64,000 nt of DNA from a virus (taxonomy: Duplodnaviria; Caudoviricetes): positions 14,100 to 78,099 of IMG/VR virus record IMGVR_UViG_2894352420_000001; one strand, given 5' to 3'. Shown here piece after piece: positions 1-64,000 of the stretch (positions are counted from its first letter, which is position 1; each line of letters starts with the position of its first letter). The notes beneath the pieces are model-generated. The model worked only from the letters and a program-made list of their open reading frames with translations. It had not been told where the DNA came from and did no database searches. A program made the translations under genes and the position numbers.

Positions 1-3000
1 CCATACTTTTCTCTAAATCTTTGAATTTTTGAGAGAAAATAGAAGTAAATAAAAGTTTTGATGCCATATCGGCAATTACATCACCAACCGCCTTCCCGAA
101 TGCCAGTGCAGCGTCCGTTCCGTCGCGGAAGGATCCAACCAAAGCATCTCTAATACTGTCGCCTAACATTCCAGTCAACTCAGAAAGTCCTTCTAGTATT
201 TGAGTTTTTGATTTATCTAGCTCATCACTGTAAGAAATTGTAGTTTCAAGCAATTCTTTTGTTTTATCATCAACCTGACCTGTTGCGATAAGAGACTTTG
301 CCATAGCAACATTTAAGCTCTCCCATCCATCCACACCTTTTAATATAAGATCAGGATATTGTTCAAGTAGATTACCAAAAATATCTTTCTTTTTCTTAGC
401 AAAAAGCCCACTAATCGCCCCTACTGCACCGCCAATCACCGCTCCGACCGCTGCTGTTGCAACGCTAAATAAACCAACACCAACAATACCTCCAATGACA
501 GCACCTGCTGCGGCACCTGCTCCGGCTAACTGCCCAACAGACTTACCATCAACAACATTTTTTTGTCTTACTTTTGCTTGTCCATCATTTAGCCTGTCAA
601 TTGCTTCCTGATATTTTTTTTGAGCATCTTGATATTGAGCTACCCCGGCTTTAATTTTAGCCTCTATATCATTATTGAAAATACTATCTTTCCCTGCATA
701 TGATTGACCAATTTGCTGATTAAGTGCCAGTTGGTAATCATTTTCAAAACTAATACGTGCAAGAGCAAATGCCTTTTCCTCTTCATGACGCTTTTTTGAG
801 GCAGATACCAAAGCGCCGACAATTGTTATAACACCCTGAATTGCCGCAGCATACTGGTTCATGCTGGTAGTGCCATCCTTATTCGTGGCGAATGCCTGCT
901 TTATGTTTCCGTACTGCCCCGCTAATCCGGATAAAGCAGAACCAACGGAACCAATTCCGCCACCCATCTCCTGTAATACTTCGCTTAATTGCCCGATAGC
1001 ACCGGCAATCATATCCCATCTTTTTATACTTTTGGCTTTGTAATTTTCTTCAATATTTTGAAGAGTTTCCAGGTGCTGACGGTATTCTTCGGATTCTTTA
1101 TCCAGATTTTTAGTGAATTCGTCAAAATCTTTTCTTGCCTGAATAACTTTATCTCTGCTTATTTCATCATTTGAAAGCTTGGCTATTTTAGCAAATTCCT
1201 TGAATTCCTTAGATTTTTCAGCGACAAGAACATCCTGATCTTTATTAGCTTTTATTTCATCCTCATTGATCTGATTTAAAGCCTTGATGTAAGCTGCGCC
1301 TTTTTCTTTCCCGTAACGTTTTTCAAGTTCAATCCGCAGATCTTTAAACCGGTTTTCGATTTCAAGACGCTTTTGCTCGGATCCGGCAACTTCTAAAAGA
1401 TATTGTCGAAAATTGTCTTTTCTTTGTGCTGATGCTTCATTGAGTTGCTGCTGTGTGTTTTTACGCTTCAACACAGAATCAGGCGACATATCAGTTGTGC
1501 CTAACTCGGACTGAACAGCTTTCAGCCTTTCAATTTCATCTGTCAAAGAAGTCGCAGACGTCCTGATATCATCTAGCCTTTTCTGAAACTTTTCCAGCGG
1601 GGTTTCTGCACCGGTAACATCCGAATACTCAACCTTTAATTTCACTAACTTTTCCTGCTCCTGTCCGGTCAACGAATCAGGATGAAAAGATTCAAATTCG
1701 TTTATTTGTTGCTTCAAATATTCGGCATAAGATTTACCTTGCGAGATCAGTCCGTCGAATTGCTCATTAGCCGCTTTCGCTCCAAGATTATCAACCCAAA
1801 GCTGATACTGGACATAAATCTTCTTCTTTTCTTCTAATTCTTCATCGAATGAGATGACTGCCAATTTTTTTCGGGCGTTAGCCGCATTCTTTTCAGCATC
1901 GGCAAGTATTGCCTGTTGTTTAGCAATTTGGCCTGTGTTGCTAACCGGTGTCTTTTCAAGTATTTCTTTTGATTTGGAAACTATGTAATCCCAATACGCA
2001 GCAGATCCATAGGGGCCCGATTTATCTGCCTCTTTTGCAGCCGCTTTACTTTCCTTGGAAATAGCTCCGGTAATCCTCGCTTTTTGCTTTTCAAGGTTAT
2101 CAATATCCGCTTGAAGTTTCTTAAACTCTGTACTCGAAGATGCTGTTTGTTGAGCATCTTTTTTTGCTTTTATTTCTTCATCATAAGAAGCTACTGTTTT
2201 CTTGATAACCTTTTGTGTATTATCCGAAGACTTTAAACTAGCAGCGTCGGCGGACTGCAAAGCAGTTACACGTTCCAGGATTTTCTTTTGAAGTTCGCCT
2301 TCGCTTTGAACAATCTGTTTATTCGCTGCTATTGTATTCTGAGCCTGAATCTTAGCGAAATCAACTCCTGAAATAGCAGATCCAACCGCATTCCCGGCCG
2401 TCGCTGCCGCGCCAAGTATAGTTGATACAATTCCTGTATCCTTCTTGCCATTTTTAGCATCAAGTTGTCTTTGGATACTTTGATCAAGCTCGTTTTTAAG
2501 CGTATCTGTTTCAATTTGACGTTTCCTGGCTTCGATATATCCATTAATTACCTTCGTGCCCTCAGAGGTAGCAATATTTTCGAGCGTCAGCCCATTTAAG
2601 AGCTGTGGATGAATGGATATTAATTCTTTGAGCTTATTATTTCTGTCTTCACGGGAAGCATTTTCATTTTTTATCTGAGCAGTTAATACTTGAATCTTTG
2701 CATTTTCTCCGGACAATGATTGCGATACAACATTATTCACATCAGCTATTCGTTGCTGTGCTTTTTCTGCTTGTGTGGTAGTATCGCGGAATAAAGCAAC
2801 AGCAGTAATCAGTCCGACAAGTGCGGCTCCTGCTACAACGTAAGGATTTAAACCGGTAACTAAGTTGAATAATGCCTGAGCATCAGCAGCAGACTTAATT
2901 GTTCCGGCCAATTCAAAGAATAACTTAACAGGCCCAACGCTGGCAGCTATGGCTTGAACTGCGGCGGTCGCGACAATAGCAGCTTTATATGCTCCGTAGG

Positions 3001-3865
3001 TTGCAACAAGAACTTTCAGTACATCAAGTATTGGTTCGTAATTCTGAACAAGTGTAGTTGCGAATCCAATACCTGAAGCAAGAAGCCCTTCTTGACTTTT
3101 ACCAATATTATTAAATGCCTGCTCAACGGAATCCTCAAAGTTGGAATAGAGCCCGGTAAGGGATTTGCTTTGCTTCTCCATTAGGCCGGAGAACATACCA
3201 CCTGACTGGGTAAGCGTATTTATTGCTTTCTCAACTTCCGGGAATCCAACTTTTCCAGCTTCGACTAAATTTTTCACTTCAGATTCCGCAACTCCAAATT
3301 GATCAGACAAGAGCCTGATTAGAGGAATCCCTCGACCTACGAACTGATTTAAATCGGCAGAGAATAACCTGCCTTGTGTTCGGGTTGTACCATATAGATA
3401 AGTAAGATCATTTAAAGGAATAGAAAGTCCCGATGCGATATCACCAAGTTTTGTCATAGTCTTGGTAACATCTTCACTTGCCACACCATAAGCAAGAAGC
3501 TGCTTGGCTCCGGTTGCAACCTCTTTTAAATTAAATGGCGTTGTAGCAGCAAGCTTAACGACGTCTGCAAATAAGGCGTCCGACTTGGTTTTATTTCCAA
3601 GCATCGTCTCAAATGCAATTTCAAGCTGCTGAAATTCTCCCCGGACCTGTATTAATTTCTGAGGAAGTGTAGCAAGCTGAGTAAATGCAAATGCACCACC
3701 TGCAAGTGTCGCAAGTTTACCAAACGCATCATTGACTTTTGTTGACTCGGTCGCCGCAGTATTAGTAAGCGCACGAATACGATTTGACATATCTTCAATG
3801 GCCGCATTGAATTGAGAATTCAATATTGTAGCCTCAAAAGAAAGGGCACCGTTGTTATTATTCAT
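1..3865 (-). CDS. Tail tape measure protein (runs off the window, >1280 aa)
   Basis: ATG at 3865 (MNNNNGALSFEATI...). Tape-measure N-terminal motif QQLEIAFETMLG...AATTPFNLKEVATGAKQLLAYG...GRGIP; Ala/Gly/Lys-rich. Frame checked at both ends; not in the ORF track because no stop lies in the window. Confidence 0.9.
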   Translation of the reverse strand, partial: MNNNNGALSFEATILNSQFNAAIEDMSNRIRALTNTAATESTKVNDAFGKLATLAGGAFAFTQLATLPQKLIQVRGEFQQLEIAFETMLGNKTKSDALFADVVKLAATTPFNLKEVATGAKQLLAYGVASEDVTKTMTKLGDIASGLSIPLNDLTYLYGTTRTQGRLFSADLNQFVGRGIPLIRLLSDQFGVAESEVKNLVEAGKVGFPEVEKAINTLTQSGGMFSGLMEKQSKSLTGLYSNFEDSVEQAFNNIGKSQEGLLASGIGFATTLVQNYEPILDVLKVLVATYGAYKAAIVATAAVQAIAASVGPVKLFFELAGTIKSAADAQALFNLVTGLNPYVVAGAALVGLITAVALFRDTTTQAEKAQQRIADVNNVVSQSLSGENAKIQVLTAQIKNENASREDRNNKLKELISIHPQLLNGLTLENIATSEGTKVINGYIEARKRQIETDTLKNELDQSIQRQLDAKNGKKDTGIVSTILGAAATAGNAVGSAISGVDFAKIQAQNTIAANKQIVQSEGELQKKILERVTALQSADAASLKSSDNTQKVIKKTVASYDEEIKAKKDAQQTASSSTEFKKLQADIDNLEKQKARITGAISKESKAAAKEADKSGPYGSAAYWDYIVSKSKEILEKTPVSNTGQIAKQQAILADAEKNAANARKKLAVISFDEELEEKKKIYVQYQLWVDNLGAKAANEQFDGLISQGKSYAEYLKQQINEFESFHPDSLTGQEQEKLVKLKVEYSDVTGAETPLEKFQKRLDDIRTSATSLTDEIERLKAVQSELGTTDMSPDSVLKRKNTQQQLNEASAQRKDNFRQYLLEVAGSEQKRLEIENRFKDLRIELEKRYGKEKGAAYIKALNQINEDEIKANKDQDVLVAEKSKEFKEFAKIAKLSNDEISRDKVIQARKDFDEFTKNLDKESEEYRQHLETLQNIEENYKAKSIKRWDMIAGAIGQLSEVLQEMGGGIGSVGSALSGLAGQYGNIKQAFATNKDGTTSMNQYAAAIQGVITIVGALVSASKKRHEEEKAFALARISFENDYQLALNQQIGQSYAGKDSIFNNDIEAKIKAGVAQYQDAQKKYQEAIDRLNDGQAKVRQKNVVDGKSVGQLAGAGAAAGAVIGGIVGVGLFSVATAAVGAVIGGAVGAISGLFAKKKKDIFGNLLEQYPDLILKGVDGWESLNVAMAKSLIATGQVDDKTKELLETTISYSDELDKSKTQILEGLSELTGMLGDSIRDALVGSFRDGTDAALAFGKAVGDVIADMASKLLFTSIFSQKFKDLEKSM

Positions 3866-4176
3866 TACCTGGGGAGATTATTTTGGTAATTCATCAAAGA
3901 GTTAATTAGCCCATCATGAGAAACAGTCTTATCGGATTTTGAATTAGTGTCTTTATCACTTCCTGACTCGTATGAAGGCTGATCAATGAGCATGCGCATG
4001 ACAATGGCATATGGAATTTTCCAAAGAATATAATCCAGGGGCCATCCGAAATGTGCGCATATAGAACCGCGTGATCCATGAAGACTTTTTAGTCCTCGCT
4101 GTTTGTCTCTATCAGCTGCGGTTTTGTGGTCCTTGCTGTCCTGAGGTATCTGATAGAGTTGGTAAAATCCCCGTAA
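3865..4176 (-). CDS. Tail assembly chaperone 'T' frame (putative -1 frameshift extension of 4089-4586)
   Basis: The -1 frame is open from 4176 to a TAA overlapping the TMP ATG and has no upstream ATG (…GSICAHFGWPLDYILWKIPYAIVMRMLIDQPSY…); canonical G/GT position. Confidence 0.7.
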   Translation of the reverse strand, partial: LRGFYQLYQIPQDSKDHKTAADRDKQRGLKSLHGSRGSICAHFGWPLDYILWKIPYAIVMRMLIDQPSYESGSDKDTNSKSDKTVSHDGLINSLMNYQNNLPR

Positions 4177-4586
4177 TTAGCCATCGTATTGATGATGGTC
4201 GTTAACTGGAGTAACTGCTTCGGCGTGATTCTCATAAAGAAATAACCAGCAAGAAAATTTACCAGGAATGGATAAAATGGACTGTTATTTAGCCAGGCAA
4301 TGGCAACGATCTTTGCGCATCGATATGCGTGTGCTTTGGTTAAATTCTTTACTTCATGAAGCGGATTTATATTAATCAATTCTTCATCAAGATCAAGATT
4401 GATATACTCGCCACTGAGCCTGTCCATGACACCTAATGGAAAACTCGTAATGGTGAAAGATCTTGTTTTACTTTTACTAAACCAGCCCGTAAATCTTTTG
4501 GTCACAGTAAAGAACATACCATTGTTATTGATGATATCGAGTTCTTTTTTTTCCGCCAATAGCGGATCGAATTCTGTTTCTTCCAT
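4089..4586 (-). CDS. Tail assembly chaperone (G)
   Basis: Position between tail tube and TMP; overlapped by a -1 frame. Confidence 0.7.
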   Translation of the reverse strand: MEETEFDPLLAEKKELDIINNNGMFFTVTKRFTGWFSKSKTRSFTITSFPLGVMDRLSGEYINLDLDEELININPLHEVKNLTKAHAYRCAKIVAIAWLNNSPFYPFLVNFLAGYFFMRITPKQLLQLTTIINTMANYGDFTNSIRYLRTARTTKPQLIETNSED

Positions 4587-4595
4587 AGTGTGTAT

Positions 4596-4629
4596 TCAAA
4601 AAAAGCCTCGGCTAAGAGGCTTTTTTTTA
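4596..4629 (-). terminator. Rho-independent terminator/hairpin after the tail tube gene
   Basis: AAAAAGCCTC-ggctaa-GAGGCTTTTT with A and T tracts on the flanks. Confidence 0.7.
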
Positions 4630-4652
4630 TAATTTTAAGTGTGTTTTTTTGA

Positions 4653-5168
4653 TTAAGCTACCACTACTTCCGGCCCAAATTCCCAAGGCGATGTTAATGC
4701 CTTTGTTGGCTGCAAAACAGACAAAAGAACATCGACAAGATAAAGCCCATCTTTTTGTAGGTTGAAATTTGCTTTTGCTGAAAGTTGGGTACGGATTAGT
4801 GTAATAATCTTACCCTTCTTTGGGACGATCTTAACAGACTTTTCGATGGTTACAGCTTGCAATGGCGCTTTCCATATCTTATTTGCTTCGGTTGTCCCTG
4901 TTACAGTACCTCCAAACAATGCCACCATGTCATCGGATGTGACGTTCATTAAAGAAATCATCATGGTCAATGCACCTGGCGTTACGTCCTTATCCAATGG
5001 CTGATCCGATTGGATAGACATAAAGTCTTTGGTTGTTGCGTCAGCCTGGGTTAAGGCCGCAGTTGAATCGGCATATATTGCTCCGATTGAAGTGAAGGCG
5101 GTAGCAACCCCACCATCAACAGCGATGGTCCCAATCTGGACATCACTGGTACCTCTTGTTACTCCCAT
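4653..5168 (-). CDS. Major tail tube protein
   Basis: 171 aa, Thr/Ala/Gly-rich; position after the tail terminator and before the chaperones. Confidence 0.75.
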   Translation of the reverse strand: MGVTRGTSDVQIGTIAVDGGVATAFTSIGAIYADSTAALTQADATTKDFMSIQSDQPLDKDVTPGALTMMISLMNVTSDDMVALFGGTVTGTTEANKIWKAPLQAVTIEKSVKIVPKKGKIITLIRTQLSAKANFNLQKDGLYLVDVLLSVLQPTKALTSPWEFGPEVVVA

Positions 5169-5201
5169 TATAGTGTGTGTTTTAAATTTTAATGTGTGTG
5201 A

Positions 5202-5615
5202 TTATTCCAGATTTTCAAAAATGAAATTTATTCTGATATTCATATAGTGTTGATTAATCTCCGGTTGTCTGATTAATGCTGTGCTGGCGATATAAAGGCT
5301 AAAATCTGAACCATATATATTGTTAAGAATAGACTTTAAAATCTCAACAAGTGTTTGAAGCCTGGATTCATTGGGAACAAAAAATGGTTTATTTGCTGGT
5401 CCTTGCTGCAAATCGACAACATGAATATTGACATTAGAAACTCCTTTTTGAAGACTACCGTCACTTAATGCAATTGTATTGACAACGATATCCTCCAACT
5501 TTGAATCGGCCGGTCTCACACTTTTATAAATGCTACCGGTAATGGCATACGCAAGCGTGGGATCACTCTTTAAAATCTTAAATATCTCAGTTGACTGATC
5601 CAGCGCTGTTTTCAT
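5202..5615 (-). CDS. Tail terminator/completion protein
   Basis: Size and synteny in the head-tail module. Confidence 0.55.
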   Translation of the reverse strand: MKTALDQSTEIFKILKSDPTLAYAITGSIYKSVRPADSKLEDIVVNTIALSDGSLQKGVSNVNIHVVDLQQGPANKPFFVPNESRLQTLVEILKSILNNIYGSDFSLYIASTALIRQPEINQHYMNIRINFIFENLE

Positions 5616-6055
5616 TTCATTGCTTTAATTTTCGCTAACATCTTCGCTTTTAGTTTCGGGAATTCCGATGATGCAAGCATTTCAGCAGACGTTAACACAT
5701 CGTAACCCATCGATTCAACGGCTGCCGCATAATCCATTCCGGCCACTACGATCAAAGCATATCCTTTTCCGGCGCGAGATGACAGTTCATCAGCTAACTG
5801 TCTTCCGGTTGCCGCACCTAGCTTCGAATCAGGGAAATAGTGACTGTAAACAACTCCATTAACAATAAGTACATAACCGATCGATGCCCGAAGATTTCCT
5901 GTCTGATCCTTGTAAGTATCCAGCGACCTGGCATGATTTACAAGTTCTTCACCTAGCGCCTGAAGTTGAAGGATAATCGCGCGATTGATTCTCTGGTACC
6001 TCTTTTCAAGCTCTCTCCTGAAATCAGCCGCGGTAAACTTGGATTTTACACCCAT
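5612..6055 (-). CDS. HK97 gp10-like tail completion/neck protein
   Basis: Motif DQTGNLRASIGY…AGMDYAAAVE. Confidence 0.7.
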   Translation of the reverse strand: MGVKSKFTAADFRRELEKRYQRINRAIILQLQALGEELVNHARSLDTYKDQTGNLRASIGYVLIVNGVVYSHYFPDSKLGAATGRQLADELSSRAGKGYALIVVAGMDYAAAVESMGYDVLTSAEMLASSEFPKLKAKMLAKIKAMK

Positions 6056-6369
6056 AATTTTGAATTCAGCTGCTTGGTTTCAAATCGTTTCACAACACCT
6101 TCAAGCTTAATATGCCCTTCCAATTCCACTTTTATCTTTGTCCCTCGGGCAATTTCCGTTGTTCCCTCAGGCATAAGAATCAAATACTCATATACATAAG
6201 CATTTCCGTCCGTGACCGTTATGTAAGAACCATTTCCATTCTCCTTGCTTCTGCAAATACCAACTTTTACCCATTCAGCAGCTTGTGGAATCCAATTTCC
6301 ATCTGCATCCTGTCCGCCTGGACTTGTCTGGATATATTGAAACAATTCGTATGGATATTGAGCGAACAT
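6046..6369 (-). CDS. Head closure/head-tail adaptor (likely start MFAQYPY at 6369)
   Basis: Synteny; beta-rich protein of about 107 aa. Confidence 0.55.
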   Translation of the reverse strand: MFAQYPYELFQYIQTSPGGQDADGNWIPQAAEWVKVGICRSKENGNGSYITVTDGNAYVYEYLILMPEGTTEIARGTKIKVELEGHIKLEGVVKRFETKQLNSKLWV

Positions 6370-6370
6370 A

Positions 6371-6700
6371 TTACCAGAGATTTGAAGCGTTTCTGATTTT
6401 TGGACCGTTTCCAAACTGATCAATCAATTCTTTGCATCCACTCTGCTTTGCAAGGGAAAGTAAAGAACTTGCGAAACTGGAATCAGAATATTGAATCGTG
6501 AAACCATCTTCTGAAATTGACTTGACTCCTTTATCCGTTTGAATTTCATTAATTGCCAAACCATAGATCAAGCATTTGTTAGTAGGATAATATTCCTCGG
6601 AAGGATTTAATCCAATTAGTTCGGCAGCAATACTTAACCTTTCATCAGAAAGTTTTGCATTGCTGCCGATCAAATGCTTTATGAGCGCAAGGTTTGTCAT
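6371..6700 (-). CDS. Head-tail connector protein
   Basis: SISEDGFTIQYS motif resembles connector proteins; synteny. Confidence 0.55.
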   Translation of the reverse strand: MTNLALIKHLIGSNAKLSDERLSIAAELIGLNPSEEYYPTNKCLIYGLAINEIQTDKGVKSISEDGFTIQYSDSSFASSLLSLAKQSGCKELIDQFGNGPKIRNASNLW

Positions 6701-7032
6701 TCTGCTTCATTAGTTTTGGCGCCTTCATCGGCCGTTTGGCTTTTATCCTCCGCCTGTCCAGATCCAGAATTTGCTTCGGATCCTGAACTTTCTTCACCTT
6801 GATTATCGCCAGAATCCGCTTGTTCTTTATCAGAATCGGCTTTTGCTTTAATCTCGGTTTTCAAAGGAGGTTCCACTAACCCTCTTGAAACCAAACTTTC
6901 AAGTACACTTTTTTCAAGGTGACTGACATCGCTACCGACATAATGAATCTTATTAAAATCGGTGCGATCGCGGAATTCATCTTTAACAATGAAACCTTGG
7001 TTTTCAACAACATCCTTTTTCTTTCCTGCCAT
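6697..7032 (-). CDS. Hypothetical protein downstream of the capsid gene, with acidic low-complexity tail
   Basis: ORF track; coupled to neighbouring genes. Confidence 0.5.
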   Translation of the reverse strand: MAGKKKDVVENQGFIVKDEFRDRTDFNKIHYVGSDVSHLEKSVLESLVSRGLVEPPLKTEIKAKADSDKEQADSGDNQGEESSGSEANSGSGQAEDKSQTADEGAKTNEAE

Positions 7033-8114
7033 TACGCTTGAACAGTTTTAGTGTCAATCGTGTAAATCTGATCTACATTTGAAATCACCGGAAGTGATCT
7101 CGACTGAGAATTCGTATACTCAGCAAGTGAAGGACGGTTCGTTCTGAATTTCGACACCTGGATATAATTGTCCGCCTTTTCATAAGACACACCTGCAACC
7201 GGAGAGTTTTCCTCCGCTAAACGAGCATAGACCAAAGATCCAAGTACACCAGCCGGAGCAAGAACAACGCGACCTTCTGCCCATGGCTTGTAAGAAGATG
7301 TTTTTCCGTCGATTTGGTAACGAATTGAACGGTCTACCAGAACCACATCCAGACCAGTGATTGCCTTGAAAAGAGCGACAGCGGCATCTTGCCCAGGTGT
7401 GGGCTTAACTGTACCCAAATTACCAATAGATATAGCATAACGGTCTTTAAAGGCCGCACTATTCATCAGGTTTTTAAGTGCGAATTTATCAAGGTAAGCT
7501 ACCTGTGGTGAATTTCCGTCACCATTGGCTTTATCCTTTACTCTGTCGATATCGGCAAGAGGATCAGCAGTAGAAGGGCTTGACCAAAGGATGTTGGCAC
7601 CAAATTTGTTTTCGGCATAATACCCATAGTCTACGCGAATACCGGCGCCAACGTTTTCAGAAGCAATCTCTGCAACACCTTCAGAAAACCCACGAAGAAA
7701 TGTACCTTCATTCGTTTCGTACTGACCAGCAATAACAGCTTTGGTATGATTGAATAGATTTTTTACAATCTGCCCCTCAGTGCCGCCAATTGCAATGGTA
7801 GTTTGAATATCGGTCAGTTGTTGTTCGTTCAACCAACGCTCAATACCAACCTTTGGAATCTTACCGCCCATTGCACTTGTTCCGCCGGATGTTTTGGTCG
7901 GAACAGGTGAATCCAAAGCGATATAATCGGCTCTTACGAACTGATTTTGTTCAGAAACCGTATCCCACATACCAGTAACAGAGAAAACCTGCTCGGTTAA
8001 TTGCGTATGCAGATATGGTAGCGGGTTTTTAGTCCCGTTCAACTCCTGAACATATCTTAGGACTACCGGCTTGAACCATTTTTTAACGTAGTCCGGAAAT
8101 AATGACTGTTCCAT
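7032..8114 (-). CDS. Major capsid protein
   Basis: 360 aa following scaffold and decoration genes; resembles Bacteroidota prophage capsid-E-like proteins (IPKVGIERWLNE). Confidence 0.8.
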   Translation of the reverse strand: MEQSLFPDYVKKWFKPVVLRYVQELNGTKNPLPYLHTQLTEQVFSVTGMWDTVSEQNQFVRADYIALDSPVPTKTSGGTSAMGGKIPKVGIERWLNEQQLTDIQTTIAIGGTEGQIVKNLFNHTKAVIAGQYETNEGTFLRGFSEGVAEIASENVGAGIRVDYGYYAENKFGANILWSSPSTADPLADIDRVKDKANGDGNSPQVAYLDKFALKNLMNSAAFKDRYAISIGNLGTVKPTPGQDAAVALFKAITGLDVVLVDRSIRYQIDGKTSSYKPWAEGRVVLAPAGVLGSLVYARLAEENSPVAGVSYEKADNYIQVSKFRTNRPSLAEYTNSQSRSLPVISNVDQIYTIDTKTVQA

Positions 8115-8164
8115 TCTTTAAAATATAAAAGTGTGTGTGTGATTATATTGGCGATTTCAGCTTA

Positions 8165-8833
8165 TCAGGCTTGATCGCTTGTCCACCGTATACGGTTAGC
8201 CGTTGCTGTATTAAATGCAGCTTTGATGCTGGCAACCGCGAATGGTGAGGCTACTTCATTAACTGCTCCATGCACCAAAATACCAGCAAACGCAGCTGAT
8301 GCTTCGATGGTCGCAATCAGAATACCCACATATTCATGTCCCGAAGGAAGTGCCGTATAGGCAGATGCAGCTCCATCTGTTTCGGAAACAAAAACTGTAA
8401 AACCAGATCCGGCTGTGCCGATATTTGCAGCAGCAGCACTTAGACTATCGCCATATTTATACCCGGTTCCCGCAGTTGTTAAAGTCGCACTGATCACTGA
8501 GCCTCCTGCAACTACAATAGTCGCCTTTGCTCCACTTCCTGTCCCACCTGTAAGTGTTACATTGGAATAGGTACCAGCATTTACATACCCAGTGCCCGCA
8601 GTGATTGCACCCAGCTTCACAATTGCTCCGGCTATTGAAACCGGCATTGGCTTGTGATCAGCAGTTGTAGAATTTTTGATGATGACATGGCCTGCTTTTA
8701 AGACATGCAATGGATATCCATTAACGTCAAGGGATCGGCCACCCTTTAAACTTTCGAGCATTTCGACGATTACGATGTTATCGTTTTCAGTCGAATAATT
8801 TTTTCGATCGCGATTTAAACTTACTACGGACAT
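8165..8833 (-). CDS. Head decoration protein with internal Gly/Thr/Ala-rich insertion
   Basis: Between scaffold and MCP; N- and C-terminal decoration-like segments (GGRSLDV…; GILVHGAVN). Confidence 0.6.
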   Translation of the reverse strand: MSVVSLNRDRKNYSTENDNIVIVEMLESLKGGRSLDVNGYPLHVLKAGHVIIKNSTTADHKPMPVSIAGAIVKLGAITAGTGYVNAGTYSNVTLTGGTGSGAKATIVVAGGSVISATLTTAGTGYKYGDSLSAAAANIGTAGSGFTVFVSETDGAASAYTALPSGHEYVGILIATIEASAAFAGILVHGAVNEVASPFAVASIKAAFNTATANRIRWTSDQA

Positions 8834-8844
8834 GATTTCTGATT

Positions 8845-9537
8845 TTAAAGTGCACCAAAGATGCTATCAACCTCCTCCTTGGAGGCTTCTTTTCCAGCAC
8901 CACCTCCAACAGGAGTAAATGGACGACCGGATTGTCCCAAACCAAGATCTGAAAGCTTTTGAGACGCCTGGGAAATTTTTGCTTCCGTAGCAGTCACATA
9001 TTCTTGAAAAGCTTCATCTGTTTCAAATTTCGAAGGATCGAAATTATCAATGTATACATCCTTTAAAATAGGATTGAAGTCTTTCAGCTTCGTTTCAAAG
9101 ATTTGTTTCCTTGATTCGCTTGTTTTGCCCGATTCGATAGCTGCCAGTTTATCTGAAAGTAACTTGTTGGCCTCTAACTGCGCCTTGTTGCTTTCAATTA
9201 ACCCTTTTGCCCATTCCGGCACCTCATTGGAATCTTTTGATTTATCCTTGCCGTTTTCAGAACTGCCCCCGGCGGAAGATTCTTTTTCTTTTTTAGCTGC
9301 CTCCTCTTTTTCGTCTTCTTTTTCCTTATCCTTTGCAGCGATTTCAGCAGCAGCGATTCGGTTAATTTCGGACTGGAAAGCTTTTAACATTGCACCGACC
9401 CCGTCAACAGCCTCGTCGATTTCGGTTTCTTCTTTAACGCTTTTCTCGAGATATTCAAGAACCACATTAATTGCTTTCTGGCTGTACCCAAGTGATTTGT
9501 ACTTATTTACAAGCGCTAAGCGTAATTTCTCTTTCAT
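8845..9537 (-). CDS. Capsid scaffolding protein
   Basis: Charged coiled coil with C-terminal KEEVDSIF; first gene of the head operon. Confidence 0.7.
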   Translation of the reverse strand: MKEKLRLALVNKYKSLGYSQKAINVVLEYLEKSVKEETEIDEAVDGVGAMLKAFQSEINRIAAAEIAAKDKEKEDEKEEAAKKEKESSAGGSSENGKDKSKDSNEVPEWAKGLIESNKAQLEANKLLSDKLAAIESGKTSESRKQIFETKLKDFNPILKDVYIDNFDPSKFETDEAFQEYVTATEAKISQASQKLSDLGLGQSGRPFTPVGGGAGKEASKEEVDSIFGAL

Positions 9538-9569
9538 GAAGAATTTGATGTGTGTGTGTAGTGTCAGGA

Positions 9570-9622
9570 CAAAACTATAAATAATATTTTATACTTACAA
9601 TATAAATATATTTTTATCTTTG
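9570..9622. promoter_or_regulatory. Divergent Bacteroidota -7 promoters (TAGTTTTG minus 9570-9577; TATCTTTG plus 9615-9622) flanking a palindrome at 9591-9609
   Basis: Both match the TAnnTTTG consensus and face the two late operons. Confidence 0.65.
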
Positions 9623-9644
9623 TTGGGTAAAACACATACACACT

Positions 9645-10112
9645 ATGAAGAACTTAATTTTTGCTTTAATTGGAATACTATATCTGGGAAGTGCTCGTGC
9701 TCAGGTTACTGTAACCTTTCCTGCGGGAAATATTGCCAGCGAAGAATGGGTCAAATCTCTTGTCACCAAAAAGATAGATTCATTGTCAACGGTGCATTCG
9801 AATGGGACTAAAAATATTCCGGATTCAGTCGTTCCTTTGCCGAACTGTTTACGGGGGCCAACGATTCAATCGATTACCTTCGACACCATGACTGGAATTT
9901 CAATACTGTTTGACGGAAAGGATGTCTTTGGATTGGATTATCTTCTACTAGGGCCGATTTATGAAATCGTGACGAAAGGTTCTTTGAAGCCAACGAGTAA
10001 TATCATTAAGATAGGATATCAAAGCCTGCCCCCTGGGGACTACCACCTGACGGTAACTGCAAATACCTGCACCGGGAAAGATTCAAAAGACTTTACCATT
10101 AAGAAAAAATGA
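9645..10112 (+). CDS. Secreted protein: signal peptide, A(S/T)xEWV motif and one Cys-flanked Ig-like module
   Basis: Signal ending SARA|Q; shares modules with the next two genes. Confidence 0.6.
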   Translation: MKNLIFALIGILYLGSARAQVTVTFPAGNIASEEWVKSLVTKKIDSLSTVHSNGTKNIPDSVVPLPNCLRGPTIQSITFDTMTGISILFDGKDVFGLDYLLLGPIYEIVTKGSLKPTSNIIKIGYQSLPPGDYHLTVTANTCTGKDSKDFTIKKK

Positions 10113-12694
10113 GAAAGTACTTTTTAAGTCTGCTACTACTTGTAGCAGCCCTTCCGATATTCTCTCAATCTGTAATAACCTACCCTTCTTCCGGCAATAT
10201 CGCAACAGAAGAATGGGTTCAGAACTATCTATTTGATCAATTAGAGAAATACAATATCTCTGATTGTGATCTACGTATTGACACCATCGTTCAAGAGGGC
10301 TCTGCTATTGAAATAGGATTAACCGTCTCGCTTCAAAACCTGAACAACTATTCAATCAGGATTGTAAAGGGTGAGCAAACGTGGTTTTGGAACGCGGTAC
10401 CCTATACTGTTGGTGAAAGGATGCGTATCGAAGGTGTTCCACGGCTTGATTCAGTCAGAATAACAATCAGGCCTACCTTGCACCCTACATGTTACGTGGG
10501 TTTCAATTACAATCTGGGAGGTGGGGATAACCCTGATCCAACGGACCCAACAGATCCTTCGAATCCAAATCCTACGGTTCCGTGCGCATCAGGACCTACT
10601 TTGCTGACAATTACCAATGTTCAGGCAACAGCGCTTACTGCTACTTTTCACGGAAACGGGGTATTTGAAGTATTGTGGAGAATTAAAAATGGAGCAGGAG
10701 CGACAATTCGAAGTGGAAATCTAACGCCTACCTCGTCAACTTTAAATTTCACTTACAGCGCAATTCCGTACGGAAATTATACACTTGATTTAATAGGAAC
10801 GAGCTGTATAGGTTCCAGTAGCAAAACGTTTGTTTATCAGGATCCCGGAGGAATAGACCCAGGAACTCCGCCTGTTCAGAATAACGTAATTCCTGCTTTT
10901 TCACAGGTTCCGAAGTTACTTGTTACAATTTCAAATGTAAATGGTGTTTATTCTGATAATACCGCTGACGATTACCAAGAATCTGGCATAACCTACCGTA
11001 ACGCTAACGGCCGGAAATATAGGGCCCTTTACTGGTTAAATGAAGTTCCTTGGAAAAATTCAGATAATTCGATTAAATCATTTAAGAATGTTACTATTCC
11101 AAACGGTATTCTTCTTACGGTAAGGAAAGAATATGCTGACGTAAATTGGGCCGGTTCTAATTCTCATACCGATTTCAAGAACAGAGGCTGGGATATTTGG
11201 CTTCACGCAAATGAAAACCCCAACGCAGACGGTTCTTGGTTGCTTGCCACGGCTGTTACGCAGATAACGACAAATAACGGGGTTGATTTAAATACAGGCT
11301 CTTTGGTTCGGGATAATAACCCTTCGTGGTTAGATGCTAGTAAATATGTGCCTCAATTCTATTTCAACCCTTCCAGTTACTCACCAGATAAGCCAGTTAC
11401 ATTACATGCTTTTCCGGCTGGAAATACAGCGCAAGAAACAGCAGACCATTTGTCGGCCGGAGGTATTAATCACCTTTGGTGGCAAAACCTTCACGGAGCC
11501 GGTATTTACACAAACGGAGCTCCGACTCCAGGGGTAGACACGCATGGTATTTTACCTTCTTTCAACCTTTCAAGTACTGATTATTATAATATAATCAAAG
11601 GTGTTTATGGGATTGAGCTTACACCGTACGGTGGTCAAGCAACTTGCGAACAGGCCCGCACTGTTGCAGATGGTATTTTTATTTGCGAAGGCTGCGTTTA
11701 TACGGATGAATTTACAGAAGGGTTGTACCCGCAATTTGCACCTTCGAGGGAATGTTTTTACCAACGATTTAATGAAAGAGTAGCGGCGCTTGGATATACC
11801 AAAGTTCAGTTACTTGGTGATTATGGTTATGGATCTCAAAATGTTGGGTTGAACGGGAAAGATCCTTTAGGATCCTATGCACTAAGTTTGACAAATTCTA
11901 ATGTTGTAAATAACCTTGAAAATGTAGATGGATCCAATAATACAGGGTTTAAACAATACGCCCAGGGTGCATATAATTACCGTGGCACTGTAATCGGTGA
12001 TTACTACGCTATAACTGGTCTTTCTCCTGCAAGGGGAACAGCGAAATTCTGGGAAGCATTGGTTACTATAAATGCGACGCCAAACAAAGCAAAAATGTTG
12101 TTCGCTACCGACCTTATGCAGTCAAATGCACACGGGGCGGATGTTCCTTATAAAGATTCGGGAACCCTTTTGGCGAATGGAAGTATCAGTTACGATTACC
12201 CTGATACGCCCGCCGAAATAATGAAATTTGACGCGTTCTTTTCGCTTTTGGTTTACGATTCATGGTATTATTGGCAAGCATTTGGAGCGAAAAAAGTAAG
12301 CGATATTGACTGGAGGCGCACGGGTATTTGTCTTGATGCCGGGGTGGTTGGTAGTAGAATGTATGCCCGGTTAATCCCTACCCTAAACCAGGCTGGAAGA
12401 CAAATTTATGCCTGTGATTACACAGCAAATGGCGTGCCTTTTACCAGCTCAACAACAGAACGGAGGTTGCCTATAAAAGGAGTTCCACGTTACGACAACC
12501 GCTATTTCAATGAAGCGTTAGCAGCAAATAAAGGAGTTGCGCTTTGTATTCCAGGAACCAAAAAAGCATTTTTCTATTATAACACAAACATTGATCCTTC
12601 TGTAATAGAAACCGTGATTATAACTTATAACGGTGTCCAATTCAACCTGGGTCAAGTGGCTGGAAGTACAATGGTGGTGGCTTACGAACCTTGA
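10109..12694 (+). CDS. Large secreted protein (861 aa): signal peptide, ATEEWV motif, DP-rich linker, Ig-like module and unassigned C-terminal domain
   Basis: Signal ending PIFS|Q; linker DNPDPTDPTDPSNPNP. Confidence 0.6.
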   Translation: MRKYFLSLLLLVAALPIFSQSVITYPSSGNIATEEWVQNYLFDQLEKYNISDCDLRIDTIVQEGSAIEIGLTVSLQNLNNYSIRIVKGEQTWFWNAVPYTVGERMRIEGVPRLDSVRITIRPTLHPTCYVGFNYNLGGGDNPDPTDPTDPSNPNPTVPCASGPTLLTITNVQATALTATFHGNGVFEVLWRIKNGAGATIRSGNLTPTSSTLNFTYSAIPYGNYTLDLIGTSCIGSSSKTFVYQDPGGIDPGTPPVQNNVIPAFSQVPKLLVTISNVNGVYSDNTADDYQESGITYRNANGRKYRALYWLNEVPWKNSDNSIKSFKNVTIPNGILLTVRKEYADVNWAGSNSHTDFKNRGWDIWLHANENPNADGSWLLATAVTQITTNNGVDLNTGSLVRDNNPSWLDASKYVPQFYFNPSSYSPDKPVTLHAFPAGNTAQETADHLSAGGINHLWWQNLHGAGIYTNGAPTPGVDTHGILPSFNLSSTDYYNIIKGVYGIELTPYGGQATCEQARTVADGIFICEGCVYTDEFTEGLYPQFAPSRECFYQRFNERVAALGYTKVQLLGDYGYGSQNVGLNGKDPLGSYALSLTNSNVVNNLENVDGSNNTGFKQYAQGAYNYRGTVIGDYYAITGLSPARGTAKFWEALVTINATPNKAKMLFATDLMQSNAHGADVPYKDSGTLLANGSISYDYPDTPAEIMKFDAFFSLLVYDSWYYWQAFGAKKVSDIDWRRTGICLDAGVVGSRMYARLIPTLNQAGRQIYACDYTANGVPFTSSTTERRLPIKGVPRYDNRYFNEALAANKGVALCIPGTKKAFFYYNTNIDPSVIETVIITYNGVQFNLGQVAGSTMVVAYEP

Positions 12695-12720
12695 TTAACA
12701 GATAACATACACACTTTTTA

Positions 12721-14496
12721 ATGAAAAGATTAACCGGAATAATAATTTTATTACTTGTTCAAAGTTTATCCTTTGGGCAAGTAAATGTTCACATAAGTAA
12801 CGGAGGCCGTGCAGCAACTCAGGAATGGGTAAAGGTCTACCTGGAAACTCTGCTGAATCGTATAGAAGCTCCTGTTGACACTGGCGGAGTAACTACTCCT
12901 CCTTCGCCTATTTGTTCAGGTCCAAATATTCAGTCTGTTTCTTCCACAAGTCCAACAGGCCTGACTTTCACCTGGTCAGGTTTGAATGTTCCGGATATTG
13001 TATGGACTGTAAGTAATAGCACTGGTATTCTTCGTACAGGATCGGTTAATTCATCAAATCCGACCCGCAGCATTATTTACAATTCAATTGGTTATGGTAC
13101 TTTTTCTTTTAGTATTAAAGGAATTGGATGCCCTACAACTCCTGCGCCTGTAAGTTTCACTTTAGAAGCTCCCCCGGTTATTGTTTCTTCCGGAAGAAGA
13201 ATTTATATGAATACATCAGGGTATGGATTTAGCGCATCTGACCCGTATGGTATCGATCAGGATTGGAGAAAAAGAATAGAAGCATTTACAAGCCTGAATT
13301 ATAATGGTGTTACGTTTTCTGGCATCAACGGGGTAAGGCTATGTATGAAGTGGATGGACTATGAGCCTTCCCAGGGTTTATATAATGATGCAAAGTTGAT
13401 TGCGGCAATAAATTATTGTAAAAGCAAAGGCCTCAAATTAGCTATCTGCGTATTTCCTCTTAGAATAGCTACCGATGGATTCATTCCGGAGAGCGAGCGC
13501 GCGAAAGGATCTGGCGGGACAATATGGATAACAGAAATCGATAAGATAACGCTGGCACCATATAGCGTCATTGCAAAGTCAAAGTTCAGGGCTATGATAA
13601 AACATCTAGCTTCAATAATGGCTCAGTATCCCAACGACACGGATTATATATCTATGGGTTATGGGAATAGTGAAGAATTTTGGAACCCGATTGTACAGAC
13701 CTACGCACCATCAGCTTTCAGTGAGTTAACCGGATATTCTGACGTAGATAGATCAGCATGGGCAACTTATGCAGCGGCCAATGGGCATGCAGGTTTAGCG
13801 CCACCAGTTACTCCAAACATTGCTAATGCATACGATACTGGGTATTTCTGGACTACTGAAAATGGCAAATTATGGTATGATTTCATAACGGATGGATTAG
13901 TAAATCTTCATGCGACATTCCGAGATGCAGTGCATGAGGGCGGGGTAAAAGCATGTGGATTCTATGCCGACGCAGGTGGTGCGCAATCAGCCTGGTACAT
14001 GACTTACCGATTGAACAAGATATTTGCCGGATGCGATGTGATGTATTCATCCGAAGGCGCAAATAGGTATGATCTAGGTACTAAGCTACTTTCAGCTGAT
14101 GTAAATCTTGGCACCTTCCCCAACGCAGAAGCTGGAATTGAATTTGACCCCGAAGATCTTTCAACGGACGGATCTACCAATTACGGGAATAATACCGATT
14201 CTGGTCATTTACTCGAATACGGTTCTTCATTCTTTAAGCGAGGCGGCAAGATTATACATTTCGCCTTGGCTTATAGTTTTGGGGAAAATGGCACGAATAA
14301 TAATATCATTCAATTAGCTCCGGCGCTTTGGGTGCTTCAAAATGACTATGTCAAGTCTACAACGATTCCACCGATTACCTCAGTGCCAACCATTACTTTT
14401 CCGATAACAAGTTTTTCAGGTGATCAGGGATACCGGTCACTATGGTCTTCAAACGGTGGCGGCACAGACAAACAAGTAAGGATAAAAATAGAATAA
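12721..14496 (+). CDS. Secreted putative glycoside hydrolase (clan GH-A-like TIM barrel) with Ig-like module
   Basis: Signal ending LSFG|Q; VRLCMKWMDYEPSQGLYN…KGLKL; candidate catalytic Glu in GNSEE and GIEFD. Confidence 0.55.
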   Translation: MKRLTGIIILLLVQSLSFGQVNVHISNGGRAATQEWVKVYLETLLNRIEAPVDTGGVTTPPSPICSGPNIQSVSSTSPTGLTFTWSGLNVPDIVWTVSNSTGILRTGSVNSSNPTRSIIYNSIGYGTFSFSIKGIGCPTTPAPVSFTLEAPPVIVSSGRRIYMNTSGYGFSASDPYGIDQDWRKRIEAFTSLNYNGVTFSGINGVRLCMKWMDYEPSQGLYNDAKLIAAINYCKSKGLKLAICVFPLRIATDGFIPESERAKGSGGTIWITEIDKITLAPYSVIAKSKFRAMIKHLASIMAQYPNDTDYISMGYGNSEEFWNPIVQTYAPSAFSELTGYSDVDRSAWATYAAANGHAGLAPPVTPNIANAYDTGYFWTTENGKLWYDFITDGLVNLHATFRDAVHEGGVKACGFYADAGGAQSAWYMTYRLNKIFAGCDVMYSSEGANRYDLGTKLLSADVNLGTFPNAEAGIEFDPEDLSTDGSTNYGNNTDSGHLLEYGSSFFKRGGKIIHFALAYSFGENGTNNNIIQLAPALWVLQNDYVKSTTIPPITSVPTITFPITSFSGDQGYRSLWSSNGGGTDKQVRIKIE

Positions 14497-14510
14497 TATT
14501 AAAATTTATC

Positions 14511-14864
14511 ATGAAACCAAACTTTAAAAAGATCCTGATTGCAGGCGGAATTGTACTGATAAGTATTACTTGTTTTGTGCTTTACGTCCAATTTAAAAGA
14601 CAAAATCAAGCTCCAAAACAGCCAATTGATATTGCTTTGGACAGTGCAGACTATTGGAGAAAGGAGGTAATCAAGGCAGATAATAATTTAAAAGATGCAC
14701 AACAAAACTTAAAAATTCATGAAGGAAACATTGACAGCCTGGCAAAAGATATGGCCACCGATAGTTTTGCTATGGTTATCCGTCGCAGCGTGCTACGGGC
14801 AAGAGTCAAAAGTGATATTAGAGCAGGTGAAATACGTGACAGCATTAGAAGACAGCACCCTTAA
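14511..14864 (+). CDS. Membrane-anchored coiled-coil protein, spanin-like (start MKPNF at 14511)
   Basis: N-terminal TM then coiled coil; overlaps the next gene; in the lysis region. Confidence 0.45.
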   Translation: MKPNFKKILIAGGIVLISITCFVLYVQFKRQNQAPKQPIDIALDSADYWRKEVIKADNNLKDAQQNLKIHEGNIDSLAKDMATDSFAMVIRRSVLRARVKSDIRAGEIRDSIRRQHP

Positions 14865-15111
14865 ATTCGAAGCTTTAAAACCTTATGTCCGACAATTGCA
14901 AATCACACATAAACTTCAATCTGAGGCCTATGAATCAGAAAAACGTTCCCACATGTTCGACAACATCCTGCATGAATCAAAAGTGTCTGAATGCCAGACG
15001 GCACTTGACTCCGAAAAAGAGGCCGGGCGAAGGAAAGGCATTAAAGGAGCAATAATTGGAGCTGCTGCAATCACGCTGATTCGAGTTATTGCAAAGGTTG
15101 CCAGCCAATAA
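14719..15111 (+). CDS. Signal peptide plus C-terminal TM protein, spanin-like partner
   Basis: Overlaps the previous gene in another frame; two hydrophobic segments. Confidence 0.4.
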   Translation: MKETLTAWQKIWPPIVLLWLSVAACYGQESKVILEQVKYVTALEDSTLKFEALKPYVRQLQITHKLQSEAYESEKRSHMFDNILHESKVSECQTALDSEKEAGRRKGIKGAIIGAAAITLIRVIAKVASQ

Positions 15112-15146
15112 ATACACACACTAACAAAGCAAAACTCACTACCAGC

Positions 15147-15584
15147 GTGGAGAATAATATTGATAAAATCACCGACTTAACCGAGAAAAAGCCTACCCAG
15201 GCAATCATCTACATGCTTCTTACGGCACTGCTATCTCTGTCGGGCGTCATCGTCTGGCAAAATAACAAATTAGGCAATAAGGATGAAGAAAAGGAAGTCG
15301 CAGTAGCCAATCAACTCACAGCCGACAGCAAAGAAATATCCTTTTGGAAAGATCTGTATAAGGATATGAAAAAGGAGAAAGATGATTGCAACAGCCTTGT
15401 TGTGGTGCGCACTGACGCAACTGCAATAAAGGATCAGGAAAGGATAAAATTTCTCGAAGAAAGCATAAAAGGAAGTATAAAATCAACCAAAAAGCAAGCG
15501 GTCAGCATTCAGAAGCTTTCCGAAACGATCCCAACTGTCAAAACACCAACTATTACTCCAAACAATCAAACCAATGAAAACTAA
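15147..15584 (+). CDS. Membrane protein (holin/antiholin candidate)
   Basis: Single N-proximal TM followed by coiled coil; lysis region. Confidence 0.4.
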   Translation: MENNIDKITDLTEKKPTQAIIYMLLTALLSLSGVIVWQNNKLGNKDEEKEVAVANQLTADSKEISFWKDLYKDMKKEKDDCNSLVVVRTDATAIKDQERIKFLEESIKGSIKSTKKQAVSIQKLSETIPTVKTPTITPNNQTNEN

Positions 15585-16014
15585 ACATGTAACCTGGATA
15601 ACTTTGTTGCCTTTGGCTTGCCTCGTTATTTTGCTGGCTATGGGCGTAAAATCTCAACAAAGTCCAACGCAGCAATTATCAAAAGTAGATTCATTGCAAA
15701 TTCCTGCCGGTATTAAATTACCTGACAGCACTCAGATAAAGCTTGTTGTCAGAGCAAAACGACTGGATAAACTTGACAGCCTTCTTTCGCTCGATAGCAT
15801 GTTAAAAGCCAGCAATGAAAGGGCAATCGTAAATGTCAAAAAGAAAATTGCACGATTTGAACAGTACCGCAAAACCCCAATAGTTGAGCTGATTCCAAAA
15901 TCAAAGCCTTCCTTGGTCGTCAACCCACCGGTTCTTCCTGACTCGATCCCTTTTAAAAAAAAGCCGAAACGCTCAGTCTTAATGAGGATGAAGGACTTCA
16001 TTAACAAGCCTTAA
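15574..16014 (+). CDS. Membrane-anchored hypothetical protein
   Basis: N-terminal hydrophobic segment; Pro/Lys-rich tail. Confidence 0.45.
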   Translation: MKTKHVTWITLLPLACLVILLAMGVKSQQSPTQQLSKVDSLQIPAGIKLPDSTQIKLVVRAKRLDKLDSLLSLDSMLKASNERAIVNVKKKIARFEQYRKTPIVELIPKSKPSLVVNPPVLPDSIPFKKKPKRSVLMRMKDFINKP

Positions 16015-16079
16015 AGGCCGTCGGCGGAGACCCCGCCGATTACAAAATCATACACACAATTATAACAGAAATAATTAAA

Positions 16080-16604
16080 ATGGGCATTGTCCTCTGGCTT
16101 TTAGCCAAAATACTTTCTAATCTTCTTTCCATACCCGCTTTCTTTCACACCATCGCAGGAGCAATCCGTTTTAAAGGTGGCTGGAATTACATCAACCGAT
16201 CATTCCTAAATGCGGCCTACGCAGAAGATGTATATGGAAACATCGCATATGCGACTATGCTCAATGATCTGTTCATCAAAAAAGGCGGCTACCACTACGG
16301 TGCCCGGAATGAAACAATCAGCTCTGCCACTGGGAAAAACTGGGTGAACGGCAAACTAGCTTTTTTGGGCATGGGACTTGCCGGTACATTGAACCTGATT
16401 GATTATCGTAACTGGGAAAAAGGAGGACACTGCTGGGTTTCGATTCAAGGATGGTCTCAGTATGATTTCATTGGCAAGAGACCGCCACGACGTGTGCCGG
16501 TTTATTATACTGCTTCTTTTATCCTGCTTGCTTTCATCCTTCTTTTTGCCCTTTGGAAATTATCCATGTGGCTGATCATCATTCTTCACACACTACTATT
16601 TTAA
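16080..16604 (+). CDS. Membrane protein (holin candidate)
   Basis: Hydrophobic ends, NETISSATGKN motif; TAATG-coupled to the endolysin. Confidence 0.4.
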   Translation: MGIVLWLLAKILSNLLSIPAFFHTIAGAIRFKGGWNYINRSFLNAAYAEDVYGNIAYATMLNDLFIKKGGYHYGARNETISSATGKNWVNGKLAFLGMGLAGTLNLIDYRNWEKGGHCWVSIQGWSQYDFIGKRPPRRVPVYYTASFILLAFILLFALWKLSMWLIIILHTLLF

Positions 16605-17059
16605 TGAAAACACAAAAAGAATTAATTGCGAAGCTCGGTAACCCATATACGGCTCTCAAAACGTTTGAGAAAAAATGGATGGAATACTGGGATATCCCAG
16701 ACGACATCAACAAAGAAATTCCTGCCCTACCCAATAAGGTTTACATGAACTACCTGATCATCCAGCCTTTTGAAGACACGATGCGTGAGTTGATTGCGAC
16801 TGGTCTTCACAAAGAAATTAAGACATGGGATGGATGCTTTAATGTTCGCACCAAACGTGGACAATCCGGGATTTCTGTTCATTCTTGGGGCATTGCGGTT
16901 GATCTGAATGCTGCATGGAATACTTTTCATGGAAAAGTTTCCTGGTCAAATGAGTTCTTGGATGTTTGGAGACGCAATGGCTGGATTTGTGGTGCGGATT
17001 GGTCGAAGGCATCCGTTGATGGGATGCATTTTCAGGGAGACAATTTTGTTCCTGCGTAA
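16604..17059 (+). CDS. Endolysin, M15-family peptidase (start MKTQK at 16604)
   Basis: Zn-ligand motifs SVHSWGIAVDLNA and DGMHFQ. Confidence 0.8.
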   Translation: MKTQKELIAKLGNPYTALKTFEKKWMEYWDIPDDINKEIPALPNKVYMNYLIIQPFEDTMRELIATGLHKEIKTWDGCFNVRTKRGQSGISVHSWGIAVDLNAAWNTFHGKVSWSNEFLDVWRRNGWICGADWSKASVDGMHFQGDNFVPA

Positions 17060-17341
17060 TAGGCTTGTCTTCCTAGCAAATATTGATAACTTTGAATCAA
17101 GAATTAAAATAATTGAACAGGTGGCGAAAATAAACGCGCGATCGAGAGTGAGAACAACAACTGATATAGAAGATGTGATACAAATGCTAGCTGTTTTTAC
17201 ATCTGAAATTAAGGGCCGTTTGACTTGCATTAATTCATTGATCACTAACCAGATTTAGGATTAAAATTCAAACTGTAAAAAGTCTAGTCGGGTGTGGTGC
17301 CTGGTAAGTTCTCTTGAAGGTTTCAATCCTTCTCTGTTCAT

Positions 17342-17384
17342 AATAAAAATGGCCGGAAGATAAATTCTTCCGGCCATTTTTATT
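17342..17384. terminator. Bidirectional terminator between the lysis operon and the ATPase gene
   Basis: 19-bp stem AATAAAAATGGCCGGAAGA/TCTTCCGGCCATTTTTATT. Confidence 0.85.
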
Positions 17385-19229
17385 TTATGAAACGTCAATT
17401 CTTTGCAATTGCGTGAAGAGTTCAAGAAACTCGATTGATATGAACTCAGGGAATTCCTCAAAAACGTCTTCTAAAATTTTCTTTTTAAAACCATCATTCT
17501 TGTATTCTGGCTTCTTAAAAAACGGAAATGCATCCTTAACTAATTCCTCTAACCTATGACCAGGGTAGTTCAAAATCCAGTTAGGAACCAAAATTTTAAA
17601 ACCATTAATCATTTTACATTCTGAAAGACCTTCTACCAATAATTCATGATCTGCTTTTATTTTCAATAGTCCTGTAACTTTTTCACTTACTGTTTGCATT
17701 TGATCATTATCAATGCCTGATATTTTCGAAATTTTATCCGTTTCTTTAAAACCAATTTTTTCTTTGTCAATAACCTTTTCTAAAAGAAGAAATATTCCCA
17801 AAAAGAAAGGTTCAAAAAGATAATTTTCAATACTGTACCTTTTGTTCTCGCCTAACACTTTAATATTGTCATAACTGACATTCCCACTGTCATTATCGAT
17901 TATTCCAGCGACATACTTGTTTCCAGCGCTTAATAATTCTTTTGTAAAACGTTTTACTTTTTCGCATCCACCATCCTCTTTTCCTGTTGACACAAAAGTC
18001 AAGGACACATCTTGCAGCAGCTTGTCGCTAATAAGAGAATATATTGAGTTATAAACTATAAAATCAATATTTGATTCAACAAATACTTGCCGTTTGTCCT
18101 CGTACAGTAAATTCAAATTATTCAACCCCGCAGTTAGGGATTTAATAGCTTTCTTTTTTCCAATTTTTATTGGATAACCTTTTTCTCTATCCATTAAATA
18201 AATTGCAGATTCCGGGACTAATGCTATCGTTGTAGGAGAATGGGTAGTCATTATCACCTTGACGCCATTTGCTCCCACTATTACATCTTGTATGACATCC
18301 AATAATAATTTAGACATTGAAGGATGTAATAGAGAATCGGGTTCATCAAACAGAATTAATTGAGGAAAATTGCCTCCTATTGTCGATGAGTATAGCGCAA
18401 AAATCAAAGACATAATTGTCTTTTCACCTGAAGACAAAAATAGGAAATAGATCAAATTACCATTTTCAACATCTTTAAGCTGCACCTGTGGAATATAATC
18501 TTCGTTCATTGGTGTTTCGTAAACTACACGGTACTTAAAATTTGCTCTTTCTAAGATTTCATTGAATACTACCCATGGTGCCTTTTTACCGGAAGTTAGG
18601 TGATTGTAATATTTATTTTTTAAGTAAAATTGGTAAAATAACAATTGTATAGAGGGAGAAAACAGCTCATTTAGCACATCAAGAAAAACTATATAATCAT
18701 TTATCGTTAGGTCACTTGGTGCCTTATTACTCTTATCACATAAATCTTTAACATATTTAAGCTTATGTTCCTGTATTTTAACAATATCATTTTGGAAATG
18801 CATAAGATTTGTCGCCAGATTCCCAATCGCATGTGATCTAAAAAATTCCAAAATAACTTGGTTTAGAGCAGCAACTTCTTCCTCCAAATTTTGGTATTTA
18901 ATATGTCTGGTAAGTGATAATGCCATGACAATAGGCCGCAAGATGCCCCAACTCGTTGTTAAGTCATTTACTAAATTATTTTCGTTGCCATCTATATAAT
19001 TCAAACCTGGACTTACATAAACGGCATTTTCTAATATCTTATTTTCGTCGTCATATATACCTCCAAAACGCGAATAATCCCGTACCATCCCTTGACATGC
19101 GTTCAAGATCCACTGTAACAATTGAGTTTTACCTGAACCATTTTCTCCTGTCAAAACGGTAAAATCATTTAAATCGATTGGACCGGCATCTTTTAAAATC
19201 TGGTCATTGCCTTGTAAATGTAAAATCAT
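17385..19229 (-). CDS. ABC-type ATPase fused to a TOPRIM-like domain (OLD-like nuclease; probable anti-phage defence)
   Basis: Walker A GENGSGKT, signature LSSGEK, Walker B LFDEPD, H-loop THSP; TOPRIM FVESNID…IIDND…SIENY. Confidence 0.75.
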   Translation of the reverse strand: MILHLQGNDQILKDAGPIDLNDFTVLTGENGSGKTQLLQWILNACQGMVRDYSRFGGIYDDENKILENAVYVSPGLNYIDGNENNLVNDLTTSWGILRPIVMALSLTRHIKYQNLEEEVAALNQVILEFFRSHAIGNLATNLMHFQNDIVKIQEHKLKYVKDLCDKSNKAPSDLTINDYIVFLDVLNELFSPSIQLLFYQFYLKNKYYNHLTSGKKAPWVVFNEILERANFKYRVVYETPMNEDYIPQVQLKDVENGNLIYFLFLSSGEKTIMSLIFALYSSTIGGNFPQLILFDEPDSLLHPSMSKLLLDVIQDVIVGANGVKVIMTTHSPTTIALVPESAIYLMDREKGYPIKIGKKKAIKSLTAGLNNLNLLYEDKRQVFVESNIDFIVYNSIYSLISDKLLQDVSLTFVSTGKEDGGCEKVKRFTKELLSAGNKYVAGIIDNDSGNVSYDNIKVLGENKRYSIENYLFEPFFLGIFLLLEKVIDKEKIGFKETDKISKISGIDNDQMQTVSEKVTGLLKIKADHELLVEGLSECKMINGFKILVPNWILNYPGHRLEELVKDAFPFFKKPEYKNDGFKKKILEDVFEEFPEFISIEFLELFTQLQRIDVS

Positions 19230-19354
19230 TCTGTTTCAAAATTATAATGGAGGCTACTTTCTTGGCTAATGTAGGTATTTTTTTATCTCGTTTTTGATAA
19301 AGCCGCTAAGCTTATAAATATTCGCTGTCATGTCAATGTTGTCAATATTTTAAC

Positions 19355-19373
19355 ATACTTATATTGTAAGTAT
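19355..19373. promoter_or_regulatory. Palindromic operator ATACTTA-N5-TAAGTAT
   Basis: Perfect arms; the motif recurs at 9591, 32847 and 46568. Confidence 0.6.
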
Positions 19374-19424
19374 TTTTAATTATATTTACGATATAAAAAG
19401 ATTACCATACACACACTACGAAAA

Positions 19425-22400
19425 ATGGGATTACTTGCCGGGATTGGCGACTTTGGTTTGGACGCAATACTTCAAGCTGCCCTTGATGCAAAAGTAAAAG
19501 CTGTATTGGCTGCAAATTCAGCTGAAGAATCATTAATTTCAGTGCTAGGACCATTTAAACCACAAAATACATCATGGAATGTATTAACAAATACTCCAAA
19601 TTTATCTGCACTTGGATTAGTACAATCCGATCAAGGAAAGTTATGGATTGTTGCAGTTGGCGGGACCAGTAATTTAACCGGAACATCAATAACGTATAAT
19701 ATTGGTGATTCAGTTTACTGGAGTGGTCAAAATTGGGTGCGTAGGGCATTCACTATATCTTCAAAAAGTATAGGAACCACAGAACTTAAAGATGCATCCG
19801 TTACGCCTAATAAGACTACGTTCTTTACTTACGGTAAAAATTTATTTAATAAATACCTTGTAATAGAGGGATCAGCTGTAAATAATTCTGGAGCAATACA
19901 ATCTAGTCAATCTACGTACTCAATAAGTGGAAAGTGTTCAGTTTTACCTTTAACGACTTATACTTTGTCTGGGAGTATATTCAGCCCGGCATTTGTTAAG
20001 GTTAGGTTCGAAGACGAGCTTGGTAACTTTTTAGGTGTTTACAATGCTAACAGTGCAAATTTCACAAGCCTACCTGCCACTTTTTCTACACCGGCTAATT
20101 GCACGAACCTTATTTTTAACACAAAAACGGCTTCATCTGGCAATTACGACAACATTCAATTAGAATTGGGTTCCGTAGCTACTTCTTACGAACCATTCAA
20201 ACTTAATGTTTCATTTCCTTTGCTTGGGTTACCACTTAATTCGGTAACAAAAGATTCTATATTAGATAGAGTTGTGTCTGCCATAAAAACAGATTTTATC
20301 ATTGCCGGTAAAAATAAAATTGACAAATCTGCAATTGTTGAAAACTTAGTTATTACTGATACTGGCCTGATAAATGCTTCTAATGGGTATTCTATTGTTA
20401 AATGTGAAGTAAAGCCATTAGCTCAATATATTTACAGTGGCGTTATGAATGCTCAAAGTGGGGTTAGAATAAGATTTGAAGATTCTTCAGGTACTTTTCT
20501 TGGTGTTTATAACGCTGTGTCGGCAAATTTCACTACCCTCCCTGCTACATTTACGACACCAGCGAATTGTACTAGGTTGTGGATTTCAACTAAAATAAAT
20601 TCGACTTCGGATTATAATACTATTCAGCTCGAATTGGGGGCAACAGTTACACAATATGAATCTTTTTATTTAGCGTTAGATTCAATTTATACTAATGCGT
20701 TGAGCTCTTTTTCTAAATATGATATTGATTATATATTATCTAAGTTCAGCGTTAAAGGAAAGAATTTAATTGATAAGAATAAAATAATAGAAGGGTTAAC
20801 TTTAAACAATTCCGGGTCGATACTTTCGCTTGCTAATTATTCAATGATTCTTGTAAATGTACTACCTAATACAGCTTACACATATTCTGGAGTAATTGGA
20901 TTTCCTAGTGGAACCAAAGTTCGTTTTGAGCAATCTGACGGAACATTTATTAGCGTTTACAACGCTAATGGCGCAAATTTCACCACCTTGCCTGCAACTT
21001 TTACGACACCAGCGAATTGTACTAGATTGTGGATTTCAACTAAAATAAATTCAACTTCAGATTACAATACTATTCAGCTTGAGCTAGGATCTGTTGCAAC
21101 AGTATACGAAGCTTATAAAATAACTATGTCTTCTGATAATGTTGATTTATCCAGCGTTTACACAAAAGCACAGTCGGATTTAATTTATGGAAAGTTGACA
21201 GTTCCATCTAAAAACTTAATAAATAAAGACTTAATTCAAGAAAATAAGGGTTTAACTAATACAACTGGCCTTATTGTAACACAGGCTGGTTATGCTATAT
21301 GTCCGGCAGTAGTTGAACCTTCAACTCAATATGTATATTCTGGAACGATGGTTCTACCTCAATATGTTAAAATCAGATTTGAGGATGCTTCCGGTGCTTT
21401 TTTGGGACTTTACAATTCGAATTCCGCTGATTTTTCAACGCTCCCTGCTGTATTTTATACCCCTGCTAACTGTGTGAAAATTTACATTACTGTTAAAACA
21501 GTAGGGACTTCAGATTATAACTCAATTCAATTAGAGAAAGGTGCCGTTCCAACAACGTATATTGCATTTGGCAATAAGATACCATCAAGCCAACTTGATC
21601 TTGTTTTATACTACACAAAGGCGCAATCCGACGCTACTTTCGCTAACGCGGCATCTTTTTATACAAAAGTGCAATCTGATTTGCTATATGCAAAATATAC
21701 GATCCAAGGAAAGAATTTATTCAACAAAGCTGCAGTAATTGAAGGGCAAGCTGTGTCCAATACTGGGGCCATTGTTAATGATGCTACTTACGCAATAACA
21801 GAAAAAATTACTGTAACCCCTTCGACAGTTTATACTCTTTCAGGTGCGATAGGCGGTGCGCCATTTATTAAGATTCGTTATGAGCAATCTGACGGAACTT
21901 TTATTAGTGTTTACAATGCGAATAGTGCAAATTTCACCAACCTACCTGCTACTTTTACGACACCAGCCGGATGTACAAAGGTTATAATAAATGTAAAAGC
22001 TAATTCGACCTCGGATTATAATACTATTCAGATTGAGCTAGGATCTGTTGCAACATCTTACGTTTCATTTGGGAGTAAATTAGATGCCTCAAACATTGAC
22101 CTTTCATCGTATTACACTAAAAATCAAACAGATGCAGTCTTCGTAAAACCAAACGTTCCAAGTAAAAATTTAATTGATAAAAGTAAAATAATTGAAGCGC
22201 AAGCTGTAAATAATACAGGCGCAATAGTAAATCAATCCGGTTACGCGATTACCGAAAAAATTACTGTTTTGCCTCTAACATCTTACACTTTATCTGGAAC
22301 AGTTCAGAATCCACAGTACGTAAAGATTCGGTATGAAGATGCAGGTGGTGCACTTTTGGGCGTTTATAACGCGAATTCTGCAAACTTTTCAACATTGCCT

Positions 22401-23204
22401 GCAACCTTTACTACACCTAGTCTATGCGTAAAGGTAATTATTAACGTCAAGGCCGCTGGTACATCAAACTACGACACAGTTCAACTTGAATTAGGTACAG
22501 TCGCAACAGGATATACAGCCGGAATAAATAAAATTAATCCAGATTATTTAGATCTAAGCGCGCTGAATTTAAGCGGGTACGTCAGTAAAGCTTCGTATCT
22601 AATTTGGCAAGGTAAAAAATGGGCTTTTCTTGGTGATAGTATTACTGCCCAAGGCTATTACATTCCATATGTGCAGGCTGTGCACGGATTTACTTGGGAA
22701 AAAGATGGTATTGGTGGAAGTTGTATTGCCCAGGGGAAAGAGGATATTGAAAATGACGGCGTTCATAGAACAGCATTTGTAGACAGAATAGCTGGCATAA
22801 CAGCAATGGCGGCCGATGGAATATTTATTTTTGGTGGAACAAACGACTGGTATTATAATGTACCTATTGGCGTAGTTACTGACACGGTAAAAACTACGTT
22901 TTACGGAGCGCTAAAATATCTGCTAGCCACTTTACAATCTCAAAATGTTGGAAAAACGATCGTGATTTGCACTCCCCTTCAACGTGGCAATAGCCGGGCT
23001 AATTATACAGCTCAGAAAGCTTATGCAGATGCAATTAAAGAAGTGTCCGGGATGTATTCTGTGCCGCTTCTTGATTTGTTTAATAGCTCTGGAATAACCT
23101 ACGAAAATATTGGTCAATTTACCAGTGATAATGTACACCCTTCCTCCGCAGTTGGCGCACCTTACATTGCTAGGAAGATGAATAGTTTTTTATTTAGAGT
23201 ATAA
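19425..23204 (+). CDS. Protein with six tandem ~120-aa CBM/beta-sandwich-like repeats and a C-terminal SGNH/GDSL hydrolase
   Basis: Repeat KNL…LPATFTTPAxC…IQLELG occurs six times; SGNH blocks FLGDSIT, GGTND, DNVHP. Confidence 0.75.
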   Translation: MGLLAGIGDFGLDAILQAALDAKVKAVLAANSAEESLISVLGPFKPQNTSWNVLTNTPNLSALGLVQSDQGKLWIVAVGGTSNLTGTSITYNIGDSVYWSGQNWVRRAFTISSKSIGTTELKDASVTPNKTTFFTYGKNLFNKYLVIEGSAVNNSGAIQSSQSTYSISGKCSVLPLTTYTLSGSIFSPAFVKVRFEDELGNFLGVYNANSANFTSLPATFSTPANCTNLIFNTKTASSGNYDNIQLELGSVATSYEPFKLNVSFPLLGLPLNSVTKDSILDRVVSAIKTDFIIAGKNKIDKSAIVENLVITDTGLINASNGYSIVKCEVKPLAQYIYSGVMNAQSGVRIRFEDSSGTFLGVYNAVSANFTTLPATFTTPANCTRLWISTKINSTSDYNTIQLELGATVTQYESFYLALDSIYTNALSSFSKYDIDYILSKFSVKGKNLIDKNKIIEGLTLNNSGSILSLANYSMILVNVLPNTAYTYSGVIGFPSGTKVRFEQSDGTFISVYNANGANFTTLPATFTTPANCTRLWISTKINSTSDYNTIQLELGSVATVYEAYKITMSSDNVDLSSVYTKAQSDLIYGKLTVPSKNLINKDLIQENKGLTNTTGLIVTQAGYAICPAVVEPSTQYVYSGTMVLPQYVKIRFEDASGAFLGLYNSNSADFSTLPAVFYTPANCVKIYITVKTVGTSDYNSIQLEKGAVPTTYIAFGNKIPSSQLDLVLYYTKAQSDATFANAASFYTKVQSDLLYAKYTIQGKNLFNKAAVIEGQAVSNTGAIVNDATYAITEKITVTPSTVYTLSGAIGGAPFIKIRYEQSDGTFISVYNANSANFTNLPATFTTPAGCTKVIINVKANSTSDYNTIQIELGSVATSYVSFGSKLDASNIDLSSYYTKNQTDAVFVKPNVPSKNLIDKSKIIEAQAVNNTGAIVNQSGYAITEKITVLPLTSYTLSGTVQNPQYVKIRYEDAGGALLGVYNANSANFSTLPATFTTPSLCVKVIINVKAAGTSNYDTVQLELGTVATGYTAGINKINPDYLDLSALNLSGYVSKASYLIWQGKKWAFLGDSITAQGYYIPYVQAVHGFTWEKDGIGGSCIAQGKEDIENDGVHRTAFVDRIAGITAMAADGIFIFGGTNDWYYNVPIGVVTDTVKTTFYGALKYLLATLQSQNVGKTIVICTPLQRGNSRANYTAQKAYADAIKEVSGMYSVPLLDLFNSSGITYENIGQFTSDNVHPSSAVGAPYIARKMNSFLFRV

Positions 23205-23215
23205 AAAATATAACA

Positions 23216-23422
23216 ATGGACTACAAAGAACTTTTAAAGAAATATATAAAACACGTTGTTGATTGTGAATCAACCGACTTTGTACAGGATATGGAAACTA
23301 TTCCTTGGAAAAAGGATGATAAATATCCAAACCAATATCCCAACCTGGAACAGTTAATTTGGACTAAGGAAGAAATTGAAGCAATAGTGGAACTTTCCGG
23401 ATTCGATGAAAGAGAGGCTTAA
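23216..23422 (+). CDS. Hypothetical protein
   Basis: ORF track; co-oriented, fills the gap. Confidence 0.45.
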   Translation: MDYKELLKKYIKHVVDCESTDFVQDMETIPWKKDDKYPNQYPNLEQLIWTKEEIEAIVELSGFDEREA

Positions 23423-23430
23423 ATATTTCT

Positions 23431-24057
23431 ATGAAACAGAACATAAAATTATCTATTCTCGACAACAATGAAGGGCAGATTGAAGGGCTTCCTGCGAATC
23501 CCAGATTTATTAAAGACGCTGACTTCTTAACGCTTCGCCAATCAATCATCGATGATCCGGAGTTTTTGGATATCCGCGAAATGGTGGTTATTCCTTTTAA
23601 TAAAAGGTTTGTCATTATTGGAGGAAATATGCGATTAAAAGCGATTGAAGAAGTCGTTGCTATGCTACAAACTGAATTCGATCAGCTGGTCGAAAGCAAG
23701 CGCCATGAAAGCTTTTTCCTTGACTGGTTTGCTGCAATTACGATGCTGCGTGATAAGAAAGAGGCTCCATGCCGGGTTCTCCCCAAAGACACACCTACCG
23801 AAAAGTTAAGAGCTTACGCCGTCAAAGATAATCTGAGTTTTGGAAAGTGGGACCACGACATGCTTAGCTCAGAGTGGGATCAAAAAGAATTGAAGCATTG
23901 GGGCATGGACGTGCCGAATCTGGTTGACGACAAAAGTGAGGAAGACCCAATTAAAGGCATCAGCAAAAAGCTTCAGGTTGAGTGCGGCGACGTAAACAAA
24001 CTGGAAGATCTTTTTGAAGAGCTGCAAACTCGTGGCTTTGAATGCATTTTAAAGTAA
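23431..24057 (+). CDS. ParB-like N-terminal domain protein
   Basis: PANPRFI…IIGGNMRLKA…KDNLSFGKWD; typical position before terS. Confidence 0.7.
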   Translation: MKQNIKLSILDNNEGQIEGLPANPRFIKDADFLTLRQSIIDDPEFLDIREMVVIPFNKRFVIIGGNMRLKAIEEVVAMLQTEFDQLVESKRHESFFLDWFAAITMLRDKKEAPCRVLPKDTPTEKLRAYAVKDNLSFGKWDHDMLSSEWDQKELKHWGMDVPNLVDDKSEEDPIKGISKKLQVECGDVNKLEDLFEELQTRGFECILK

Positions 24058-24064
24058 GCCACTC

Positions 24065-24688
24065 ATGACAGATCCACGGAGAAAAGATAAACAGAAAGCG
24101 AGCGCAAGACGGGTTATCGTCGCCGAGTGCTATAAGAAAGGTATGACTATCCGTCAGACTTGCGAGGTTGTGATGAAGCAAATGGGACTGGATAAACTAC
24201 CAAGTGTCAAAGCTGTTTTTAACGACCGTCATGCCCTTCTGGCTGAATGGAGAAGTGAAAGAATGAGCGACATAGATGATATGGTTCAGCTCGAATTGCA
24301 GCGCATTGATGACGCCGTAATGGTTCTTTGGGATGCATGGCAAAAATCATCTACCGATCATAAGTCCAAATTTACCAAGCGAAAGGGCGAGTTACCAGCA
24401 GCCGGAAAAGGGAAAGGTGACAAGGAAATTGCATCTGACAAAATAACGACAACTCATTTGGAGCAAGGCGAAAAGGAAGAAATCAACTTTGGTGATCCAA
24501 GATACATTTCTGAAATCCGTTTTCAGCTGATCGAGAGGCGTAAGCTTTTAGGTATGTATGCTCCGGAGAAGAAAGAACTGACTGGGAAAAATGGCTCTCC
24601 CCTACGCGCACCGATAACATTTCTTAGCGCCGAAAATATGACTGACGAGCAGATTGAAAAGTTTTTAAATGATAGGGATAACCACTAA
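24065..24688 (+). CDS. terS: Terminase small subunit
   Basis: N-terminal HTH, C-terminal KKELTGKNGSPL; precedes terL. Confidence 0.7.
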   Translation: MTDPRRKDKQKASARRVIVAECYKKGMTIRQTCEVVMKQMGLDKLPSVKAVFNDRHALLAEWRSERMSDIDDMVQLELQRIDDAVMVLWDAWQKSSTDHKSKFTKRKGELPAAGKGKGDKEIASDKITTTHLEQGEKEEINFGDPRYISEIRFQLIERRKLLGMYAPEKKELTGKNGSPLRAPITFLSAENMTDEQIEKFLNDRDNH

Positions 24689-25880
24689 GGTTTTTGATTC
24701 ACTAAATGCTTCATTCTTGTCTGAAAAATATAATGTGTTTGTTCTGGAAGGAGGTTCCAGAAGTTCGAAAACGCATAGTATTATCCAGTTTTGGATTAGA
24801 TGGGCATATATAAACGAGTCTAGGACAAAGCGTGTGGTGGTTGCACGTTTGAAAGGAACATGGCTAAATGGTACCGTTTATAAAGACTTCATTGACGTTT
24901 TAAAAGGGTACGGATTATATGATCGTAAGTCTGAAAATAAAACCAATAAAATCTACACCTTATTTGGTACAGAGTTCTGGTTTGTTGGTTTGGATGATCC
25001 TCAGAAAATACATGGTATGCAAACTGACGCTTTCTGGATAAACGAAGCTGTGGAAGCTTCAAAAGACTCATACGATCAGCTAATGCAACGTTGTAAGGGT
25101 TTTGCGATACTTGATTACAACCCCAGTGAAGAAGAACACTGGATTTACGACAGTGTTTGTAAGCGCGAGAAAACATGGTATTCGCATAGCACTATGCTTG
25201 ACAATCGACTGATCCCTAAAAATGCCAAAGAACAAATTCTATCATATGAGCCTACACCTGATAATTATAAAAATGGTACTGTCGATAAGCGCAAATGGCT
25301 GATATACGGGCTAGGCAAACGTGCTAAAATTGAAGGTCTCGTTTTTGAAAATTGGGAGATTGTTCCGGAAATACCAAGCATGGCAATTCAGTACCAGGGG
25401 CTCGATTTTGGTTATACTAATGATGTAACAGCGCTGGAAAATGTAGGAATCTGGAAGGGAGAAAATAGTCTGTACATGGATGAGCTGTGTTATAAAACCC
25501 ACATGACTTCCAGCGATATAATAAATACTTTAAAATCTGTAAATCGAAACCGCAAGATTTGGAGTGAAAGCGCCGACCCTCGTTTAGTTAATGAGATATT
25601 CGTTGCCGGATTTAATATTCATGCCGTCCAAAAATATCAAGGTTCTGTAAAAGCTGGCATTGACAAGATGAAATCAATGAAATTATTTGTCACCGAAGGT
25701 TCATTGAATATAATAAAGGAATTAAAAAACTATACGTATAAGCAGGACAAAAATGGCGTATGGCTGAATGAACCTATAGATGCATGGAATCACAGTATTG
25801 ATGGATCTCGATATGTGGTAATGTCTGAATTACTTGGCAAGCCAGAGCCAAAAAGAAATCTTGGAAGTTTTTTACGATAA
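24669..25880 (+). CDS. terL: Terminase large subunit (PBSX type)
   Basis: LEGGSRSSKT, FWINEA, GLDFGYTND, SADP, NHSIDGSRY. Confidence 0.92.
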   Translation: MIGITTKVFDSLNASFLSEKYNVFVLEGGSRSSKTHSIIQFWIRWAYINESRTKRVVVARLKGTWLNGTVYKDFIDVLKGYGLYDRKSENKTNKIYTLFGTEFWFVGLDDPQKIHGMQTDAFWINEAVEASKDSYDQLMQRCKGFAILDYNPSEEEHWIYDSVCKREKTWYSHSTMLDNRLIPKNAKEQILSYEPTPDNYKNGTVDKRKWLIYGLGKRAKIEGLVFENWEIVPEIPSMAIQYQGLDFGYTNDVTALENVGIWKGENSLYMDELCYKTHMTSSDIINTLKSVNRNRKIWSESADPRLVNEIFVAGFNIHAVQKYQGSVKAGIDKMKSMKLFVTEGSLNIIKELKNYTYKQDKNGVWLNEPIDAWNHSIDGSRYVVMSELLGKPEPKRNLGSFLR

Positions 25881-25891
25881 TACACACACTA

Positions 25892-27334
25892 ATGAATTAC
25901 GAAACTCTTAAACAGTGGCTGAATCAGGTTTCTGATACAACCAAGCTTATAAATATTTTGTGCTCCCAAGGAAAGGATTTCAAAATTGAAGATCTGAAAA
26001 AACAGTGGGATGTAAAGGAACACGCAGTAATGAATGAGTCTATCCGTCCTAAAAGAACTGTTAATTACGAATATGATGAATCCGATGGGAATGGTGGTTT
26101 TGTAACAAAAACTGGTACAAAACAGGAGTATGTTAATCGCATCCCTGTACCAATGCAAAAAAACATCGTTGGCAAAGCTGTTACATTCCTGTTTGGTAAT
26201 CCCGTAGATATCCAGTCAGATGCAGCTTCTCCAGAGGAAATATTGGTTCTTGACGCTATAAAAAAGATTCTTGACGACAATAAAACGGATAGCCAAAACA
26301 GAGTAATAGCCAAAAATCTATTCAAAAGTACTCAGGTAGTAGAGATTTGGTATCCTGAACTGAAAGAAGAAGAGCACGAAGATTATGGATTTAAAACAAA
26401 ATTCAGGCTTCGTTTGTCAATTTTTAGTCCATGGGACGGAAGTGAACTCTATCCCTATTTTGATGAAAAAGGAGATCTCATCGCTTTTAGCAGGTTGTTT
26501 GTCATTAAAGATGATGAAAACAAAAATGTTAAACATTTTGAATGTTATACCTCCGATAACTATTATTTATGGCAGAATAATCAGCAAGGCTGGACTTTAA
26601 GTAAAAAAACACCAAACATTTTAAAACGAATTCCACTGGTTTTTGCGGAGCAGGAAGATGCGGAATGGGCCGATGTGCAATTTGCTATCGAAAGGCTTGA
26701 AATTCTTCTTTCTAGTCATGGAGACACCAATGATTATAATGGATCCCCGACGGTTGTCGCAGAAGGTCAAATTTTAAGTTTGGGAAAAAAAGGAGAACAG
26801 GGAAAAGTAATAGAAGTTGAGAAAGGTGGTAAAGTTGGCCTTATGGTTTGGGAAGGAGCGCCGGAATCTATTAGAATGGAAGTTGAAAACATGTTTAAGG
26901 TGATACTTACCTACACCCAAACACCAGATATATCATTCGAAGCTGTTAAAGGAATGGGGGCCATCTCCGGCATCGCTCTACGCTTATTATTTATGGATGC
27001 ACATTTAAAGGTCATGGATAAGCGTGAGACATTTGATCCCTATCTAAAACGCCGTTTAAATATTATAAAATCATTTGTCGGCTCGATGAACGTTGCCTGG
27101 GCAAAAACGGCTAGCAAGCTTAAAGTTGATGCTGAAATTATTCCATATACTATAAAAGACGTAATGGAAGAAATTAACGCCTTGGTCGTTGCAAACGGCG
27201 GTAAACCAATTATAAGTCAGATGCAGTCAGTAAATAAAGCTGGTTTAGTTTCTGATCCAGTTGCTGATTTTAAACAGATCCAGGAAGAAACAACTACGGC
27301 AAACACCTTTAGTATTTCAGGGCCGACGATATAA
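25892..27334 (+). CDS. Portal protein, SPP1 gp6-like
   Basis: 480 aa after terL; SGIALRLLFMDAHLK motif. Confidence 0.88.
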   Translation: MNYETLKQWLNQVSDTTKLINILCSQGKDFKIEDLKKQWDVKEHAVMNESIRPKRTVNYEYDESDGNGGFVTKTGTKQEYVNRIPVPMQKNIVGKAVTFLFGNPVDIQSDAASPEEILVLDAIKKILDDNKTDSQNRVIAKNLFKSTQVVEIWYPELKEEEHEDYGFKTKFRLRLSIFSPWDGSELYPYFDEKGDLIAFSRLFVIKDDENKNVKHFECYTSDNYYLWQNNQQGWTLSKKTPNILKRIPLVFAEQEDAEWADVQFAIERLEILLSSHGDTNDYNGSPTVVAEGQILSLGKKGEQGKVIEVEKGGKVGLMVWEGAPESIRMEVENMFKVILTYTQTPDISFEAVKGMGAISGIALRLLFMDAHLKVMDKRETFDPYLKRRLNIIKSFVGSMNVAWAKTASKLKVDAEIIPYTIKDVMEEINALVVANGGKPIISQMQSVNKAGLVSDPVADFKQIQEETTTANTFSISGPTI

Positions 27335-27356
27335 TTACAAAAACAGAAACAACTGA

Positions 27357-27890
27357 ATGGTCACAAAATTAGGCTACAACACAACTATTTTCGAAGGAGC
27401 AAGGGCCATTATTCAATCTGATCATGTTGCAATTGATATGATCATGTGCATGCTAGGGCGGCTAATCTCAAACGGAACATACCGGGCAGTTTATGAACAT
27501 GCGTTGGATCCAACCAAGGTTATAAAGATTGAATATGGCCACGTACAAAAGACAGACCATGATTGCACAATGCAAAACAGCTACTGCAACATTCAGGAGT
27601 TTCTTATGTGGCGAGAGATAGAAGGATTGACGGGAAAACTCGAATGGGTTAAAAATTGGTTCGCTCTTATTGACTGGATAAGTCCGGGTGGCCATATTAT
27701 GTGCATGGCAAAAACTTCGGAAATGCCCGAGTTAAAAAGGCCTGACAAAATACCACGTTTTATGTGGGATGTTAAACAGGATAATTTCGGATGGATTGGA
27801 GATAAGTTCGTTTGTCATGACTATGGTCATGTTCAAGCGTTTACTTCTTACAGTACAAAAATGATGACACTAAAAGAAATTTGGGATTAA
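27357..27890 (+). CDS. Minimal protein-kinase-like protein
   Basis: SNGTYRAVY (Gly loop), VIKIE (beta3 Lys), NIQE (alphaC Glu), DVKQDN (catalytic loop), HDYG (DFG-like). Confidence 0.6.
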   Translation: MVTKLGYNTTIFEGARAIIQSDHVAIDMIMCMLGRLISNGTYRAVYEHALDPTKVIKIEYGHVQKTDHDCTMQNSYCNIQEFLMWREIEGLTGKLEWVKNWFALIDWISPGGHIMCMAKTSEMPELKRPDKIPRFMWDVKQDNFGWIGDKFVCHDYGHVQAFTSYSTKMMTLKEIWD

Positions 27891-27896
27891 TAATTC

Positions 27897-27920
27897 AATT
27901 ATGGCGAATTCGCCATAATT
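27897..27920. repeat. Perfect 24-bp palindrome
   Basis: AATTATGGCGAA|TTCGCCATAATT. Confidence 0.9.
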
Positions 27921-27931
27921 AAACACACACT

Positions 27932-29653
27932 ATGTCAAAGCCTCGTAACTGGGAAGCTGACCATTTAAATAACGTTGAAGCATTCGCACAAAAAGTAAGA
28001 CTCCTTTACTTCAATGCGATCAAGGAAGCGGTGCGTATGGGCCTGTCGGTAAACTTTAATCCGGATAAGCCTTTTGCTTTCTCAGACTTTCCCGCTTTAA
28101 ATGACCGGGTAAAAAATCTATTCGAATCTCTTTCCGGGAAGATGCTGGCGACGATAGATTCGGGCACTCAGCACGAATGGTTATTGTCTGCATCGAAAAA
28201 CGATGATCTGGTGAATTCAATCATCAAATCTACCAAGTTCCCGAAGGAAACAATCGATCGCTACATGGACCGGAATCTGGACGCCTTGAAGGCATTTCAG
28301 TCCAGAAAATCCGAAGGTTTAAATCTTTCCGACCGTGTGTGGAAACTAACTGATCAGTTCAAACAGGAATTGGAGCTTGGTCTTGATGTCGGAATGGCAG
28401 AAGGAAAATCCGCAGCGGATCTTGCCCGGGATATTCAGTCCTACCTTAATGATCCGGATAAACTTTTTAGACGGGTTAGAGATGCGCGAGGAGTCCTTCA
28501 TCTTTCCAAGGCAGCAAAGGCCTATTCTCCCGGTCAAGGTGTTTACAGGAGCAGCTTCAAAAATGCAATGCGGGTCACCAGGTCCGAGATCAACATGGCC
28601 TACCGTACGTCTGATCATGAGCGCTGGCAAAATCTTGATTTCGTTGTCGGATTTGAAGTGCGCAGAAGTAATAATCCGTTCCCATGTGTGGTTTGCGAAA
28701 GCCTGAAAGGCAGATATCCAAAAACTTTCAGGTTTAGGCAGTGGCATCCGCAATGCCGCTGTAATTGTGTTTCAATTCTGGCTACCAAGGAGGAAATTGA
28801 TAACCTGACCGACATAATTTTGAACGGTGATGATACTTCCGGATTTAAATCAGTCAATGAGATTACACAAATGCCGGAAGGATGGACAGAATGGATATCC
28901 GAAAACAAAGACCGGTTGCTTCGTGCCAAATCGCAGCCCTATTTCATAAAAGACAATTTTAAAAATGGAACCGTAACAGGCGGTCTTAATTTTGCCATAG
29001 GCAAGAAACCGGTTGTGATCAAATTGGATCCAGTTGTTGCCGATCCAAAATATACGCCTTCTAGCATTGGTGAATATGAAAAGAAATACGATGTTAAGAT
29101 CAACCGTGATATTTTCTCAAAATTAAAAAGCGATGTGCCGATGACAACGAGCAAAGCGAAAGGATCGCATTACGATCCGGTTGCCAAAGCCGTCAATATT
29201 AAACCTGATAAACGCCTTGATCAAAGTAAATGGGAGCAAGAATCTATCATTTACCACGAATACGGTCATGCTGTGGACTGGGCAAATGGCATCAGGGACA
29301 CTAAGGAAGTTAAAAACTTGATGACAAAATTCCGAAAGGATTTGCAGGCCAATCGGTCACAGGGATATATGGACTTACAAAATAAATGGAAAGATGCCTA
29401 TATAAATGCAGACAAAGCAGATCACGACACGATTGAAAAAATCGGAGCATTTGCAGATACTCTGATGTCGTTAAATCCTGGATACGGTTTTGGTCATACA
29501 AAAGCCTACTTTGCTCACACAGGTAAAAAAGAAGCAGAGTTTATCGCACATGCCTTTGAGAATAAATTTGCAGGCAATAGCGTTTTCAAGGAAATAGCGC
29601 CAGAGCTTTATGAAGCGATGATTAATCTGATTGACGAGTTCCTGGCTAAATAA
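27932..29653 (+). CDS. MuF/SPP1 gp7 minor head protein with C-terminal zincin metallopeptidase extension
   Basis: TRSEINMAY…CxxC…WHPQCRC (MuF); IYHEYGHAVD…EAEFIAHAF (HExxH…E). Confidence 0.8.
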   Translation: MSKPRNWEADHLNNVEAFAQKVRLLYFNAIKEAVRMGLSVNFNPDKPFAFSDFPALNDRVKNLFESLSGKMLATIDSGTQHEWLLSASKNDDLVNSIIKSTKFPKETIDRYMDRNLDALKAFQSRKSEGLNLSDRVWKLTDQFKQELELGLDVGMAEGKSAADLARDIQSYLNDPDKLFRRVRDARGVLHLSKAAKAYSPGQGVYRSSFKNAMRVTRSEINMAYRTSDHERWQNLDFVVGFEVRRSNNPFPCVVCESLKGRYPKTFRFRQWHPQCRCNCVSILATKEEIDNLTDIILNGDDTSGFKSVNEITQMPEGWTEWISENKDRLLRAKSQPYFIKDNFKNGTVTGGLNFAIGKKPVVIKLDPVVADPKYTPSSIGEYEKKYDVKINRDIFSKLKSDVPMTTSKAKGSHYDPVAKAVNIKPDKRLDQSKWEQESIIYHEYGHAVDWANGIRDTKEVKNLMTKFRKDLQANRSQGYMDLQNKWKDAYINADKADHDTIEKIGAFADTLMSLNPGYGFGHTKAYFAHTGKKEAEFIAHAFENKFAGNSVFKEIAPELYEAMINLIDEFLAK

Positions 29654-29849
29654 ACTCAATCTCGGAGTGTTCTCCAACAATACCTTCTGGCAGTTCAACT
29701 AATCCTATTTTTTTGCCCTGACTTTCTGCCTCTTCCAGTTTTTTAAAGAATACTTCATCATCAGCCATTACCATACGTGCAGTCCATAGGGTCTGTGCGT
29801 ATTCATTTTTGAGGTCAGTATACTTGTCGAATAATTCTTGTCCAGTCAT
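29646..29849 (-). CDS. Small acidic hypothetical protein, convergent on and overlapping MuF
   Basis: ORF track; 8-nt overlap with the MuF 3' end. Confidence 0.5.
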   Translation of the reverse strand: MTGQELFDKYTDLKNEYAQTLWTARMVMADDEVFFKKLEEAESQGKKIGLVELPEGIVGEHSEIEFI

Positions 29850-29855
29850 TTTAAT

Positions 29856-30341
29856 TTACAAAGATTCGTGATAAGATTTGTCTGTTTGATCCATTCTTTT
29901 TCTGGCTGTTTCAACGGCATCTTCTTCATTTTCGCCAAAAAATGTTCCTTCCGCATATCCGAAACCCTTTTCATTTGGGAAATAAAAGACCGGTTCCTGA
30001 AAATTTATTGCTGTCCTTATTTCATGTACAATTCCTAGTTCATCAATATTCATCCAAAATAAGCCACCTGACTTTAAAGCATCCTTCTCATATTCGTCTA
30101 ATGTGATCTGACTCAATCCTGATTCAGGCAACTTTTTACACATCGCTGTGGCTGATTTGTAGTCAGAAAAATAACCCAAGGTTGCATATTCGTTTTCTTC
30201 ATTTGGTGATGACACCTCGTAAATGAATTGATATCCATTATCAAATTTCGATTTGAATGCAGCCATTGCATTTTCAGGATCAATGCCTTTAAATACTTCC
30301 GAGGAGAAGAATTCTTTTAATTGATTTTCGTTTGGCATCAT
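29856..30341 (-). CDS. Hypothetical protein
   Basis: ORF track; operonic spacing. Confidence 0.55.
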   Translation of the reverse strand: MMPNENQLKEFFSSEVFKGIDPENAMAAFKSKFDNGYQFIYEVSSPNEENEYATLGYFSDYKSATAMCKKLPESGLSQITLDEYEKDALKSGGLFWMNIDELGIVHEIRTAINFQEPVFYFPNEKGFGYAEGTFFGENEEDAVETARKRMDQTDKSYHESL

Positions 30342-30343
30342 AA

Positions 30344-30682
30344 CTAATCATGTTTTAATGGTACCCCAATTAAAATTTCCCTTGAACAATTGCCAGTCAA
30401 ATAGTCGCAAGCTAATACGGCGATAGCCCTTCCCTGGATTGATTTCGCGCTGATCCTTCGATAATCCTTGATGTCATCAACCAATATGTCAACCGCTTCT
30501 TCGTATCCTTCTCGGACAAAAGCGTTTATTGGCAGCATCATATCTGGCGATTCCAGTCTTTCATAAAGTAATGCGATCGTTTCTTCTATTTGCTCTTCCG
30601 TTGGAGGCCCAGCTGGCTGCATGATCAGTGGCTGTATCGGAAACTCCTGTACTATCTCATTGTTAGTCATTTGTATTGTCAA
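30344..30682 (-). CDS. Hypothetical protein
   Basis: ORF track; operonic spacing. Confidence 0.55.
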   Translation of the reverse strand: MTIQMTNNEIVQEFPIQPLIMQPAGPPTEEQIEETIALLYERLESPDMMLPINAFVREGYEEAVDILVDDIKDYRRISAKSIQGRAIAVLACDYLTGNCSREILIGVPLKHD

Positions 30683-30753
30683 AATTTGAAGTGTAAATAT
30701 ACAAAATTGGGAAATGCATAATAAACTACCGCCAGATCAGAGGACAATTCTTT

Positions 30754-31179
30754 TTATGGAGATATCGTTACGGTTTTAGAATAATCTTTGGCAGATAAGT
30801 CATATTTCCGTTCTAAATTTTTAGCATAATTATCGTACTGTTGATAGGTTTTAAATTTACCCGTAAAATCTCTGGCCTCTTTTAAAGTTTTGGATAGAAA
30901 AGGATTTAAAACAGGTCTATCCCCCAATACAAAATATTCCACAGCTTCGTCATAAGTATAAAACCCATCTTTGGAAACCAGTACTACTAAATATCCTTCT
31001 GAGCCTCCATGTGGCAATATTTTAAACTGAAATTTTTCTTGCGGACCATGTAAAATACCTGCTTCTAAAAGATGCTTCTTTGTCCAGTTAAAACGAACCA
31101 CTCCATACCAAACATCTAATCCATCTACAATAAGAAAAGATGTAAAAAAGATAATTAAAATAAAAGCTAAAATTTTCAT
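30754..31179 (-). CDS. Hypothetical membrane-anchored protein
   Basis: N-terminal hydrophobic helix; ATGA overlap with the methylase. Confidence 0.5.
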   Translation of the reverse strand: MKILAFILIIFFTSFLIVDGLDVWYGVVRFNWTKKHLLEAGILHGPQEKFQFKILPHGGSEGYLVVLVSKDGFYTYDEAVEYFVLGDRPVLNPFLSKTLKEARDFTGKFKTYQQYDNYAKNLERKYDLSAKDYSKTVTISP

Positions 31180-32699
31180 GTTGATTGTTTTTTAGATTGT
31201 TTTTTCCAAGTTGATTCCGGTAATGGATTCCCTTTCGCTTTTCCATACGCCTGATTTAAACGTGCCCAGTCGTTTTCATCCCTGAATTCGAAGTGTCCCG
31301 TCCCTTTTTTAAAGACTTTAAACCTAAAAAAGCCCCATTCGTACCAGGTGTTTGGTTGAAACCTATTTTCATGCTTGATTATAAATGTGCCCAGAAAGTT
31401 TACTTTTGGCGTTCCATCTGGATTTAGATGCTTATAGGTTTTGATAAGATCACCCGCTTCGTCTCTTTCGCAAGGGGCATATTTAATTTGCTCTACCTTA
31501 TCAAAGTCCTTGCCCGTAAGAAAGCAAAGTGCTTTGGTTAAATCCATGATATAACCAAAATTAGATTGATAGTCCTTTATTTGGAGTCCCTCGCGGTCGT
31601 ATCCCATTTCCGCAATCCATCCAGTAATAAATTTACGATTTAACATGTGGCCTGAATTTGTTTTCCAGCCTTCTACCTTAAAACGGTTCTCATGCGTATG
31701 CATCGTAAACCTATCAACTGCTTCAATGATTGCTTTCTGCATATTATTATCAGAAGTTCCGACAATAATTTCCACCATTCTAAATATGTTCTTCATGGTG
31801 AAAGGATAATTAAAGCGACTTTCTACAAACTTGTTAACATCAGCCAATACTCCCTTGGTCATGTATTTTTCAAGGTTGAATTTCTTAAAAACATTTTTCC
31901 AGCATTGTTTTTGGAGCTGTCTGGCAAAAGTGTTTTTATCTCTAATCTCGCCGTCCCGAACGTCGTCATTGCCAGACATTTTAAAATTAAAACCGCCATA
32001 TTGACCAAAATCCATTTGTTTGCAAATTTGATTCAACTCTGCACCTATGTCAGAGAACTTATCAAAGCACCTTAATGCACCCGAGTAATTATTTACAAGT
32101 GCCTGTATCTCGTTATATTTAATCAATCCATCGGACTGATTAAGCTCTGGCATATCGAAATAAAAACCATCAAAATCAGGATTTGTCGCGGTCATTGGTT
32201 TGAATAGGTGAATGATTGCAACTTCTACATCCGTTGTTTTTTCAGCCTCTGTATACATCGAACCTTTGTTCTCGGCAGATCCATAATTTTTAATCAACAT
32301 CGAAAGCTCGGATCGATAAGTTGAGTACGGGTTGTGGATTGTTTTATAGTTACACTGAGCAATAATTTCACAGCCTTCCGGTGCGATTTTCCATGCATGT
32401 AAAATATGTTTATCTGCGTTCGAAAACGGCGGGTTCATTAAGATCATTTGAACATGGCTAATTTGTTCATTAGATGTTTGAAACCAATCTGAGCCTATAA
32501 CACTGTGCTTTACACCTGCCAATGTTCTAAGCTGTGGATGTTTTTCTATTGCCAGTGTGTTAGATGCTCCGGCATCGGCGGCATAGTTAAGTAAGTCTCC
32601 TTTACCTGCCGAAGGATCGAGAACTACTTTGCCGTAGCAGTCGGCATTCATCGCTTCCCATGCTGCTTTATTCGTGGGGTAGAATTCAGAATCGAACAT
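31176..32699 (-). CDS. Amino-DNA methyltransferase with DUF4942-like C-terminus (start MFDSEFYPT)
   Basis: FYPT, VLDPSAGKG (motif I), MNPPF (motif IV). Confidence 0.75.
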   Translation of the reverse strand: MFDSEFYPTNKAAWEAMNADCYGKVVLDPSAGKGDLLNYAADAGASNTLAIEKHPQLRTLAGVKHSVIGSDWFQTSNEQISHVQMILMNPPFSNADKHILHAWKIAPEGCEIIAQCNYKTIHNPYSTYRSELSMLIKNYGSAENKGSMYTEAEKTTDVEVAIIHLFKPMTATNPDFDGFYFDMPELNQSDGLIKYNEIQALVNNYSGALRCFDKFSDIGAELNQICKQMDFGQYGGFNFKMSGNDDVRDGEIRDKNTFARQLQKQCWKNVFKKFNLEKYMTKGVLADVNKFVESRFNYPFTMKNIFRMVEIIVGTSDNNMQKAIIEAVDRFTMHTHENRFKVEGWKTNSGHMLNRKFITGWIAEMGYDREGLQIKDYQSNFGYIMDLTKALCFLTGKDFDKVEQIKYAPCERDEAGDLIKTYKHLNPDGTPKVNFLGTFIIKHENRFQPNTWYEWGFFRFKVFKKGTGHFEFRDENDWARLNQAYGKAKGNPLPESTWKKQSKKQST

Positions 32700-32826
32700 G
32701 ACATTAAAAATCAAAAAGCCCGAAAAGAAAAGAGTCTGGCCACTCAAATCGATTCAGGCTTTAATGAATATAGTTTAAAACATTTCAAACAGCAGCTGGC
32801 CAGAGCGGACATTTGAAATGTGCCAA

Positions 32827-32865
32827 CAAATGTAAGAATTTATTATATACTTATATTATAAGTAT
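32827..32865 (-). promoter_or_regulatory. -7 element TACATTTG (32827-32834) plus palindrome ATACTTA-N5-TAAGTAT (32847-32865)
   Basis: Consensus match; same layout as 46546-46586. Confidence 0.6.
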
Positions 32866-32915
32866 ATAATAATAAGCAATAAATATGGAAATATTATTTT
32901 TAAACTAACCGAATT

Positions 32916-32945
32916 GGATTTCTTCCATATAATTGGAAATAATCC
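32916..32945. promoter_or_regulatory. Two tandem GGA-N5-TCC boxes (Bacteroidota SOS-box-like) upstream of umuD
   Basis: GGATTTCTTCC at 32916-32926 and GGAAATAATCC at 32935-32945. Confidence 0.6.
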
Positions 32946-32983
32946 ATTTTTTCATTGACAATATGGCTTTCTTTGATTGATCT

Positions 32984-33445
32984 TTGCTAAAAACTTCATC
33001 AACTATGGAAATCCCGGAGCTGTCAGAAAAACTTGAATTATTCCCTTTTACAAGTGATCACGCTATAATTCTTCCCGTTGTGGCTGGTATTAGCGCGGGA
33101 TTTCCCTCTCCGGCCGCCGACTTCATTGACGTGGCCATTGATCTAAGTAAAGAAATAGTGAAAAATCCTTCATCCACATTTCTGGGGCGCGTTAAAGGCG
33201 ACTCCATGCAAGATATCGGAATAGATGACGGCGATATTATTGTGGTGGACAAAAGCCTGCCCTATAAGGACAATTGCATTGCGGTATGTTTCATCGATCA
33301 GGAATTTACAGTCAAGCGCATACTTATCGATAAAGATATTTGCTGGCTTATTGCAGAAAATGGCAAATACCCGCCCATCCAGGTTACTTCTGAAAGCGAA
33401 TTTATCATTTGGGGCGTAGTTACCAGCGTAATTAAATTCTTCTGA
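32984..33445 (+). CDS. umuD: UmuD-like S24 autopeptidase
   Basis: SAGFPSPA cleavage region, GDSM (Ser), FTVKR (Lys). Confidence 0.88.
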
Positions 33446-33446
33446 T

Positions 33447-34709
33447 ATGTTCGCACTGGTTGATTGCAATAATTTCTATGCTTCATGCGAACGTGTGTTC
33501 CGTCCGGAACTCAACGGCGTTCCGATCGTGGTTCTATCAAATAACGACGGTTGTGTTATAGCCAGGTCCAATGAAGCAAAAACACTTGGAATAAAGATGG
33601 GAGCTCCAGCCTTCGAGTACGAAAAGGATTTTGAGAAAAATGGCGTAAAGGTTTTTTCAAGTAACTACGCACTTTACGGAGATATGAGTAGCCGGGTAAT
33701 GAACATCCTTTCTACATTCTCTCCGGAGGTTGAAGTTTACAGTATCGATGAAGCCTTTATTCAATTTGATGGATTTGAACTCTTTGATCTTCAAAAAATC
33801 GGCGAAGAAATGCGCAGCGTGGTAACAAAATCAACAGGTATTCCAATATCTGTCGGAATTGCCCCCACAAAAGCGTTAGCGAAGGTCGCCAATAAGATTG
33901 CAAAGAAATTTCAACATACCACGGCCGGGGTTTATGTAATAAAAAGCGAAACCCAAATTCAAAGGGCAATCCAATGGACAAAAGTTGAAGATGTCTGGGG
34001 AATCGGTCGGCAACATGCAAAGAGACTGAATGCACTAGGCGTTTTTACAGCACTTGATTTCACCCGTATGAATCAGGGATGGGTGCAAAATAATATGTCA
34101 ATCGTTGGGCTCAGGCTTCAACATGAACTGGCCGGTAGGCGCCGCCTTGAACTTGAAGAAGAAAAGAAAAAACAGAACATAGCGACAACCCGAAGCTTTG
34201 ACCAGAATTATACTGAATTCTCTGACATCCACGAGCGTGTTGTAACTTTTGCAACTATATGTGCTCAGAAACTCCGCAAGCAGGACTCTTGCTGTAATGC
34301 ATTGATGATTTTCGTTCATACCAATGCATTCAGGCCCGATCAGCCACAGTATGCGAGAAATGTGGTCCTTCAACTACCCTATCCTACCAATTCGAGTATT
34401 GAATTAGCGAGGTTCGCGGCTGATGGTTTGAAAAAAATTTTTAAATTGGGCTTCGCTTATAAAAAAGCTGGCGTAATCGCGTTGGAAATTACACCGGCAA
34501 ACTATGGACAACGGAGCATATTTGAGAATTCTGATCCCAGACATGGCCCGCTTTTTGCTGTTGTCGATAAGTTAAATAAGTCACTGGGAAATCAGAAAAT
34601 AAAACTTGCGGCTCAGGATCTTGGACGTACATGGAAGATGAAACAGGAGAGACTATCACCACGCTATACAACTAAACTGGATGAAATTATAATTATACAC
34701 GCAAAATAG
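33447..34709 (+). CDS. umuC: Y-family DNA polymerase V subunit
   Basis: [23 protein letters not shown]-terminal [14 protein letters not shown]. Confidence 0.92.
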
Positions 34710-34710
34710 T

Positions 34711-35391
34711 ATGTGTTATCATACCAAACTTACAGCAGACGCGATGTCAGTCGCAAAGGCTCTGAAAGCAGAGTTCTTGGAGAAAGATATTTATACGCCA
34801 TCCGTCGAAATAAATGGATTTCAATCTCCCGAATATCCTATTGTACGGTGGGATGAGCGGCCGATCATTCAGTTTTATGAATGGGGCCTGATCGCTGATT
34901 GGTTAACTTTTAAAGGGTTTGCAAAGAACAGCCCGGAAGTAAAGAAAGCTAGAAACCAATGTCTGAACGCGCGCCTTGAAGAATTGCCTGAAAAATCTTC
35001 CTTTAAGAATAAGATTTCCAACCGTTGCATTATACCAATGGATGGAATGTATGAATGGCAGTGGGAAATGCCTGGAAATCCAAAATCAAAGAAAACCAAA
35101 TATATGGTAACCAAGCCTGACAATGGTATCTTCTGTTGTGCAGGGCTTTTTAATGAATGGAAGGATCCTAAAACAGGCGCAACGACTTACTGCTACACAA
35201 TCTGCACAACTGAGGGCAATGAGCTAATGAAGAAAATTAAAAATGAGGGAGAACGGATGTTGGTCGTTCTTAATCCGGATGAGCACGAGCACTGGCTTAA
35301 CCCACAAATACCGGAAATGGCATTTTTTGACCGGTCGTATATTGAACTAAAAGCCGTGTTGGCTGTACCAAAACAAATATCTCTATTTTAG
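34711..35391 (+). CDS. SRAP/YedK (HMCES-like) abasic-site protein
   Basis: N-terminal MC, NAR, YEW, AGLF…W; C-terminal QISLF. Confidence 0.88.
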   Translation: MCYHTKLTADAMSVAKALKAEFLEKDIYTPSVEINGFQSPEYPIVRWDERPIIQFYEWGLIADWLTFKGFAKNSPEVKKARNQCLNARLEELPEKSSFKNKISNRCIIPMDGMYEWQWEMPGNPKSKKTKYMVTKPDNGIFCCAGLFNEWKDPKTGATTYCYTICTTEGNELMKKIKNEGERMLVVLNPDEHEHWLNPQIPEMAFFDRSYIELKAVLAVPKQISLF

Positions 35392-35419
35392 CTTATCTAT
35401 TATATTATAATTTCTAATA

Positions 35420-35854
35420 ATGCATGGATTCATTAACCTTGACTCGGATACACTAATTCAATGCCTTGGGCGTGAAATCGAATACTATGAACTCTGGGAT
35501 CCTGAACTGGGGGATTTTAAATGCGGCAGAAGCTTTATCCACGGCACCTATTTAGATGATAATGGATCCATTAAAATATATGCTGATTTAATATGGGGAG
35601 ATAGCCTAGACCAAATCAAAGAAGGTGATGGCGGATTTTGTTTTGCCAATGGATCATACATTTACCTTGCTCCGGCGCCATTTCAAATTTTCAGAATAAC
35701 ATGGCTAAATAATTCGGGTGTTCAAGAAAAGAAAATAATACCAGCTGAAACATACATGGATGTTGAGCTAACTGCAAGATTGTTTACAACTGAACCATAT
35801 CAAACTGTACGAATAAATTTAGACGGAACTGTTTACAATCCTATTTTACAATAA
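35420..35854 (+). CDS. Hypothetical protein
   Basis: ORF track; coupled to the Fpg-like gene. Confidence 0.5.
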   Translation: MHGFINLDSDTLIQCLGREIEYYELWDPELGDFKCGRSFIHGTYLDDNGSIKIYADLIWGDSLDQIKEGDGGFCFANGSYIYLAPAPFQIFRITWLNNSGVQEKKIIPAETYMDVELTARLFTTEPYQTVRINLDGTVYNPILQ

Positions 35855-36636
35855 TGCCAGAGATACCAGAACTGAATGTAATTGCTAAAACCCTTCAGGA
35901 ATATTTTAAGGGAGAAAAAATCAATAAAATCGAATTTCCATGGACTAAAAAGCTCAATGTCCCGGAAGATGAATTTCGCGAAGCCGTAAAAGGCGCAGTC
36001 CTCAAAAAGGTTGACAGAGATGGGAAAGAAATTCAATTTCATCTTGACAACGGGAATGTGATTGGAATCCATTTGATGCTAACGGGCAAAATGTATTTGC
36101 TACCAACGGATGAAAAAATAAGCAATCCTATTTTTAACATTATGTTTAGCAATGGTGGTGGAATATGTGTTACTGATAACATGGGGCAGGCCAGGTCAAT
36201 TTTGAATCCAGAATCAACAGGAATCCCCGACGTGTTGTCGAATCATTTTACTTTGTCTTATCTAGCATCCCTCTTATCAAATTCTAATTCAAAAATTAAA
36301 CAAATTTTAACCGACCAGAATAAGATTAAAGGCTTAGGAAATGCATATGTTGATGAAATCTTGTGGAATGTAAAGATTTCACCGTTTTCAATCAGTAAAA
36401 GAGTTCCAGATGATAAAGTTAAGGAGTTGTTTGACGCAATTCCAGAAATTACAAATGCCGCTTCACAAGCGATAGAACAGAGACAGGATCCGGAAGATAT
36501 ATTTGCGATGAAAAATAAAGAACACCGCTTTGTACACAATTCGAAGCTCACCCATACAATGGATGGAGAAGAAATAATTATCGGTAAAATCGGACAGTCT
36601 AAAACTTATTATACCGAAAGTCAAATTCAATATTAA
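35854..36636 (+). CDS. Fpg/Nei-family DNA glycosylase/AP lyase lacking the Zn finger
   Basis: MPEIPE N-terminus, HLMLTG, H2TH KGLGNAYVDEILW; no CxxC at the C-terminus. Confidence 0.82.
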   Translation: MPEIPELNVIAKTLQEYFKGEKINKIEFPWTKKLNVPEDEFREAVKGAVLKKVDRDGKEIQFHLDNGNVIGIHLMLTGKMYLLPTDEKISNPIFNIMFSNGGGICVTDNMGQARSILNPESTGIPDVLSNHFTLSYLASLLSNSNSKIKQILTDQNKIKGLGNAYVDEILWNVKISPFSISKRVPDDKVKELFDAIPEITNAASQAIEQRQDPEDIFAMKNKEHRFVHNSKLTHTMDGEEIIIGKIGQSKTYYTESQIQY

Positions 36637-36651
36637 AACGAATACAAAATT

Positions 36652-37179
36652 ATGCATGAAAATATTTACGCCTTACCTACCCCATCCGAAATGGATCCGG
36701 AAGCCGATATACATTTTGTGGCCGGCAAAAATGATATGCCGACGGAAATCGAATCATTAAATGCATTTTCCGAAACAATTCGTGAATATATTGGCCATCC
36801 ACATTTTTTTGATTTCTTCTCCGGAGAAAAACCTATTGATGACATTTTCTGGTATTTAATATTCAATTACCAGAAAGTAGTGCAGTATTATCTTCATGCC
36901 CAGATTACGCAGAATGAAGATTCACGATTCATAATCACGCATTTTGACTACTTCTACGGACATTTTGCGAAAACCGTTAAATATGAAGGTTCGAAAAAAT
37001 TCGAAAAAACAATTGATTTAATAACTGCTGTCTTCAATTATTTCGACAAAAATGAGCCAATCGAGATTCTTGATTCATTTGAAAGTCAGGACAAAATGGT
37101 GGAATATTACCTGGCCTTGAAAAACCTTTATTATGGCGACCCTACATTATATCTTGAAGTTGTAGGTAAATATTTATGA
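36652..37179 (+). CDS. Hypothetical protein
   Basis: ORF track. Confidence 0.5.
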   Translation: MHENIYALPTPSEMDPEADIHFVAGKNDMPTEIESLNAFSETIREYIGHPHFFDFFSGEKPIDDIFWYLIFNYQKVVQYYLHAQITQNEDSRFIITHFDYFYGHFAKTVKYEGSKKFEKTIDLITAVFNYFDKNEPIEILDSFESQDKMVEYYLALKNLYYGDPTLYLEVVGKYL

Positions 37180-37248
37180 GAAATAATAGGAAATAACTGT
37201 TTTAGTTGGAAATCTTCGGAAGAATGATAAAACCGGTTTAGCGTTTTG

Positions 37249-37473
37249 CTATTCCGGTTTTTTTGTTAATACATAATAGGCGGTAGTATTATTTTTCAAG
37301 TGAAGATAAATTATGCCTTCACTAACAAGTTCGCAAAGCATTGTTTTGTCTTTTTCATACGCCCCGTTTTTCTTCCGATACTCGTAGCTAAGAGTAATGT
37401 GCTTCAAAAAAATGGCTTTTAACTTATCTTTTTCGCTCATGTATTTTTCGGTTTTTGTTCTTTCAGAAACCAT
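37249..37473 (-). CDS. Hypothetical protein
   Basis: ORF track; coupled to the HNH gene. Confidence 0.4.
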   Translation of the reverse strand: MVSERTKTEKYMSEKDKLKAIFLKHITLSYEYRKKNGAYEKDKTMLCELVSEGIIYLHLKNNTTAYYVLTKKPE

Positions 37474-37928
37474 TAAATTCTGTCTTCTTCGTAAAGCTCA
37501 AAATAGAACTTCACTTCTTCATTTGTTTCGGATACCAGTCCATACCGCTTCGCAATCTTGTACTGAGTGTTGATTTCATTTAGATGCTTCATAAATCCAG
37601 CAATGAGTTTCCTAAATTCTTCAAGTGACATTGAATGCTTATTAATATTACAGGAAGCACAAGATGGATTTTGATTCTCAATTCTAAAAGCTTCCGGATT
37701 TTCAAATCCATCATTTACCCATCTTGAAGTTACAAATGCTGTGGAAGTATCATTTTCTGTCGTTGGATTCCCATTTGTCCAATGGGCTGGAATCATCTTT
37801 TGCTTTCTACGGCACGGTTCTATTTCATCAATGTGAAATTTTCCGTTCAAATCGCATCCACAATAGGCGCATTTTCCGTCAAACTTATCGTAAATCAGTT
37901 GGCGTTTTTCTCTCTTGGTCATACTCAC
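37473..37928 (-). CDS. HNH endonuclease
   Basis: CAYCG…HIDEIEP…NPSCASCNINKH. Confidence 0.8.
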   Translation of the reverse strand: MSMTKREKRQLIYDKFDGKCAYCGCDLNGKFHIDEIEPCRRKQKMIPAHWTNGNPTTENDTSTAFVTSRWVNDGFENPEAFRIENQNPSCASCNINKHSMSLEEFRKLIAGFMKHLNEINTQYKIAKRYGLVSETNEEVKFYFELYEEDRI

Positions 37929-37944
37929 TATTACTTGATATGGG

Positions 37945-38205
37945 TCATATAAACGAGGTATAAAATTTTTCTCTTGCCAATTCGATTAACTTCTTATGCG
38001 GTATCCAGCTCTGAGCAATTAGAGCTTCCAATCCCATTTCGTTAGTAGTAACATCGTATAAATAGCCAGCTTCATCACCACCATTGTCACACCATACGGT
38101 CAATTTTACATTGTCCGGCATAGGTTTAATTTCGTGACCATCTTTGTGTATATCGGTAAAATAATCTTTAAATAGCCAGATTTGTTCAGGCGTTAATTCT
38201 TTCAT
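37945..38205 (-). CDS. Hypothetical protein
   Basis: ORF track. Confidence 0.5.
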   Translation of the reverse strand: MKELTPEQIWLFKDYFTDIHKDGHEIKPMPDNVKLTVWCDNGGDEAGYLYDVTTNEMGLEALIAQSWIPHKKLIELAREKFYTSFI

Positions 38206-38227
38206 TCTTTCAATTTGGTTAGCCTGT

Positions 38228-38638
38228 CTATTTCTGCTGTGATGTTATCAAATCAGGATTTTCGTGAATGTTTCCTATAATTCTCAGTGTCGTCGAAGCA
38301 TACGACGGATCTATTGTCTCATACTCCATATCCTTTAAAATGGGATAATTTGATTTCATTCCCCAGTTTCCGTAATCTGAAAAAACGATTTCAAAACGAT
38401 CCTCCATAACATATTCTTGAACAATGTCGCCTTCGTAGATCGCAATGGTTTTAATGTCTTCCATTCCTATGAATTGACCAACCGTTTCGGGTATTACATC
38501 CGATTCCAAACCGGTTTCGGGATTGTGGATTCTGAATTCATTTCCACATCCAGCGAATCGTTTTGAGTGGATGAAATTTCCGTAAACCCATTCTCCATTA
38601 TGAACAGACTTTGCTCTGAATATTATTTCTCTTTTCAT
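38228..38638 (-). CDS. YopX-family protein
   Basis: MKREIIFRAK…TVGQFIG…IYEGDIV…IIGNIHENPDL. Confidence 0.9.
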   Translation of the reverse strand: MKREIIFRAKSVHNGEWVYGNFIHSKRFAGCGNEFRIHNPETGLESDVIPETVGQFIGMEDIKTIAIYEGDIVQEYVMEDRFEIVFSDYGNWGMKSNYPILKDMEYETIDPSYASTTLRIIGNIHENPDLITSQQK

Positions 38639-38916
38639 CTTTCAGAATCATCAAAGTGAAAAAAGACACTACCAGCCTCAAAAACAACCCGGGCATCTTG
38701 GCCTTGATATTCAAGATATTCTTGAAACTCTTCTTCGCTTATTGAGCTTTCAGAAAAAGCCCCGTATTCACTGTACCAGTGGTCTTCATCAAATGGGCTA
38801 ATAGTGATTGGTCCGCCAGGAAAGCCCATGTCCTGATCACCCATGATAACAGCATCTTGCTCTAACTGTTCGTCAGTGAGCGTCTCTAAAAATTCTTTTA
38901 TGTCTTTTAGTTTCAT
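38635..38916 (-). CDS. Hypothetical protein
   Basis: ORF track; ATGA coupling. Confidence 0.55.
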   Translation of the reverse strand: MKLKDIKEFLETLTDEQLEQDAVIMGDQDMGFPGGPITISPFDEDHWYSEYGAFSESSISEEEFQEYLEYQGQDARVVFEAGSVFFHFDDSER

Positions 38917-39134
38917 TCGTCAATAAAGTTTGATTGTTCCTCTGTGGTAAAATATTCCATGAAGTCAGATTCTTCACGCGTAACGATAATCTGAACTTGA
39001 AGCTGTCCATTATCTGTAAAAATATCGAGTGCTGCCTTTTTCATGGAATCAACAGGCAAGCTCTCTTTCATTTCGGAGATCAGGTCGATCGCTGCGGCCT
39101 CTAATAGCAATTTTTGATTGTCTTTCAGTTTCAT
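38913..39134 (-). CDS. Hypothetical protein
   Basis: ORF track; ATGA coupling. Confidence 0.5.
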   Translation of the reverse strand: MKLKDNQKLLLEAAAIDLISEMKESLPVDSMKKAALDIFTDNGQLQVQIIVTREESDFMEYFTTEEQSNFIDE

Positions 39135-39187
39135 ATTTCTCTTAGTTTAGTTTTACCCCTCAAATCAAGAATAAGAGGGGTGTTATT

Positions 39188-39589
39188 TTAGATCTTTAAG
39201 GTTTGCAGGTAAATCATATTTTCCACCCAACAAAATACCGTAAGCAGCAAGCTCATTTGCCGGAGGCTATCAACATTGTGAGGAGTTAAAAGCATCTCGT
39301 CGTCGTCACACATGAAATCAGATTTATCCAAGCCACAGGCATTGCCTGGAACTGTAATATGTTCAGGACCAAACTCACCCCATCTAACAGAAATCCTTTC
39401 GTATTCGGTATTTGTATAACCATGGTACTGAAACCAATACGGAGACATGTTTTTGATACCGATATCAATTTTTTCTTGTGTCAAATCGGTTTTTGCAACT
39501 TTCTCTTTAAATTCCTTAAATAGTTTTATTGAAAATCCGCATCCGCCCATTTTATTAATGTCGGGATGCCATGCTTCTATTCTATACAT
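39188..39589 (-). CDS. Hypothetical protein
   Basis: ORF track. Confidence 0.55.
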   Translation of the reverse strand: MYRIEAWHPDINKMGGCGFSIKLFKEFKEKVAKTDLTQEKIDIGIKNMSPYWFQYHGYTNTEYERISVRWGEFGPEHITVPGNACGLDKSDFMCDDDEMLLTPHNVDSLRQMSLLLTVFCWVENMIYLQTLKI

Positions 39590-39603
39590 AAAGTGCTAAT
39601 CTG

Positions 39604-39756
39604 TTAAAGTTTTTGATTTGAAAATCTCTTCGCTGCTTCCTCGCAAAACTCCCGGATACTTCGTTCCGATCGTTTATTGCTTTCGAAATAATACTTCCAG
39701 GAATCGCAGGAATTTTCTTTTGCGAGTTCGTTTAAAATATCGAGGAATGATTTCAT
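39604..39756 (-). CDS. Small hypothetical protein (50 aa, MKSFLDILNELAK…)
   Basis: Read manually; ATGA overlap with the upstream gene. Confidence 0.45.
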   Translation of the reverse strand: MKSFLDILNELAKENSCDSWKYYFESNKRSERSIREFCEEAAKRFSNQKL

Positions 39757-40523
39757 GATGGAAATTCTCTAAGTTTTAAATGATTTAATGATTCCGGCCA
39801 CTCATCCATGTTTCCTCCGTGCCGGTCTTTTAATCCCAGTTGCTTGGAGAGGTATGTCCCAAGCTGCTTTACGAAAATCTTTGTATCAGCGCCAAGCAAC
39901 ATATTACTGTGCGTATCAGAAAAGGCTTCAACTAAATATTCTATCCACTCGACGGAGCATGGGCGGTATCTGTATTTCCCGCTATCATTACCACTTTCTC
40001 CACCAATAATTACCCAGTCCAATGCGCCTCGGAATCCTTCTGTTATTTTTCCATGTAATGGTTCGAAACTTGCGAACTTGGTTTTCGCCGGAACACGTTC
40101 AAGAATATCGATTCGATCGACTGATGCCTGGCTTCCAACCGAAGTTCCAAGCCAAACATTATCCCATCCATCACCCCAATCTTCGGGCAGATGATTGAAT
40201 ATTCTTTCCGGTCTTTTCGTTAAAATCTGGAACGTGTGCTGCGGACATTTACGAATTATATCCCAGGCTTCATTTCGATAGGAGTCAATCTCCGGATGAA
40301 AGAAATCAGTTAAGGAGCTTGTAAAAATCCTCGAAGGATCCTTCAATTTCAGAGGAAGATTAAATACAGTTTTTGTACGCACGACCTCTTTGGGTTTGTA
40401 GCGCGTTTCGTTAAGACTTTCCCTGAACATGTAACAAAAAAGACAATCCGCATCTACTTTTGAACAACCACGGGCGATATTCCATGTGGCATCGCACCAA
40501 GAAATATTACTTATTTTTCCCAT
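39753..40523 (-). CDS. Phage Gp37/Gp68 (DUF5131) family protein
   Basis: TWNIARGCSKVDADCLFCY, FQILTKRPER, NVWLGTSV, WVIIGGESG. Confidence 0.88.
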   Translation of the reverse strand: MGKISNISWCDATWNIARGCSKVDADCLFCYMFRESLNETRYKPKEVVRTKTVFNLPLKLKDPSRIFTSSLTDFFHPEIDSYRNEAWDIIRKCPQHTFQILTKRPERIFNHLPEDWGDGWDNVWLGTSVGSQASVDRIDILERVPAKTKFASFEPLHGKITEGFRGALDWVIIGGESGNDSGKYRYRPCSVEWIEYLVEAFSDTHSNMLLGADTKIFVKQLGTYLSKQLGLKDRHGGNMDEWPESLNHLKLREFPS

Positions 40524-41007
40524 TTTGATTTGTTCTTAATTTGTGACAGGTAGAGCAAACTGATTCAACGTTCTCATGACATTTGGAATCATACCCCAAG
40601 TGATGATCATATTCATGGCGCTTACCGCCCGGCGTGTAGATATGTTGGCAATCGACGCAAGGCAAATCATTGGGGTGCGGAATTAAACGTTGCTCAACCA
40701 AGTAATTAACTCGTCTGCGAGCTTGTCGTTTGTCCCCGTCACGCGCATTTACAAAATTTCTTCCGGCGCTTGGCCTCAACTTTGGGCTGTATTTAATCTT
40801 AGCTGTTTCATTTCTATAAGATTGACATGCCGATGTTAAACCGTCGTACCTGCTTTTATCTGAACCGAAATCTGCACGATGGTGCCATGAATTACACCCA
40901 TAACACCACTTAAATCCGCTCTCAACTTGTTTATTGTAGAATTCCACAGACAAGCCATTCCTATTACAAAAATCTCTAATCCGTCCATTAGTAGTCTGTG
41001 CCATCAA
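40507..41007 (-). CDS. HNH-like/Zn-binding protein
   Basis: CxxC pairs; C-terminal HHLGY…CSTCH. Confidence 0.55.
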   Translation of the reverse strand: MMAQTTNGRIRDFCNRNGLSVEFYNKQVESGFKWCYGCNSWHHRADFGSDKSRYDGLTSACQSYRNETAKIKYSPKLRPSAGRNFVNARDGDKRQARRRVNYLVEQRLIPHPNDLPCVDCQHIYTPGGKRHEYDHHLGYDSKCHENVESVCSTCHKLRTNQNGKNK

Positions 41008-41234
41008 TGATACGGTTGAAGTTTAGACTTTTTGTACTGCTTATTCCGGCGAATTTCATCCTCGTAAGAAGATTTGATATCCAGAACGATATTGCCTTTC
41101 CAGTTTCCATCGTAGGCTTTTCTATACTTCGTTTCCCACCCATTTGTTTCTTTAATCTGAAATTGGACGGTATTTTGCATTTCCGATCTGGTGATAATTA
41201 CCCGTTCAGTAGATGATATTGGGATTGTTCTCAT
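41004..41234 (-). CDS. Hypothetical protein
   Basis: ORF track. Confidence 0.45.
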   Translation of the reverse strand: MRTIPISSTERVIITRSEMQNTVQFQIKETNGWETKYRKAYDGNWKGNIVLDIKSSYEDEIRRNKQYKKSKLQPYH

Positions 41235-41262
41235 ATTGTAACTTATGGTTAATAGTAGTTGA

Positions 41263-41562
41263 TTATTTCATGATTGAAGCCATTTCCTCAATCGTTGGAG
41301 TGCGTTCTTCATCACACATGGTGCAGCGCATTTTGCTGTATTCTTTCGGAAAAGTAATGACCGGATTGTAGTCATGCGGAGCGCCATTCAAACAGTCAGC
41401 TGGGTAAGCCTGGTGATCGATGGAAATCGATGTTGTAAAAACAAATCCGTTTTCACATTTAGGACATTCCTGCTGGTAAGTGATATCTTCTTCGCAACCA
41501 AACCCATCATCATGACAGATTTCTATTTCGGCGCCGCAGTAGGGACAATTAACGTCATACAT
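41263..41562 (-). CDS. Zn-ribbon protein (start MYDVNCPYC)
   Basis: CPYC, CPKC and CTMC pairs. Confidence 0.55.
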   Translation of the reverse strand: MYDVNCPYCGAEIEICHDDGFGCEEDITYQQECPKCENGFVFTTSISIDHQAYPADCLNGAPHDYNPVITFPKEYSKMRCTMCDEERTPTIEEMASIMK

Positions 41563-42034
41563 GATTGAAAGATGGTTTTGAGGTTTCAGGATTGATAAAA
41601 TGCAAATCACCCTCAGGAGTAAGCATAAGCGGCACATCAAATCGCTTAAACTGCTTCTGCATTTCCTGCCAGAACAAAGTCTGTTGAGCTTTATGAATTT
41701 CACCCATGGATAAACCGATCATCAGCAGATTACCGAACATTTGCACGATATCTTCCATTTGATCATTGACTTTGTTCAGATCGGTCCCTTCAACTTCATT
41801 CCCCCAAAGGCTGGACTTTGCATGGTTTTCGAGCTCGTAAGTGAAAGCTTTGGCAACAAGTTTTAATTTGTGTTTGTACAGATCGGTGTACTCCATCTCA
41901 TCAAGCGATCTGATAAGATAATGGACCGCGGCAGAAAGTGTTAGGGCAAGAGCTTTCTCTTTATCGTTGAGTGGTCTTTTCTCTTTTACTAATGATCGAA
42001 TTTTGGGCGGAAGCATAGTTTTTTCATTCATCAC
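41555..42034 (-). CDS. Hypothetical protein
   Basis: ORF track. Confidence 0.5.
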   Translation of the reverse strand: MMNEKTMLPPKIRSLVKEKRPLNDKEKALALTLSAAVHYLIRSLDEMEYTDLYKHKLKLVAKAFTYELENHAKSSLWGNEVEGTDLNKVNDQMEDIVQMFGNLLMIGLSMGEIHKAQQTLFWQEMQKQFKRFDVPLMLTPEGDLHFINPETSKPSFNHV

Positions 42035-42072
42035 TTAAAAAATTAGACATTTTTAGACGGATTTTTAGACAT

Positions 42073-42270
42073 TTACTTCATCAATTCCCAGGTACCAAAC
42101 CTTACATTCCGGTCAATATCTTTTGCCTGAACTGGGAACGCTTCTCCTTTTTTCTCTTCCGGATAAACACATCTGGCCATCAGGTGTGAGACTTTTCTTT
42201 TTCCTTGCATGATCTCGCCGTTGAAAACTTCATAGCTGGATCCGTAATTTGTTTTGTATGTTCCTGTCAT
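42073..42270 (-). CDS. Hypothetical protein
   Basis: ORF track. Confidence 0.45.
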   Translation of the reverse strand: MTGTYKTNYGSSYEVFNGEIMQGKRKVSHLMARCVYPEEKKGEAFPVQAKDIDRNVRFGTWELMK

Positions 42271-42272
42271 GG

Positions 42273-43787
42273 TTAAAATGGGGGTTCGATGTTGTTAAAA
42301 GCTTCGTTTCTTTGATAGTTGTGAATTCTTTGTGCTTCCGGATTAGGGATTTTGGTATTTACTGCTTCAAAGGGAGTCTGAAAAGCCGCATCCAAATCCG
42401 AAAACTTGGTATACTTTCCGGTGAATTTCAGCTTTACGGTATCCAGAGAACCTGACCTGTTTTTTGCCAAAATCAGTTCTCCGGTACCAAGAACTGAATT
42501 GCCAGCATCATCCTCAGTTATTCCGTAGTATTCTGGACGGTAAAGAAACATTACGACGTCAGCGTCCTGCTCAATGGATCCGGATTCACGTAAATCGGAT
42601 AGCTGTGGGCGCTTTTCACCTCCCCTGGTTTCAACAGCACGGCTTAACTGAGAAAGAGCTATTACAGGGACATCCAATTCCTTTGCCAGATTTTTAAGTG
42701 ACCTGGAAATCATTGCAATTTCCTGTTCTCGGTTTCCTGCTCCTTTCCCACCTGAATCGGCTGTCATCAACTGCAAATAATCAATGACAATCATCTGGAT
42801 ATCATGCTGCGCTTTAAGCCGGCGGCACTTGGCCCGTAATTCAAGAATTGAAAGCGCCGGAGTGTCATCAATGAAAATCGGAGCATTGTGAAGTCTCTGT
42901 ATTTTCAGATGCATTCTATCCCATTCATGCAGCTCCATTTGTCCTTTTCGGATCTTCTCGCTGTCAATTTCAGCTTCGGCGGAAATAAGGCGATTCACGA
43001 GTTGAACCGAAGACATTTCAAGCGAAAACATCGCCACAGGGATATTAAATTCTACCGCTGCATTTCTCAGAGAAGAAACTACAAAAGCTGTTTTTCCCAT
43101 GCCGGGCCGAGCTGCAAGAATGGTAAGTTCTGTCTTTTGCCATCCCGAAGTAAGCCGGTCAAGTGCCGTAAATCCCGAAGGAACGCCCGTCAAGCCAGTC
43201 CCGTTACCCTTTTTCAAATCCATTTCAACTAACGTCTTCCGGATCAACGAGCCCATGTTTTCATAGCTTTTCTTGATTCCTGATTCTGTGATTTTAAAAA
43301 GGGATTGTTCCGCATGATCCAGCAATTCAAAGACATCTGTTGAATCTTCGAAAGCGCTACGAAGCATCTCCGACGAAACTCCAATCATCTCTCTTTTTAT
43401 CGCCGATTCAACTATTAGCCGGGTATGATACTCAATATTAGCAGCGGAGTTTACCTTCATGGTAAGCTCCATGATGGCAGTTTTTCCACCTACAATTTCA
43501 AGCTCACCTGACTTTCTAAGTTTCGCTGAAACTGTCAGGATATCGATCGGCTCAGACTCCTTGAACAATTCGAGAATCCCTGCATAGATCCGTTGATGAG
43601 AATCCTTATAAAAACTACTTGGTTTTAAAATATCAACGACAGATGTTAAGGCGTCTTTTTCAATCATTAGAGCGCCAAGAACCGCTTCTTCAAGGTCAAT
43701 TGCCTGAGGCGGCAACTTCCCCAACGAATTATCAACTATAAAATTTCTTTGGGTTTTATTATCTGGTCTTGTATCAGTTCGATTCAT
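42273..43787 (-). CDS. dnaB: Replicative DNA helicase
   Basis: PPQAIDLEEAVLGA, AARPGMGKT, IDYLQL, SQLSR, LRESGSIEQDAD. Confidence 0.96.
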   Translation of the reverse strand: MNRTDTRPDNKTQRNFIVDNSLGKLPPQAIDLEEAVLGALMIEKDALTSVVDILKPSSFYKDSHQRIYAGILELFKESEPIDILTVSAKLRKSGELEIVGGKTAIMELTMKVNSAANIEYHTRLIVESAIKREMIGVSSEMLRSAFEDSTDVFELLDHAEQSLFKITESGIKKSYENMGSLIRKTLVEMDLKKGNGTGLTGVPSGFTALDRLTSGWQKTELTILAARPGMGKTAFVVSSLRNAAVEFNIPVAMFSLEMSSVQLVNRLISAEAEIDSEKIRKGQMELHEWDRMHLKIQRLHNAPIFIDDTPALSILELRAKCRRLKAQHDIQMIVIDYLQLMTADSGGKGAGNREQEIAMISRSLKNLAKELDVPVIALSQLSRAVETRGGEKRPQLSDLRESGSIEQDADVVMFLYRPEYYGITEDDAGNSVLGTGELILAKNRSGSLDTVKLKFTGKYTKFSDLDAAFQTPFEAVNTKIPNPEAQRIHNYQRNEAFNNIEPPF

Positions 43788-44562
43788 TTTGATTTAGATT
43801 AACAAGCTCGCCTGATTCTGTCAGCATAAACTCCAATTCGACAAGCATCCCTATAAAATCATTGTAGGCAGTATTCTGGCAAATTCCTTTAACTGACTCC
43901 TCAGGAGCATCTTTATTCTTCTTTTTGACATTCAGGTAAATAGTTTCCTTCACTTTGGGGGCCAATTCGTAAACACCCAATGATTCCAGATTCCGGAACA
44001 GGACATCACCTAAATCCACGCGGTGTGCAGGATCCTTCCTGCGTGCATCGGCATAGCCGTTCGCTACTTTTGATGCAGTTGAAATCCTTTCGGCAGTAGT
44101 AATTTCCGGCGCAGACAACGGGGCATTATCCGCCTGCTGAGCAAACTTGACCATCACCGGTTTTCGAATTGAATCGAAGTACAGCCTAATCCATCTGACA
44201 AACTTTGATGATGAAAAAAATATGTCCTTGCCTTCATCAAAATGCCCGTCAATGCCCATTTCCAGCGCTTTCAATATCTCATTTTGAGTGGCGAAAGGAA
44301 ACTTGGCGCAATCCGCTTCGATGGTTTGAATGAAAACTAATTCCTCTTTGTCACCGCGGGATTTCAGCCCCAGACGGATCGTGGCGATGTTACTGATTTT
44401 TTCAGCCAGCGAAAGCAGATCACAATCTTTCAACTTTTGATTCCGATCTGAGACCGTCGATAATTCAACAATCTGATTTTCAAAAACAGATAATTTTTCC
44501 ATCAGGAAATCATTCTGAATTTTGAAAGTGATGCTTTGTGAGCGTGTTGATGTTATTTCCAT
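43774..44562 (-). CDS. Hypothetical replication-module protein
   Basis: Between initiator and dnaB. Confidence 0.5.
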   Translation of the reverse strand: MEITSTRSQSITFKIQNDFLMEKLSVFENQIVELSTVSDRNQKLKDCDLLSLAEKISNIATIRLGLKSRGDKEELVFIQTIEADCAKFPFATQNEILKALEMGIDGHFDEGKDIFFSSSKFVRWIRLYFDSIRKPVMVKFAQQADNAPLSAPEITTAERISTASKVANGYADARRKDPAHRVDLGDVLFRNLESLGVYELAPKVKETIYLNVKKKNKDAPEESVKGICQNTAYNDFIGMLVELEFMLTESGELVNLNQNESN

Positions 44563-45497
44563 GATTCATTTTTTTGTGCTTCACGCTGTTCCCTGATAAG
44601 ATTTACGGCTTTCCTGGTTGTCTCAACTGCAGTTTGTATTTTCCCTTTTTCGGGCTCTGATTTAGCAAGCGATGCTTTTTCAGCTCTCCAAACCGGCATA
44701 AATTTTGGCATCCAAGCTGTAAAATATCTTCTGATATCGCTTTCAGATTTGATTCCGTGTTTTTCTGCCTTGCGATCAGAAACAAATCGATCAATCAATT
44801 CAAAATATTCACTTTCAGATACATGTGCGTTTTTTTTACACGCAGTCAAAATATCAGAATCGATTTTAAAAATTTTTTCAACTTCTTCCCAGCTTGGTAT
44901 AGGCTTTCGATGATCCAGAGGATTTTCTTTCAAATCGTCTGCGAGTTTTTGAAGTTCATTTTTTACGAAATCCGGAATACCATCGTACGAAGAATCTGCT
45001 GTCGTCTCTTTTTCATCTACGTCAGTAGATGTTTTTTCTTCTTTACCTTTTACTTTACCTTTAGTTTGCGGTGTTTCTGTGACAGAAACACCGATAGAGT
45101 CGGAATTTCTGTCAAATTTACCTGACTTTCGCGCCTGCTGCTGAGAATTTTGTCTTGACAGATTTCGCTTTTCGTATACTGCTTTTAGCTTTTCATCTAA
45201 GGTTTTGCTGTATATTTTGCCATCTAGTTCAAATAAAAGTTCCAACCTGACACAGTAACTCAACACATCCCGTATTTCTGTGACAGAAACTCCGAAGTCT
45301 CCGGCTAAAAGCTCTGTTTCAAGTTCATTATTAACCCAACGATTCTCGTCGGCGGTGGTCAAAACTTCCAGAAACATAGTCCAAATGGCGTATCCAGGCA
45401 GTCCGTATTTAGCACGTATTGCTTTTATTTTCCTATGGTTGCGCATATCACCATCGTGACCAAAAAAATCAGCGTTATTTTTTGTGGGTCTTGGCAT
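44553..45497 (-). CDS. Phage replication initiator-like protein (DUF4373/Lin1244-type N-terminus)
   Basis: ADFFGHD…KIKAIRAKYGLPGYAIW; upstream of dnaB; internal palindromic repeats. Confidence 0.7.
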   Translation of the reverse strand: MPRPTKNNADFFGHDGDMRNHRKIKAIRAKYGLPGYAIWTMFLEVLTTADENRWVNNELETELLAGDFGVSVTEIRDVLSYCVRLELLFELDGKIYSKTLDEKLKAVYEKRNLSRQNSQQQARKSGKFDRNSDSIGVSVTETPQTKGKVKGKEEKTSTDVDEKETTADSSYDGIPDFVKNELQKLADDLKENPLDHRKPIPSWEEVEKIFKIDSDILTACKKNAHVSESEYFELIDRFVSDRKAEKHGIKSESDIRRYFTAWMPKFMPVWRAEKASLAKSEPEKGKIQTAVETTRKAVNLIREQREAQKNESWK

Positions 45498-45512
45498 GAT
45501 TGCTTTAAATTT

Positions 45513-46055
45513 TCAATTTGATACGGCCTGCTGAAATAAATCCCGAAAATTCATATTGGTCAATCCGCCAAATCCATCATCAACGAGATTCGTTGGGATG
45601 AAATCTTCAAAGTTAGATCTCACGAAATGAACGCCTTCTATATCTACTGAGTAAGTATAACAACTTGTCCTACATGAAGACCCGGCTGCGAAGATAAAAT
45701 TGGAATCAAGGTCAATCGAAGCACCGATCAGGACGATACAATAAGAAATCATATAGTCCTCAAATAGACATTTCTCTCGAAAATACTTCACCAATCCTGC
45801 TTCATATCTACATGCTTGACCGAATGCTCCAAAGCCTATTTGATCCTTTTTAAGTTCATATATGGATACTTGTATAGTATTCTCGCCGAGAAAATCGGTT
45901 GACGAAATCCCTACAACATCCGCAATTCCATATGCTCCCATATCAACCTGCTTTAAAATTACTTTATGGTCAAAACATGTCAAGCCTCTCCGGATTAATA
46001 TTTCGGTGTTATCAGTTGATAACATATTCTCCAAATCTTTCTCCAATATTTTCAT
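45513..46055 (-). CDS. PD-(D/E)xK nuclease-like protein (NucS/EndoMS C-terminal-like)
   Basis: LEKDLE…GIADVV…IYELKK…GQACRY. Confidence 0.5.
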   Translation of the reverse strand: MKILEKDLENMLSTDNTEILIRRGLTCFDHKVILKQVDMGAYGIADVVGISSTDFLGENTIQVSIYELKKDQIGFGAFGQACRYEAGLVKYFREKCLFEDYMISYCIVLIGASIDLDSNFIFAAGSSCRTSCYTYSVDIEGVHFVRSNFEDFIPTNLVDDGFGGLTNMNFRDLFQQAVSN

Positions 46056-46096
46056 ATTCGAATTTAACCTAACGATTATAATTATACGTACTCCTT

Positions 46097-46384
46097 TTAC
46101 AGCGAAGTTGATCTCTTATTCCGGAATACTTCAACGGATTCAATAATCGAGCGGGGAATGCTTAGTACTTTCTGCCCTTTTTCAAAACCAATAACTTTTC
46201 CTTCATCGTTTTGAACGGCTACTTCTCCGGAATATAAAAGACGGACACAACCGTTTTTGAAGTTTAATATTCCTTCATCAACTAATTCTCCGGTGAATAA
46301 AAGCGATGGCGCTTTAAATGGAGGCTCTCCTCCTTTGGTTTTAATCTGGATGAGCTGGCCAACTTTTATATGACTTGTGAACAT
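46097..46384 (-). CDS. Hypothetical protein
   Basis: ORF track. Confidence 0.45.
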   Translation of the reverse strand: MFTSHIKVGQLIQIKTKGGEPPFKAPSLLFTGELVDEGILNFKNGCVRLLYSGEVAVQNDEGKVIGFEKGQKVLSIPRSIIESVEVFRNKRSTSL

Positions 46385-46545
46385 AAAAATGTAATTTTGA
46401 GAGTTCTATAAAAACAGGAATTCCCGGAAGAGACAGCGGATGACTAGTCCTATCGTGTGCCAAGAACACACAACTGCCCCCTTCCGGGAATGTACAATCC
46501 TTGGAGTTGTAACTCAAAAAGTAGTCAGCCTTTTGGAGCGATAAG

Positions 46546-46586
46546 CAAATGTAATTAATATTTATTTATACTTACAATATAAGTAT
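46546..46586 (-). promoter_or_regulatory. -7 element TACATTTG (46546-46553) plus palindrome ATACTTA-N5-TAAGTAT (46568-46586)
   Basis: Consensus match upstream of the replication operon. Confidence 0.6.
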
Positions 46587-46599
46587 AAATATTTTTTTA

Positions 46600-47757
46600 T
46601 TAATCGTAAGTTTTTAATAATACGGGCATCAGAAGAATAGTCAACGATTTGCCGTATTTAGTTTTAGGATGAAATAGTGCGCATCTGTTACTCGCAGTCA
46701 CTTTGATTTCAACATCCCCACTGTACCCCGAAAGTGAATGTTTTAACAGCTTTGCATTGAAACCAATTATGATATCAGTGTCCTGAGAAATAGTTTGAAC
46801 AGCCATAACCTGTGATGTTTGAATATCGTAATCGAAATCCTGTGTTGCTATTTTTAAAGCATCTTTCGAAAATTCAAACTCAACCTGGTGAGTCACTTCG
46901 TTGCTCATAAGCCTGGCTAATTCTAGCCGGTTCAAAAGCAAATTTAATGGTGCATTAACGTGGACTTTAACATCCTGAGAGATGGCGTTTTCATAATCCG
47001 GATATCTACCATCCATTTTCTTTGTAACAACGGTACAGTTGTCAAAGATGAACGAAGCGGTCGCCTTGCCCACTTGTATTTCGACATTCTCAGATCTGGT
47101 AGTACGATTGGCTTCGAAAATATCAGATAATACCTTGTTGACAATAAACGAAGGAAAGTTAAACTGAATGTCAGTCTCATACCTTGTCAATCTGTGGCCA
47201 TCAGTTGAAACTATTTTCACATGCTCACCATAGCTGTCAATGTAAATTCCTGTCATAGCTGGACGGAGATTATCGCTTGAGGTGGACTTTTTACAAAGTT
47301 TTAGCCCTTCGCGCAGCTGGTGTAAACCCATCTGGAAAATCCCATTTTCATCACCTGCGGCGGGGAGTCTTGGCATTTCTAAATAAGTATAGTCTTCTCT
47401 TAACGTGATCGATGCATCTGTCCAGCTAATACAGATCTTTTTAAGCTTTTCTTCACCTGACACCTCAAACTGAATATGCTCATCGCTTATATATTTGATG
47501 ATGCTATTAAGTCTGGCAAACTCAATTGTGAATATCCCTGGCTGCATTACCTGCTTCAATGGAACTTTGATCAAAACGGCGGTGATCAAATCGGATCCTG
47601 ATATCAAAAGGCTGTCATCTCTGACTTCCACTATTATGGATTCGAGCATTGGAACAATTGGTGAGCGGCTCATGACCTTGGATATTACTTTTAAAGCATT
47701 CCGAAGATCCTTTGTGGCTACCCTGGCCACAATTGTCTTTTCAAGTGTTGCTTGCAT
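46600..47757 (-). CDS. dnaN: DNA polymerase III beta sliding clamp (phage copy)
   Basis: PIVPMLESI, SGSDL, RPAMTGI, VSTDGHRL, DGRYPDY, IGFNAKLL, LLMPV. Confidence 0.9.
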   Translation of the reverse strand: MQATLEKTIVARVATKDLRNALKVISKVMSRSPIVPMLESIIVEVRDDSLLISGSDLITAVLIKVPLKQVMQPGIFTIEFARLNSIIKYISDEHIQFEVSGEEKLKKICISWTDASITLREDYTYLEMPRLPAAGDENGIFQMGLHQLREGLKLCKKSTSSDNLRPAMTGIYIDSYGEHVKIVSTDGHRLTRYETDIQFNFPSFIVNKVLSDIFEANRTTRSENVEIQVGKATASFIFDNCTVVTKKMDGRYPDYENAISQDVKVHVNAPLNLLLNRLELARLMSNEVTHQVEFEFSKDALKIATQDFDYDIQTSQVMAVQTISQDTDIIIGFNAKLLKHSLSGYSGDVEIKVTASNRCALFHPKTKYGKSLTILLMPVLLKTYD

Positions 47758-47846
47758 GATATTTAAATTTTAAAAAATTTGAAATCGTTACTGGTTATCC
47801 CAAACGGGATTTCGAAGTATGTCGAAGGCATATATTACTCTCAACG

Positions 47847-48344
47847 TTAAAGATTTTCGCGCTCGGCCATCACCTCAGACAATGGCCGCATGTTTGCCGG
47901 AATTTCGTCCACTTCTTCTTCCGCAGTGTAAGGGAAAACATCCAGGATCGGCGTCAAATTCATGTCCGTAGTTTCGTAAGGAATTAGCATGGTGCGCAGA
48001 CTTTCGGTGATTCGTTGTAATGCCTGATCAATGCCGTCAGCATTCACTAGCATATAATTAACAACCTTTTTTTCCTTGCCGGATTTTTCATCGACAGAAA
48101 AGTATATCACTTTGGCTTTGAACCACTTTTCGCCATCTTCGTAAGTGAAAAGATCAGCCAGACGCATGCGGGTAATTGATGTGACACTGAAATCACTTGC
48201 ACCGGTTGTTATGCGTTTATATCCGTTTACTTCAGCTTCCGTGTAGGAAACTGCGTCAAACAAATATGCTTCGTTATGCGTTTTTAGACTTCCCGCGCTG
48301 TCTTCTGCCTGGAATCTAATTTTAACTAAATAATAGCTAGCCAT
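47847..48344 (-). CDS. DUF4494-family protein
   Basis: YLVKIRF…YLFDAVSYTEAE…WFKAKV…DEKSGKEK…ILDVFPY. Confidence 0.75.
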   Translation of the reverse strand: MASYYLVKIRFQAEDSAGSLKTHNEAYLFDAVSYTEAEVNGYKRITTGASDFSVTSITRMRLADLFTYEDGEKWFKAKVIYFSVDEKSGKEKKVVNYMLVNADGIDQALQRITESLRTMLIPYETTDMNLTPILDVFPYTAEEEVDEIPANMRPLSEVMAERENL

Positions 48345-48993
48345 GTACTTGTTGTTTTGTTGATCTGTAAGGTTTTATAATTGCTTCACTAAAACTCATG
48401 CGCTGTAATCTATTCCAGAGGGCAGAGCGCGATACTCCTAAGTCTTTTGCCCAATAGGATAGTGGCTTTCTTATTCCATTGTGCTCTAAAAATATGGTTC
48501 TACGAGTATTGTTACTTTGCTCTTCAGTAGTTGCCCACTTGCAATTATCTGGGCAATAGTTTTCATTGACCCTAATTCTTTCAATCGATAAGATATCTGA
48601 ATACCCGTTGCCTGTAGCCCACAAGTGGAAATTCATGTAATCCATCCACTCATCACACATTGTTATCCCGCGCCCTCCATAGTTTTTATACCCTGGCTCA
48701 TTCTGGTTATAACACCTCTTTTTAATTCCTTTCCAAATTGAGTAAAGCCTGTTTTTGCCAGAAACCCTGTTTGATAAACCATGGGTAACGCATCTTTTTA
48801 TGATATTTGATACCCTTTTACATCCGCAGGTTTTAGATTTTCCAGCTTTCAAATCAGCGCCATTTACCGAAATCTGTTTTCCACATGAGCATACGCAAAC
48901 CCACTGAGGTTTTTTAGAATTGCTATATCCGGAGAATTTTATTACCTCCAAGTCGCCAAATTTCTTTCCTTTCAAGTCTGTTATAGTTTTCAT
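48337..48993 (-). CDS. HNH homing-endonuclease-like protein
   Basis: DLKGKKFGDL…CVCSCG…YGGRGITMCDEW…LSIERI…YCPDNCKWAT. Confidence 0.8.
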   Translation of the reverse strand: MKTITDLKGKKFGDLEVIKFSGYSNSKKPQWVCVCSCGKQISVNGADLKAGKSKTCGCKRVSNIIKRCVTHGLSNRVSGKNRLYSIWKGIKKRCYNQNEPGYKNYGGRGITMCDEWMDYMNFHLWATGNGYSDILSIERIRVNENYCPDNCKWATTEEQSNNTRRTIFLEHNGIRKPLSYWAKDLGVSRSALWNRLQRMSFSEAIIKPYRSTKQQVHG

Positions 48994-49062
48994 ATCAAAT
49001 TTTTGATAAGTAACAGCTGGCCATATTTGTTTTAAATTAGATTGTGAATGATTGTTTATTAA

Positions 49063-49164
49063 TCAGGTAAATTCGAATCTTTGATTTTCTTTGACAATGG
49101 TTGTCGCAAAAGGGAAATCGGTTTTGGAAACTTGTTCGAGCATACTCTGCAATACTACCGACCA
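49063..49164 (-). pseudogene. 3' remnant of a conserved Bacteroidota phage gene (…SVVLQSMLEQVSKTDFPFATTIVKENQRFEFT*)
   Basis: Read manually; the protein-like C-terminus begins 5 nt after the HNH stop, in another frame. Family recognition is from memory only. Confidence 0.5.
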
Positions 49165-49169
49165 TTCTG

Positions 49170-49772
49170 CTATTCGTAGACAAAATTCGTTTTGTTACTA
49201 CGCTTCCCTGAAAGCATTGCGGTTAGATGATTTCGACTTACCCCAATATGCAAAGCGGCTTCCTTGACGCTATTAAATTTTTGTCCCGTCAAGCTGTCTA
49301 TTACAGAAATAGAACCTTTATGTCCAAAATTTCCCACTTTCAAAGGTGTTTGAATAGCGCTCCCAGAATCCCATCCATTATGTATTCTTCTTCTGATGGT
49401 ATTGTATTTACTTACTGGCCATTTTAATTTTTCAGAAAGAAGTGTTAGTGAAATAAGTTCTCCATCATAATCAACCATTACAGTATTCGACCTATTTGAA
49501 GTATTTACAATCTTGGTAACAAACCTGCAATTCTCTGGATAGTAACCTTTATCATTTTCTTTTCTGTCCAATTCAAGGCCTTGCTCATATCCATTTTCGA
49601 GCGCCCAGTCCCGAAAAACAGTAAAAACCTCCCACTCTGAACAAACGGTAATTCCCTTGTCAAAATAATGCTCACGTCCTTTCCATTTAGACAATACTCT
49701 TTGACGCATAGAAGCCCATTTTTTAAAAAGATCTGTATTGGTTTCACCGTGCATTTCCCTAAACTTTCTCAT
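49170..49772 (-). CDS. HNH homing-endonuclease-like protein with NUMOD1-like C-terminus
   Basis: KGITVCSEW…LELDRKENDKGYYPENCRFVT; FNSVKEAALHIGVS. Confidence 0.8.
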   Translation of the reverse strand: MRKFREMHGETNTDLFKKWASMRQRVLSKWKGREHYFDKGITVCSEWEVFTVFRDWALENGYEQGLELDRKENDKGYYPENCRFVTKIVNTSNRSNTVMVDYDGELISLTLLSEKLKWPVSKYNTIRRRIHNGWDSGSAIQTPLKVGNFGHKGSISVIDSLTGQKFNSVKEAALHIGVSRNHLTAMLSGKRSNKTNFVYE

Positions 49773-49863
49773 ATATCATAAATTAATACAAACAAATGTA
49801 CATCTTTTCTTTTACATTAATTATAAAAATGTACATTTATTTATTTACTTTTTATAAGTACAT

Positions 49864-50076
49864 TTGCATATGGATATAGAGAATTACTTAAAAAATCAGT
49901 CAGATATCAACCTTTCTGGACTAGCAAAGAGAATGTGGCCAAATAATAAGTATGCTGATAATTATTTAAGCAAAAAGTTAAACGGATTAGATGGAAGAAA
50001 ATGGACTAAGAAAGATACCGAGCGGGCTAAAATTGCCTTACAAGAGCTTGGTATCTTTCTTCAACAGTTATCGTAG
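49864..50076 (+). CDS. Small HTH regulator divergent from the HNH gene
   Basis: INLSGLAKRMW…YLSKKLNG; three AATGTACAT-like boxes at 49795-49866. Confidence 0.6.
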   Translation: MHMDIENYLKNQSDINLSGLAKRMWPNNKYADNYLSKKLNGLDGRKWTKKDTERAKIALQELGIFLQQLS

Positions 50077-50114
50077 TTGTAATCGTTGTACGAAAAACTG
50101 GGACTACCTGCAGT
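50066..50114 (-). repeat. DGR template repeat (TR), truncated to 49 nt
   Basis: Aligns ungapped to 50254-50302 with 12 mismatches, all at TR adenines. Confidence 0.9.
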
Positions 50115-50137
50115 CAGCAGCGCACCACCTTGTTTTC

Positions 50138-50644
50138 TTATTCCGAGAATGTCATCCAGGCTTTATATATCTCGACAAATTCCGGTTGAATCGTTGCCCA
50201 TTTCATGGCATCATAATCAAGAAAAACGAGGCGGGCACCGACGAACGAGTACGAGCGAACGTAGCCGTAACCGCGGTACGAAAAACCGGGACCACCCGCA
50301 GCTTCCTCATTCCAGACGAAGTATGGATAATATTTATACTGGCTACTGTCTGAAAAATCGGGTTCCCATCCCTCATTTAGCACTCTTGCGATAATTGTCA
50401 GCTGGTGATAGGCATACAGTGACTCTCGGTCATTTGATGGAATAAATGAAAAGTCGGAGATTGCCAGCGGAATAATATTCAGCTCCTGACAGGCGTCTTG
50501 ATAGGTATCAATGCGATCTATCAGCTTACGGTCAAAATTAAAGTCCGGATAAGACTCTCTCATCCATTTTTTAATCGAAGCTTCTGCATTGTTATATGCT
50601 TTTTGGGCATTGGCCGGTGTCATGGTTAACAATTGTGTTTCCAT
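50138..50644 (-). CDS. DGR target protein carrying the variable repeat (GFSYRGYGYVRSYSFVGARL)
   Basis: VR at ~50225-50302; VGARL ending typical of CLec-type DGR targets. Confidence 0.8.
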   Translation of the reverse strand: METQLLTMTPANAQKAYNNAEASIKKWMRESYPDFNFDRKLIDRIDTYQDACQELNIIPLAISDFSFIPSNDRESLYAYHQLTIIARVLNEGWEPDFSDSSQYKYYPYFVWNEEAAGGPGFSYRGYGYVRSYSFVGARLVFLDYDAMKWATIQPEFVEIYKAWMTFSE

Positions 50645-50682
50645 TTTGGATTTATATTGATTTTGAATTAGTTGAAGACTTT

Positions 50683-52602
50683 TTACGCAACTTTTGACAA
50701 ATTGGTTTTACCAGACATGGCTTCTGTCCAGGCGCGAACAACATGCGGAACCACAGAATTACCGATAAACTTTTTCTGATCTGATTGATTTCCGGCTAAA
50801 ACGTAATTGGCAGGAAAACCTTGAATTTTTAGAAGTTCAAGAACCTTCAACATTCTCATCTTTATGTCGGCTATTCCGTAGATTGACATGAAAATCTTAA
50901 TCCGCACCATCACTTCCGAATCATCGTCGTAAACCGGAATATTATATTCAGGATCTATTTTAAACTGAATCAAATAAAGAGGGGCCTTATCCTGCCTGGC
51001 TATTATGACAGGGCACGGCCCATTAGTTGACATAGTGTGACCACCATGAGAGGGATTCAAAATAATAGGCTCACAATTAATCAATCTATGCTTATCTATT
51101 GGCATTAAGGTCCCGGCCGGATTTTCAATGGATGAAATATTTCCATTTCCTGTATAGGTTTTATCAAACCAGACTGCCTGTACTTTTGCCAATCGATCTT
51201 TCGTACTTAAAGTGCTGGCAGGTGATTCGATAGAGTTTATATTTTCACCTGTACCATGATATTTAGTTAAAAATGAAGGATTGATTAAAGCTAACTTATC
51301 TTTGCATACCAAAGTCGGCGCAGGTAGCTCAATATCGTTTGTGACACTCGAATGATTATAATTTACCAAATACGGCACTGGCGTCAATAAATATGGGTGA
51401 CGCCTGCTTGAAACCAAAGTTGCAGCAGGTTCATTGATAGATTTTCCAACGTTTTTGAAATTAGTATTCATTACGAAGGGTTTTACATTCACCAGTGCTT
51501 GACCATCAGTGCAAGTTATAGTGCCAGAAGGACCCGTTACTGGGATAACTTTTCCGGCTGGCTTCCCTGAATAATATTTTGCAATGAATGAGGTGTTGAC
51601 CAAACCTAAACGATTTTGGCAAGCTATTGTCGGACAAGGTTCATCAATTGATGGCGGGTTGTGATATCCTTTCCCGTCCGTGGAATTGTATTTCAGTATA
51701 AAAGCTTCTTTCCCGCCAGCCACAAACTTTACAAGTCCCGCATAAATTCTTTCAAGCGATGGATCAACAAGTGGTTTCTTGCGATTAAAAATGGATAATC
51801 CTTCATCTTCGAAATCTAAAACATCTTTAACAGCCTTCCATTTTTTAAGGTCACCAAACATACTTCCGGAAGATGGTTTTTTGCTATGACTTGGCTGTGG
51901 CCATATGATTGGCATGCCAGGTTTTGCGAATACTCCAAATAGTCGGTTTCGGCTTGTATAAGCTCCGAAATCCGCACTGTTCAGCTCCTTCCATTCATCA
52001 CGGTACCCAAAACTGCAAAGATGTTGTTTCCATCGGATCCAGTCCTGACCATTTTTCTTTGAAACTGGTTTTCCATCTTTCATTGGCCCCCAGCTCATAA
52101 ACTCAACAACATTTTCAATCTGGACATAGTCAGGATCCAAAGCGGCAACATACCGGTCCAGGTGATCGGCCAGTGTTCTCGAATCTGCATCGCGCGCTTG
52201 ACCACCCTTTGCTTTGCTAAAATTGGTGCATTCAAGACTTGCCCAAAGGATAATCTTTGCATCCGGATAAGCAGCACGGTAAATTTCAACCAGACGTACC
52301 AGTTGACGCATGTGATCGGTTTGAAAAAGGATCCCGTTAACAACTTGACCATATAATTTTGTAATGTCTTCTAAAAAATGAAGTACATCAGGATGATTCT
52401 TCCAATGTGATTCAATCGCCAAAGGATCATGGTTTACACAGGCAGCAATGCATGCGGCTTTCTGTCCGTTGATCATTGCCATATCAAATCCAGTGGTTGT
52501 GCCTCCTGCTCCGCAAAAAAGATCAATGACGATATATTTTGGGTTGCCCGATTTATTTTTCGAAATGATCATGTTAGTATTGAGATGATTTATATAAAAC
52601 AA
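50683..52602 (-). CDS. C5 DNA cytosine methyltransferase with repeated variable-region units
   Basis: DLFCGAGG, SLECTNFS, IENV, SRNRLF, QGFP, IGNSV. Confidence 0.88.
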   Translation of the reverse strand: MFYINHLNTNMIISKNKSGNPKYIVIDLFCGAGGTTTGFDMAMINGQKAACIAACVNHDPLAIESHWKNHPDVLHFLEDITKLYGQVVNGILFQTDHMRQLVRLVEIYRAAYPDAKIILWASLECTNFSKAKGGQARDADSRTLADHLDRYVAALDPDYVQIENVVEFMSWGPMKDGKPVSKKNGQDWIRWKQHLCSFGYRDEWKELNSADFGAYTSRNRLFGVFAKPGMPIIWPQPSHSKKPSSGSMFGDLKKWKAVKDVLDFEDEGLSIFNRKKPLVDPSLERIYAGLVKFVAGGKEAFILKYNSTDGKGYHNPPSIDEPCPTIACQNRLGLVNTSFIAKYYSGKPAGKVIPVTGPSGTITCTDGQALVNVKPFVMNTNFKNVGKSINEPAATLVSSRRHPYLLTPVPYLVNYNHSSVTNDIELPAPTLVCKDKLALINPSFLTKYHGTGENINSIESPASTLSTKDRLAKVQAVWFDKTYTGNGNISSIENPAGTLMPIDKHRLINCEPIILNPSHGGHTMSTNGPCPVIIARQDKAPLYLIQFKIDPEYNIPVYDDDSEVMVRIKIFMSIYGIADIKMRMLKVLELLKIQGFPANYVLAGNQSDQKKFIGNSVVPHVVRAWTEAMSGKTNLSKVA

Positions 52603-52867
52603 ACCTGCAAGCGCAGGACCAGAGAAGCGTCTGATAGCGCGAAACCTAAACCCTTAACCTTTATTTCGTTTGATCAACAAAGCAGCCAGATCAGCAGCAG
52701 CACCGCTATAACCTTGAATGTCCACCAGCTGTAAAGAATGTATTTCCAATCTTCATTTGACTCTTTCATTGGAATGGATATTAATGTTGGATAAAATCAC
52801 TATTGAAAAGCAATGAGCTTGGCAGAAGTATGTCCGCCGGCATGGATTACCAACCCTCCACAAATTT

Positions 52868-53314
52868 TTAAAAAGGCAAATCGTCGTCGTCTTTATTAGG
52901 TCCCATTCCAGGTGGAATTGGGTCAGGTTGCCGTTGTTGAGTTTGTTGACCTTGTCCGGAAATTTGATTTCCACCGGAAACAGGCGCGCCGCCGAGTAAC
53001 GTCATGCTATTGGCACGAATAGTTGTCGAATATTTCTCAACTCCTTCTTTGTCGGTGAATTTATCTGTCCTTATCTTTCCCTCAATATAAACCGGGTTCC
53101 CTTTTTTTAAATATTTCTCTGCAACCTTTGCCAATCCCTCCCAAAGCTCAATTCGATGCCATTCGGTATTTTCAACTCGTTCACCGTTTTTGTTCGTGTA
53201 AGCTTCGGTCGTAGCAATGCTGAATTTCGCTATGGCAGATCCGCTCTCCAGATATCTAACTTCTGGATCGCTGCCTAAATTTCCGATAAGAATTACTTTG
53301 TTAACACTTGCCAT
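52868..53314 (-). CDS. ssb: Single-stranded DNA-binding protein
   Basis: VNKVILIGNLGSDPE…DDDLPF. Confidence 0.96.
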   Translation of the reverse strand: MASVNKVILIGNLGSDPEVRYLESGSAIAKFSIATTEAYTNKNGERVENTEWHRIELWEGLAKVAEKYLKKGNPVYIEGKIRTDKFTDKEGVEKYSTTIRANSMTLLGGAPVSGGNQISGQGQQTQQRQPDPIPPGMGPNKDDDDLPF

Positions 53315-53663
53315 TATTGTCTGTTTTAAAATTCTCTATTTGACTCAGTACTTGATATTTGTAAAATCCCGAGAAGTAGATTTTTCCTTTACTTCTGATT
53401 ATGCTTCGCTCTGATATGAAATTGGATATGCGGATTCGTGCATGTTTTAACTCGGATGTCTCAGGATTGTATTCATAATGAGTTTTAAAACGAGCGTTAT
53501 CTTTGTCATAAATACCACCAAAATGAGCAGCCAGGAAATAGTAAAATTTAAAATCACTTTGATTATTAAACTTTCTCATTATAATCCGGGCATTAATATC
53601 TTCAACGGAGGTGACCTCTTTAACGGTTAGCGGATGAATCCTCCTTAATTCTTCCAATTCCAT
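53301..53663 (-). CDS. Hypothetical protein
   Basis: ORF track. Confidence 0.5.
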   Translation of the reverse strand: MELEELRRIHPLTVKEVTSVEDINARIIMRKFNNQSDFKFYYFLAAHFGGIYDKDNARFKTHYEYNPETSELKHARIRISNFISERSIIRSKGKIYFSGFYKYQVLSQIENFKTDNNGKC

Positions 53664-54249
53664 TATTAAAAATGTTTTGATTGGTTATTTGATCTTTATA
53701 CTCCTCTAAAAATATTCTGAACAATTTCAGTTTGTCTTCAAGTCTTCCAAAGTCATAAGTTGAAGGCGTATAGGTTTCAACATGTACGTGACCGTCTGAA
53801 ATGATCACATAGTTAAGCTCCGTTAATCCTTTTTGTTCCAGCGCTTTCATATACCAATGGCAGCTAGAGTGTAGCATCGATGGAATTTGATAATACTTCA
53901 TGGCTCTGAATACAAACCCTTTCCCGAACCCCACATAATCAATCATCCCGCCCACTTCGATATCACCAAGGATAGTTGAACAAAAAATATCCGTTTGCCC
54001 AAATCCGGGAAGCATCTTTCTGACAAGCTCAATATTATCCGATGAGACATCCTTTTTAAAAACTACCTCCTTGAAAAAATTAGCAACTTGGCTGTCTGTC
54101 GGATTTTCCTCACCGTTAAATATATATCCAGTATTCAGGTAATTAATCAAATCAAATGCTTCGAACGAATACCCTATTGAACCTCCCTTTAAATATAGAT
54201 CGAAAGTATCGATCATATCCGGGCTAAGCCGGTACCGAACTTGTAGCAT
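53620..54249 (-). CDS. Hypothetical recombination-module protein (possible exonuclease)
   Basis: Between the ATPase and ssb; likely start MLQVRY. Confidence 0.4.
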   Translation of the reverse strand: MLQVRYRLSPDMIDTFDLYLKGGSIGYSFEAFDLINYLNTGYIFNGEENPTDSQVANFFKEVVFKKDVSSDNIELVRKMLPGFGQTDIFCSTILGDIEVGGMIDYVGFGKGFVFRAMKYYQIPSMLHSSCHWYMKALEQKGLTELNYVIISDGHVHVETYTPSTYDFGRLEDKLKLFRIFLEEYKDQITNQNIFNNGIGRIKEDSSANR

Positions 54250-55141
54250 CTTGATATCGTTTGGTAACTTTATCAATTACACATTTAAGGGCAGCCGCTT
54301 TCTCTTTCATTAAATTAGCAGCTTGCATTTTTACATCCGAGATGAAGTCAATTTGCATAATCACCTCTTTCGCCTCATTCAAATCATCAGCATTTTCGCA
54401 AACCGATAAAGCTGTTTGAACTTTGTGAATCTGATCCAGATATTGCTTGTAGATTTCGGTGTCGTCGTTCATATTTTTCAATGCCAACTCAATAACATCA
54501 GAGAGTTTAACACCGTCAACTTCCATGAATTCAGGGAGTCCGCAAGTGTTCTTTCCGTAAAAATTATCGGAAGGATTGAAAGTAATAGTTGATTTCCCAT
54601 TATGAGAACGCATATATCCACAAAGGTCAACCTCACGCATAATGTTTGATGCGGTGGATCCTGTAACGTCAGGCCGTATCATCGTTTCGTCACCGGACTT
54701 AGTTTCCTTGTCATGAGCAATTAGAACAATATGTTTCCCAAGATCCCGGAGCCTTGTCATAAATTCTTTGAACCGTTGAGCCAAAGCGCCAAACCCTTGC
54801 TGTGTCAGGGCTCCGTCCTTACGTTTCATCCTGGAATCTCCTTTCATAATGCTAAGCGATAGAACTTCCAATGCTTTCCCGGCAGTATCGATTATGATAG
54901 TATCATACGATGACAAATCGGTCTTTGTTTCAAATAAACCATCAGTATCATCCCAAGTTTTAATTGGAACATAAGCACCTCGGTATTTTGGTCCTACGCG
55001 TTTTACTCCGTTATCAAAGTCTAAAAGCAACGGATTTTTAGACGAAAAAGAAAATGAAGTTTTGCGCACACCTGGCTGCCCATAAATAAGCATAATAAGC
55101 CATTCAACTGCGATTGGGTCTGTTGGTTGTTTGATTACCAT
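54224..55141 (-). CDS. AAA_24/Sak4-like ATPase (recombinase)
   Basis: YGQPGVRKT, LLDFDNG, IIIDTAG, LIAHDKE. Confidence 0.78.
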   Translation of the reverse strand: MVIKQPTDPIAVEWLIMLIYGQPGVRKTSFSFSSKNPLLLDFDNGVKRVGPKYRGAYVPIKTWDDTDGLFETKTDLSSYDTIIIDTAGKALEVLSLSIMKGDSRMKRKDGALTQQGFGALAQRFKEFMTRLRDLGKHIVLIAHDKETKSGDETMIRPDVTGSTASNIMREVDLCGYMRSHNGKSTITFNPSDNFYGKNTCGLPEFMEVDGVKLSDVIELALKNMNDDTEIYKQYLDQIHKVQTALSVCENADDLNEAKEVIMQIDFISDVKMQAANLMKEKAAALKCVIDKVTKRYQDATSSVPA

Positions 55142-55188
55142 TTTGTTAAGTTATAAAGGTTGGTTGATTTTTTTATTGGATATTAAAC

Positions 55189-55473
55189 TTACGCTGCCTG
55201 CAAAGTAAGTGTTTCCAGTTTTTGCTCAAATTCACTAACAAACAGTGAAAGTTGTTCAGTATCAATCTGATCAGTTTCAAAAAACGTCACGTATGGTTTC
55301 AAACGGAAACCGATTATTACTTGAACTTCATTCATTCTAACTGCATAAGCCTCAGGAAACAAACGGTCTATCGAAATTCCCATTCCATTCATTTCGGCTG
55401 TCGCTTCACCTGACGTTGTTAATGCTGAGAATTGCTCTGCAAGGGAAATAATGGATACAATAAATTCTTTCAT
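55189..55473 (-). CDS. Hypothetical protein
   Basis: ORF track. Confidence 0.5.
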   Translation of the reverse strand: MKEFIVSIISLAEQFSALTTSGEATAEMNGMGISIDRLFPEAYAVRMNEVQVIIGFRLKPYVTFFETDQIDTEQLSLFVSEFEQKLETLTLQAA

Positions 55474-55501
55474 TTGATATTACGGTTATACTTATACGCT
55501 G

Positions 55502-55663
55502 TTAAACTTTTTCCTTCTTAACGGGAATCAAAAAGGCAAGAAGGATGATAAAAGCCAACACTGCCAGGCCCAAGGCAACTTTTGTTTCGGGTTGCTCACC
55601 GACGAATTTGTATATCAGATATTTGATATCTGACACCAAACCATAAATGTCTATTGGAATCAT
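55502..55663 (-). CDS. Small membrane protein (MIPIDIYG…)
   Basis: C-terminal TM; start reassigned from the ORF track. Confidence 0.45.
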   Translation of the reverse strand: MIPIDIYGLVSDIKYLIYKFVGEQPETKVALGLAVLAFIILLAFLIPVKKEKV

Positions 55664-55848
55664 TGTTTGATTTGTTTTGCAATTTTGGGTGCCAGAAGCA
55701 CCATTACAGTGATAATCAAAAGCGGCAGGTAACCAAAGGACTCTGTATACATCGTCGGATTGCTGCAAATCCAGATTAGCGCGGGAATTAACTTTTGTGT
55801 GATGGCAGCTGCACAAATGAAGGTGACCAATATTAGTAACTTCGCCAT
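55660..55848 (-). CDS. Small membrane protein (2 TM)
   Basis: ORF track; ATGA coupling. Confidence 0.45.
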   Translation of the reverse strand: MAKLLILVTFICAAAITQKLIPALIWICSNPTMYTESFGYLPLLIITVMVLLAPKIAKQIKQ

Positions 55849-55994
55849 ATCGATGGTCTGGAATCAAGTATGTGGATAAAAATTTCAGAAAGCAGAATCG
55901 GGCTAATGATGATCGTAGCGATAATTGACGCAATGATCCAGATCAGAGCAATAAAATAACGAGCAGCCTTAACTTCAATAGGAGTATTTTTCAT
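55833..55994 (-). CDS. Small membrane protein (53 aa, MKNTPIEV…)
   Basis: Read manually; long hydrophobic helix. Confidence 0.4.
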   Translation of the reverse strand: MKNTPIEVKAARYFIALIWIIASIIATIIISPILLSEIFIHILDSRPSIWRSY

Positions 55995-56272
55995 ATAGGT
56001 TTTGGTTTGGTTTTTCTTTTACTTGAATGGTTTAATAAAAAATTATCAACGGCATTATCGACTTCTTCATTTGTTTTCACATATCCCCGAAGTAACCACT
56101 CTTCTATTTTTTCACGTTCAAAAAATATGGATTTTCCGGTGGGTTTTGAATGCGGTATTTTTGATTGCGAAGTCAAACGATATACATGATTTTTTGAAAA
56201 TCCGGTGTATTTAACTAATTCATCCAGCGTTAACACCTTTTTTGAATAATATGGTATTTCGATTTCGCTCAT
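55991..56272 (-). CDS. Excisionase/AlpA-like HTH protein
   Basis: VLTLDELVKYTGFSKNHVYRLTSQSKIPHSKP…IFFEREKIEEWL. Confidence 0.85.
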   Translation of the reverse strand: MSEIEIPYYSKKVLTLDELVKYTGFSKNHVYRLTSQSKIPHSKPTGKSIFFEREKIEEWLLRGYVKTNEEVDNAVDNFLLNHSSKRKTKPKPI

Positions 56273-56276
56273 GTTA

Positions 56277-56504
56277 TTATTCTTTTACATATTCTCTTAA
56301 ATCCCTGAATAACTTCTTTAGATGATCAAAGGCGCGAACTCTATTTGATAATTCAAATGAATTCACATCATCAACTTGATCCAACAGACTATCAACAAAC
56401 ATGCAGTGAACTGCATCCTCTGGCGTGGAATTAGCTTCTGATTCAAACTCTCCAAAAAATACTTGAATCATTTCTTTCAAATCTTTTTTCTCTTTATTTC
56501 TCAT
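56277..56504 (-). CDS. Hypothetical protein
   Basis: ORF track. Confidence 0.5.
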   Translation of the reverse strand: MRNKEKKDLKEMIQVFFGEFESEANSTPEDAVHCMFVDSLLDQVDDVNSFELSNRVRAFDHLKKLFRDLREYVKE

Positions 56505-56509
56505 TTGTC

Positions 56510-56908
56510 CTATGATTTATGTGGGCATAATGCTTTTCTTCTGGCACTCGCGGCCACCGGATCTTGCTGGGTGCTTTTTCTTGCTACTCGGTTCTTTATC
56601 CATTCATCAAGCTCTTCTTGGTCAAACACAACATGGATGCCGGACTTTAAGAATGGAATTTCCTTTTTATGGGTCATTGAGTAAAGAGTTCCTTTAGATA
56701 TTTTTATCCCTCGATTATTGATATGTTTAAGTGCATCGGCAATATTCAGCCATTTCTGTTTAGGTGGAGAATTTCCAACATTATAGTTAGCTAGTAATTC
56801 CTTTATGGCATCCTGAATAACGGAAGCCAATTCCTCCTTAGTTGTTATGATTAATTCCATTATTGAATGCTTATTAGTGAGAAAATCATTGATTATTTTA
56901 GGCTCCAA
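56510..56908 (-). CDS. Second excisionase-like HTH protein
   Basis: WLNIADA…SKGTLYSMTHKKEIPF…VFDQEELDEWI. Confidence 0.8.
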   Translation of the reverse strand: MEPKIINDFLTNKHSIMELIITTKEELASVIQDAIKELLANYNVGNSPPKQKWLNIADALKHINNRGIKISKGTLYSMTHKKEIPFLKSGIHVVFDQEELDEWIKNRVARKSTQQDPVAASARRKALCPHKS

Positions 56909-57344
56909 TAAATCCTGTTAAGGCCTCTACATCATTGTTATACTCCACCATGAACATCCTCCCCTCGCCGGTAGACAACCAATGCGCACTTACACCATAA
57001 TCATGGATCAAGAAATCATTATAGATGGATGGTAGTGGATTGTCTTTCAGATGGCAAGTACTCCAAAAATTTCCTTGATTTAGCCCATAATCCTTGCAAA
57101 AACGATATACGCTTTCGATTGTTCCGTTTTTAATCAAAATATCCATCGCCCAACGGAATCGCTCCTTTGCCACCTGAATTTGTTTTACCTGAACAAATTT
57201 ATCCTTAGCCTTTGGCGTGGGCTTGTTTTTTAGCTCGCTCAATTCCTTTCTTGGCCTACCTCTTGGTCTCGAATTCTCCTCGGTTTCCTTTTTTTCTTTA
57301 TACCTGCCAATTGATCTGATCGGGATAATTTTTGGCTGATTCAT
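56898..57344 (-). CDS. AT-hook plus HTH regulator
   Basis: RPRGRPRK; DYGVSAHWLSTGEGRMF. Confidence 0.65.
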   Translation of the reverse strand: MNQPKIIPIRSIGRYKEKKETEENSRPRGRPRKELSELKNKPTPKAKDKFVQVKQIQVAKERFRWAMDILIKNGTIESVYRFCKDYGLNQGNFWSTCHLKDNPLPSIYNDFLIHDYGVSAHWLSTGEGRMFMVEYNNDVEALTGFIGA

Positions 57345-58210
57345 TGCAATACTGCGCTTTTTCCGCCCTTTGGAGGAGTATTGATAAATGGTTTCAAAAC
57401 TCTTACCGATCCTCCCGGAGGATTAGCGCTGTAAAATCTATGAATAAACTCTCGTCCCTTTTGCGTCCAACATGTAAGAATTGTTGAATGCTGCACACCG
57501 CTCTTATCAGTATGGGTGTGCGTTTTAGGACCCGTGTATCCCATTCCTACAAAATTTGCCGTCAACAGCCAAACACCACCAACTCTTTTTAAAACCCCTT
57601 TTGTATTCAGGTAAGTATTTAGGGCAGATGGTGATCTGAACCCAAGTTCCGCGGCAATAGTCGATATTGTAAAAAGATCAGGAGTATCAAGCACTTTGTC
57701 GTGAAATTCGACTTTGGAGGCTGACTCGATCAAAGCTTTCGCCTGAGCCTGGTTTTGTATCTTCAACCCTTCCTGCTGAATTAGCAACGTGTTGTTCTGA
57801 GAAATCAATTTTTCTTCGCTCTCGTATTTTTCAGCAAGCTGGCGAAGCGCAGCTGGAAGCGTTGTTGGAAGATTGAAATTTACACCTGGATTAAATTGAA
57901 GTTGCTTTAACTGCTCTTCCATTTGACCAAATGCCGAAATAAAATCCAGTTTAAACTGCAAAGCTTTTTTTCCTGTGAATCCCATAACTAATAATGAGAA
58001 TCCGTCGCGGTTCATGGTGAACATGGGTTGCTTTTTATTTTGCTCATTCAAATATGTCGTTTCTGTGAACATTCGGAGGACGGCGGAATTTTCCGCTGTC
58101 GTCAATTCGCGAATTGATTCAAGGACATCTTTGTGTTGTTTCCCAAATTTCAGAGCGACTCGAAGACTATCGGTTTCAACTCTTCCTCCATTGTTAGTTA
58201 CTAATTCCAT
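57341..58210 (-). CDS. Rha-family regulator/antirepressor with KilAC domain
   Basis: DSLRVALKFGKQHKDVLESIR, MNRDGFSLLVMGFTG; C-terminal WTQKGREFIH. Confidence 0.88.
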   Translation of the reverse strand: MELVTNNGGRVETDSLRVALKFGKQHKDVLESIRELTTAENSAVLRMFTETTYLNEQNKKQPMFTMNRDGFSLLVMGFTGKKALQFKLDFISAFGQMEEQLKQLQFNPGVNFNLPTTLPAALRQLAEKYESEEKLISQNNTLLIQQEGLKIQNQAQAKALIESASKVEFHDKVLDTPDLFTISTIAAELGFRSPSALNTYLNTKGVLKRVGGVWLLTANFVGMGYTGPKTHTHTDKSGVQHSTILTCWTQKGREFIHRFYSANPPGGSVRVLKPFINTPPKGGKSAVLQ

Positions 58211-58460
58211 ATGAATGTTGATTTAATGTTAAAACTGAAACTCAGGAGTCCACTGAAAATTTGGTTTTTGATCTTTCACTCTGATTATTTCGAATCCGGT
58301 ATTAAAATACAATCCAAAGTGAGTGCCGTCAGTGATAAACAGAAACTCGTTCGGCTTACCGTTTTGAATCAATTCGGATTCCGTAGGAATTTCAAGGTCA
58401 AGGTTTTGCATAATAATAAGAGTTTAAATAAATACAGATTAAAGACAACTGAAATATAGA

Positions 58461-58679
58461 TTACAATGCAAGCAATTTGCTTTTTGTAGTTTCGATAACC
58501 TTAGATTGTGCAGTTAAAATATGCTCCAATGTATCAGCCCTTACTTCATCACCTCCCTTTATTGCTCTCTCGTAAGTCTTATACGTATATGTGCTTTCCT
58601 TGACGGCCACCATAACTTTTCCCAGCTTTATCAACTCATTATGCCGTTCAGTTAATTTTTTATGAATTGATTTATCCAT
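58461..58679 (-). CDS. Cro-like small regulator
   Basis: Divergent from cI across the operator region. Confidence 0.5.
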   Translation of the reverse strand: MDKSIHKKLTERHNELIKLGKVMVAVKESTYTYKTYERAIKGGDEVRADTLEHILTAQSKVIETTKSKLLAL

Positions 58680-58721
58680 TTTGGTTACTTTTGTTTTAGT
58701 GTTGCACTTGTTTTGTAATTG

Positions 58722-58770
58722 ACATAGACAAATATCATAGATTTTTATCTATGAAACAAATTTTATCTAA
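58722..58770. promoter_or_regulatory. cI/cro operator region with palindrome TCATAGA-N6-TCTATGA (58736-58755) and partial copies
   Basis: Direct reading of the intergenic sequence. Confidence 0.6.
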
Positions 58771-58776
58771 GATATT

Positions 58777-59448
58777 TTGAAAAAAATTGAAAAAATATTT
58801 CAACAACTTGAATTAGAGGGACTTTCAATCACTGAATTTGAAAGGTATGCTGGAATATCCAATGGATATCTCAATAATACATTATCTAGGGATAGCGATA
58901 TTTCAGCAAAAATCTTAGACAAAATAAGGGGACATTCACCGGAAAGCTATAAAATTATTGAGCGAGCTTTGGGTGATGTTGTTCTTGGTAGCGACTTTGT
59001 TTCAGAAAATTCTCAAAAACTCACAGATTTCAAACCTAACTCGGATTTGATACCTTATTGGGAAATAGATTTTATAGCGGGAACTAATTTTGACGCAGTA
59101 GATAACCAAAGCACTGAACCAACATATTATATGGATATTCCCGACTTTCGGGGATGCACCGCATTTCGTGCATATTCAGATAGTATGGAGGGCCTGATCA
59201 AAAGTGGCTCTGTTTTATTCGGCACCAAAATTGAAAGATGGAATGAACATCTGGAATATGGTCAAGTTTATGGTATAGTATGTGATGATGGGCGTAAGTA
59301 CCTAAAGTACATCAAGCGATTTAGAGAAAATCCACTTGAATATTTCCTTCTGGAAAGCGAAAACAAATCTTACGATGAATTTGAAATGCCAAAAAGAGCG
59401 ATACGTTCCATTTGGTTAATACATGGTCATTTAAGCAAACGTATTTAA
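58777..59448 (+). CDS. CI-like repressor with S24 peptidase domain
   Basis: N-terminal HTH (TEFERYAGISNGYL); IAG, SDSM (Ser), YLKYI (Lys). Confidence 0.85.
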   Translation: MKKIEKIFQQLELEGLSITEFERYAGISNGYLNNTLSRDSDISAKILDKIRGHSPESYKIIERALGDVVLGSDFVSENSQKLTDFKPNSDLIPYWEIDFIAGTNFDAVDNQSTEPTYYMDIPDFRGCTAFRAYSDSMEGLIKSGSVLFGTKIERWNEHLEYGQVYGIVCDDGRKYLKYIKRFRENPLEYFLLESENKSYDEFEMPKRAIRSIWLIHGHLSKRI

Positions 59449-59483
59449 ACATTTTAAATAATATCACCTCTAAACAAAAAGAA

Positions 59484-60236
59484 ATGAAACATTTATTACT
59501 ACTATCAGTTTGCGCTTTACTTTTTACAGGTTGCTCAAAAAGTGAAGATAAAACACCGGAGCCGGAAACAATTATTGACTCTCCAACAATTGAATTGAAA
59601 TATGACTCTCAGCATCAGTATGCTCTAAAAAAAGGTTCAGCAGATGTATTTCCGTCTACTTTCAACTGGATTTCATCGAATGAAAAAGTAGGTAAAGTTG
59701 ATGCAAATGGCCTGTTTAAAGCAAGAAAGATTGGAGAAACGACAATAACAGGAACTGCATACGGGAAAAATGTAGAAAGTAAAGTTACGATTACTCCTTA
59801 TGTTACATTATTTACTGAACCTTACATTGAATTTGGAGCTTTAAAGGAAACTATAAAATCTAAGGAAAAAAGAAAACTTTTAACTGAGACTGCAACGGGA
59901 TTATTATATGAAGGTTCATCTATCACTCAAACTCGCGCCGTATTATATGTTTTTACAAATCAAAGATTGGCAAGTGCCGGGATTTTGTTTGAAAATGCAA
60001 CTTCAACAGTAGCTCTCTCTTCAACTTTTCTAAAAGAAAGATATCCTGATAGAGCGACAATTGATGGAAAGGTTTATATGCTTAACGATGAAAGAACATG
60101 GGGTGTGGTATTGACCGTAGATCCATCATATGGATATATGGGAGTTTATCTTCCAAATTCAACAAATGGACGAATGGTGAGTGATCAATACAATTCCGCA
60201 ATAGAATCATTTAAAAATATAATAAAACAGAACTGA
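59484..60236 (+). CDS. Surface lipoprotein with an Ig-like (Big_2) domain
   Basis: Lipobox FTG|C followed by SKSEDK; WISSNEKVGKVDANG. Confidence 0.75.
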   Translation: MKHLLLLSVCALLFTGCSKSEDKTPEPETIIDSPTIELKYDSQHQYALKKGSADVFPSTFNWISSNEKVGKVDANGLFKARKIGETTITGTAYGKNVESKVTITPYVTLFTEPYIEFGALKETIKSKEKRKLLTETATGLLYEGSSITQTRAVLYVFTNQRLASAGILFENATSTVALSSTFLKERYPDRATIDGKVYMLNDERTWGVVLTVDPSYGYMGVYLPNSTNGRMVSDQYNSAIESFKNIIKQN

Positions 60237-60471
60237 AAACATTTTCAATTCCCAATTTGACTTTATGAGTGCAGCGGGAAAAGTTGTCGACAAATGTTTT
60301 GTATCCGGAAATTTAAAAAGTGATTACTTCATCCATTTGAACGCCCCTCCTCCTATGAATAATTCCAGTAGTTTATAAATAAGTGCCGTTGCGCAAACCA
60401 GAAAAACGCATTGAACAACAGTATTAAGTTGAAGAAAATAATTTATGTAAACTTCCATATTTGTCTGAATT

Positions 60472-60891
60472 ATGAATTTTGGGAATGATAGAAAGAGAAT
60501 TATTTTACTGAGACATAAAATGGTTATATCAAAGGAAGAAGAAAGTGAATACAATAAATTAATGTCTGCTTACCCAGATAATGATATTTATGAATCTAAA
60601 CTTTATCAGGAACTGTCAGGTGTTGGATTTCTTAGGTATACCGGAAAAGATTTATTACAAAATGAAGATGGAAATTACATTGAACAAGAACCTTTCGACA
60701 ATGGCAAATATATAACAACTGTTAGCGGCGAGCTATCACTAACTAGCCTATTTGAGTCGGAGCTTCTTTCCAAAATTGAGAGCCAACGATTCAAGAAAAT
60801 TGAGAGTCTTGGGATTCTCATCGGCGGAATCGGGGGACTTATCACTTTGCTTACGTTCCTCTATCATCAAATCCAAAGATTTTTGAAGTAA
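60472..60891 (+). CDS. Hypothetical protein with C-terminal TM
   Basis: ORF track; overlaps a convergent ORF. Confidence 0.45.
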   Translation: MNFGNDRKRIILLRHKMVISKEEESEYNKLMSAYPDNDIYESKLYQELSGVGFLRYTGKDLLQNEDGNYIEQEPFDNGKYITTVSGELSLTSLFESELLSKIESQRFKKIESLGILIGGIGGLITLLTFLYHQIQRFLK

Positions 60892-61068
60892 ATCGTCGGC
60901 AAATTTATCAGCATCAGGATATGACACCATTGGCAGCTTTCCAGAATCAATAAAATTGAAAAGCATTTGTGCATGAACCATGTGTAGAATAGGAGAACGG
61001 GAGATATATGTTTCCTGCCTTGTAACAAACTCAATGCACTTAAATCGAAGTTCTTGGTCTGCATTCAT
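60748..61068 (-). CDS. Hypothetical protein
   Basis: ORF track; preceded by the (CA)n element. Confidence 0.45.
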   Translation of the reverse strand: MNADQELRFKCIEFVTRQETYISRSPILHMVHAQMLFNFIDSGKLPMVSYPDADKFADDLLQKSLDLMIEERKQSDKSPDSADENPKTLNFLESLALNFGKKLRLK

Positions 61069-61103
61069 ATTTTATAGTGTGTATTTAATAAAATGAAGAA
61101 AAA

Positions 61104-61418
61104 TTACTTCCAAAACTTGAAACTATAAAGCCACTTATACCCGAACAAACTGAAAAAATAATATCTGTTATGGCAAACATCAGCAGTCTTCTTGCGCTGA
61201 TCCAGGCCAACGTCGCGAAGTAGATTTAAGTTGGAGTTTAAAAGTTCAGCGGTGTCGATATTTCGGAATTGTGAATTTCTGGCTGTAAAAATCTCACAGA
61301 TCTTTTCGTCTTTAGAAAATAGCCTACGAATAGTGCCGATTACTTTTCCTTCATCATTTTTAACTAGCGATTCCTGTAATGACAGATTAATGAAAAGCTT
61401 TTCATTAGTAGTACTCAT
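61104..61418 (-). CDS. Hypothetical protein
   Basis: ORF track; preceded by the (CA)n element. Confidence 0.45.
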   Translation of the reverse strand: MSTTNEKLFINLSLQESLVKNDEGKVIGTIRRLFSKDEKICEIFTARNSQFRNIDTAELLNSNLNLLRDVGLDQRKKTADVCHNRYYFFSLFGYKWLYSFKFWK

Positions 61419-61475
61419 AGAAACAATTAATAATAGTGTGTGATTAATAATATAAAATTACAAAAACAATCAGCC

Positions 61476-61877
61476 ATGACAAACATCTCCGAAAGCAATT
61501 CATCTGACAATCCAAAAAGAGGCCGCGGACGACCGAAAATTTCTGATGAAAAGAAAGCAGAATCAGCAAAAGCTATGAGACAAAGGAATCCAACCAAACA
61601 GATTCCAGAGACAATCGCAATACATTCCCGATTTTTCCAGGCATATGACACTCTACTCGAAAGACACGAAAAAAGTCTCGAATTCCCTAAAATAAAAAGT
61701 ACTTATGAGTTTGTTAAAAAGTATGCAATCAATCATGGCAATTTCACCAGATTAAGAGAAATGCCTGAAAGATATGCTTTGCCTGTGATATTTATCTATT
61801 ACCTGGTTAATGATTATTCGATATCTGCTCAATGGATATTAACCGGCAATGGAGAAATGTTCGAAGAACACAATTGA
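61476..61877 (+). CDS. AT-hook plus HTH regulator (paralog of 56898-57344)
   Basis: KRGRGRPK; DYSISAQWILTGNGEMF. Confidence 0.65.
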   Translation: MTNISESNSSDNPKRGRGRPKISDEKKAESAKAMRQRNPTKQIPETIAIHSRFFQAYDTLLERHEKSLEFPKIKSTYEFVKKYAINHGNFTRLREMPERYALPVIFIYYLVNDYSISAQWILTGNGEMFEEHN

Positions 61878-61928
61878 GATTTCGGTATTTTTCAAACTAT
61901 TTCAATATAATGTAAAATTTACAATCCA

Positions 61929-63194
61929 TTACACTTGCTTTGCGCTCTCTTCTGCAATATTGTCATCTGGATAGTTTGTAAGTAAAGCTGCGTTGTTTTG
62001 ACGTTCCAATTTTTCAAATGAATCTAAATATGCCTCAGTAACTCTTACATCTGGATGCCCCAAATTTTCGGCAATGGAGGCAATATTTACACCTAATCTT
62101 TTAAGCACAGTTGCGTGGCTGTGCCGGGCAGAATAGGTGGTAAATTTTGCAATGCCTATAGAATCAGCAATTGTTTTTAGCTTTTTATTTATGCGCTTGG
62201 TAAGATCCATTATTATCAATCTTTCCTGCATTGCATCCTCTTTTCCGGTAAGATATGGGAAAATATAATCACTAGGCTTACGACCTTTTACGCCCCATCT
62301 TTCAATCATTTCGCCAACCATCGGTGTTAAAGTCGCTATTATTTCTTTCTTCTTTTTCGTAGTTCTAATGGTCTTGGCCCGGAAAAACCTAATTTCACCG
62401 TCCTTTATATTATTGTCCTTAAGTCGAACAAGGTCTCCGATGTTAATTCCATTTATTAAATAACTAAGGATCCACAAATCCCGATACCTGGCAGTTGCTT
62501 CCCATTGATCATCATACTGAATAACTTTCATTATGTCATCGCGAGTAAGAGCCATTTTACGACTCTCACCAGATGGTATTTGATATTTATCTTTACCAAA
62601 AGGATAGTCCATTGCTCTAATTATTCCTGCCTTTTTAGCTTCATTAATAATAGCTCGCAGTGTCCTCATATAAATACCAATAGTGGAATACGACATATTT
62701 CGGTCAAGCATCCACTTTTCATATTTCTTAAGCCAGTCTAATGTGACTGAATTGAATGAAATATTATCACCTGCAAACTTTTCTATACTACTTAATGTAT
62801 ATCCATAAAACAGTTGAGATCCGGCACGTTCTTCCTTTTTAAGAATCTGAATTTTAGACGCAAATGCAGAATTTAAATTGCTGTCTACTCCCTTTCCCAG
62901 CCTGATATTGAGAAGCTCAAATGAAAATCCCCCATCATTTATAAGACCTTGCGCTACTTTTGACACTAAGTTAAATGAAGTCTGAATGGCAAATTTCAAT
63001 TCGCTGGCAGCTTTACTTTTTGTCCCCGGCAAAGATTCCCACTCTTGAACAGACATATTCTTTCCAGTGGAATAATATTTCCTATCACGTTTATAAGTTA
63101 CCCTGATTTTTACTGGGAATTTTTTGTCCTTATTTGGTTTTCGAATATCTTGAATTGAAGAAATGGTAATACCGTCCTGGGAATAGCTATACAT
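61929..63194 (-). CDS. int: Tyrosine integrase (Bacteroidota type)
   Basis: FPVKIRVTYKRDRKYY arm domain; RAKT, YSARHSHAT, LGHPDVRVTEAYL. Confidence 0.93.
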   Translation of the reverse strand: MYSYSQDGITISSIQDIRKPNKDKKFPVKIRVTYKRDRKYYSTGKNMSVQEWESLPGTKSKAASELKFAIQTSFNLVSKVAQGLINDGGFSFELLNIRLGKGVDSNLNSAFASKIQILKKEERAGSQLFYGYTLSSIEKFAGDNISFNSVTLDWLKKYEKWMLDRNMSYSTIGIYMRTLRAIINEAKKAGIIRAMDYPFGKDKYQIPSGESRKMALTRDDIMKVIQYDDQWEATARYRDLWILSYLINGINIGDLVRLKDNNIKDGEIRFFRAKTIRTTKKKKEIIATLTPMVGEMIERWGVKGRKPSDYIFPYLTGKEDAMQERLIIMDLTKRINKKLKTIADSIGIAKFTTYSARHSHATVLKRLGVNIASIAENLGHPDVRVTEAYLDSFEKLERQNNAALLTNYPDDNIAEESAKQV

Positions 63195-63208
63195 TTAATT
63201 AAATTTGG

Positions 63209-63228
63209 TGCACACACGATTTGCACAC
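63209..63228 (+). repeat. Direct repeat TGCACAC x2 (candidate integrase arm-type sites)
   Basis: 63209-63215 and 63222-63228, between int and the att core. Confidence 0.45.
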
Positions 63229-63350
63229 AAATATACAAAATGCATTAAAAAATATTAAAATAAAATTCAACAAAATTGCCTTATTTGGAGTTATTTAGCC
63301 AATAAATCAAAAGTCGCAAAAAGCCTAAAAATGAACGATATAGATCAAAA

Positions 63351-63399
63351 ACAGACTCTTAATCTGTGGGTCCTGAGTTCGAACCTCAGCGGGGTCACC
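63351..63399 (+). tRNA. 3' remnant of tRNA-Lys(CTT), the prophage att core (not a complete tRNA)
   Basis: Anticodon arm ACAGA-CTCTTAA-TCTGT, T-arm CTGAG-TTCGAAC-CTCAG, acceptor 3' strand; no D-arm or 5' strand upstream. Confidence 0.85.
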
Positions 63400-63400
63400 C

Positions 63401-63442
63401 AACGGGATAAATCAGAAAATGGCTGATTTATCCCGTTTTTTT
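63401..63442 (+). terminator. Host tRNA terminator
   Basis: 15-bp stem AACGGGATAAATCAG/CTGATTTATCCCGTT plus T-run. Confidence 0.85.
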
Positions 63443-63508
63443 ATCTATCGACTATTGTTCGAAATAATTCCTCCATTCCATTCTATGACCAGTTAGCTTC
63501 TTAAATGA

Positions 63509-64000
63509 TTAGTAAATAGGGCATAGCATGGCGAATTGATTTACCTGATTACTATTTAAAATTAAATTTATTCTTAGCAGTTCTTTTGACGAGAATGCAT
63601 AATTCTGAAAGCATTTAATGGAGTCTGTTACCTGCTCTGGTTTACTTGCACCAATCAATACGGAGCTTATCCGGGGGTCCTTTAATATCCAGGCAAGTGC
63701 CATTTGTGCTAAGTTTTGTCCACGTTCTTCTGCCATTTAATTAAGCAGACGAACCTTGTTTATTTTTTCGTCCTTGATCTCGTCCTAATCAACAGCTTAG
63801 TTCCCTCTATGGCTCGCGGCTCTCGAACTGACTGGAATACCTTTCAGATATTTCTTCGTTAATAAGCCTTGTGCCAAAAGTGAAAACGGAATACAGCCCA
63901 CGCCATTTTCTTCTAAAACATCCAACAGTTCCTTTTCAACCCAACGATCCAACATAGAACACTTTGGTCTAATGTCCCATCCCAAATCGGCAAAACCCAT
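63509..64000 (-). pseudogene. Host aldo/keto reductase (MgrA/YghZ-like), disrupted
   Basis: Fragments …SMLDRWVEKELLDVL…GCIPFSLLAQGLLT… (stop at 63797) and QNLAQMALAW…VLIGASKPEQ. Confidence 0.75.

Follow-up and report, generated by a model that had tools for sequence, protein, structure and literature searches.

In a 78 kb prophage of the soil bacterium Dyadobacter (phylum Bacteroidota), about 40% of the virion and lysis genes, and none of the early genes, carry a short tag, ACACAC-TAT, directly 5' of the start codon. With a probability of roughly one half, this CA box would be an unpaired translation enhancer of the CA/ACA type, working in a host whose ribosomes are blind to SD sequences; we infer both an effect on translation and the kind of reader from the sequence features considered below. 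The stretch of DNA analysed (the window) is 64,000 nt long, with the prophage extending beyond its left end, and the host genome is 7.39 Mb.

Occurrence and form of the CA box

ACACACT occurs 14 times in the window, compared with 4.27 +/- 1.88 expected from shuffling it (0 of 100 shuffles reach 14), and the density of ACACACTA is 15 times that of the remaining 7.39 Mb genome. When CA runs of at least 6 nt were counted across the 78 kb prophage, 16 of the 39 had an ATG of their own orientation 0-30 nt downstream (null 4.2%, binomial p=1.6e-12), whereas GT runs (the opposite orientation) were gene-proximal in 2 of 39 cases, which is background; the box therefore tracks gene orientation, as the first-pass annotation of this DNA had claimed. 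That annotation had listed 14 sites, and at each of these the following gene does have a CA run on its coding strand, but it missed 4638-4644(-) and 5193-5200(-), as well as two copies in the part of the prophage to the left of the window, at G000:C23:52075(-) and about 53137(+). Its statement that the box is absent before early genes agrees with the counts, which are 12/29 for late genes and 0/37 for early genes (Fisher p=1.05e-5). A copy of ACACACT at 32554-32560 (-) is intragenic and looks like chance.

Table 1. CA boxes, putative promoter elements and palindromes in the window
Feature	Position	Strand	Context
CA box ACACACT	4587-4593	-	Flush with ATG of tail assembly chaperone-like gene 4089-4586; intrinsic terminator directly before
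Orphan CA box	4638-4644	-	8 nt past tube gene stop, before terminator hairpin; no start codon after
CA box ACACACACT	5172-5180	-	ATG of tail tube-like gene 4653-5168 3 nt downstream
Distal second CA run of tube gene	5193-5200	-	Begins 1 nt past stop of gene 5202-5615
(CA)5-CT box	8130-8141	-	ATG of major head protein gene 7032-8114 (phrog_29) 15 nt downstream
(AC)5A run	9549-9559	-	ATG of scaffold-like gene 8845-9537 11 nt downstream
-7 box TAGTTTTG	9570-9577	-	10 nt upstream of CA run 9549-9559
Palindrome ATACTTA-N5-TAAGTAT	9591-9609	unstranded	Between divergent late promoters
-7 box TATCTTTG	9615-9622	+	15 nt upstream of CA box 9638-9644
CA box	9638-9644	+	Flush with ATG of 155-aa gene 9645-10112
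CA box	12709-12715	+	ATG of 591-aa gene 12721-14496 5 nt downstream; in 26-nt spacer past 861-aa gene
CA box	15114-15122	+	2 nt past stop of ORF 14719-15111; GTG of gene 15147-15584 24 nt downstream
CA run	16052-16058	+	ATG of 174-aa gene 16080-16604 21 nt downstream; hairpin before
CA box	16587-16594	+	Endolysin-like ATG (16604) 9 nt downstream; within 3' end of upstream gene
Palindrome ATACTTA-N5-TAAGTAT, perfect copy	19355-19373	unstranded	Upstream of 19.4-29.7 kb late operon
-7-like box TATATTTA	19381-19388	+	Upstream of CA box 19409-19417, as is palindrome 19355-19373
CA box	19409-19417	+	ATG of 1259-aa fibre-like gene 19425-23204 7 nt downstream
CA box	25882-25890	+	Occupies 11-nt spacer from terminase large subunit stop (25880) to portal ATG (25892)
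CA box	27923-27931	+	Flush with ATG of MuF-like head morphogenesis gene 27932-29653; 20-nt palindromic hairpin before
CA box	61076-61082	-	ATG of 106-aa gene 60751-61068 7 nt downstream; close to integrase
CA box	61435-61442	-	ATG of 104-aa gene 61104-61418 16 nt downstream

Among the pooled runs ending in C, T follows in 38 of 41, then A in 29 of 41 and then T in 28 of 41, so that the core is ACACAC-T-A-T, with about 9 nt conserved in total; in the window, 10 of the 14 copies of ACACACT have A as the next base. From -50 to +30 around the box there is no other conserved position and no second block, and the idea of a bipartite promoter was dropped for want of such a block. The distance from run to ATG ranges from -1 to 25 nt (53 gene-proximal runs from four phages), the commonest values being 1 nt (9 runs) and 4 nt (8 runs); it is at most 7 nt in 33 of the 53, 11 boxes are flush with or overlap the ATG, and the spacing differs both among genes and among orthologues. 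Some copies occupy intercistronic spacers of 11-26 nt, straight after the upstream stop, and no SD-like word was seen next to the boxes. The run is predicted to be unpaired with a mean probability of 0.87, compared with 0.59 at -15 to -1 of other genes; over -20 to +10 as a whole, genes that carry the motif show no significant difference in predicted accessibility from those that do not. Taken with the strand specificity and the locking to ATG, the predicted lack of pairing supports the view that the element behaves as a signal in the translation initiation region of the mRNA (and the specificity of the motif, which goes beyond being merely unstructured, would suit a sequence-specific reader).

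Late promoters and RNA processing

At the starts of late operons (9559, 9638, 19409, a fourth to the left of the window, and counterparts in relatives), a -7 or -7-like box (TAnnTTTG/A) is found 7-20 nt, mostly 7-15 nt, upstream of the run. The CA box is itself unlike the -7 box of Bacteroidota primary-sigma promoters (-33 TTTG / -7 TAnnTTTG). In F. johnsoniae, transcription starts 4-5 nt past the -7 box (PMC6847099), so the CA run would fall in the predicted 5'UTR. Matches to the palindrome of Table 1 number 6, against 0.37 expected. The late operons thus have their own predicted promoters of host type, with the palindrome, separate from the downstream CA run, and the palindrome is a distinct transcription-level element rather than a component of the CA box.

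Could the box nevertheless be a late promoter or initiator that consists of a single element, with a modified host RNA polymerase, or a phage polymerase that went unrecognised, as its reader? Transcription would then begin at the A after ACACACT, giving late mRNAs that are leaderless or very short-leadered, and the frequency of that A, in window copies and pooled runs alike, is in keeping with this, as are the several copies directly past a terminator or hairpin and the sliding clamp encoded by the prophage. In T4, late promoters (TATAAATA) are served by gp55/gp33 with the sliding clamp, and they too are short single elements before many late genes, within operons as well, in a phage with a clamp. 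They differ from the box in that it lies too close to the ATG and its spacing varies too much, in the existence here of separate promoters, in the copies before host genes, and in that no gp55-like protein was found. A further point for a promoter is that the core of the box resembles the -9 to -1 part of SP6 and K11 promoters; a T7/SP6/K11-like promoter was rejected, there being neither a polymerase match nor upstream conservation, and the conserved stretch of about 9 nt falls well short of the roughly 23 bp of promoters for T7-family polymerases. The absence of conservation elsewhere in -50 to +30, together with the fact that more than half of the runs end within 7 nt of the ATG, makes the box a poor fit to a promoter for the gene that follows. 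Moreover, operon-first copies already have the upstream -7 or -7-like box, and host genes have an equally ATG-locked box with no phage needed. Scans of the large proteins against PHROGs or Pfam gave no match to an RNA polymerase, and a late sigma factor or co-activator gave no Pfam or PHROG match among the 70-odd proteins scanned, many of them without known function. We consider a promoter improbable.

A site for an endoribonuclease (an ACA-specific enzyme like MazF, or a host RNase), at which late transcripts would be cut to gene-sized mRNAs with short leaders or have their stability tuned, is also given a low probability. ACA is the cleavage word of E. coli MazF (PMC3879156), copies are placed exactly at gene junctions, and boxes lie on both sides of the terminator that follows the tube gene, the orphan among them. 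No ACA-specific MazF-like nuclease was found in the prophage, however, and the operon-first genes, which would need no processing, have the box all the same; cleavage of the most-needed mRNAs would also be costly unless coupled to translation. The orphan box is kept in three of four close relatives, and the layout at 4587-4593 is repeated in D. flavalbus, D. linearis, LHD-138, JDP9 and the IMG/VR phage. A mini-ORF across this terminator, which the orphan box would drive, can be read in D. flavalbus and in the IMG/VR phage (MKKAS, in the latter), but the idea was dropped, as the mini-ORF is absent from the window and from D. linearis.

The box in related phages and in host genes

Heavy use of the box, with shifting gene sets, is seen in five prophages of Dyadobacter and in a complete phage from a metagenome, and partial use in Emticicia phages. 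The Spirosoma and Bacteroidales relatives show no such use; the Spirosoma phages lack the motif, although their hosts show a similar weak genome-wide excess of ACACAC. Conservation in related prophages, proposed earlier as a check, was thus found in Dyadobacter relatives, at sites that change between orthologues: the box has been gained or lost before the capsid, tape measure, 861-aa, 591-aa and MuF genes, a capsid gene with 22% identity has two boxes, and the IMG/VR phage has a spacing equal to that of the 15114-15122 box. A megablast search with the late region gave no match in 50,697 phage records, and neither did a single-protein scan of IMG/VR (the IMG/VR phage was reached by an alignment query); no second prophage with a phrog_2 terminase was found in the host genome to serve as a control.

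The relatives are strongly mosaic, LHD-138 having identities of 44% for portal, 62% for MuF, 71% for lysin and 77% for the 207-aa protein, yet its use of the box is as heavy as in the close relatives. Such mosaicism would suit a box with no role in expression, either a border linker for the exchange of modules or a hitch-hiking repeat. This seems very improbable, as 7-11 nt is very short for recombination, and the strand bias, the locking to ATG, the late-only distribution and the positional bias in host genes would all be left unaccounted for.

Outside the prophage, about 1% of host genes have a strand- and ATG-locked ACACAC, with a peak at -20 to -1 (48 occurrences, where the background is about 5 per 10 nt), whereas the distribution of GTGTGT is flat; in windows from -25 to -1, ACACAC is about three times more concentrated than 18 other A3C3 permutations. 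A run no more than 30 nt from the ATG is found in 61 host genes; just 11 of these have an upstream -7 box, and its distance varies from gene to gene. A family-wide count of ACACACTATG (Dyadobacter 140, control 100) is uninformative because the sequence is too rare. The box had been described as a phage-specific late translation signal: in the prophage it is indeed ATG-locked, strand-specific, and present on late genes but on none of the early ones, but its peak in host genes, and its use by several related Dyadobacter phages, mean that "phage-specific" has to be given up. SD-like words at -20 to -4 occur in 4.3% of host genes, below the 7% of a control window, which bears out for this host the premise that Bacteroidota generally do without SD pairing; the host shows an adenine peak of the Bacteroidia type at -14 to -11, and the 16S rRNA 3' end (...GGAACACCUCCUUUCU), the one part compared, has no complementarity to the box.

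What might read the CA box

It is possible, but doubtful, that the box serves as operator to a dedicated trans-acting regulator (an RNA-binding protein of phage or host, or a G/U-rich small RNA) that would switch the translation of late mRNAs on or off, making a late translational regulon with a logic like that of T4 RegA, Mu Com or GcvB. This idea draws on the strict split between late and early genes, on a specificity that goes past composition, on the restriction of heavy use to one Dyadobacter phage group (with partial use in Emticicia) despite the signal in Spirosoma hosts, and on the many early and late prophage proteins without known function. Searches of the prophage, however, turned up neither a bS21 copy nor a sigma factor, nor any protein with an RNA-binding domain (the single bS21 of the genome is the host's own), Rfam has no family in the window, and no conserved G/U-rich small RNA with an exposed seed was found. 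The sole G/U-rich candidate, a structured element at 46400-46540 (-) (z = -3.2) containing GUUGUGUGUUC, was rejected as an anti-motif small RNA: its GUGUGU is paired internally to CACAC, and the element is not conserved, the promoter palindrome alone recurring in relatives. The box also stands before host genes in uninfected cells, and LHD-138, for all the divergence of its portal, uses it equally heavily.

Bacteroidota phages reportedly encode a bS21 that has been proposed to favour late phage mRNAs. The shared idea is a translational advantage for late messages in SD-blind Bacteroidota, but here there is no phage bS21 gene, and the mRNA itself carries the candidate determinant in cis. That a late translational regulon has the box as its cis element, bound by a factor from the Dyadobacter phage pool or by a host factor recruited late, which would let late mRNAs reach the SD-blind ribosomes in preference to others, seems unlikely; if true, it would be the cis counterpart of the proposed bS21 strategy, and a layer of temporal control undescribed for Bacteroidota phages.

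To return to the translation enhancer, a G-free CA repeat (overlapping ACA triplets with the core ACACAC-U-A-U), single-stranded and immediately 5' of the start codon, would raise initiation on the SD-blind host ribosome, probably by giving the 30S subunit or protein bS1 an unstructured site to land on. The host would apply the signal to its own small set of genes, and the Dyadobacter phage group would have spread it across those in bulk demand late in infection (capsid, scaffold, tail tube, with two copies, portal, MuF and lysis); in the tiny spacers within operons it may also help ribosomes to restart past the upstream stop. Several observations count against this reading: Spirosoma phages and early genes lack the box, although use there would be predicted of a best ribosome site; the conserved copy at 4638-4644 has no start codon to serve; the motif is more specific than lack of structure would require; accessibility over -20 to +10 is not significantly higher in genes with the box; and the 16S 3' end has no complementarity to it.

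There are precedents in two quarters. In Salmonella and E. coli, repeats of ACA and of CA have been proven to enhance translation, and an ACAA repeat reportedly stimulates it without SD, with S1 proposed as its reader (PMC3879156). The enterobacterial ACA enhancers (yifK, dppA, gltI; GcvB targets) are likewise G-free, near the start, single-stranded (as is predicted here) and flexibly spaced, but they assist an SD, which the present host does without; the defined ACACAC-TAT, often flush with the ATG and on such a fraction of late genes, is a further difference, and the GcvB system has a G/U-rich antagonist small RNA, none of which was found here. Bacteroidia have a Kozak-like initiation with A at -3, -6, -12 and -13 (Baez et al., 2019, PMC6847099), and share with the present case SD-blind ribosomes, unstructured G-poor leaders and the upstream adenine peak; when the box stands in either of its two commonest registers, an A at -3, as in that signal, comes from the box or from its TATA spacer. 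The Bacteroidia signal consists of position-specific adenines, whereas here there is a repeated word with C at alternate positions, and a CA element has no mention in that paper (PMC6847099).

So far, position-specific adenines and low structure are what is known of how start sites are ranked in Bacteroidota without SD. A defined 9-nt word, locked to starts, rare in the host and placed on the most needed genes of a phage group, is a portable candidate enhancer. If functional, it could give those who engineer Cytophagales and other Bacteroidota a strong ribosome site, and could mark the phage genes that are highly expressed; if a dedicated reader is needed, it would point to translational timing of late genes in Dyadobacter phages.

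The CA box and the genes that it marks

All 14 of the CA boxes listed in the first-pass annotation (coding-strand (CA)n 'ACACACT' elements just before start codons) are present, each on the same strand as the gene that follows, and further copies were found both in the window and to its left (see table). The element had been described as belonging to late genes (those for virion and lysis) and absent from early ones, and the counts bear this out: boxes precede 12 of 29 late genes and none of 37 early genes (Fisher p=1e-5). The bearers are the genes for the major head protein, scaffold, tube (two copies), chaperone, portal, MuF and fibre-like protein, the lysis genes, and two unknown genes adjoining the integrase; in this prophage, no box precedes the overlapping connector genes or those for the terminase subunits, tape measure and decoration protein. 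ACACACT occurs 14 times in the window, against 4.27 +/- 1.88 in shuffles, and the density of ACACACTA is 15 times that in the rest of the genome. Across the 78 kb prophage, 16 of 39 CA runs (counted if at least 6 nt long) end no more than 30 nt upstream of a co-oriented, ORF-opening ATG, a criterion that a random position would meet with a chance of 0.042 (p=1.6e-12); for runs in the opposite orientation, the figure is 2/39.

Features of the prophage, in window positions unless a contig is given
Feature	Position	Strand	Content
Integrase	61929-63194	-	
CI-like repressor	58777-59445		
Early operon	~58.6 to 37.2 kb	-	Rha/ANT, AAA_24, SSB, C5-methylase, DnaB, beta sliding clamp, YopX
Cargo	33-36.6 kb		UmuDC/SRAP/Fpg
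Late block 1	19425-29653	+	fibre-like 1259-aa protein, terminase, portal, MuF
Late block 2	9645-17059	+	three unknown proteins, lysis genes
Late block 3	9537 to 1	-	scaffold, decoration protein, major head protein, connectors, tube, chaperone, tape measure
Palindrome, four good copies	9591-9609; 19355-19373; 32847-32865; 46568-46586		
Palindrome, weaker copies	18609; 45640		
Palindrome, copy left of window	G000:C23 about 52110		
Additional CA box (orphan)	4638-4644	-	
Additional CA box	5193-5200	-	
Additional CA boxes	left of window		two copies
Intrinsic terminator	4598-4627		

In a pool of this prophage and three close relatives, runs that end in C are followed by T in 38 of 41 cases, then by A (29/41) and T (28/41); runs away from genes show no such preference for T-A-T, and the core can thus be written ACACAC-TAT, the CA units numbering 3-5. 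Alignment on the run gave no further conserved position from -50 to +30, the 5' flank being merely A/T-rich. The distance from run to ATG has modes at 1 nt (ACACACT-ATG, nine cases) and 4 nt (ACACAC-TATA-ATG, eight cases), and is at most 7 nt in 33/53. In several cases, the intercistronic spacer is almost wholly CA box (that between terminase and portal is 11 nt), and the copies at 25882, 5200, 15114 and 4644 start 1-8 nt past the upstream stop codon. The last of these is an orphan, lying between the tube stop codon and an intrinsic terminator, so that the terminator hairpin stands between two CA boxes. It is kept in three of four phages, including those of D. flavalbus and IMG/VR, no conserved start codon goes with it, and a 5-codon mini-ORF across the hairpin arm is found in only some of the phages that have it.

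The siphovirus-like prophage, most of which is inside the window with about 14 kb more to the left, resides in a Dyadobacter (Spirosomataceae, Bacteroidota) with a genome of 7.39 Mb and 39.7% G+C, of which the window covers G000:C23:61431-125430. It encodes its own beta sliding clamp of DNA polymerase III (at a locus comprising 46600-47757 and 47847-48344, minus strand), adjoined by a DUF4494 protein, as well as DnaB and SSB. The MuF-like head protein (27932-29653, plus strand) also matches PHROG 16625, annotated 'Bxa ADP-ribosyl transferase' (E = 1.4e-90), which suggests that an ejected effector domain may be fused to MuF. A gene for a 614-aa AAA_21/AAA_15 ATPase (17385-19229, minus strand) separates two late operons and runs counter to them; it resembles an inserted gene for defence or cargo. 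Just upstream of the integrase start (63211-63229) are two direct TGCACACA repeats, GUGUG in the int mRNA; they probably serve as integrase arm sites, unrelated to the CA box.

Occurrence in host genes and related phages

Is the box peculiar to the phage, as was first supposed? It is not, since host genes carry the same ATG-locked word. Upstream of 4838 crudely called genes outside the prophage, ACACAC peaks at -20..-1, with 48 occurrences compared with 2-10 per 10-nt bin elsewhere (GTGTGT is flat), and the -25..-1 windows hold 32 per 1000 of all genomic ACACAC, compared with 6.5-15.7 per 1000 for 18 other A3C3 permutations. From these data, the word is used by ~1% of host genes, as against ~40% of phage late genes. 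Just 11 of the 61 host genes with a run no more than 30 nt from the ATG have an exact -7 box (the Bacteroidota promoter element TAnnTTTG) within 40 nt, at scattered distances. The host is devoid of Shine-Dalgarno (SD) sites, SD-like words occurring at -20..-4 in 4.3% of genes versus 7% in a control window, and its start regions show the adenine peak of Bacteroidia at -14..-11 and a depletion of G. The host rpsU gene, for ribosomal protein bS21 (G000:C34:155639), has no SD sequence upstream, unlike that of Flavobacterium johnsoniae, which reportedly has a strong one. Dyadobacter (377/226), Spirosoma (260/155) and several further genera, though not every genus, have raised values of a rough genome-wide index (ACACAC-N0-8-ATGA versus its reversed pattern). 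One host cluster (G000:C51:3899-10359) comprises five consecutive genes, each with ACACAC no more than 30 nt from the ATG; their products are unknown and secreted-looking, with C1q-like and BclA_C-like domains, and a T9SS adhesin adjoins.

Portal homologues occur in 18 of the 300 genomes from the family, in at least 80 IMG/VR contigs and in 80 genome contigs across Bacteroidota. Among the relatives compared, only Dyadobacter phages use the box heavily, and several share it, at differing gene sets. Gene-proximal runs number 17 in 45.7 kb of D. flavalbus NS28, 11 in 34 kb of Dyadobacter sp. LHD-138 (in which the portal is just 44% identical), 7 in 50 kb of D. linearis, 6 in 54 kb of D. fermentans JDP9, and 13 in the 36 kb examined of a complete metagenomic genome from IMG/VR (79.3 kb, with terminal repeats; 22 ACACACT versus 8 control). 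The count is 3-5 in Emticicia phages and 0-1 in Spirosoma phages, and relatives beyond these do not exceed background (13/1227 and 25/1617 genes, most of the latter from the Dyadobacter and Emticicia loci). The tape measure gene, boxless here, has a box in four relatives; the capsid gene has one here, in LHD-138 and in the metagenomic phage (two copies, though just 22% identical), and lacks it in NS28 and JDP9; and the 861-aa and 591-aa genes have swapped status between this phage and NS28. With the spacing varying as well, this turnover speaks for selection acting on a small, portable module and not for inherited fixed sites.

Transcription signals and candidate readers

Upstream of the CA run, at a distance of 7-20 nt (mostly 7-15 nt), a host-type -7 or -7-like box (TAnnTTTG/A) is present at the late-operon starts at 9559, 9638 and 19409, at a fourth (C23:52075) beyond the left edge of the window, and at the corresponding starts in relatives. 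As transcription in F. johnsoniae starts 4-5 nt after the -7 box (PMC6847099), the run would occupy roughly +3 to +16 of the mRNA. No -7 box accompanies the internal CA boxes, and a CA box directly against an ATG cannot serve that gene as a -10/-7-type element. That the box is itself a promoter or initiator, including a leaderless variant with transcripts starting at the A after ACACACT, is improbable: spacing is variable, there is no upstream conservation, no polymerase or sigma match was found among the prophage proteins scanned, and some host genes carry the box at the same ATG-locked position. A processing site is an equally doubtful role, and a recombination linker a far-fetched one.

Transcription control has a separate element, as a palindrome (ATACTTA-N5-TAAGTAT) common to the late-operon promoters covers the -33 region, with six matches at no more than two mismatches versus 0.37 expected. 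Promoters with palindrome and -7 box precede late, cargo and internal early units, and the palindrome recurs in relatives from Spirosoma and from Emticicia, where one genome has eight matches. A regulator of transcription acting across the phage probably has this palindrome as its operator.

A small-RNA-like unit of ~130 nt (46400-46540, minus strand) separates the sliding-clamp gene from the next early gene; it combines its own palindrome and TACATTTG box with a long stem and a U-run (MFE -47 kcal/mol, z = -3.2). A DNA search did not find its body in five relatives.

A dedicated trans-acting reader of the CA box would fit the TAT specificity beyond the run, the strictly late use and the finding that all the heavy users belong to a single phage pool. 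It is nevertheless unlikely, as no RNA-binding domain, bS21 or sigma factor was found in the prophage, and its sole G/U-rich structured RNA, the unit just described, is self-paired and not conserved.

A putative enhancer of translation initiation

The best-fitting reading, which we put at about even odds, is that the CA box may be a translation-initiation enhancer, acting through ACA motifs that overlap within a G-free, unpaired tract, by analogy with enterobacterial examples. In Salmonella, translation rises as much as 100-fold when ACA triplets precede the start, and their spacing is flexible; CA repeats also stimulate translation, as do ACAA repeats, the ACAA ones doing so without an SD sequence, and ribosomal protein S1 is the suspected reader (PMC3879156). 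The predicted unpaired probability of the CA run is 0.87; in other genes, the same region has 0.59. In an SD-blind host, the 30S subunit could use the tract as its main anchor; placed directly after a stop codon, the tract could also favour re-initiation. The enhancer model does not explain the orphan copy between tube stop and terminator.

The searchable literature yielded no account of a CA-repeat element at start sites in Bacteroidota or the phages that infect them. The CA box is best filed, as a putative member, among the C/A-rich translation enhancers, here in a phylum where its action would be SD-free.

Follow-up and report, generated by a model that had tools for sequence, protein, structure and literature searches.

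An RT-less template repeat stump, a variable repeat and an HNH endonuclease cassette in a prophage early region: probable wreck of an avd-less diversity-generating retroelement

The window analysed here is a 64-kb stretch (64,000 nucleotides) of phage DNA. The locus described below lies in a prophage early/replication module, and its neighbours encode an SSB, an AAA_24 ATPase, a C5 methylase (50683-52602), a phage DnaN (46600-47757) and a DUF4494 protein. From the target gene to the DUF4494 gene, the features are the following (DGR, diversity-generating retroelement; RT, reverse transcriptase; TR, template repeat; VR, variable repeat):

50138..50644, minus strand: target gene P0001, an intact ORF of 168 aa (pI 4.7) of an uncharacterised phage early-region family
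50233..50302, minus strand: VR of about 70 nt, delimited by alignment to the TR stump and to the TRs of relatives
50115..50137, minus strand: spacer between the target stop codon and the TR, from a comparison of the flanks in the window, L021 and L017
50066..50114, minus strand: TR stump, the 5' 49 nt of an originally ~70-nt TR, from the repeat pair and the comparison with L021 and L017
49864..50076, plus strand: basic 70-aa ORF of the cassette, convergent on the target gene, with no family match
49170..49772, minus strand: HNH homing-endonuclease-like gene, 200 aa (phrog_3377, E 2e-36; phrog_374, E 9e-31)
49063..49161, minus strand: headless remnant of the ~100-aa post-RT gene, its last 32 codons and stop, from alignment A2
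48337..48993, minus strand: second HNH endonuclease gene, 218 aa, 28% identical to the first
47847..48344, minus strand: DUF4494 gene, the synteny anchor (77% aa identity in L017, 69% in L019)

Reading and counting along the minus strand, the TR (50114-50066) aligned without gaps over 49 nt with the first part of the VR (50302-50254). All of the non-A positions of the TR were identical in the VR (34/34), while 12 of its 15 adenines were changed (9 A>G, 2 A>C and 1 A>T); each of the three unchanged adenines lies within a TAC codon. When the TR is read in frame it contains three AAC codons, and all three are altered in the VR, to CGC, GGC and CGC. The preliminary description of this DNA had reported mismatches at adenines only and the diversification of every AAC codon, and the recount reproduced both exactly. 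The similarity between TR and VR ends abruptly at both sides, and the probability that 12 mismatches among 49 sites would all hit the 15 adenines is 4.9e-9. A repeat search of the window recovered the same pair independently. Furthermore, a strict diagonal scan that accepts only positions that are identical or where the TR has an A, run over the whole 64-kb window on both strands, returned exactly one pair, this one, and zero pairs in three shuffles of the window. The VR encodes residues ~115-138 of the intact 168-aa ORF, near its 3' end, and corresponds to the hypervariable block of the family alignment A1, with the invariant GFS motif on one side and the conserved VGAR(L) motif on the other. 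Its part from 50302 to 50254 has a counterpart in the surviving TR stump, whereas the part from 50253 to 50233 has one only in the full-length TRs of relatives.

The closest homologue of the target, P0002 (69% identical to P0001), is encoded on the metagenome contig L021, together with a 70-nt TR and three VRs. The window stump is identical to the L021 TR at 47 of 49 positions up to a break at 50066/50065. After ...GATAACT the window diverges completely from L021; L021 and L017 both go on with CGAACTCGAACGTCAGTGCCC, and the window VR carries on with CGTACTCGTTCGTCGGTGCCC beyond the part matched by the stump. The window TR thus ends 21 nt earlier than those of L021 and L017, and its truncation, already suspected from the window, is borne out. 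When the 21-nt extension of the L021 and L017 TRs was compared with the window VR, all 16 non-A positions were identical and four of the five adenines differed. The restriction to adenines, which mismatches at other bases in an extended alignment with relatives would have contradicted, is therefore maintained, with a composite P of ~2e-12 for the stump plus the 21-nt continuation. As the extension fits the window VR except at four of five adenines, the alignment indicates that this VR was written from a full-length TR, 21 nt longer than the surviving stump. Upstream of the stump, the 15 TR-proximal nucleotides of the spacer at 50115..50137 recur without change in the 5' flank of the L021 TR, a conserved TR leader. 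Downstream of the TR, intact relatives have in common a spacer with a conserved hairpin, and this motif is absent from the window.

The L021 contig is not itself pristine. Its RT ORF has 271 aa and lacks about the last 50 residues, and at L021:980-2216 a long-type target is inverted against the 3' end of the RT, with a 62-nt overlap. The VR of the inverted target still shows 14 A-only differences with respect to the L021 TR, and L021 is thus another rearranged state of the cassette. Since its RT is incomplete and one of its targets inverted, the truncation argument makes use of the L021 TR only; L017, which has a full-length RT, gives the same TR continuation.

A six-frame comparison showed that in L017 and L019 the gene order is targets, TR, RT, ~100-aa gene and DUF4494. 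In the window the order is target, TR stump, 70-aa ORF with the first HNH gene, remnant, second HNH gene and DUF4494. By synteny, the 200-aa HNH gene, which has a weak NUMOD-like tail, takes the place of the TR 3' end and the spacer that follows it, of the RT, and of two thirds of the post-RT gene from its 5' end. On one side of it, the last 11 nt of the 70-aa ORF, including its TAG stop, are TR sequence; on the other, the remnant (49161-49066) ends ...DFPFATTIVKENQRFEFT and can be aligned with the C-terminal third of the A2 family proteins, where it spans the invariant F-P-F and I columns. The second HNH gene sits between the remnant and the DUF4494 gene, the counterparts of which are directly adjacent in L017 and L019. 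DUF4494 was found in RT-bearing and RT-less loci alike, and this distribution places it outside the retroelement. The G+C content falls to 28-29% in 49650-50100, compared with about 40% around it. The altered gene order with respect to L017 and L019 thus suggests that about 1.3 kb was swapped for about 0.9 kb of foreign AT-rich DNA. Within this DNA the HNH gene and the 70-aa ORF are divergent, and the 28%-GC spacer that separates them holds two 25-nt direct repeats starting AAATGTACAT (49794-49851), which may be operators or promoter elements of the cassette.

A source of the HNH cassette, or evidence of its mobility, was sought without success: no close copy was found in IMG/VR, in 61 same-genus genomes or, apart from the 28%-identical neighbour, in its own genome. 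As no close copy was found, it is from the gene content of the cassette that we infer a replacement by homing; a deletion followed by an insertion is equally possible.

The target protein P0001 had no match in Pfam or NCBIfam, and its only profile match, to phrog_11581 (unknown function), covers just the N-terminal part. The exact protein occurs once in a collection of 5.8 billion clusters. Its residues 1-117 match the "long-type" targets (77% identity to P0002 versus 32% to short types), while residues 137-168 are 91% identical to P0013, P0015 and P0016, the "short-type", TR-proximal targets, and do not match the tail of P0002. No other long protein with a tail of this kind was present among the 45 family ORFs parsed. 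By this comparison P0001 is a chimera of a long-type and a short-type target, joined in or near the VR, and the simplest cause of the hybrid is a recombination between two tandem VRs.

The members of the target family have about 130-170 aa, are acidic, are encoded in an early/replication module and have no signal peptide apparent by eye. Helices make up most of the AF2 model of P0001 (pLDDT 81.7), in which the VR loop has a low confidence. An identity as a C-type lectin or Ig domain was considered and found no Pfam or Foldseek PDB support: no CLec Pfam family matched any of 25 family members at E<=1, and the target model gave only Foldseek matches with E>2 against the PDB and a best Z of 4.0 in the VIA wide search. 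As the VR region was poorly modelled, the target might still be a reduced C-type lectin. The structures neighbouring the target model in BFVD and in the ESM Atlas belong to phage proteins without a characterised function, those of BFVD including proteins of crAss-like phages.

A further refuting condition put forward with the preliminary description was that no homologue of the target be linked to an RT. A DGR-type RT was found within 5 kb of the target homologue in 51 of 80 IMG/VR loci (the 80 include near-duplicates, and these counts are descriptive) and also in L003, L017, L019 and L021. Of the 51 RT-linked loci, 49 have TRs of 65-88 nt with A-only mismatches to one to three VRs. In the remaining 29 of the 80 viral loci the homologue has no RT or TR within 5 kb; therefore its members also occur with no diversifier linked to them, or serve as remote targets.

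The arrangement of intact relatives is illustrated by L003, from a Chitinophaga MAG, where a 71-nt TR and then a 327-aa RT containing the motif IGNYLSQ come after two tandem target homologues; this TR shows 16 A-only mismatches, 11 of which are A>G. The same-genus genomes G020 (L017) and G027 (L019) harbor two and three targets, respectively, each set with a TR and an RT. No avd ORF was identified in L003, L017 or L019, and there is no room for one between target, TR and RT. The best solved relative of the family RTs is 8ub7 (E 5e-58), a 328-aa "Reverse transcriptase" which we take to be the Bordetella phage enzyme. Their phage matches include Bordetella phages and many crAss-like phages (50-58% identity). 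Against NCBIfam, which holds no DGR-specific model, they gave only sub-threshold matches to group II, retron and DRT models.

In 41 of the 55 RT-bearing loci, a gene of ~100 aa starts between -1 and +27 nt from the RT stop codon (e.g. L019:10441-10752 and L003:7998-8294, plus 39 further loci), and it was found in none of the 36 RT-less loci. Its product is basic (pI 9-9.7) and had no sequence match in Pfam or the PDB. The AF2 model (pLDDT 91.5) is OB-fold-like, with SSB/PriB-type matches of weak score (Z 4-6.4). We rejected its identification as Avd, as it lacks a Pfam or PDB sequence match and the fold search returned only these weak OB-fold matches and no helical bundle. Considering its model and its position, this protein may be an accessory factor of the avd-less DGR lineage.

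According to the preliminary description no RT remained at the locus, and a search of the genome for a DGR RT or a full TR was proposed. The genome searched is a 7.39-Mb assembly of 54 contigs with a marker completeness of 100%, and it contains neither. PF00078 detected a single RT in the whole genome, a DRT2 defence RT, and the L003 RT used as a query found nothing besides it; an HMM built from 42 family RTs likewise identified no DGR RT among all six-frame ORFs of at least 50 aa. A marginal RT match of 52 aa upstream of recN was spurious on inspection. No second TR was found in the 7.39-Mb assembly by BLAST or by the scan for identical or TR=A positions, as a genome-wide scan with the 75-nt VR matched only the VR itself and the stump. 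An RT could in principle still lie in an unassembled gap of this 54-contig draft. The DRT2-type RT (504 aa, PADLOC E 1.5e-136) is located on a different contig from the locus (G000 contig C51:338694-342122, L001) and has a PD-T4-5-like gene immediately downstream.

Altered states were also observed in other members of the lineage. A second relic of the same DGR lineage, with two targets, is present at L047:797-1800 (IMGVR_UViG_3300049491_001217). Its TR stump of 42 nt (1722-1763) compares with a VR at 1142-1183, with 30 non-A positions identical and nine adenines changed. A clean deletion has brought the stump right up against the final ~10 codons of the post-RT gene, without any HNH gene, and this relic arose independently of that in the window. 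In G027, the TR (L019:9121-9371) lies beside a full-length RT, contains only 3-4 adenines and matches the VR of the target next to it at every one of 70 nt (100% identity). It looks as if this TR had been overwritten by VR-like sequence, which, if true, would blunt mutagenesis without gene loss. Other candidates from the relic scan were discarded: the matches in L048, L063 and L073 turned out to be tandem repeats of 27 nt, and in L081, a locus that has an RT, the TR/VR run is broken by non-A mismatches.

Together, these results led us to interpret the locus, with a probability of roughly 0.9, as the wreck of a DGR from an avd-less lineage of Bacteroidota phages, now unable to diversify its own target. 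In its ancestral layout, the element would have comprised tandem small targets, a ~70-nt TR, a spacer with a hairpin, an RT of ~330 aa and the ~100-aa basic gene. At this intact stage A-mutagenised cDNA of the full-length TR would have been written into the target VR, as suggested by the A-only pattern over about 70 nt. Comparison with relatives points to three later rearrangements, for which no order is implied: two tandem targets would have been fused into one hybrid gene, most simply through VR-VR recombination; the ~900-bp cassette carrying the 70-aa ORF and the first HNH gene would have displaced a segment running from the last 21 nt of the TR, through the spacer and the whole RT, into the post-RT gene, of which about two thirds was lost; and the second HNH gene would have been inserted beside it. 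Among the features of a functional DGR, the locus has an A-only TR/VR pair and a VR in the 3' part of an open target with AAC-templated codons, and it lacks a DGR-type RT and a complete TR with its 3' end and downstream spacer. As both the RT and the complete TR are missing, the locus is a relic and not a functional DGR, which agrees with the reading put forward from the window alone and is reinforced by the RT-linked homologues and the extended A-restricted alignment. Without an RT, the priming region of the spacer and the 3' end of the TR, no cDNA would be produced from the locus, and the VR would be fixed at its last variant in a target gene that is intact and presumably still functional. 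Renewed change of the VR would require a full TR-RNA and an RT, both provided in trans by a related phage. The earlier claim of a frozen VR consequently stands for the genome as assembled, where the sequence suggests it, and not as a general statement, since a superinfecting relative could rewrite it in trans.

Continued diversification in trans, by an RT encoded at another place in the cell or by a related phage that enters it, nevertheless deserves consideration, and we regard it as unlikely. DGRs do reach remote targets: one of the three VRs of L021 is inverted, and the VRs of L023 and L070 are 2.7-3.9 kb away from their TRs. Moreover, TRs such as those of L021 and L017 would be homologous to the window VR at both ends. 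In phage BPP-1, however, cDNA synthesis is primed at A56 of the spacer, which lies downstream of the TR, and starts at the TR 3' end (PMC5703328), and it is this end, with the spacer, that the stump has lost; the assembly offers no DGR RT or full TR to replace them, its only RT being the DRT2 defence enzyme. The supply of both by a superinfecting phage is possible but hypothetical.

The pair itself could be read as an ordinary duplication or a chance similarity with a coincidental adenine pattern, given that the repeat is short (49 nt) and that nine of the 12 changes are A>G transitions. This reading has practically no credit in view of the P of ~5e-9, of a pair that is single in the window and has no equivalent in shuffled sequence, and of a stump 47/49 identical to a bona fide TR beside an RT; as for the transitions, an equal A>G bias exists in intact relatives (11/16 in L003). 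Finally, the breakpoints might reflect an assembly chimera of two phage variants, the DGR of the real prophage being intact, as this is a draft genome of 54 contigs and phage mosaics can confuse assemblers. We consider this very improbable: the window (C23:61431-125430) places the locus deep inside the longest contig, of ~597 kb (596,665), the remnants on both flanks of the cassette match and have the expected order and orientation, the assembly contains no RT or TR reads elsewhere, and the independent relic in L047 shows the same kind of deletion.

If our interpretation of the locus as a DGR wreck is right, it offers a nucleotide-resolved view of the death of a DGR, in which the template was truncated, the RT replaced and the tandem targets fused. 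It also draws attention to a common but unannotated target family of the early region of Bacteroidota phages, with no Pfam and no PDB fold match, and to a small basic RT-linked gene that may be the missing accessory factor of avd-less DGRs. Catalogues of DGRs are anchored on the RT, so that dead elements and once-diversified proteins go largely uncounted; it is reasonable to expect, as had been anticipated, that RT-anchored finders would miss this locus, while DGRscan is reported to be able to find incomplete cassettes (Wu et al., PMC5758913). A further, doubtful possibility is that the lineage represents a distinct kind of phage DGR, which diversifies small acidic cytoplasmic proteins of the early region and in which a small basic OB-fold-like protein replaces Avd. 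Its targets, with a fold not seen in the PDB, would then not be virion receptor-binding proteins and might bind host factors that vary, for instance proteins of defence or replication; three natural switch-off routes that lock in a chosen variant would then be represented by the window, L047 and G027.

Compared with the prototype, the BPP-1 DGR (mtd-avd-TR-brt), the element shares the A-specific TR/VR changes, the AAC codons of the TR and the location of the VR at the target's 3' end, and the RTs of its family are homologous to solved and phage DGR RTs. In contrast to BPP-1, the window has no RT and no spacer, its TR is missing the 3' third, and the lineage lacks avd. In addition, the target is an acidic early/replication-module protein of 130-170 aa and not a tail-fibre C-type lectin, and there is no long GC-rich IMH, as the TR/VR homology stops about 6-11 nt past the last templated A.

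The intact relatives more closely resemble the avd-less DGRs of Architecture A and Lineage 3/3a of Wu et al. (PMC5758913), with target(s), TR and RT on one strand, often two to three targets, and Bacteroidota hosts and phages. Going by this likeness, the lineage would belong to Architecture A/Lineage 3 of those authors. The same paper (PMC5758913) describes an accessory gene of avd-less DGRs, "CH1", of 160-169 aa and pI 4.7; judging from that description, "CH1" could be the long-type target or the DUF4494 gene of our loci. As for crAss-like phages, their RTs are among the nearest annotated phage RTs (50-58% identical) and their uncharacterised proteins among the BFVD structural neighbours of the target. 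The published crAss-like DGR is reported to have a tail-associated target gene (PMC7290462); with respect to that account, the window differs in lying in the replication module of a temperate prophage.

RT-less remnants of DGRs are already known as a kind, since one was reported earlier in Nostoc PCC 7120, where all3226 keeps its TR-VR homology with no RT gene or pseudogene nearby (Vallota-Eastman et al. 2020, PMC7517822), and its authors suggested that the diversifier was removed once a variant had been selected. The window resembles all3226 in that a variable-protein gene retains TR-VR homology without an RT (PMC7517822). It differs from it in being phage-borne, in its target family, and in that the breakpoints, the replacing DNA and the ancestral state can be defined to the nucleotide from relatives. 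What this locus adds is therefore the nucleotide-level breakpoints, the replacing endonuclease cassette and a reconstructable ancestral state, together with an unannotated target family, a putative accessory gene and, given the second independent relic in L047, a loss of DGRs that appears to be recurrent in the same lineage.
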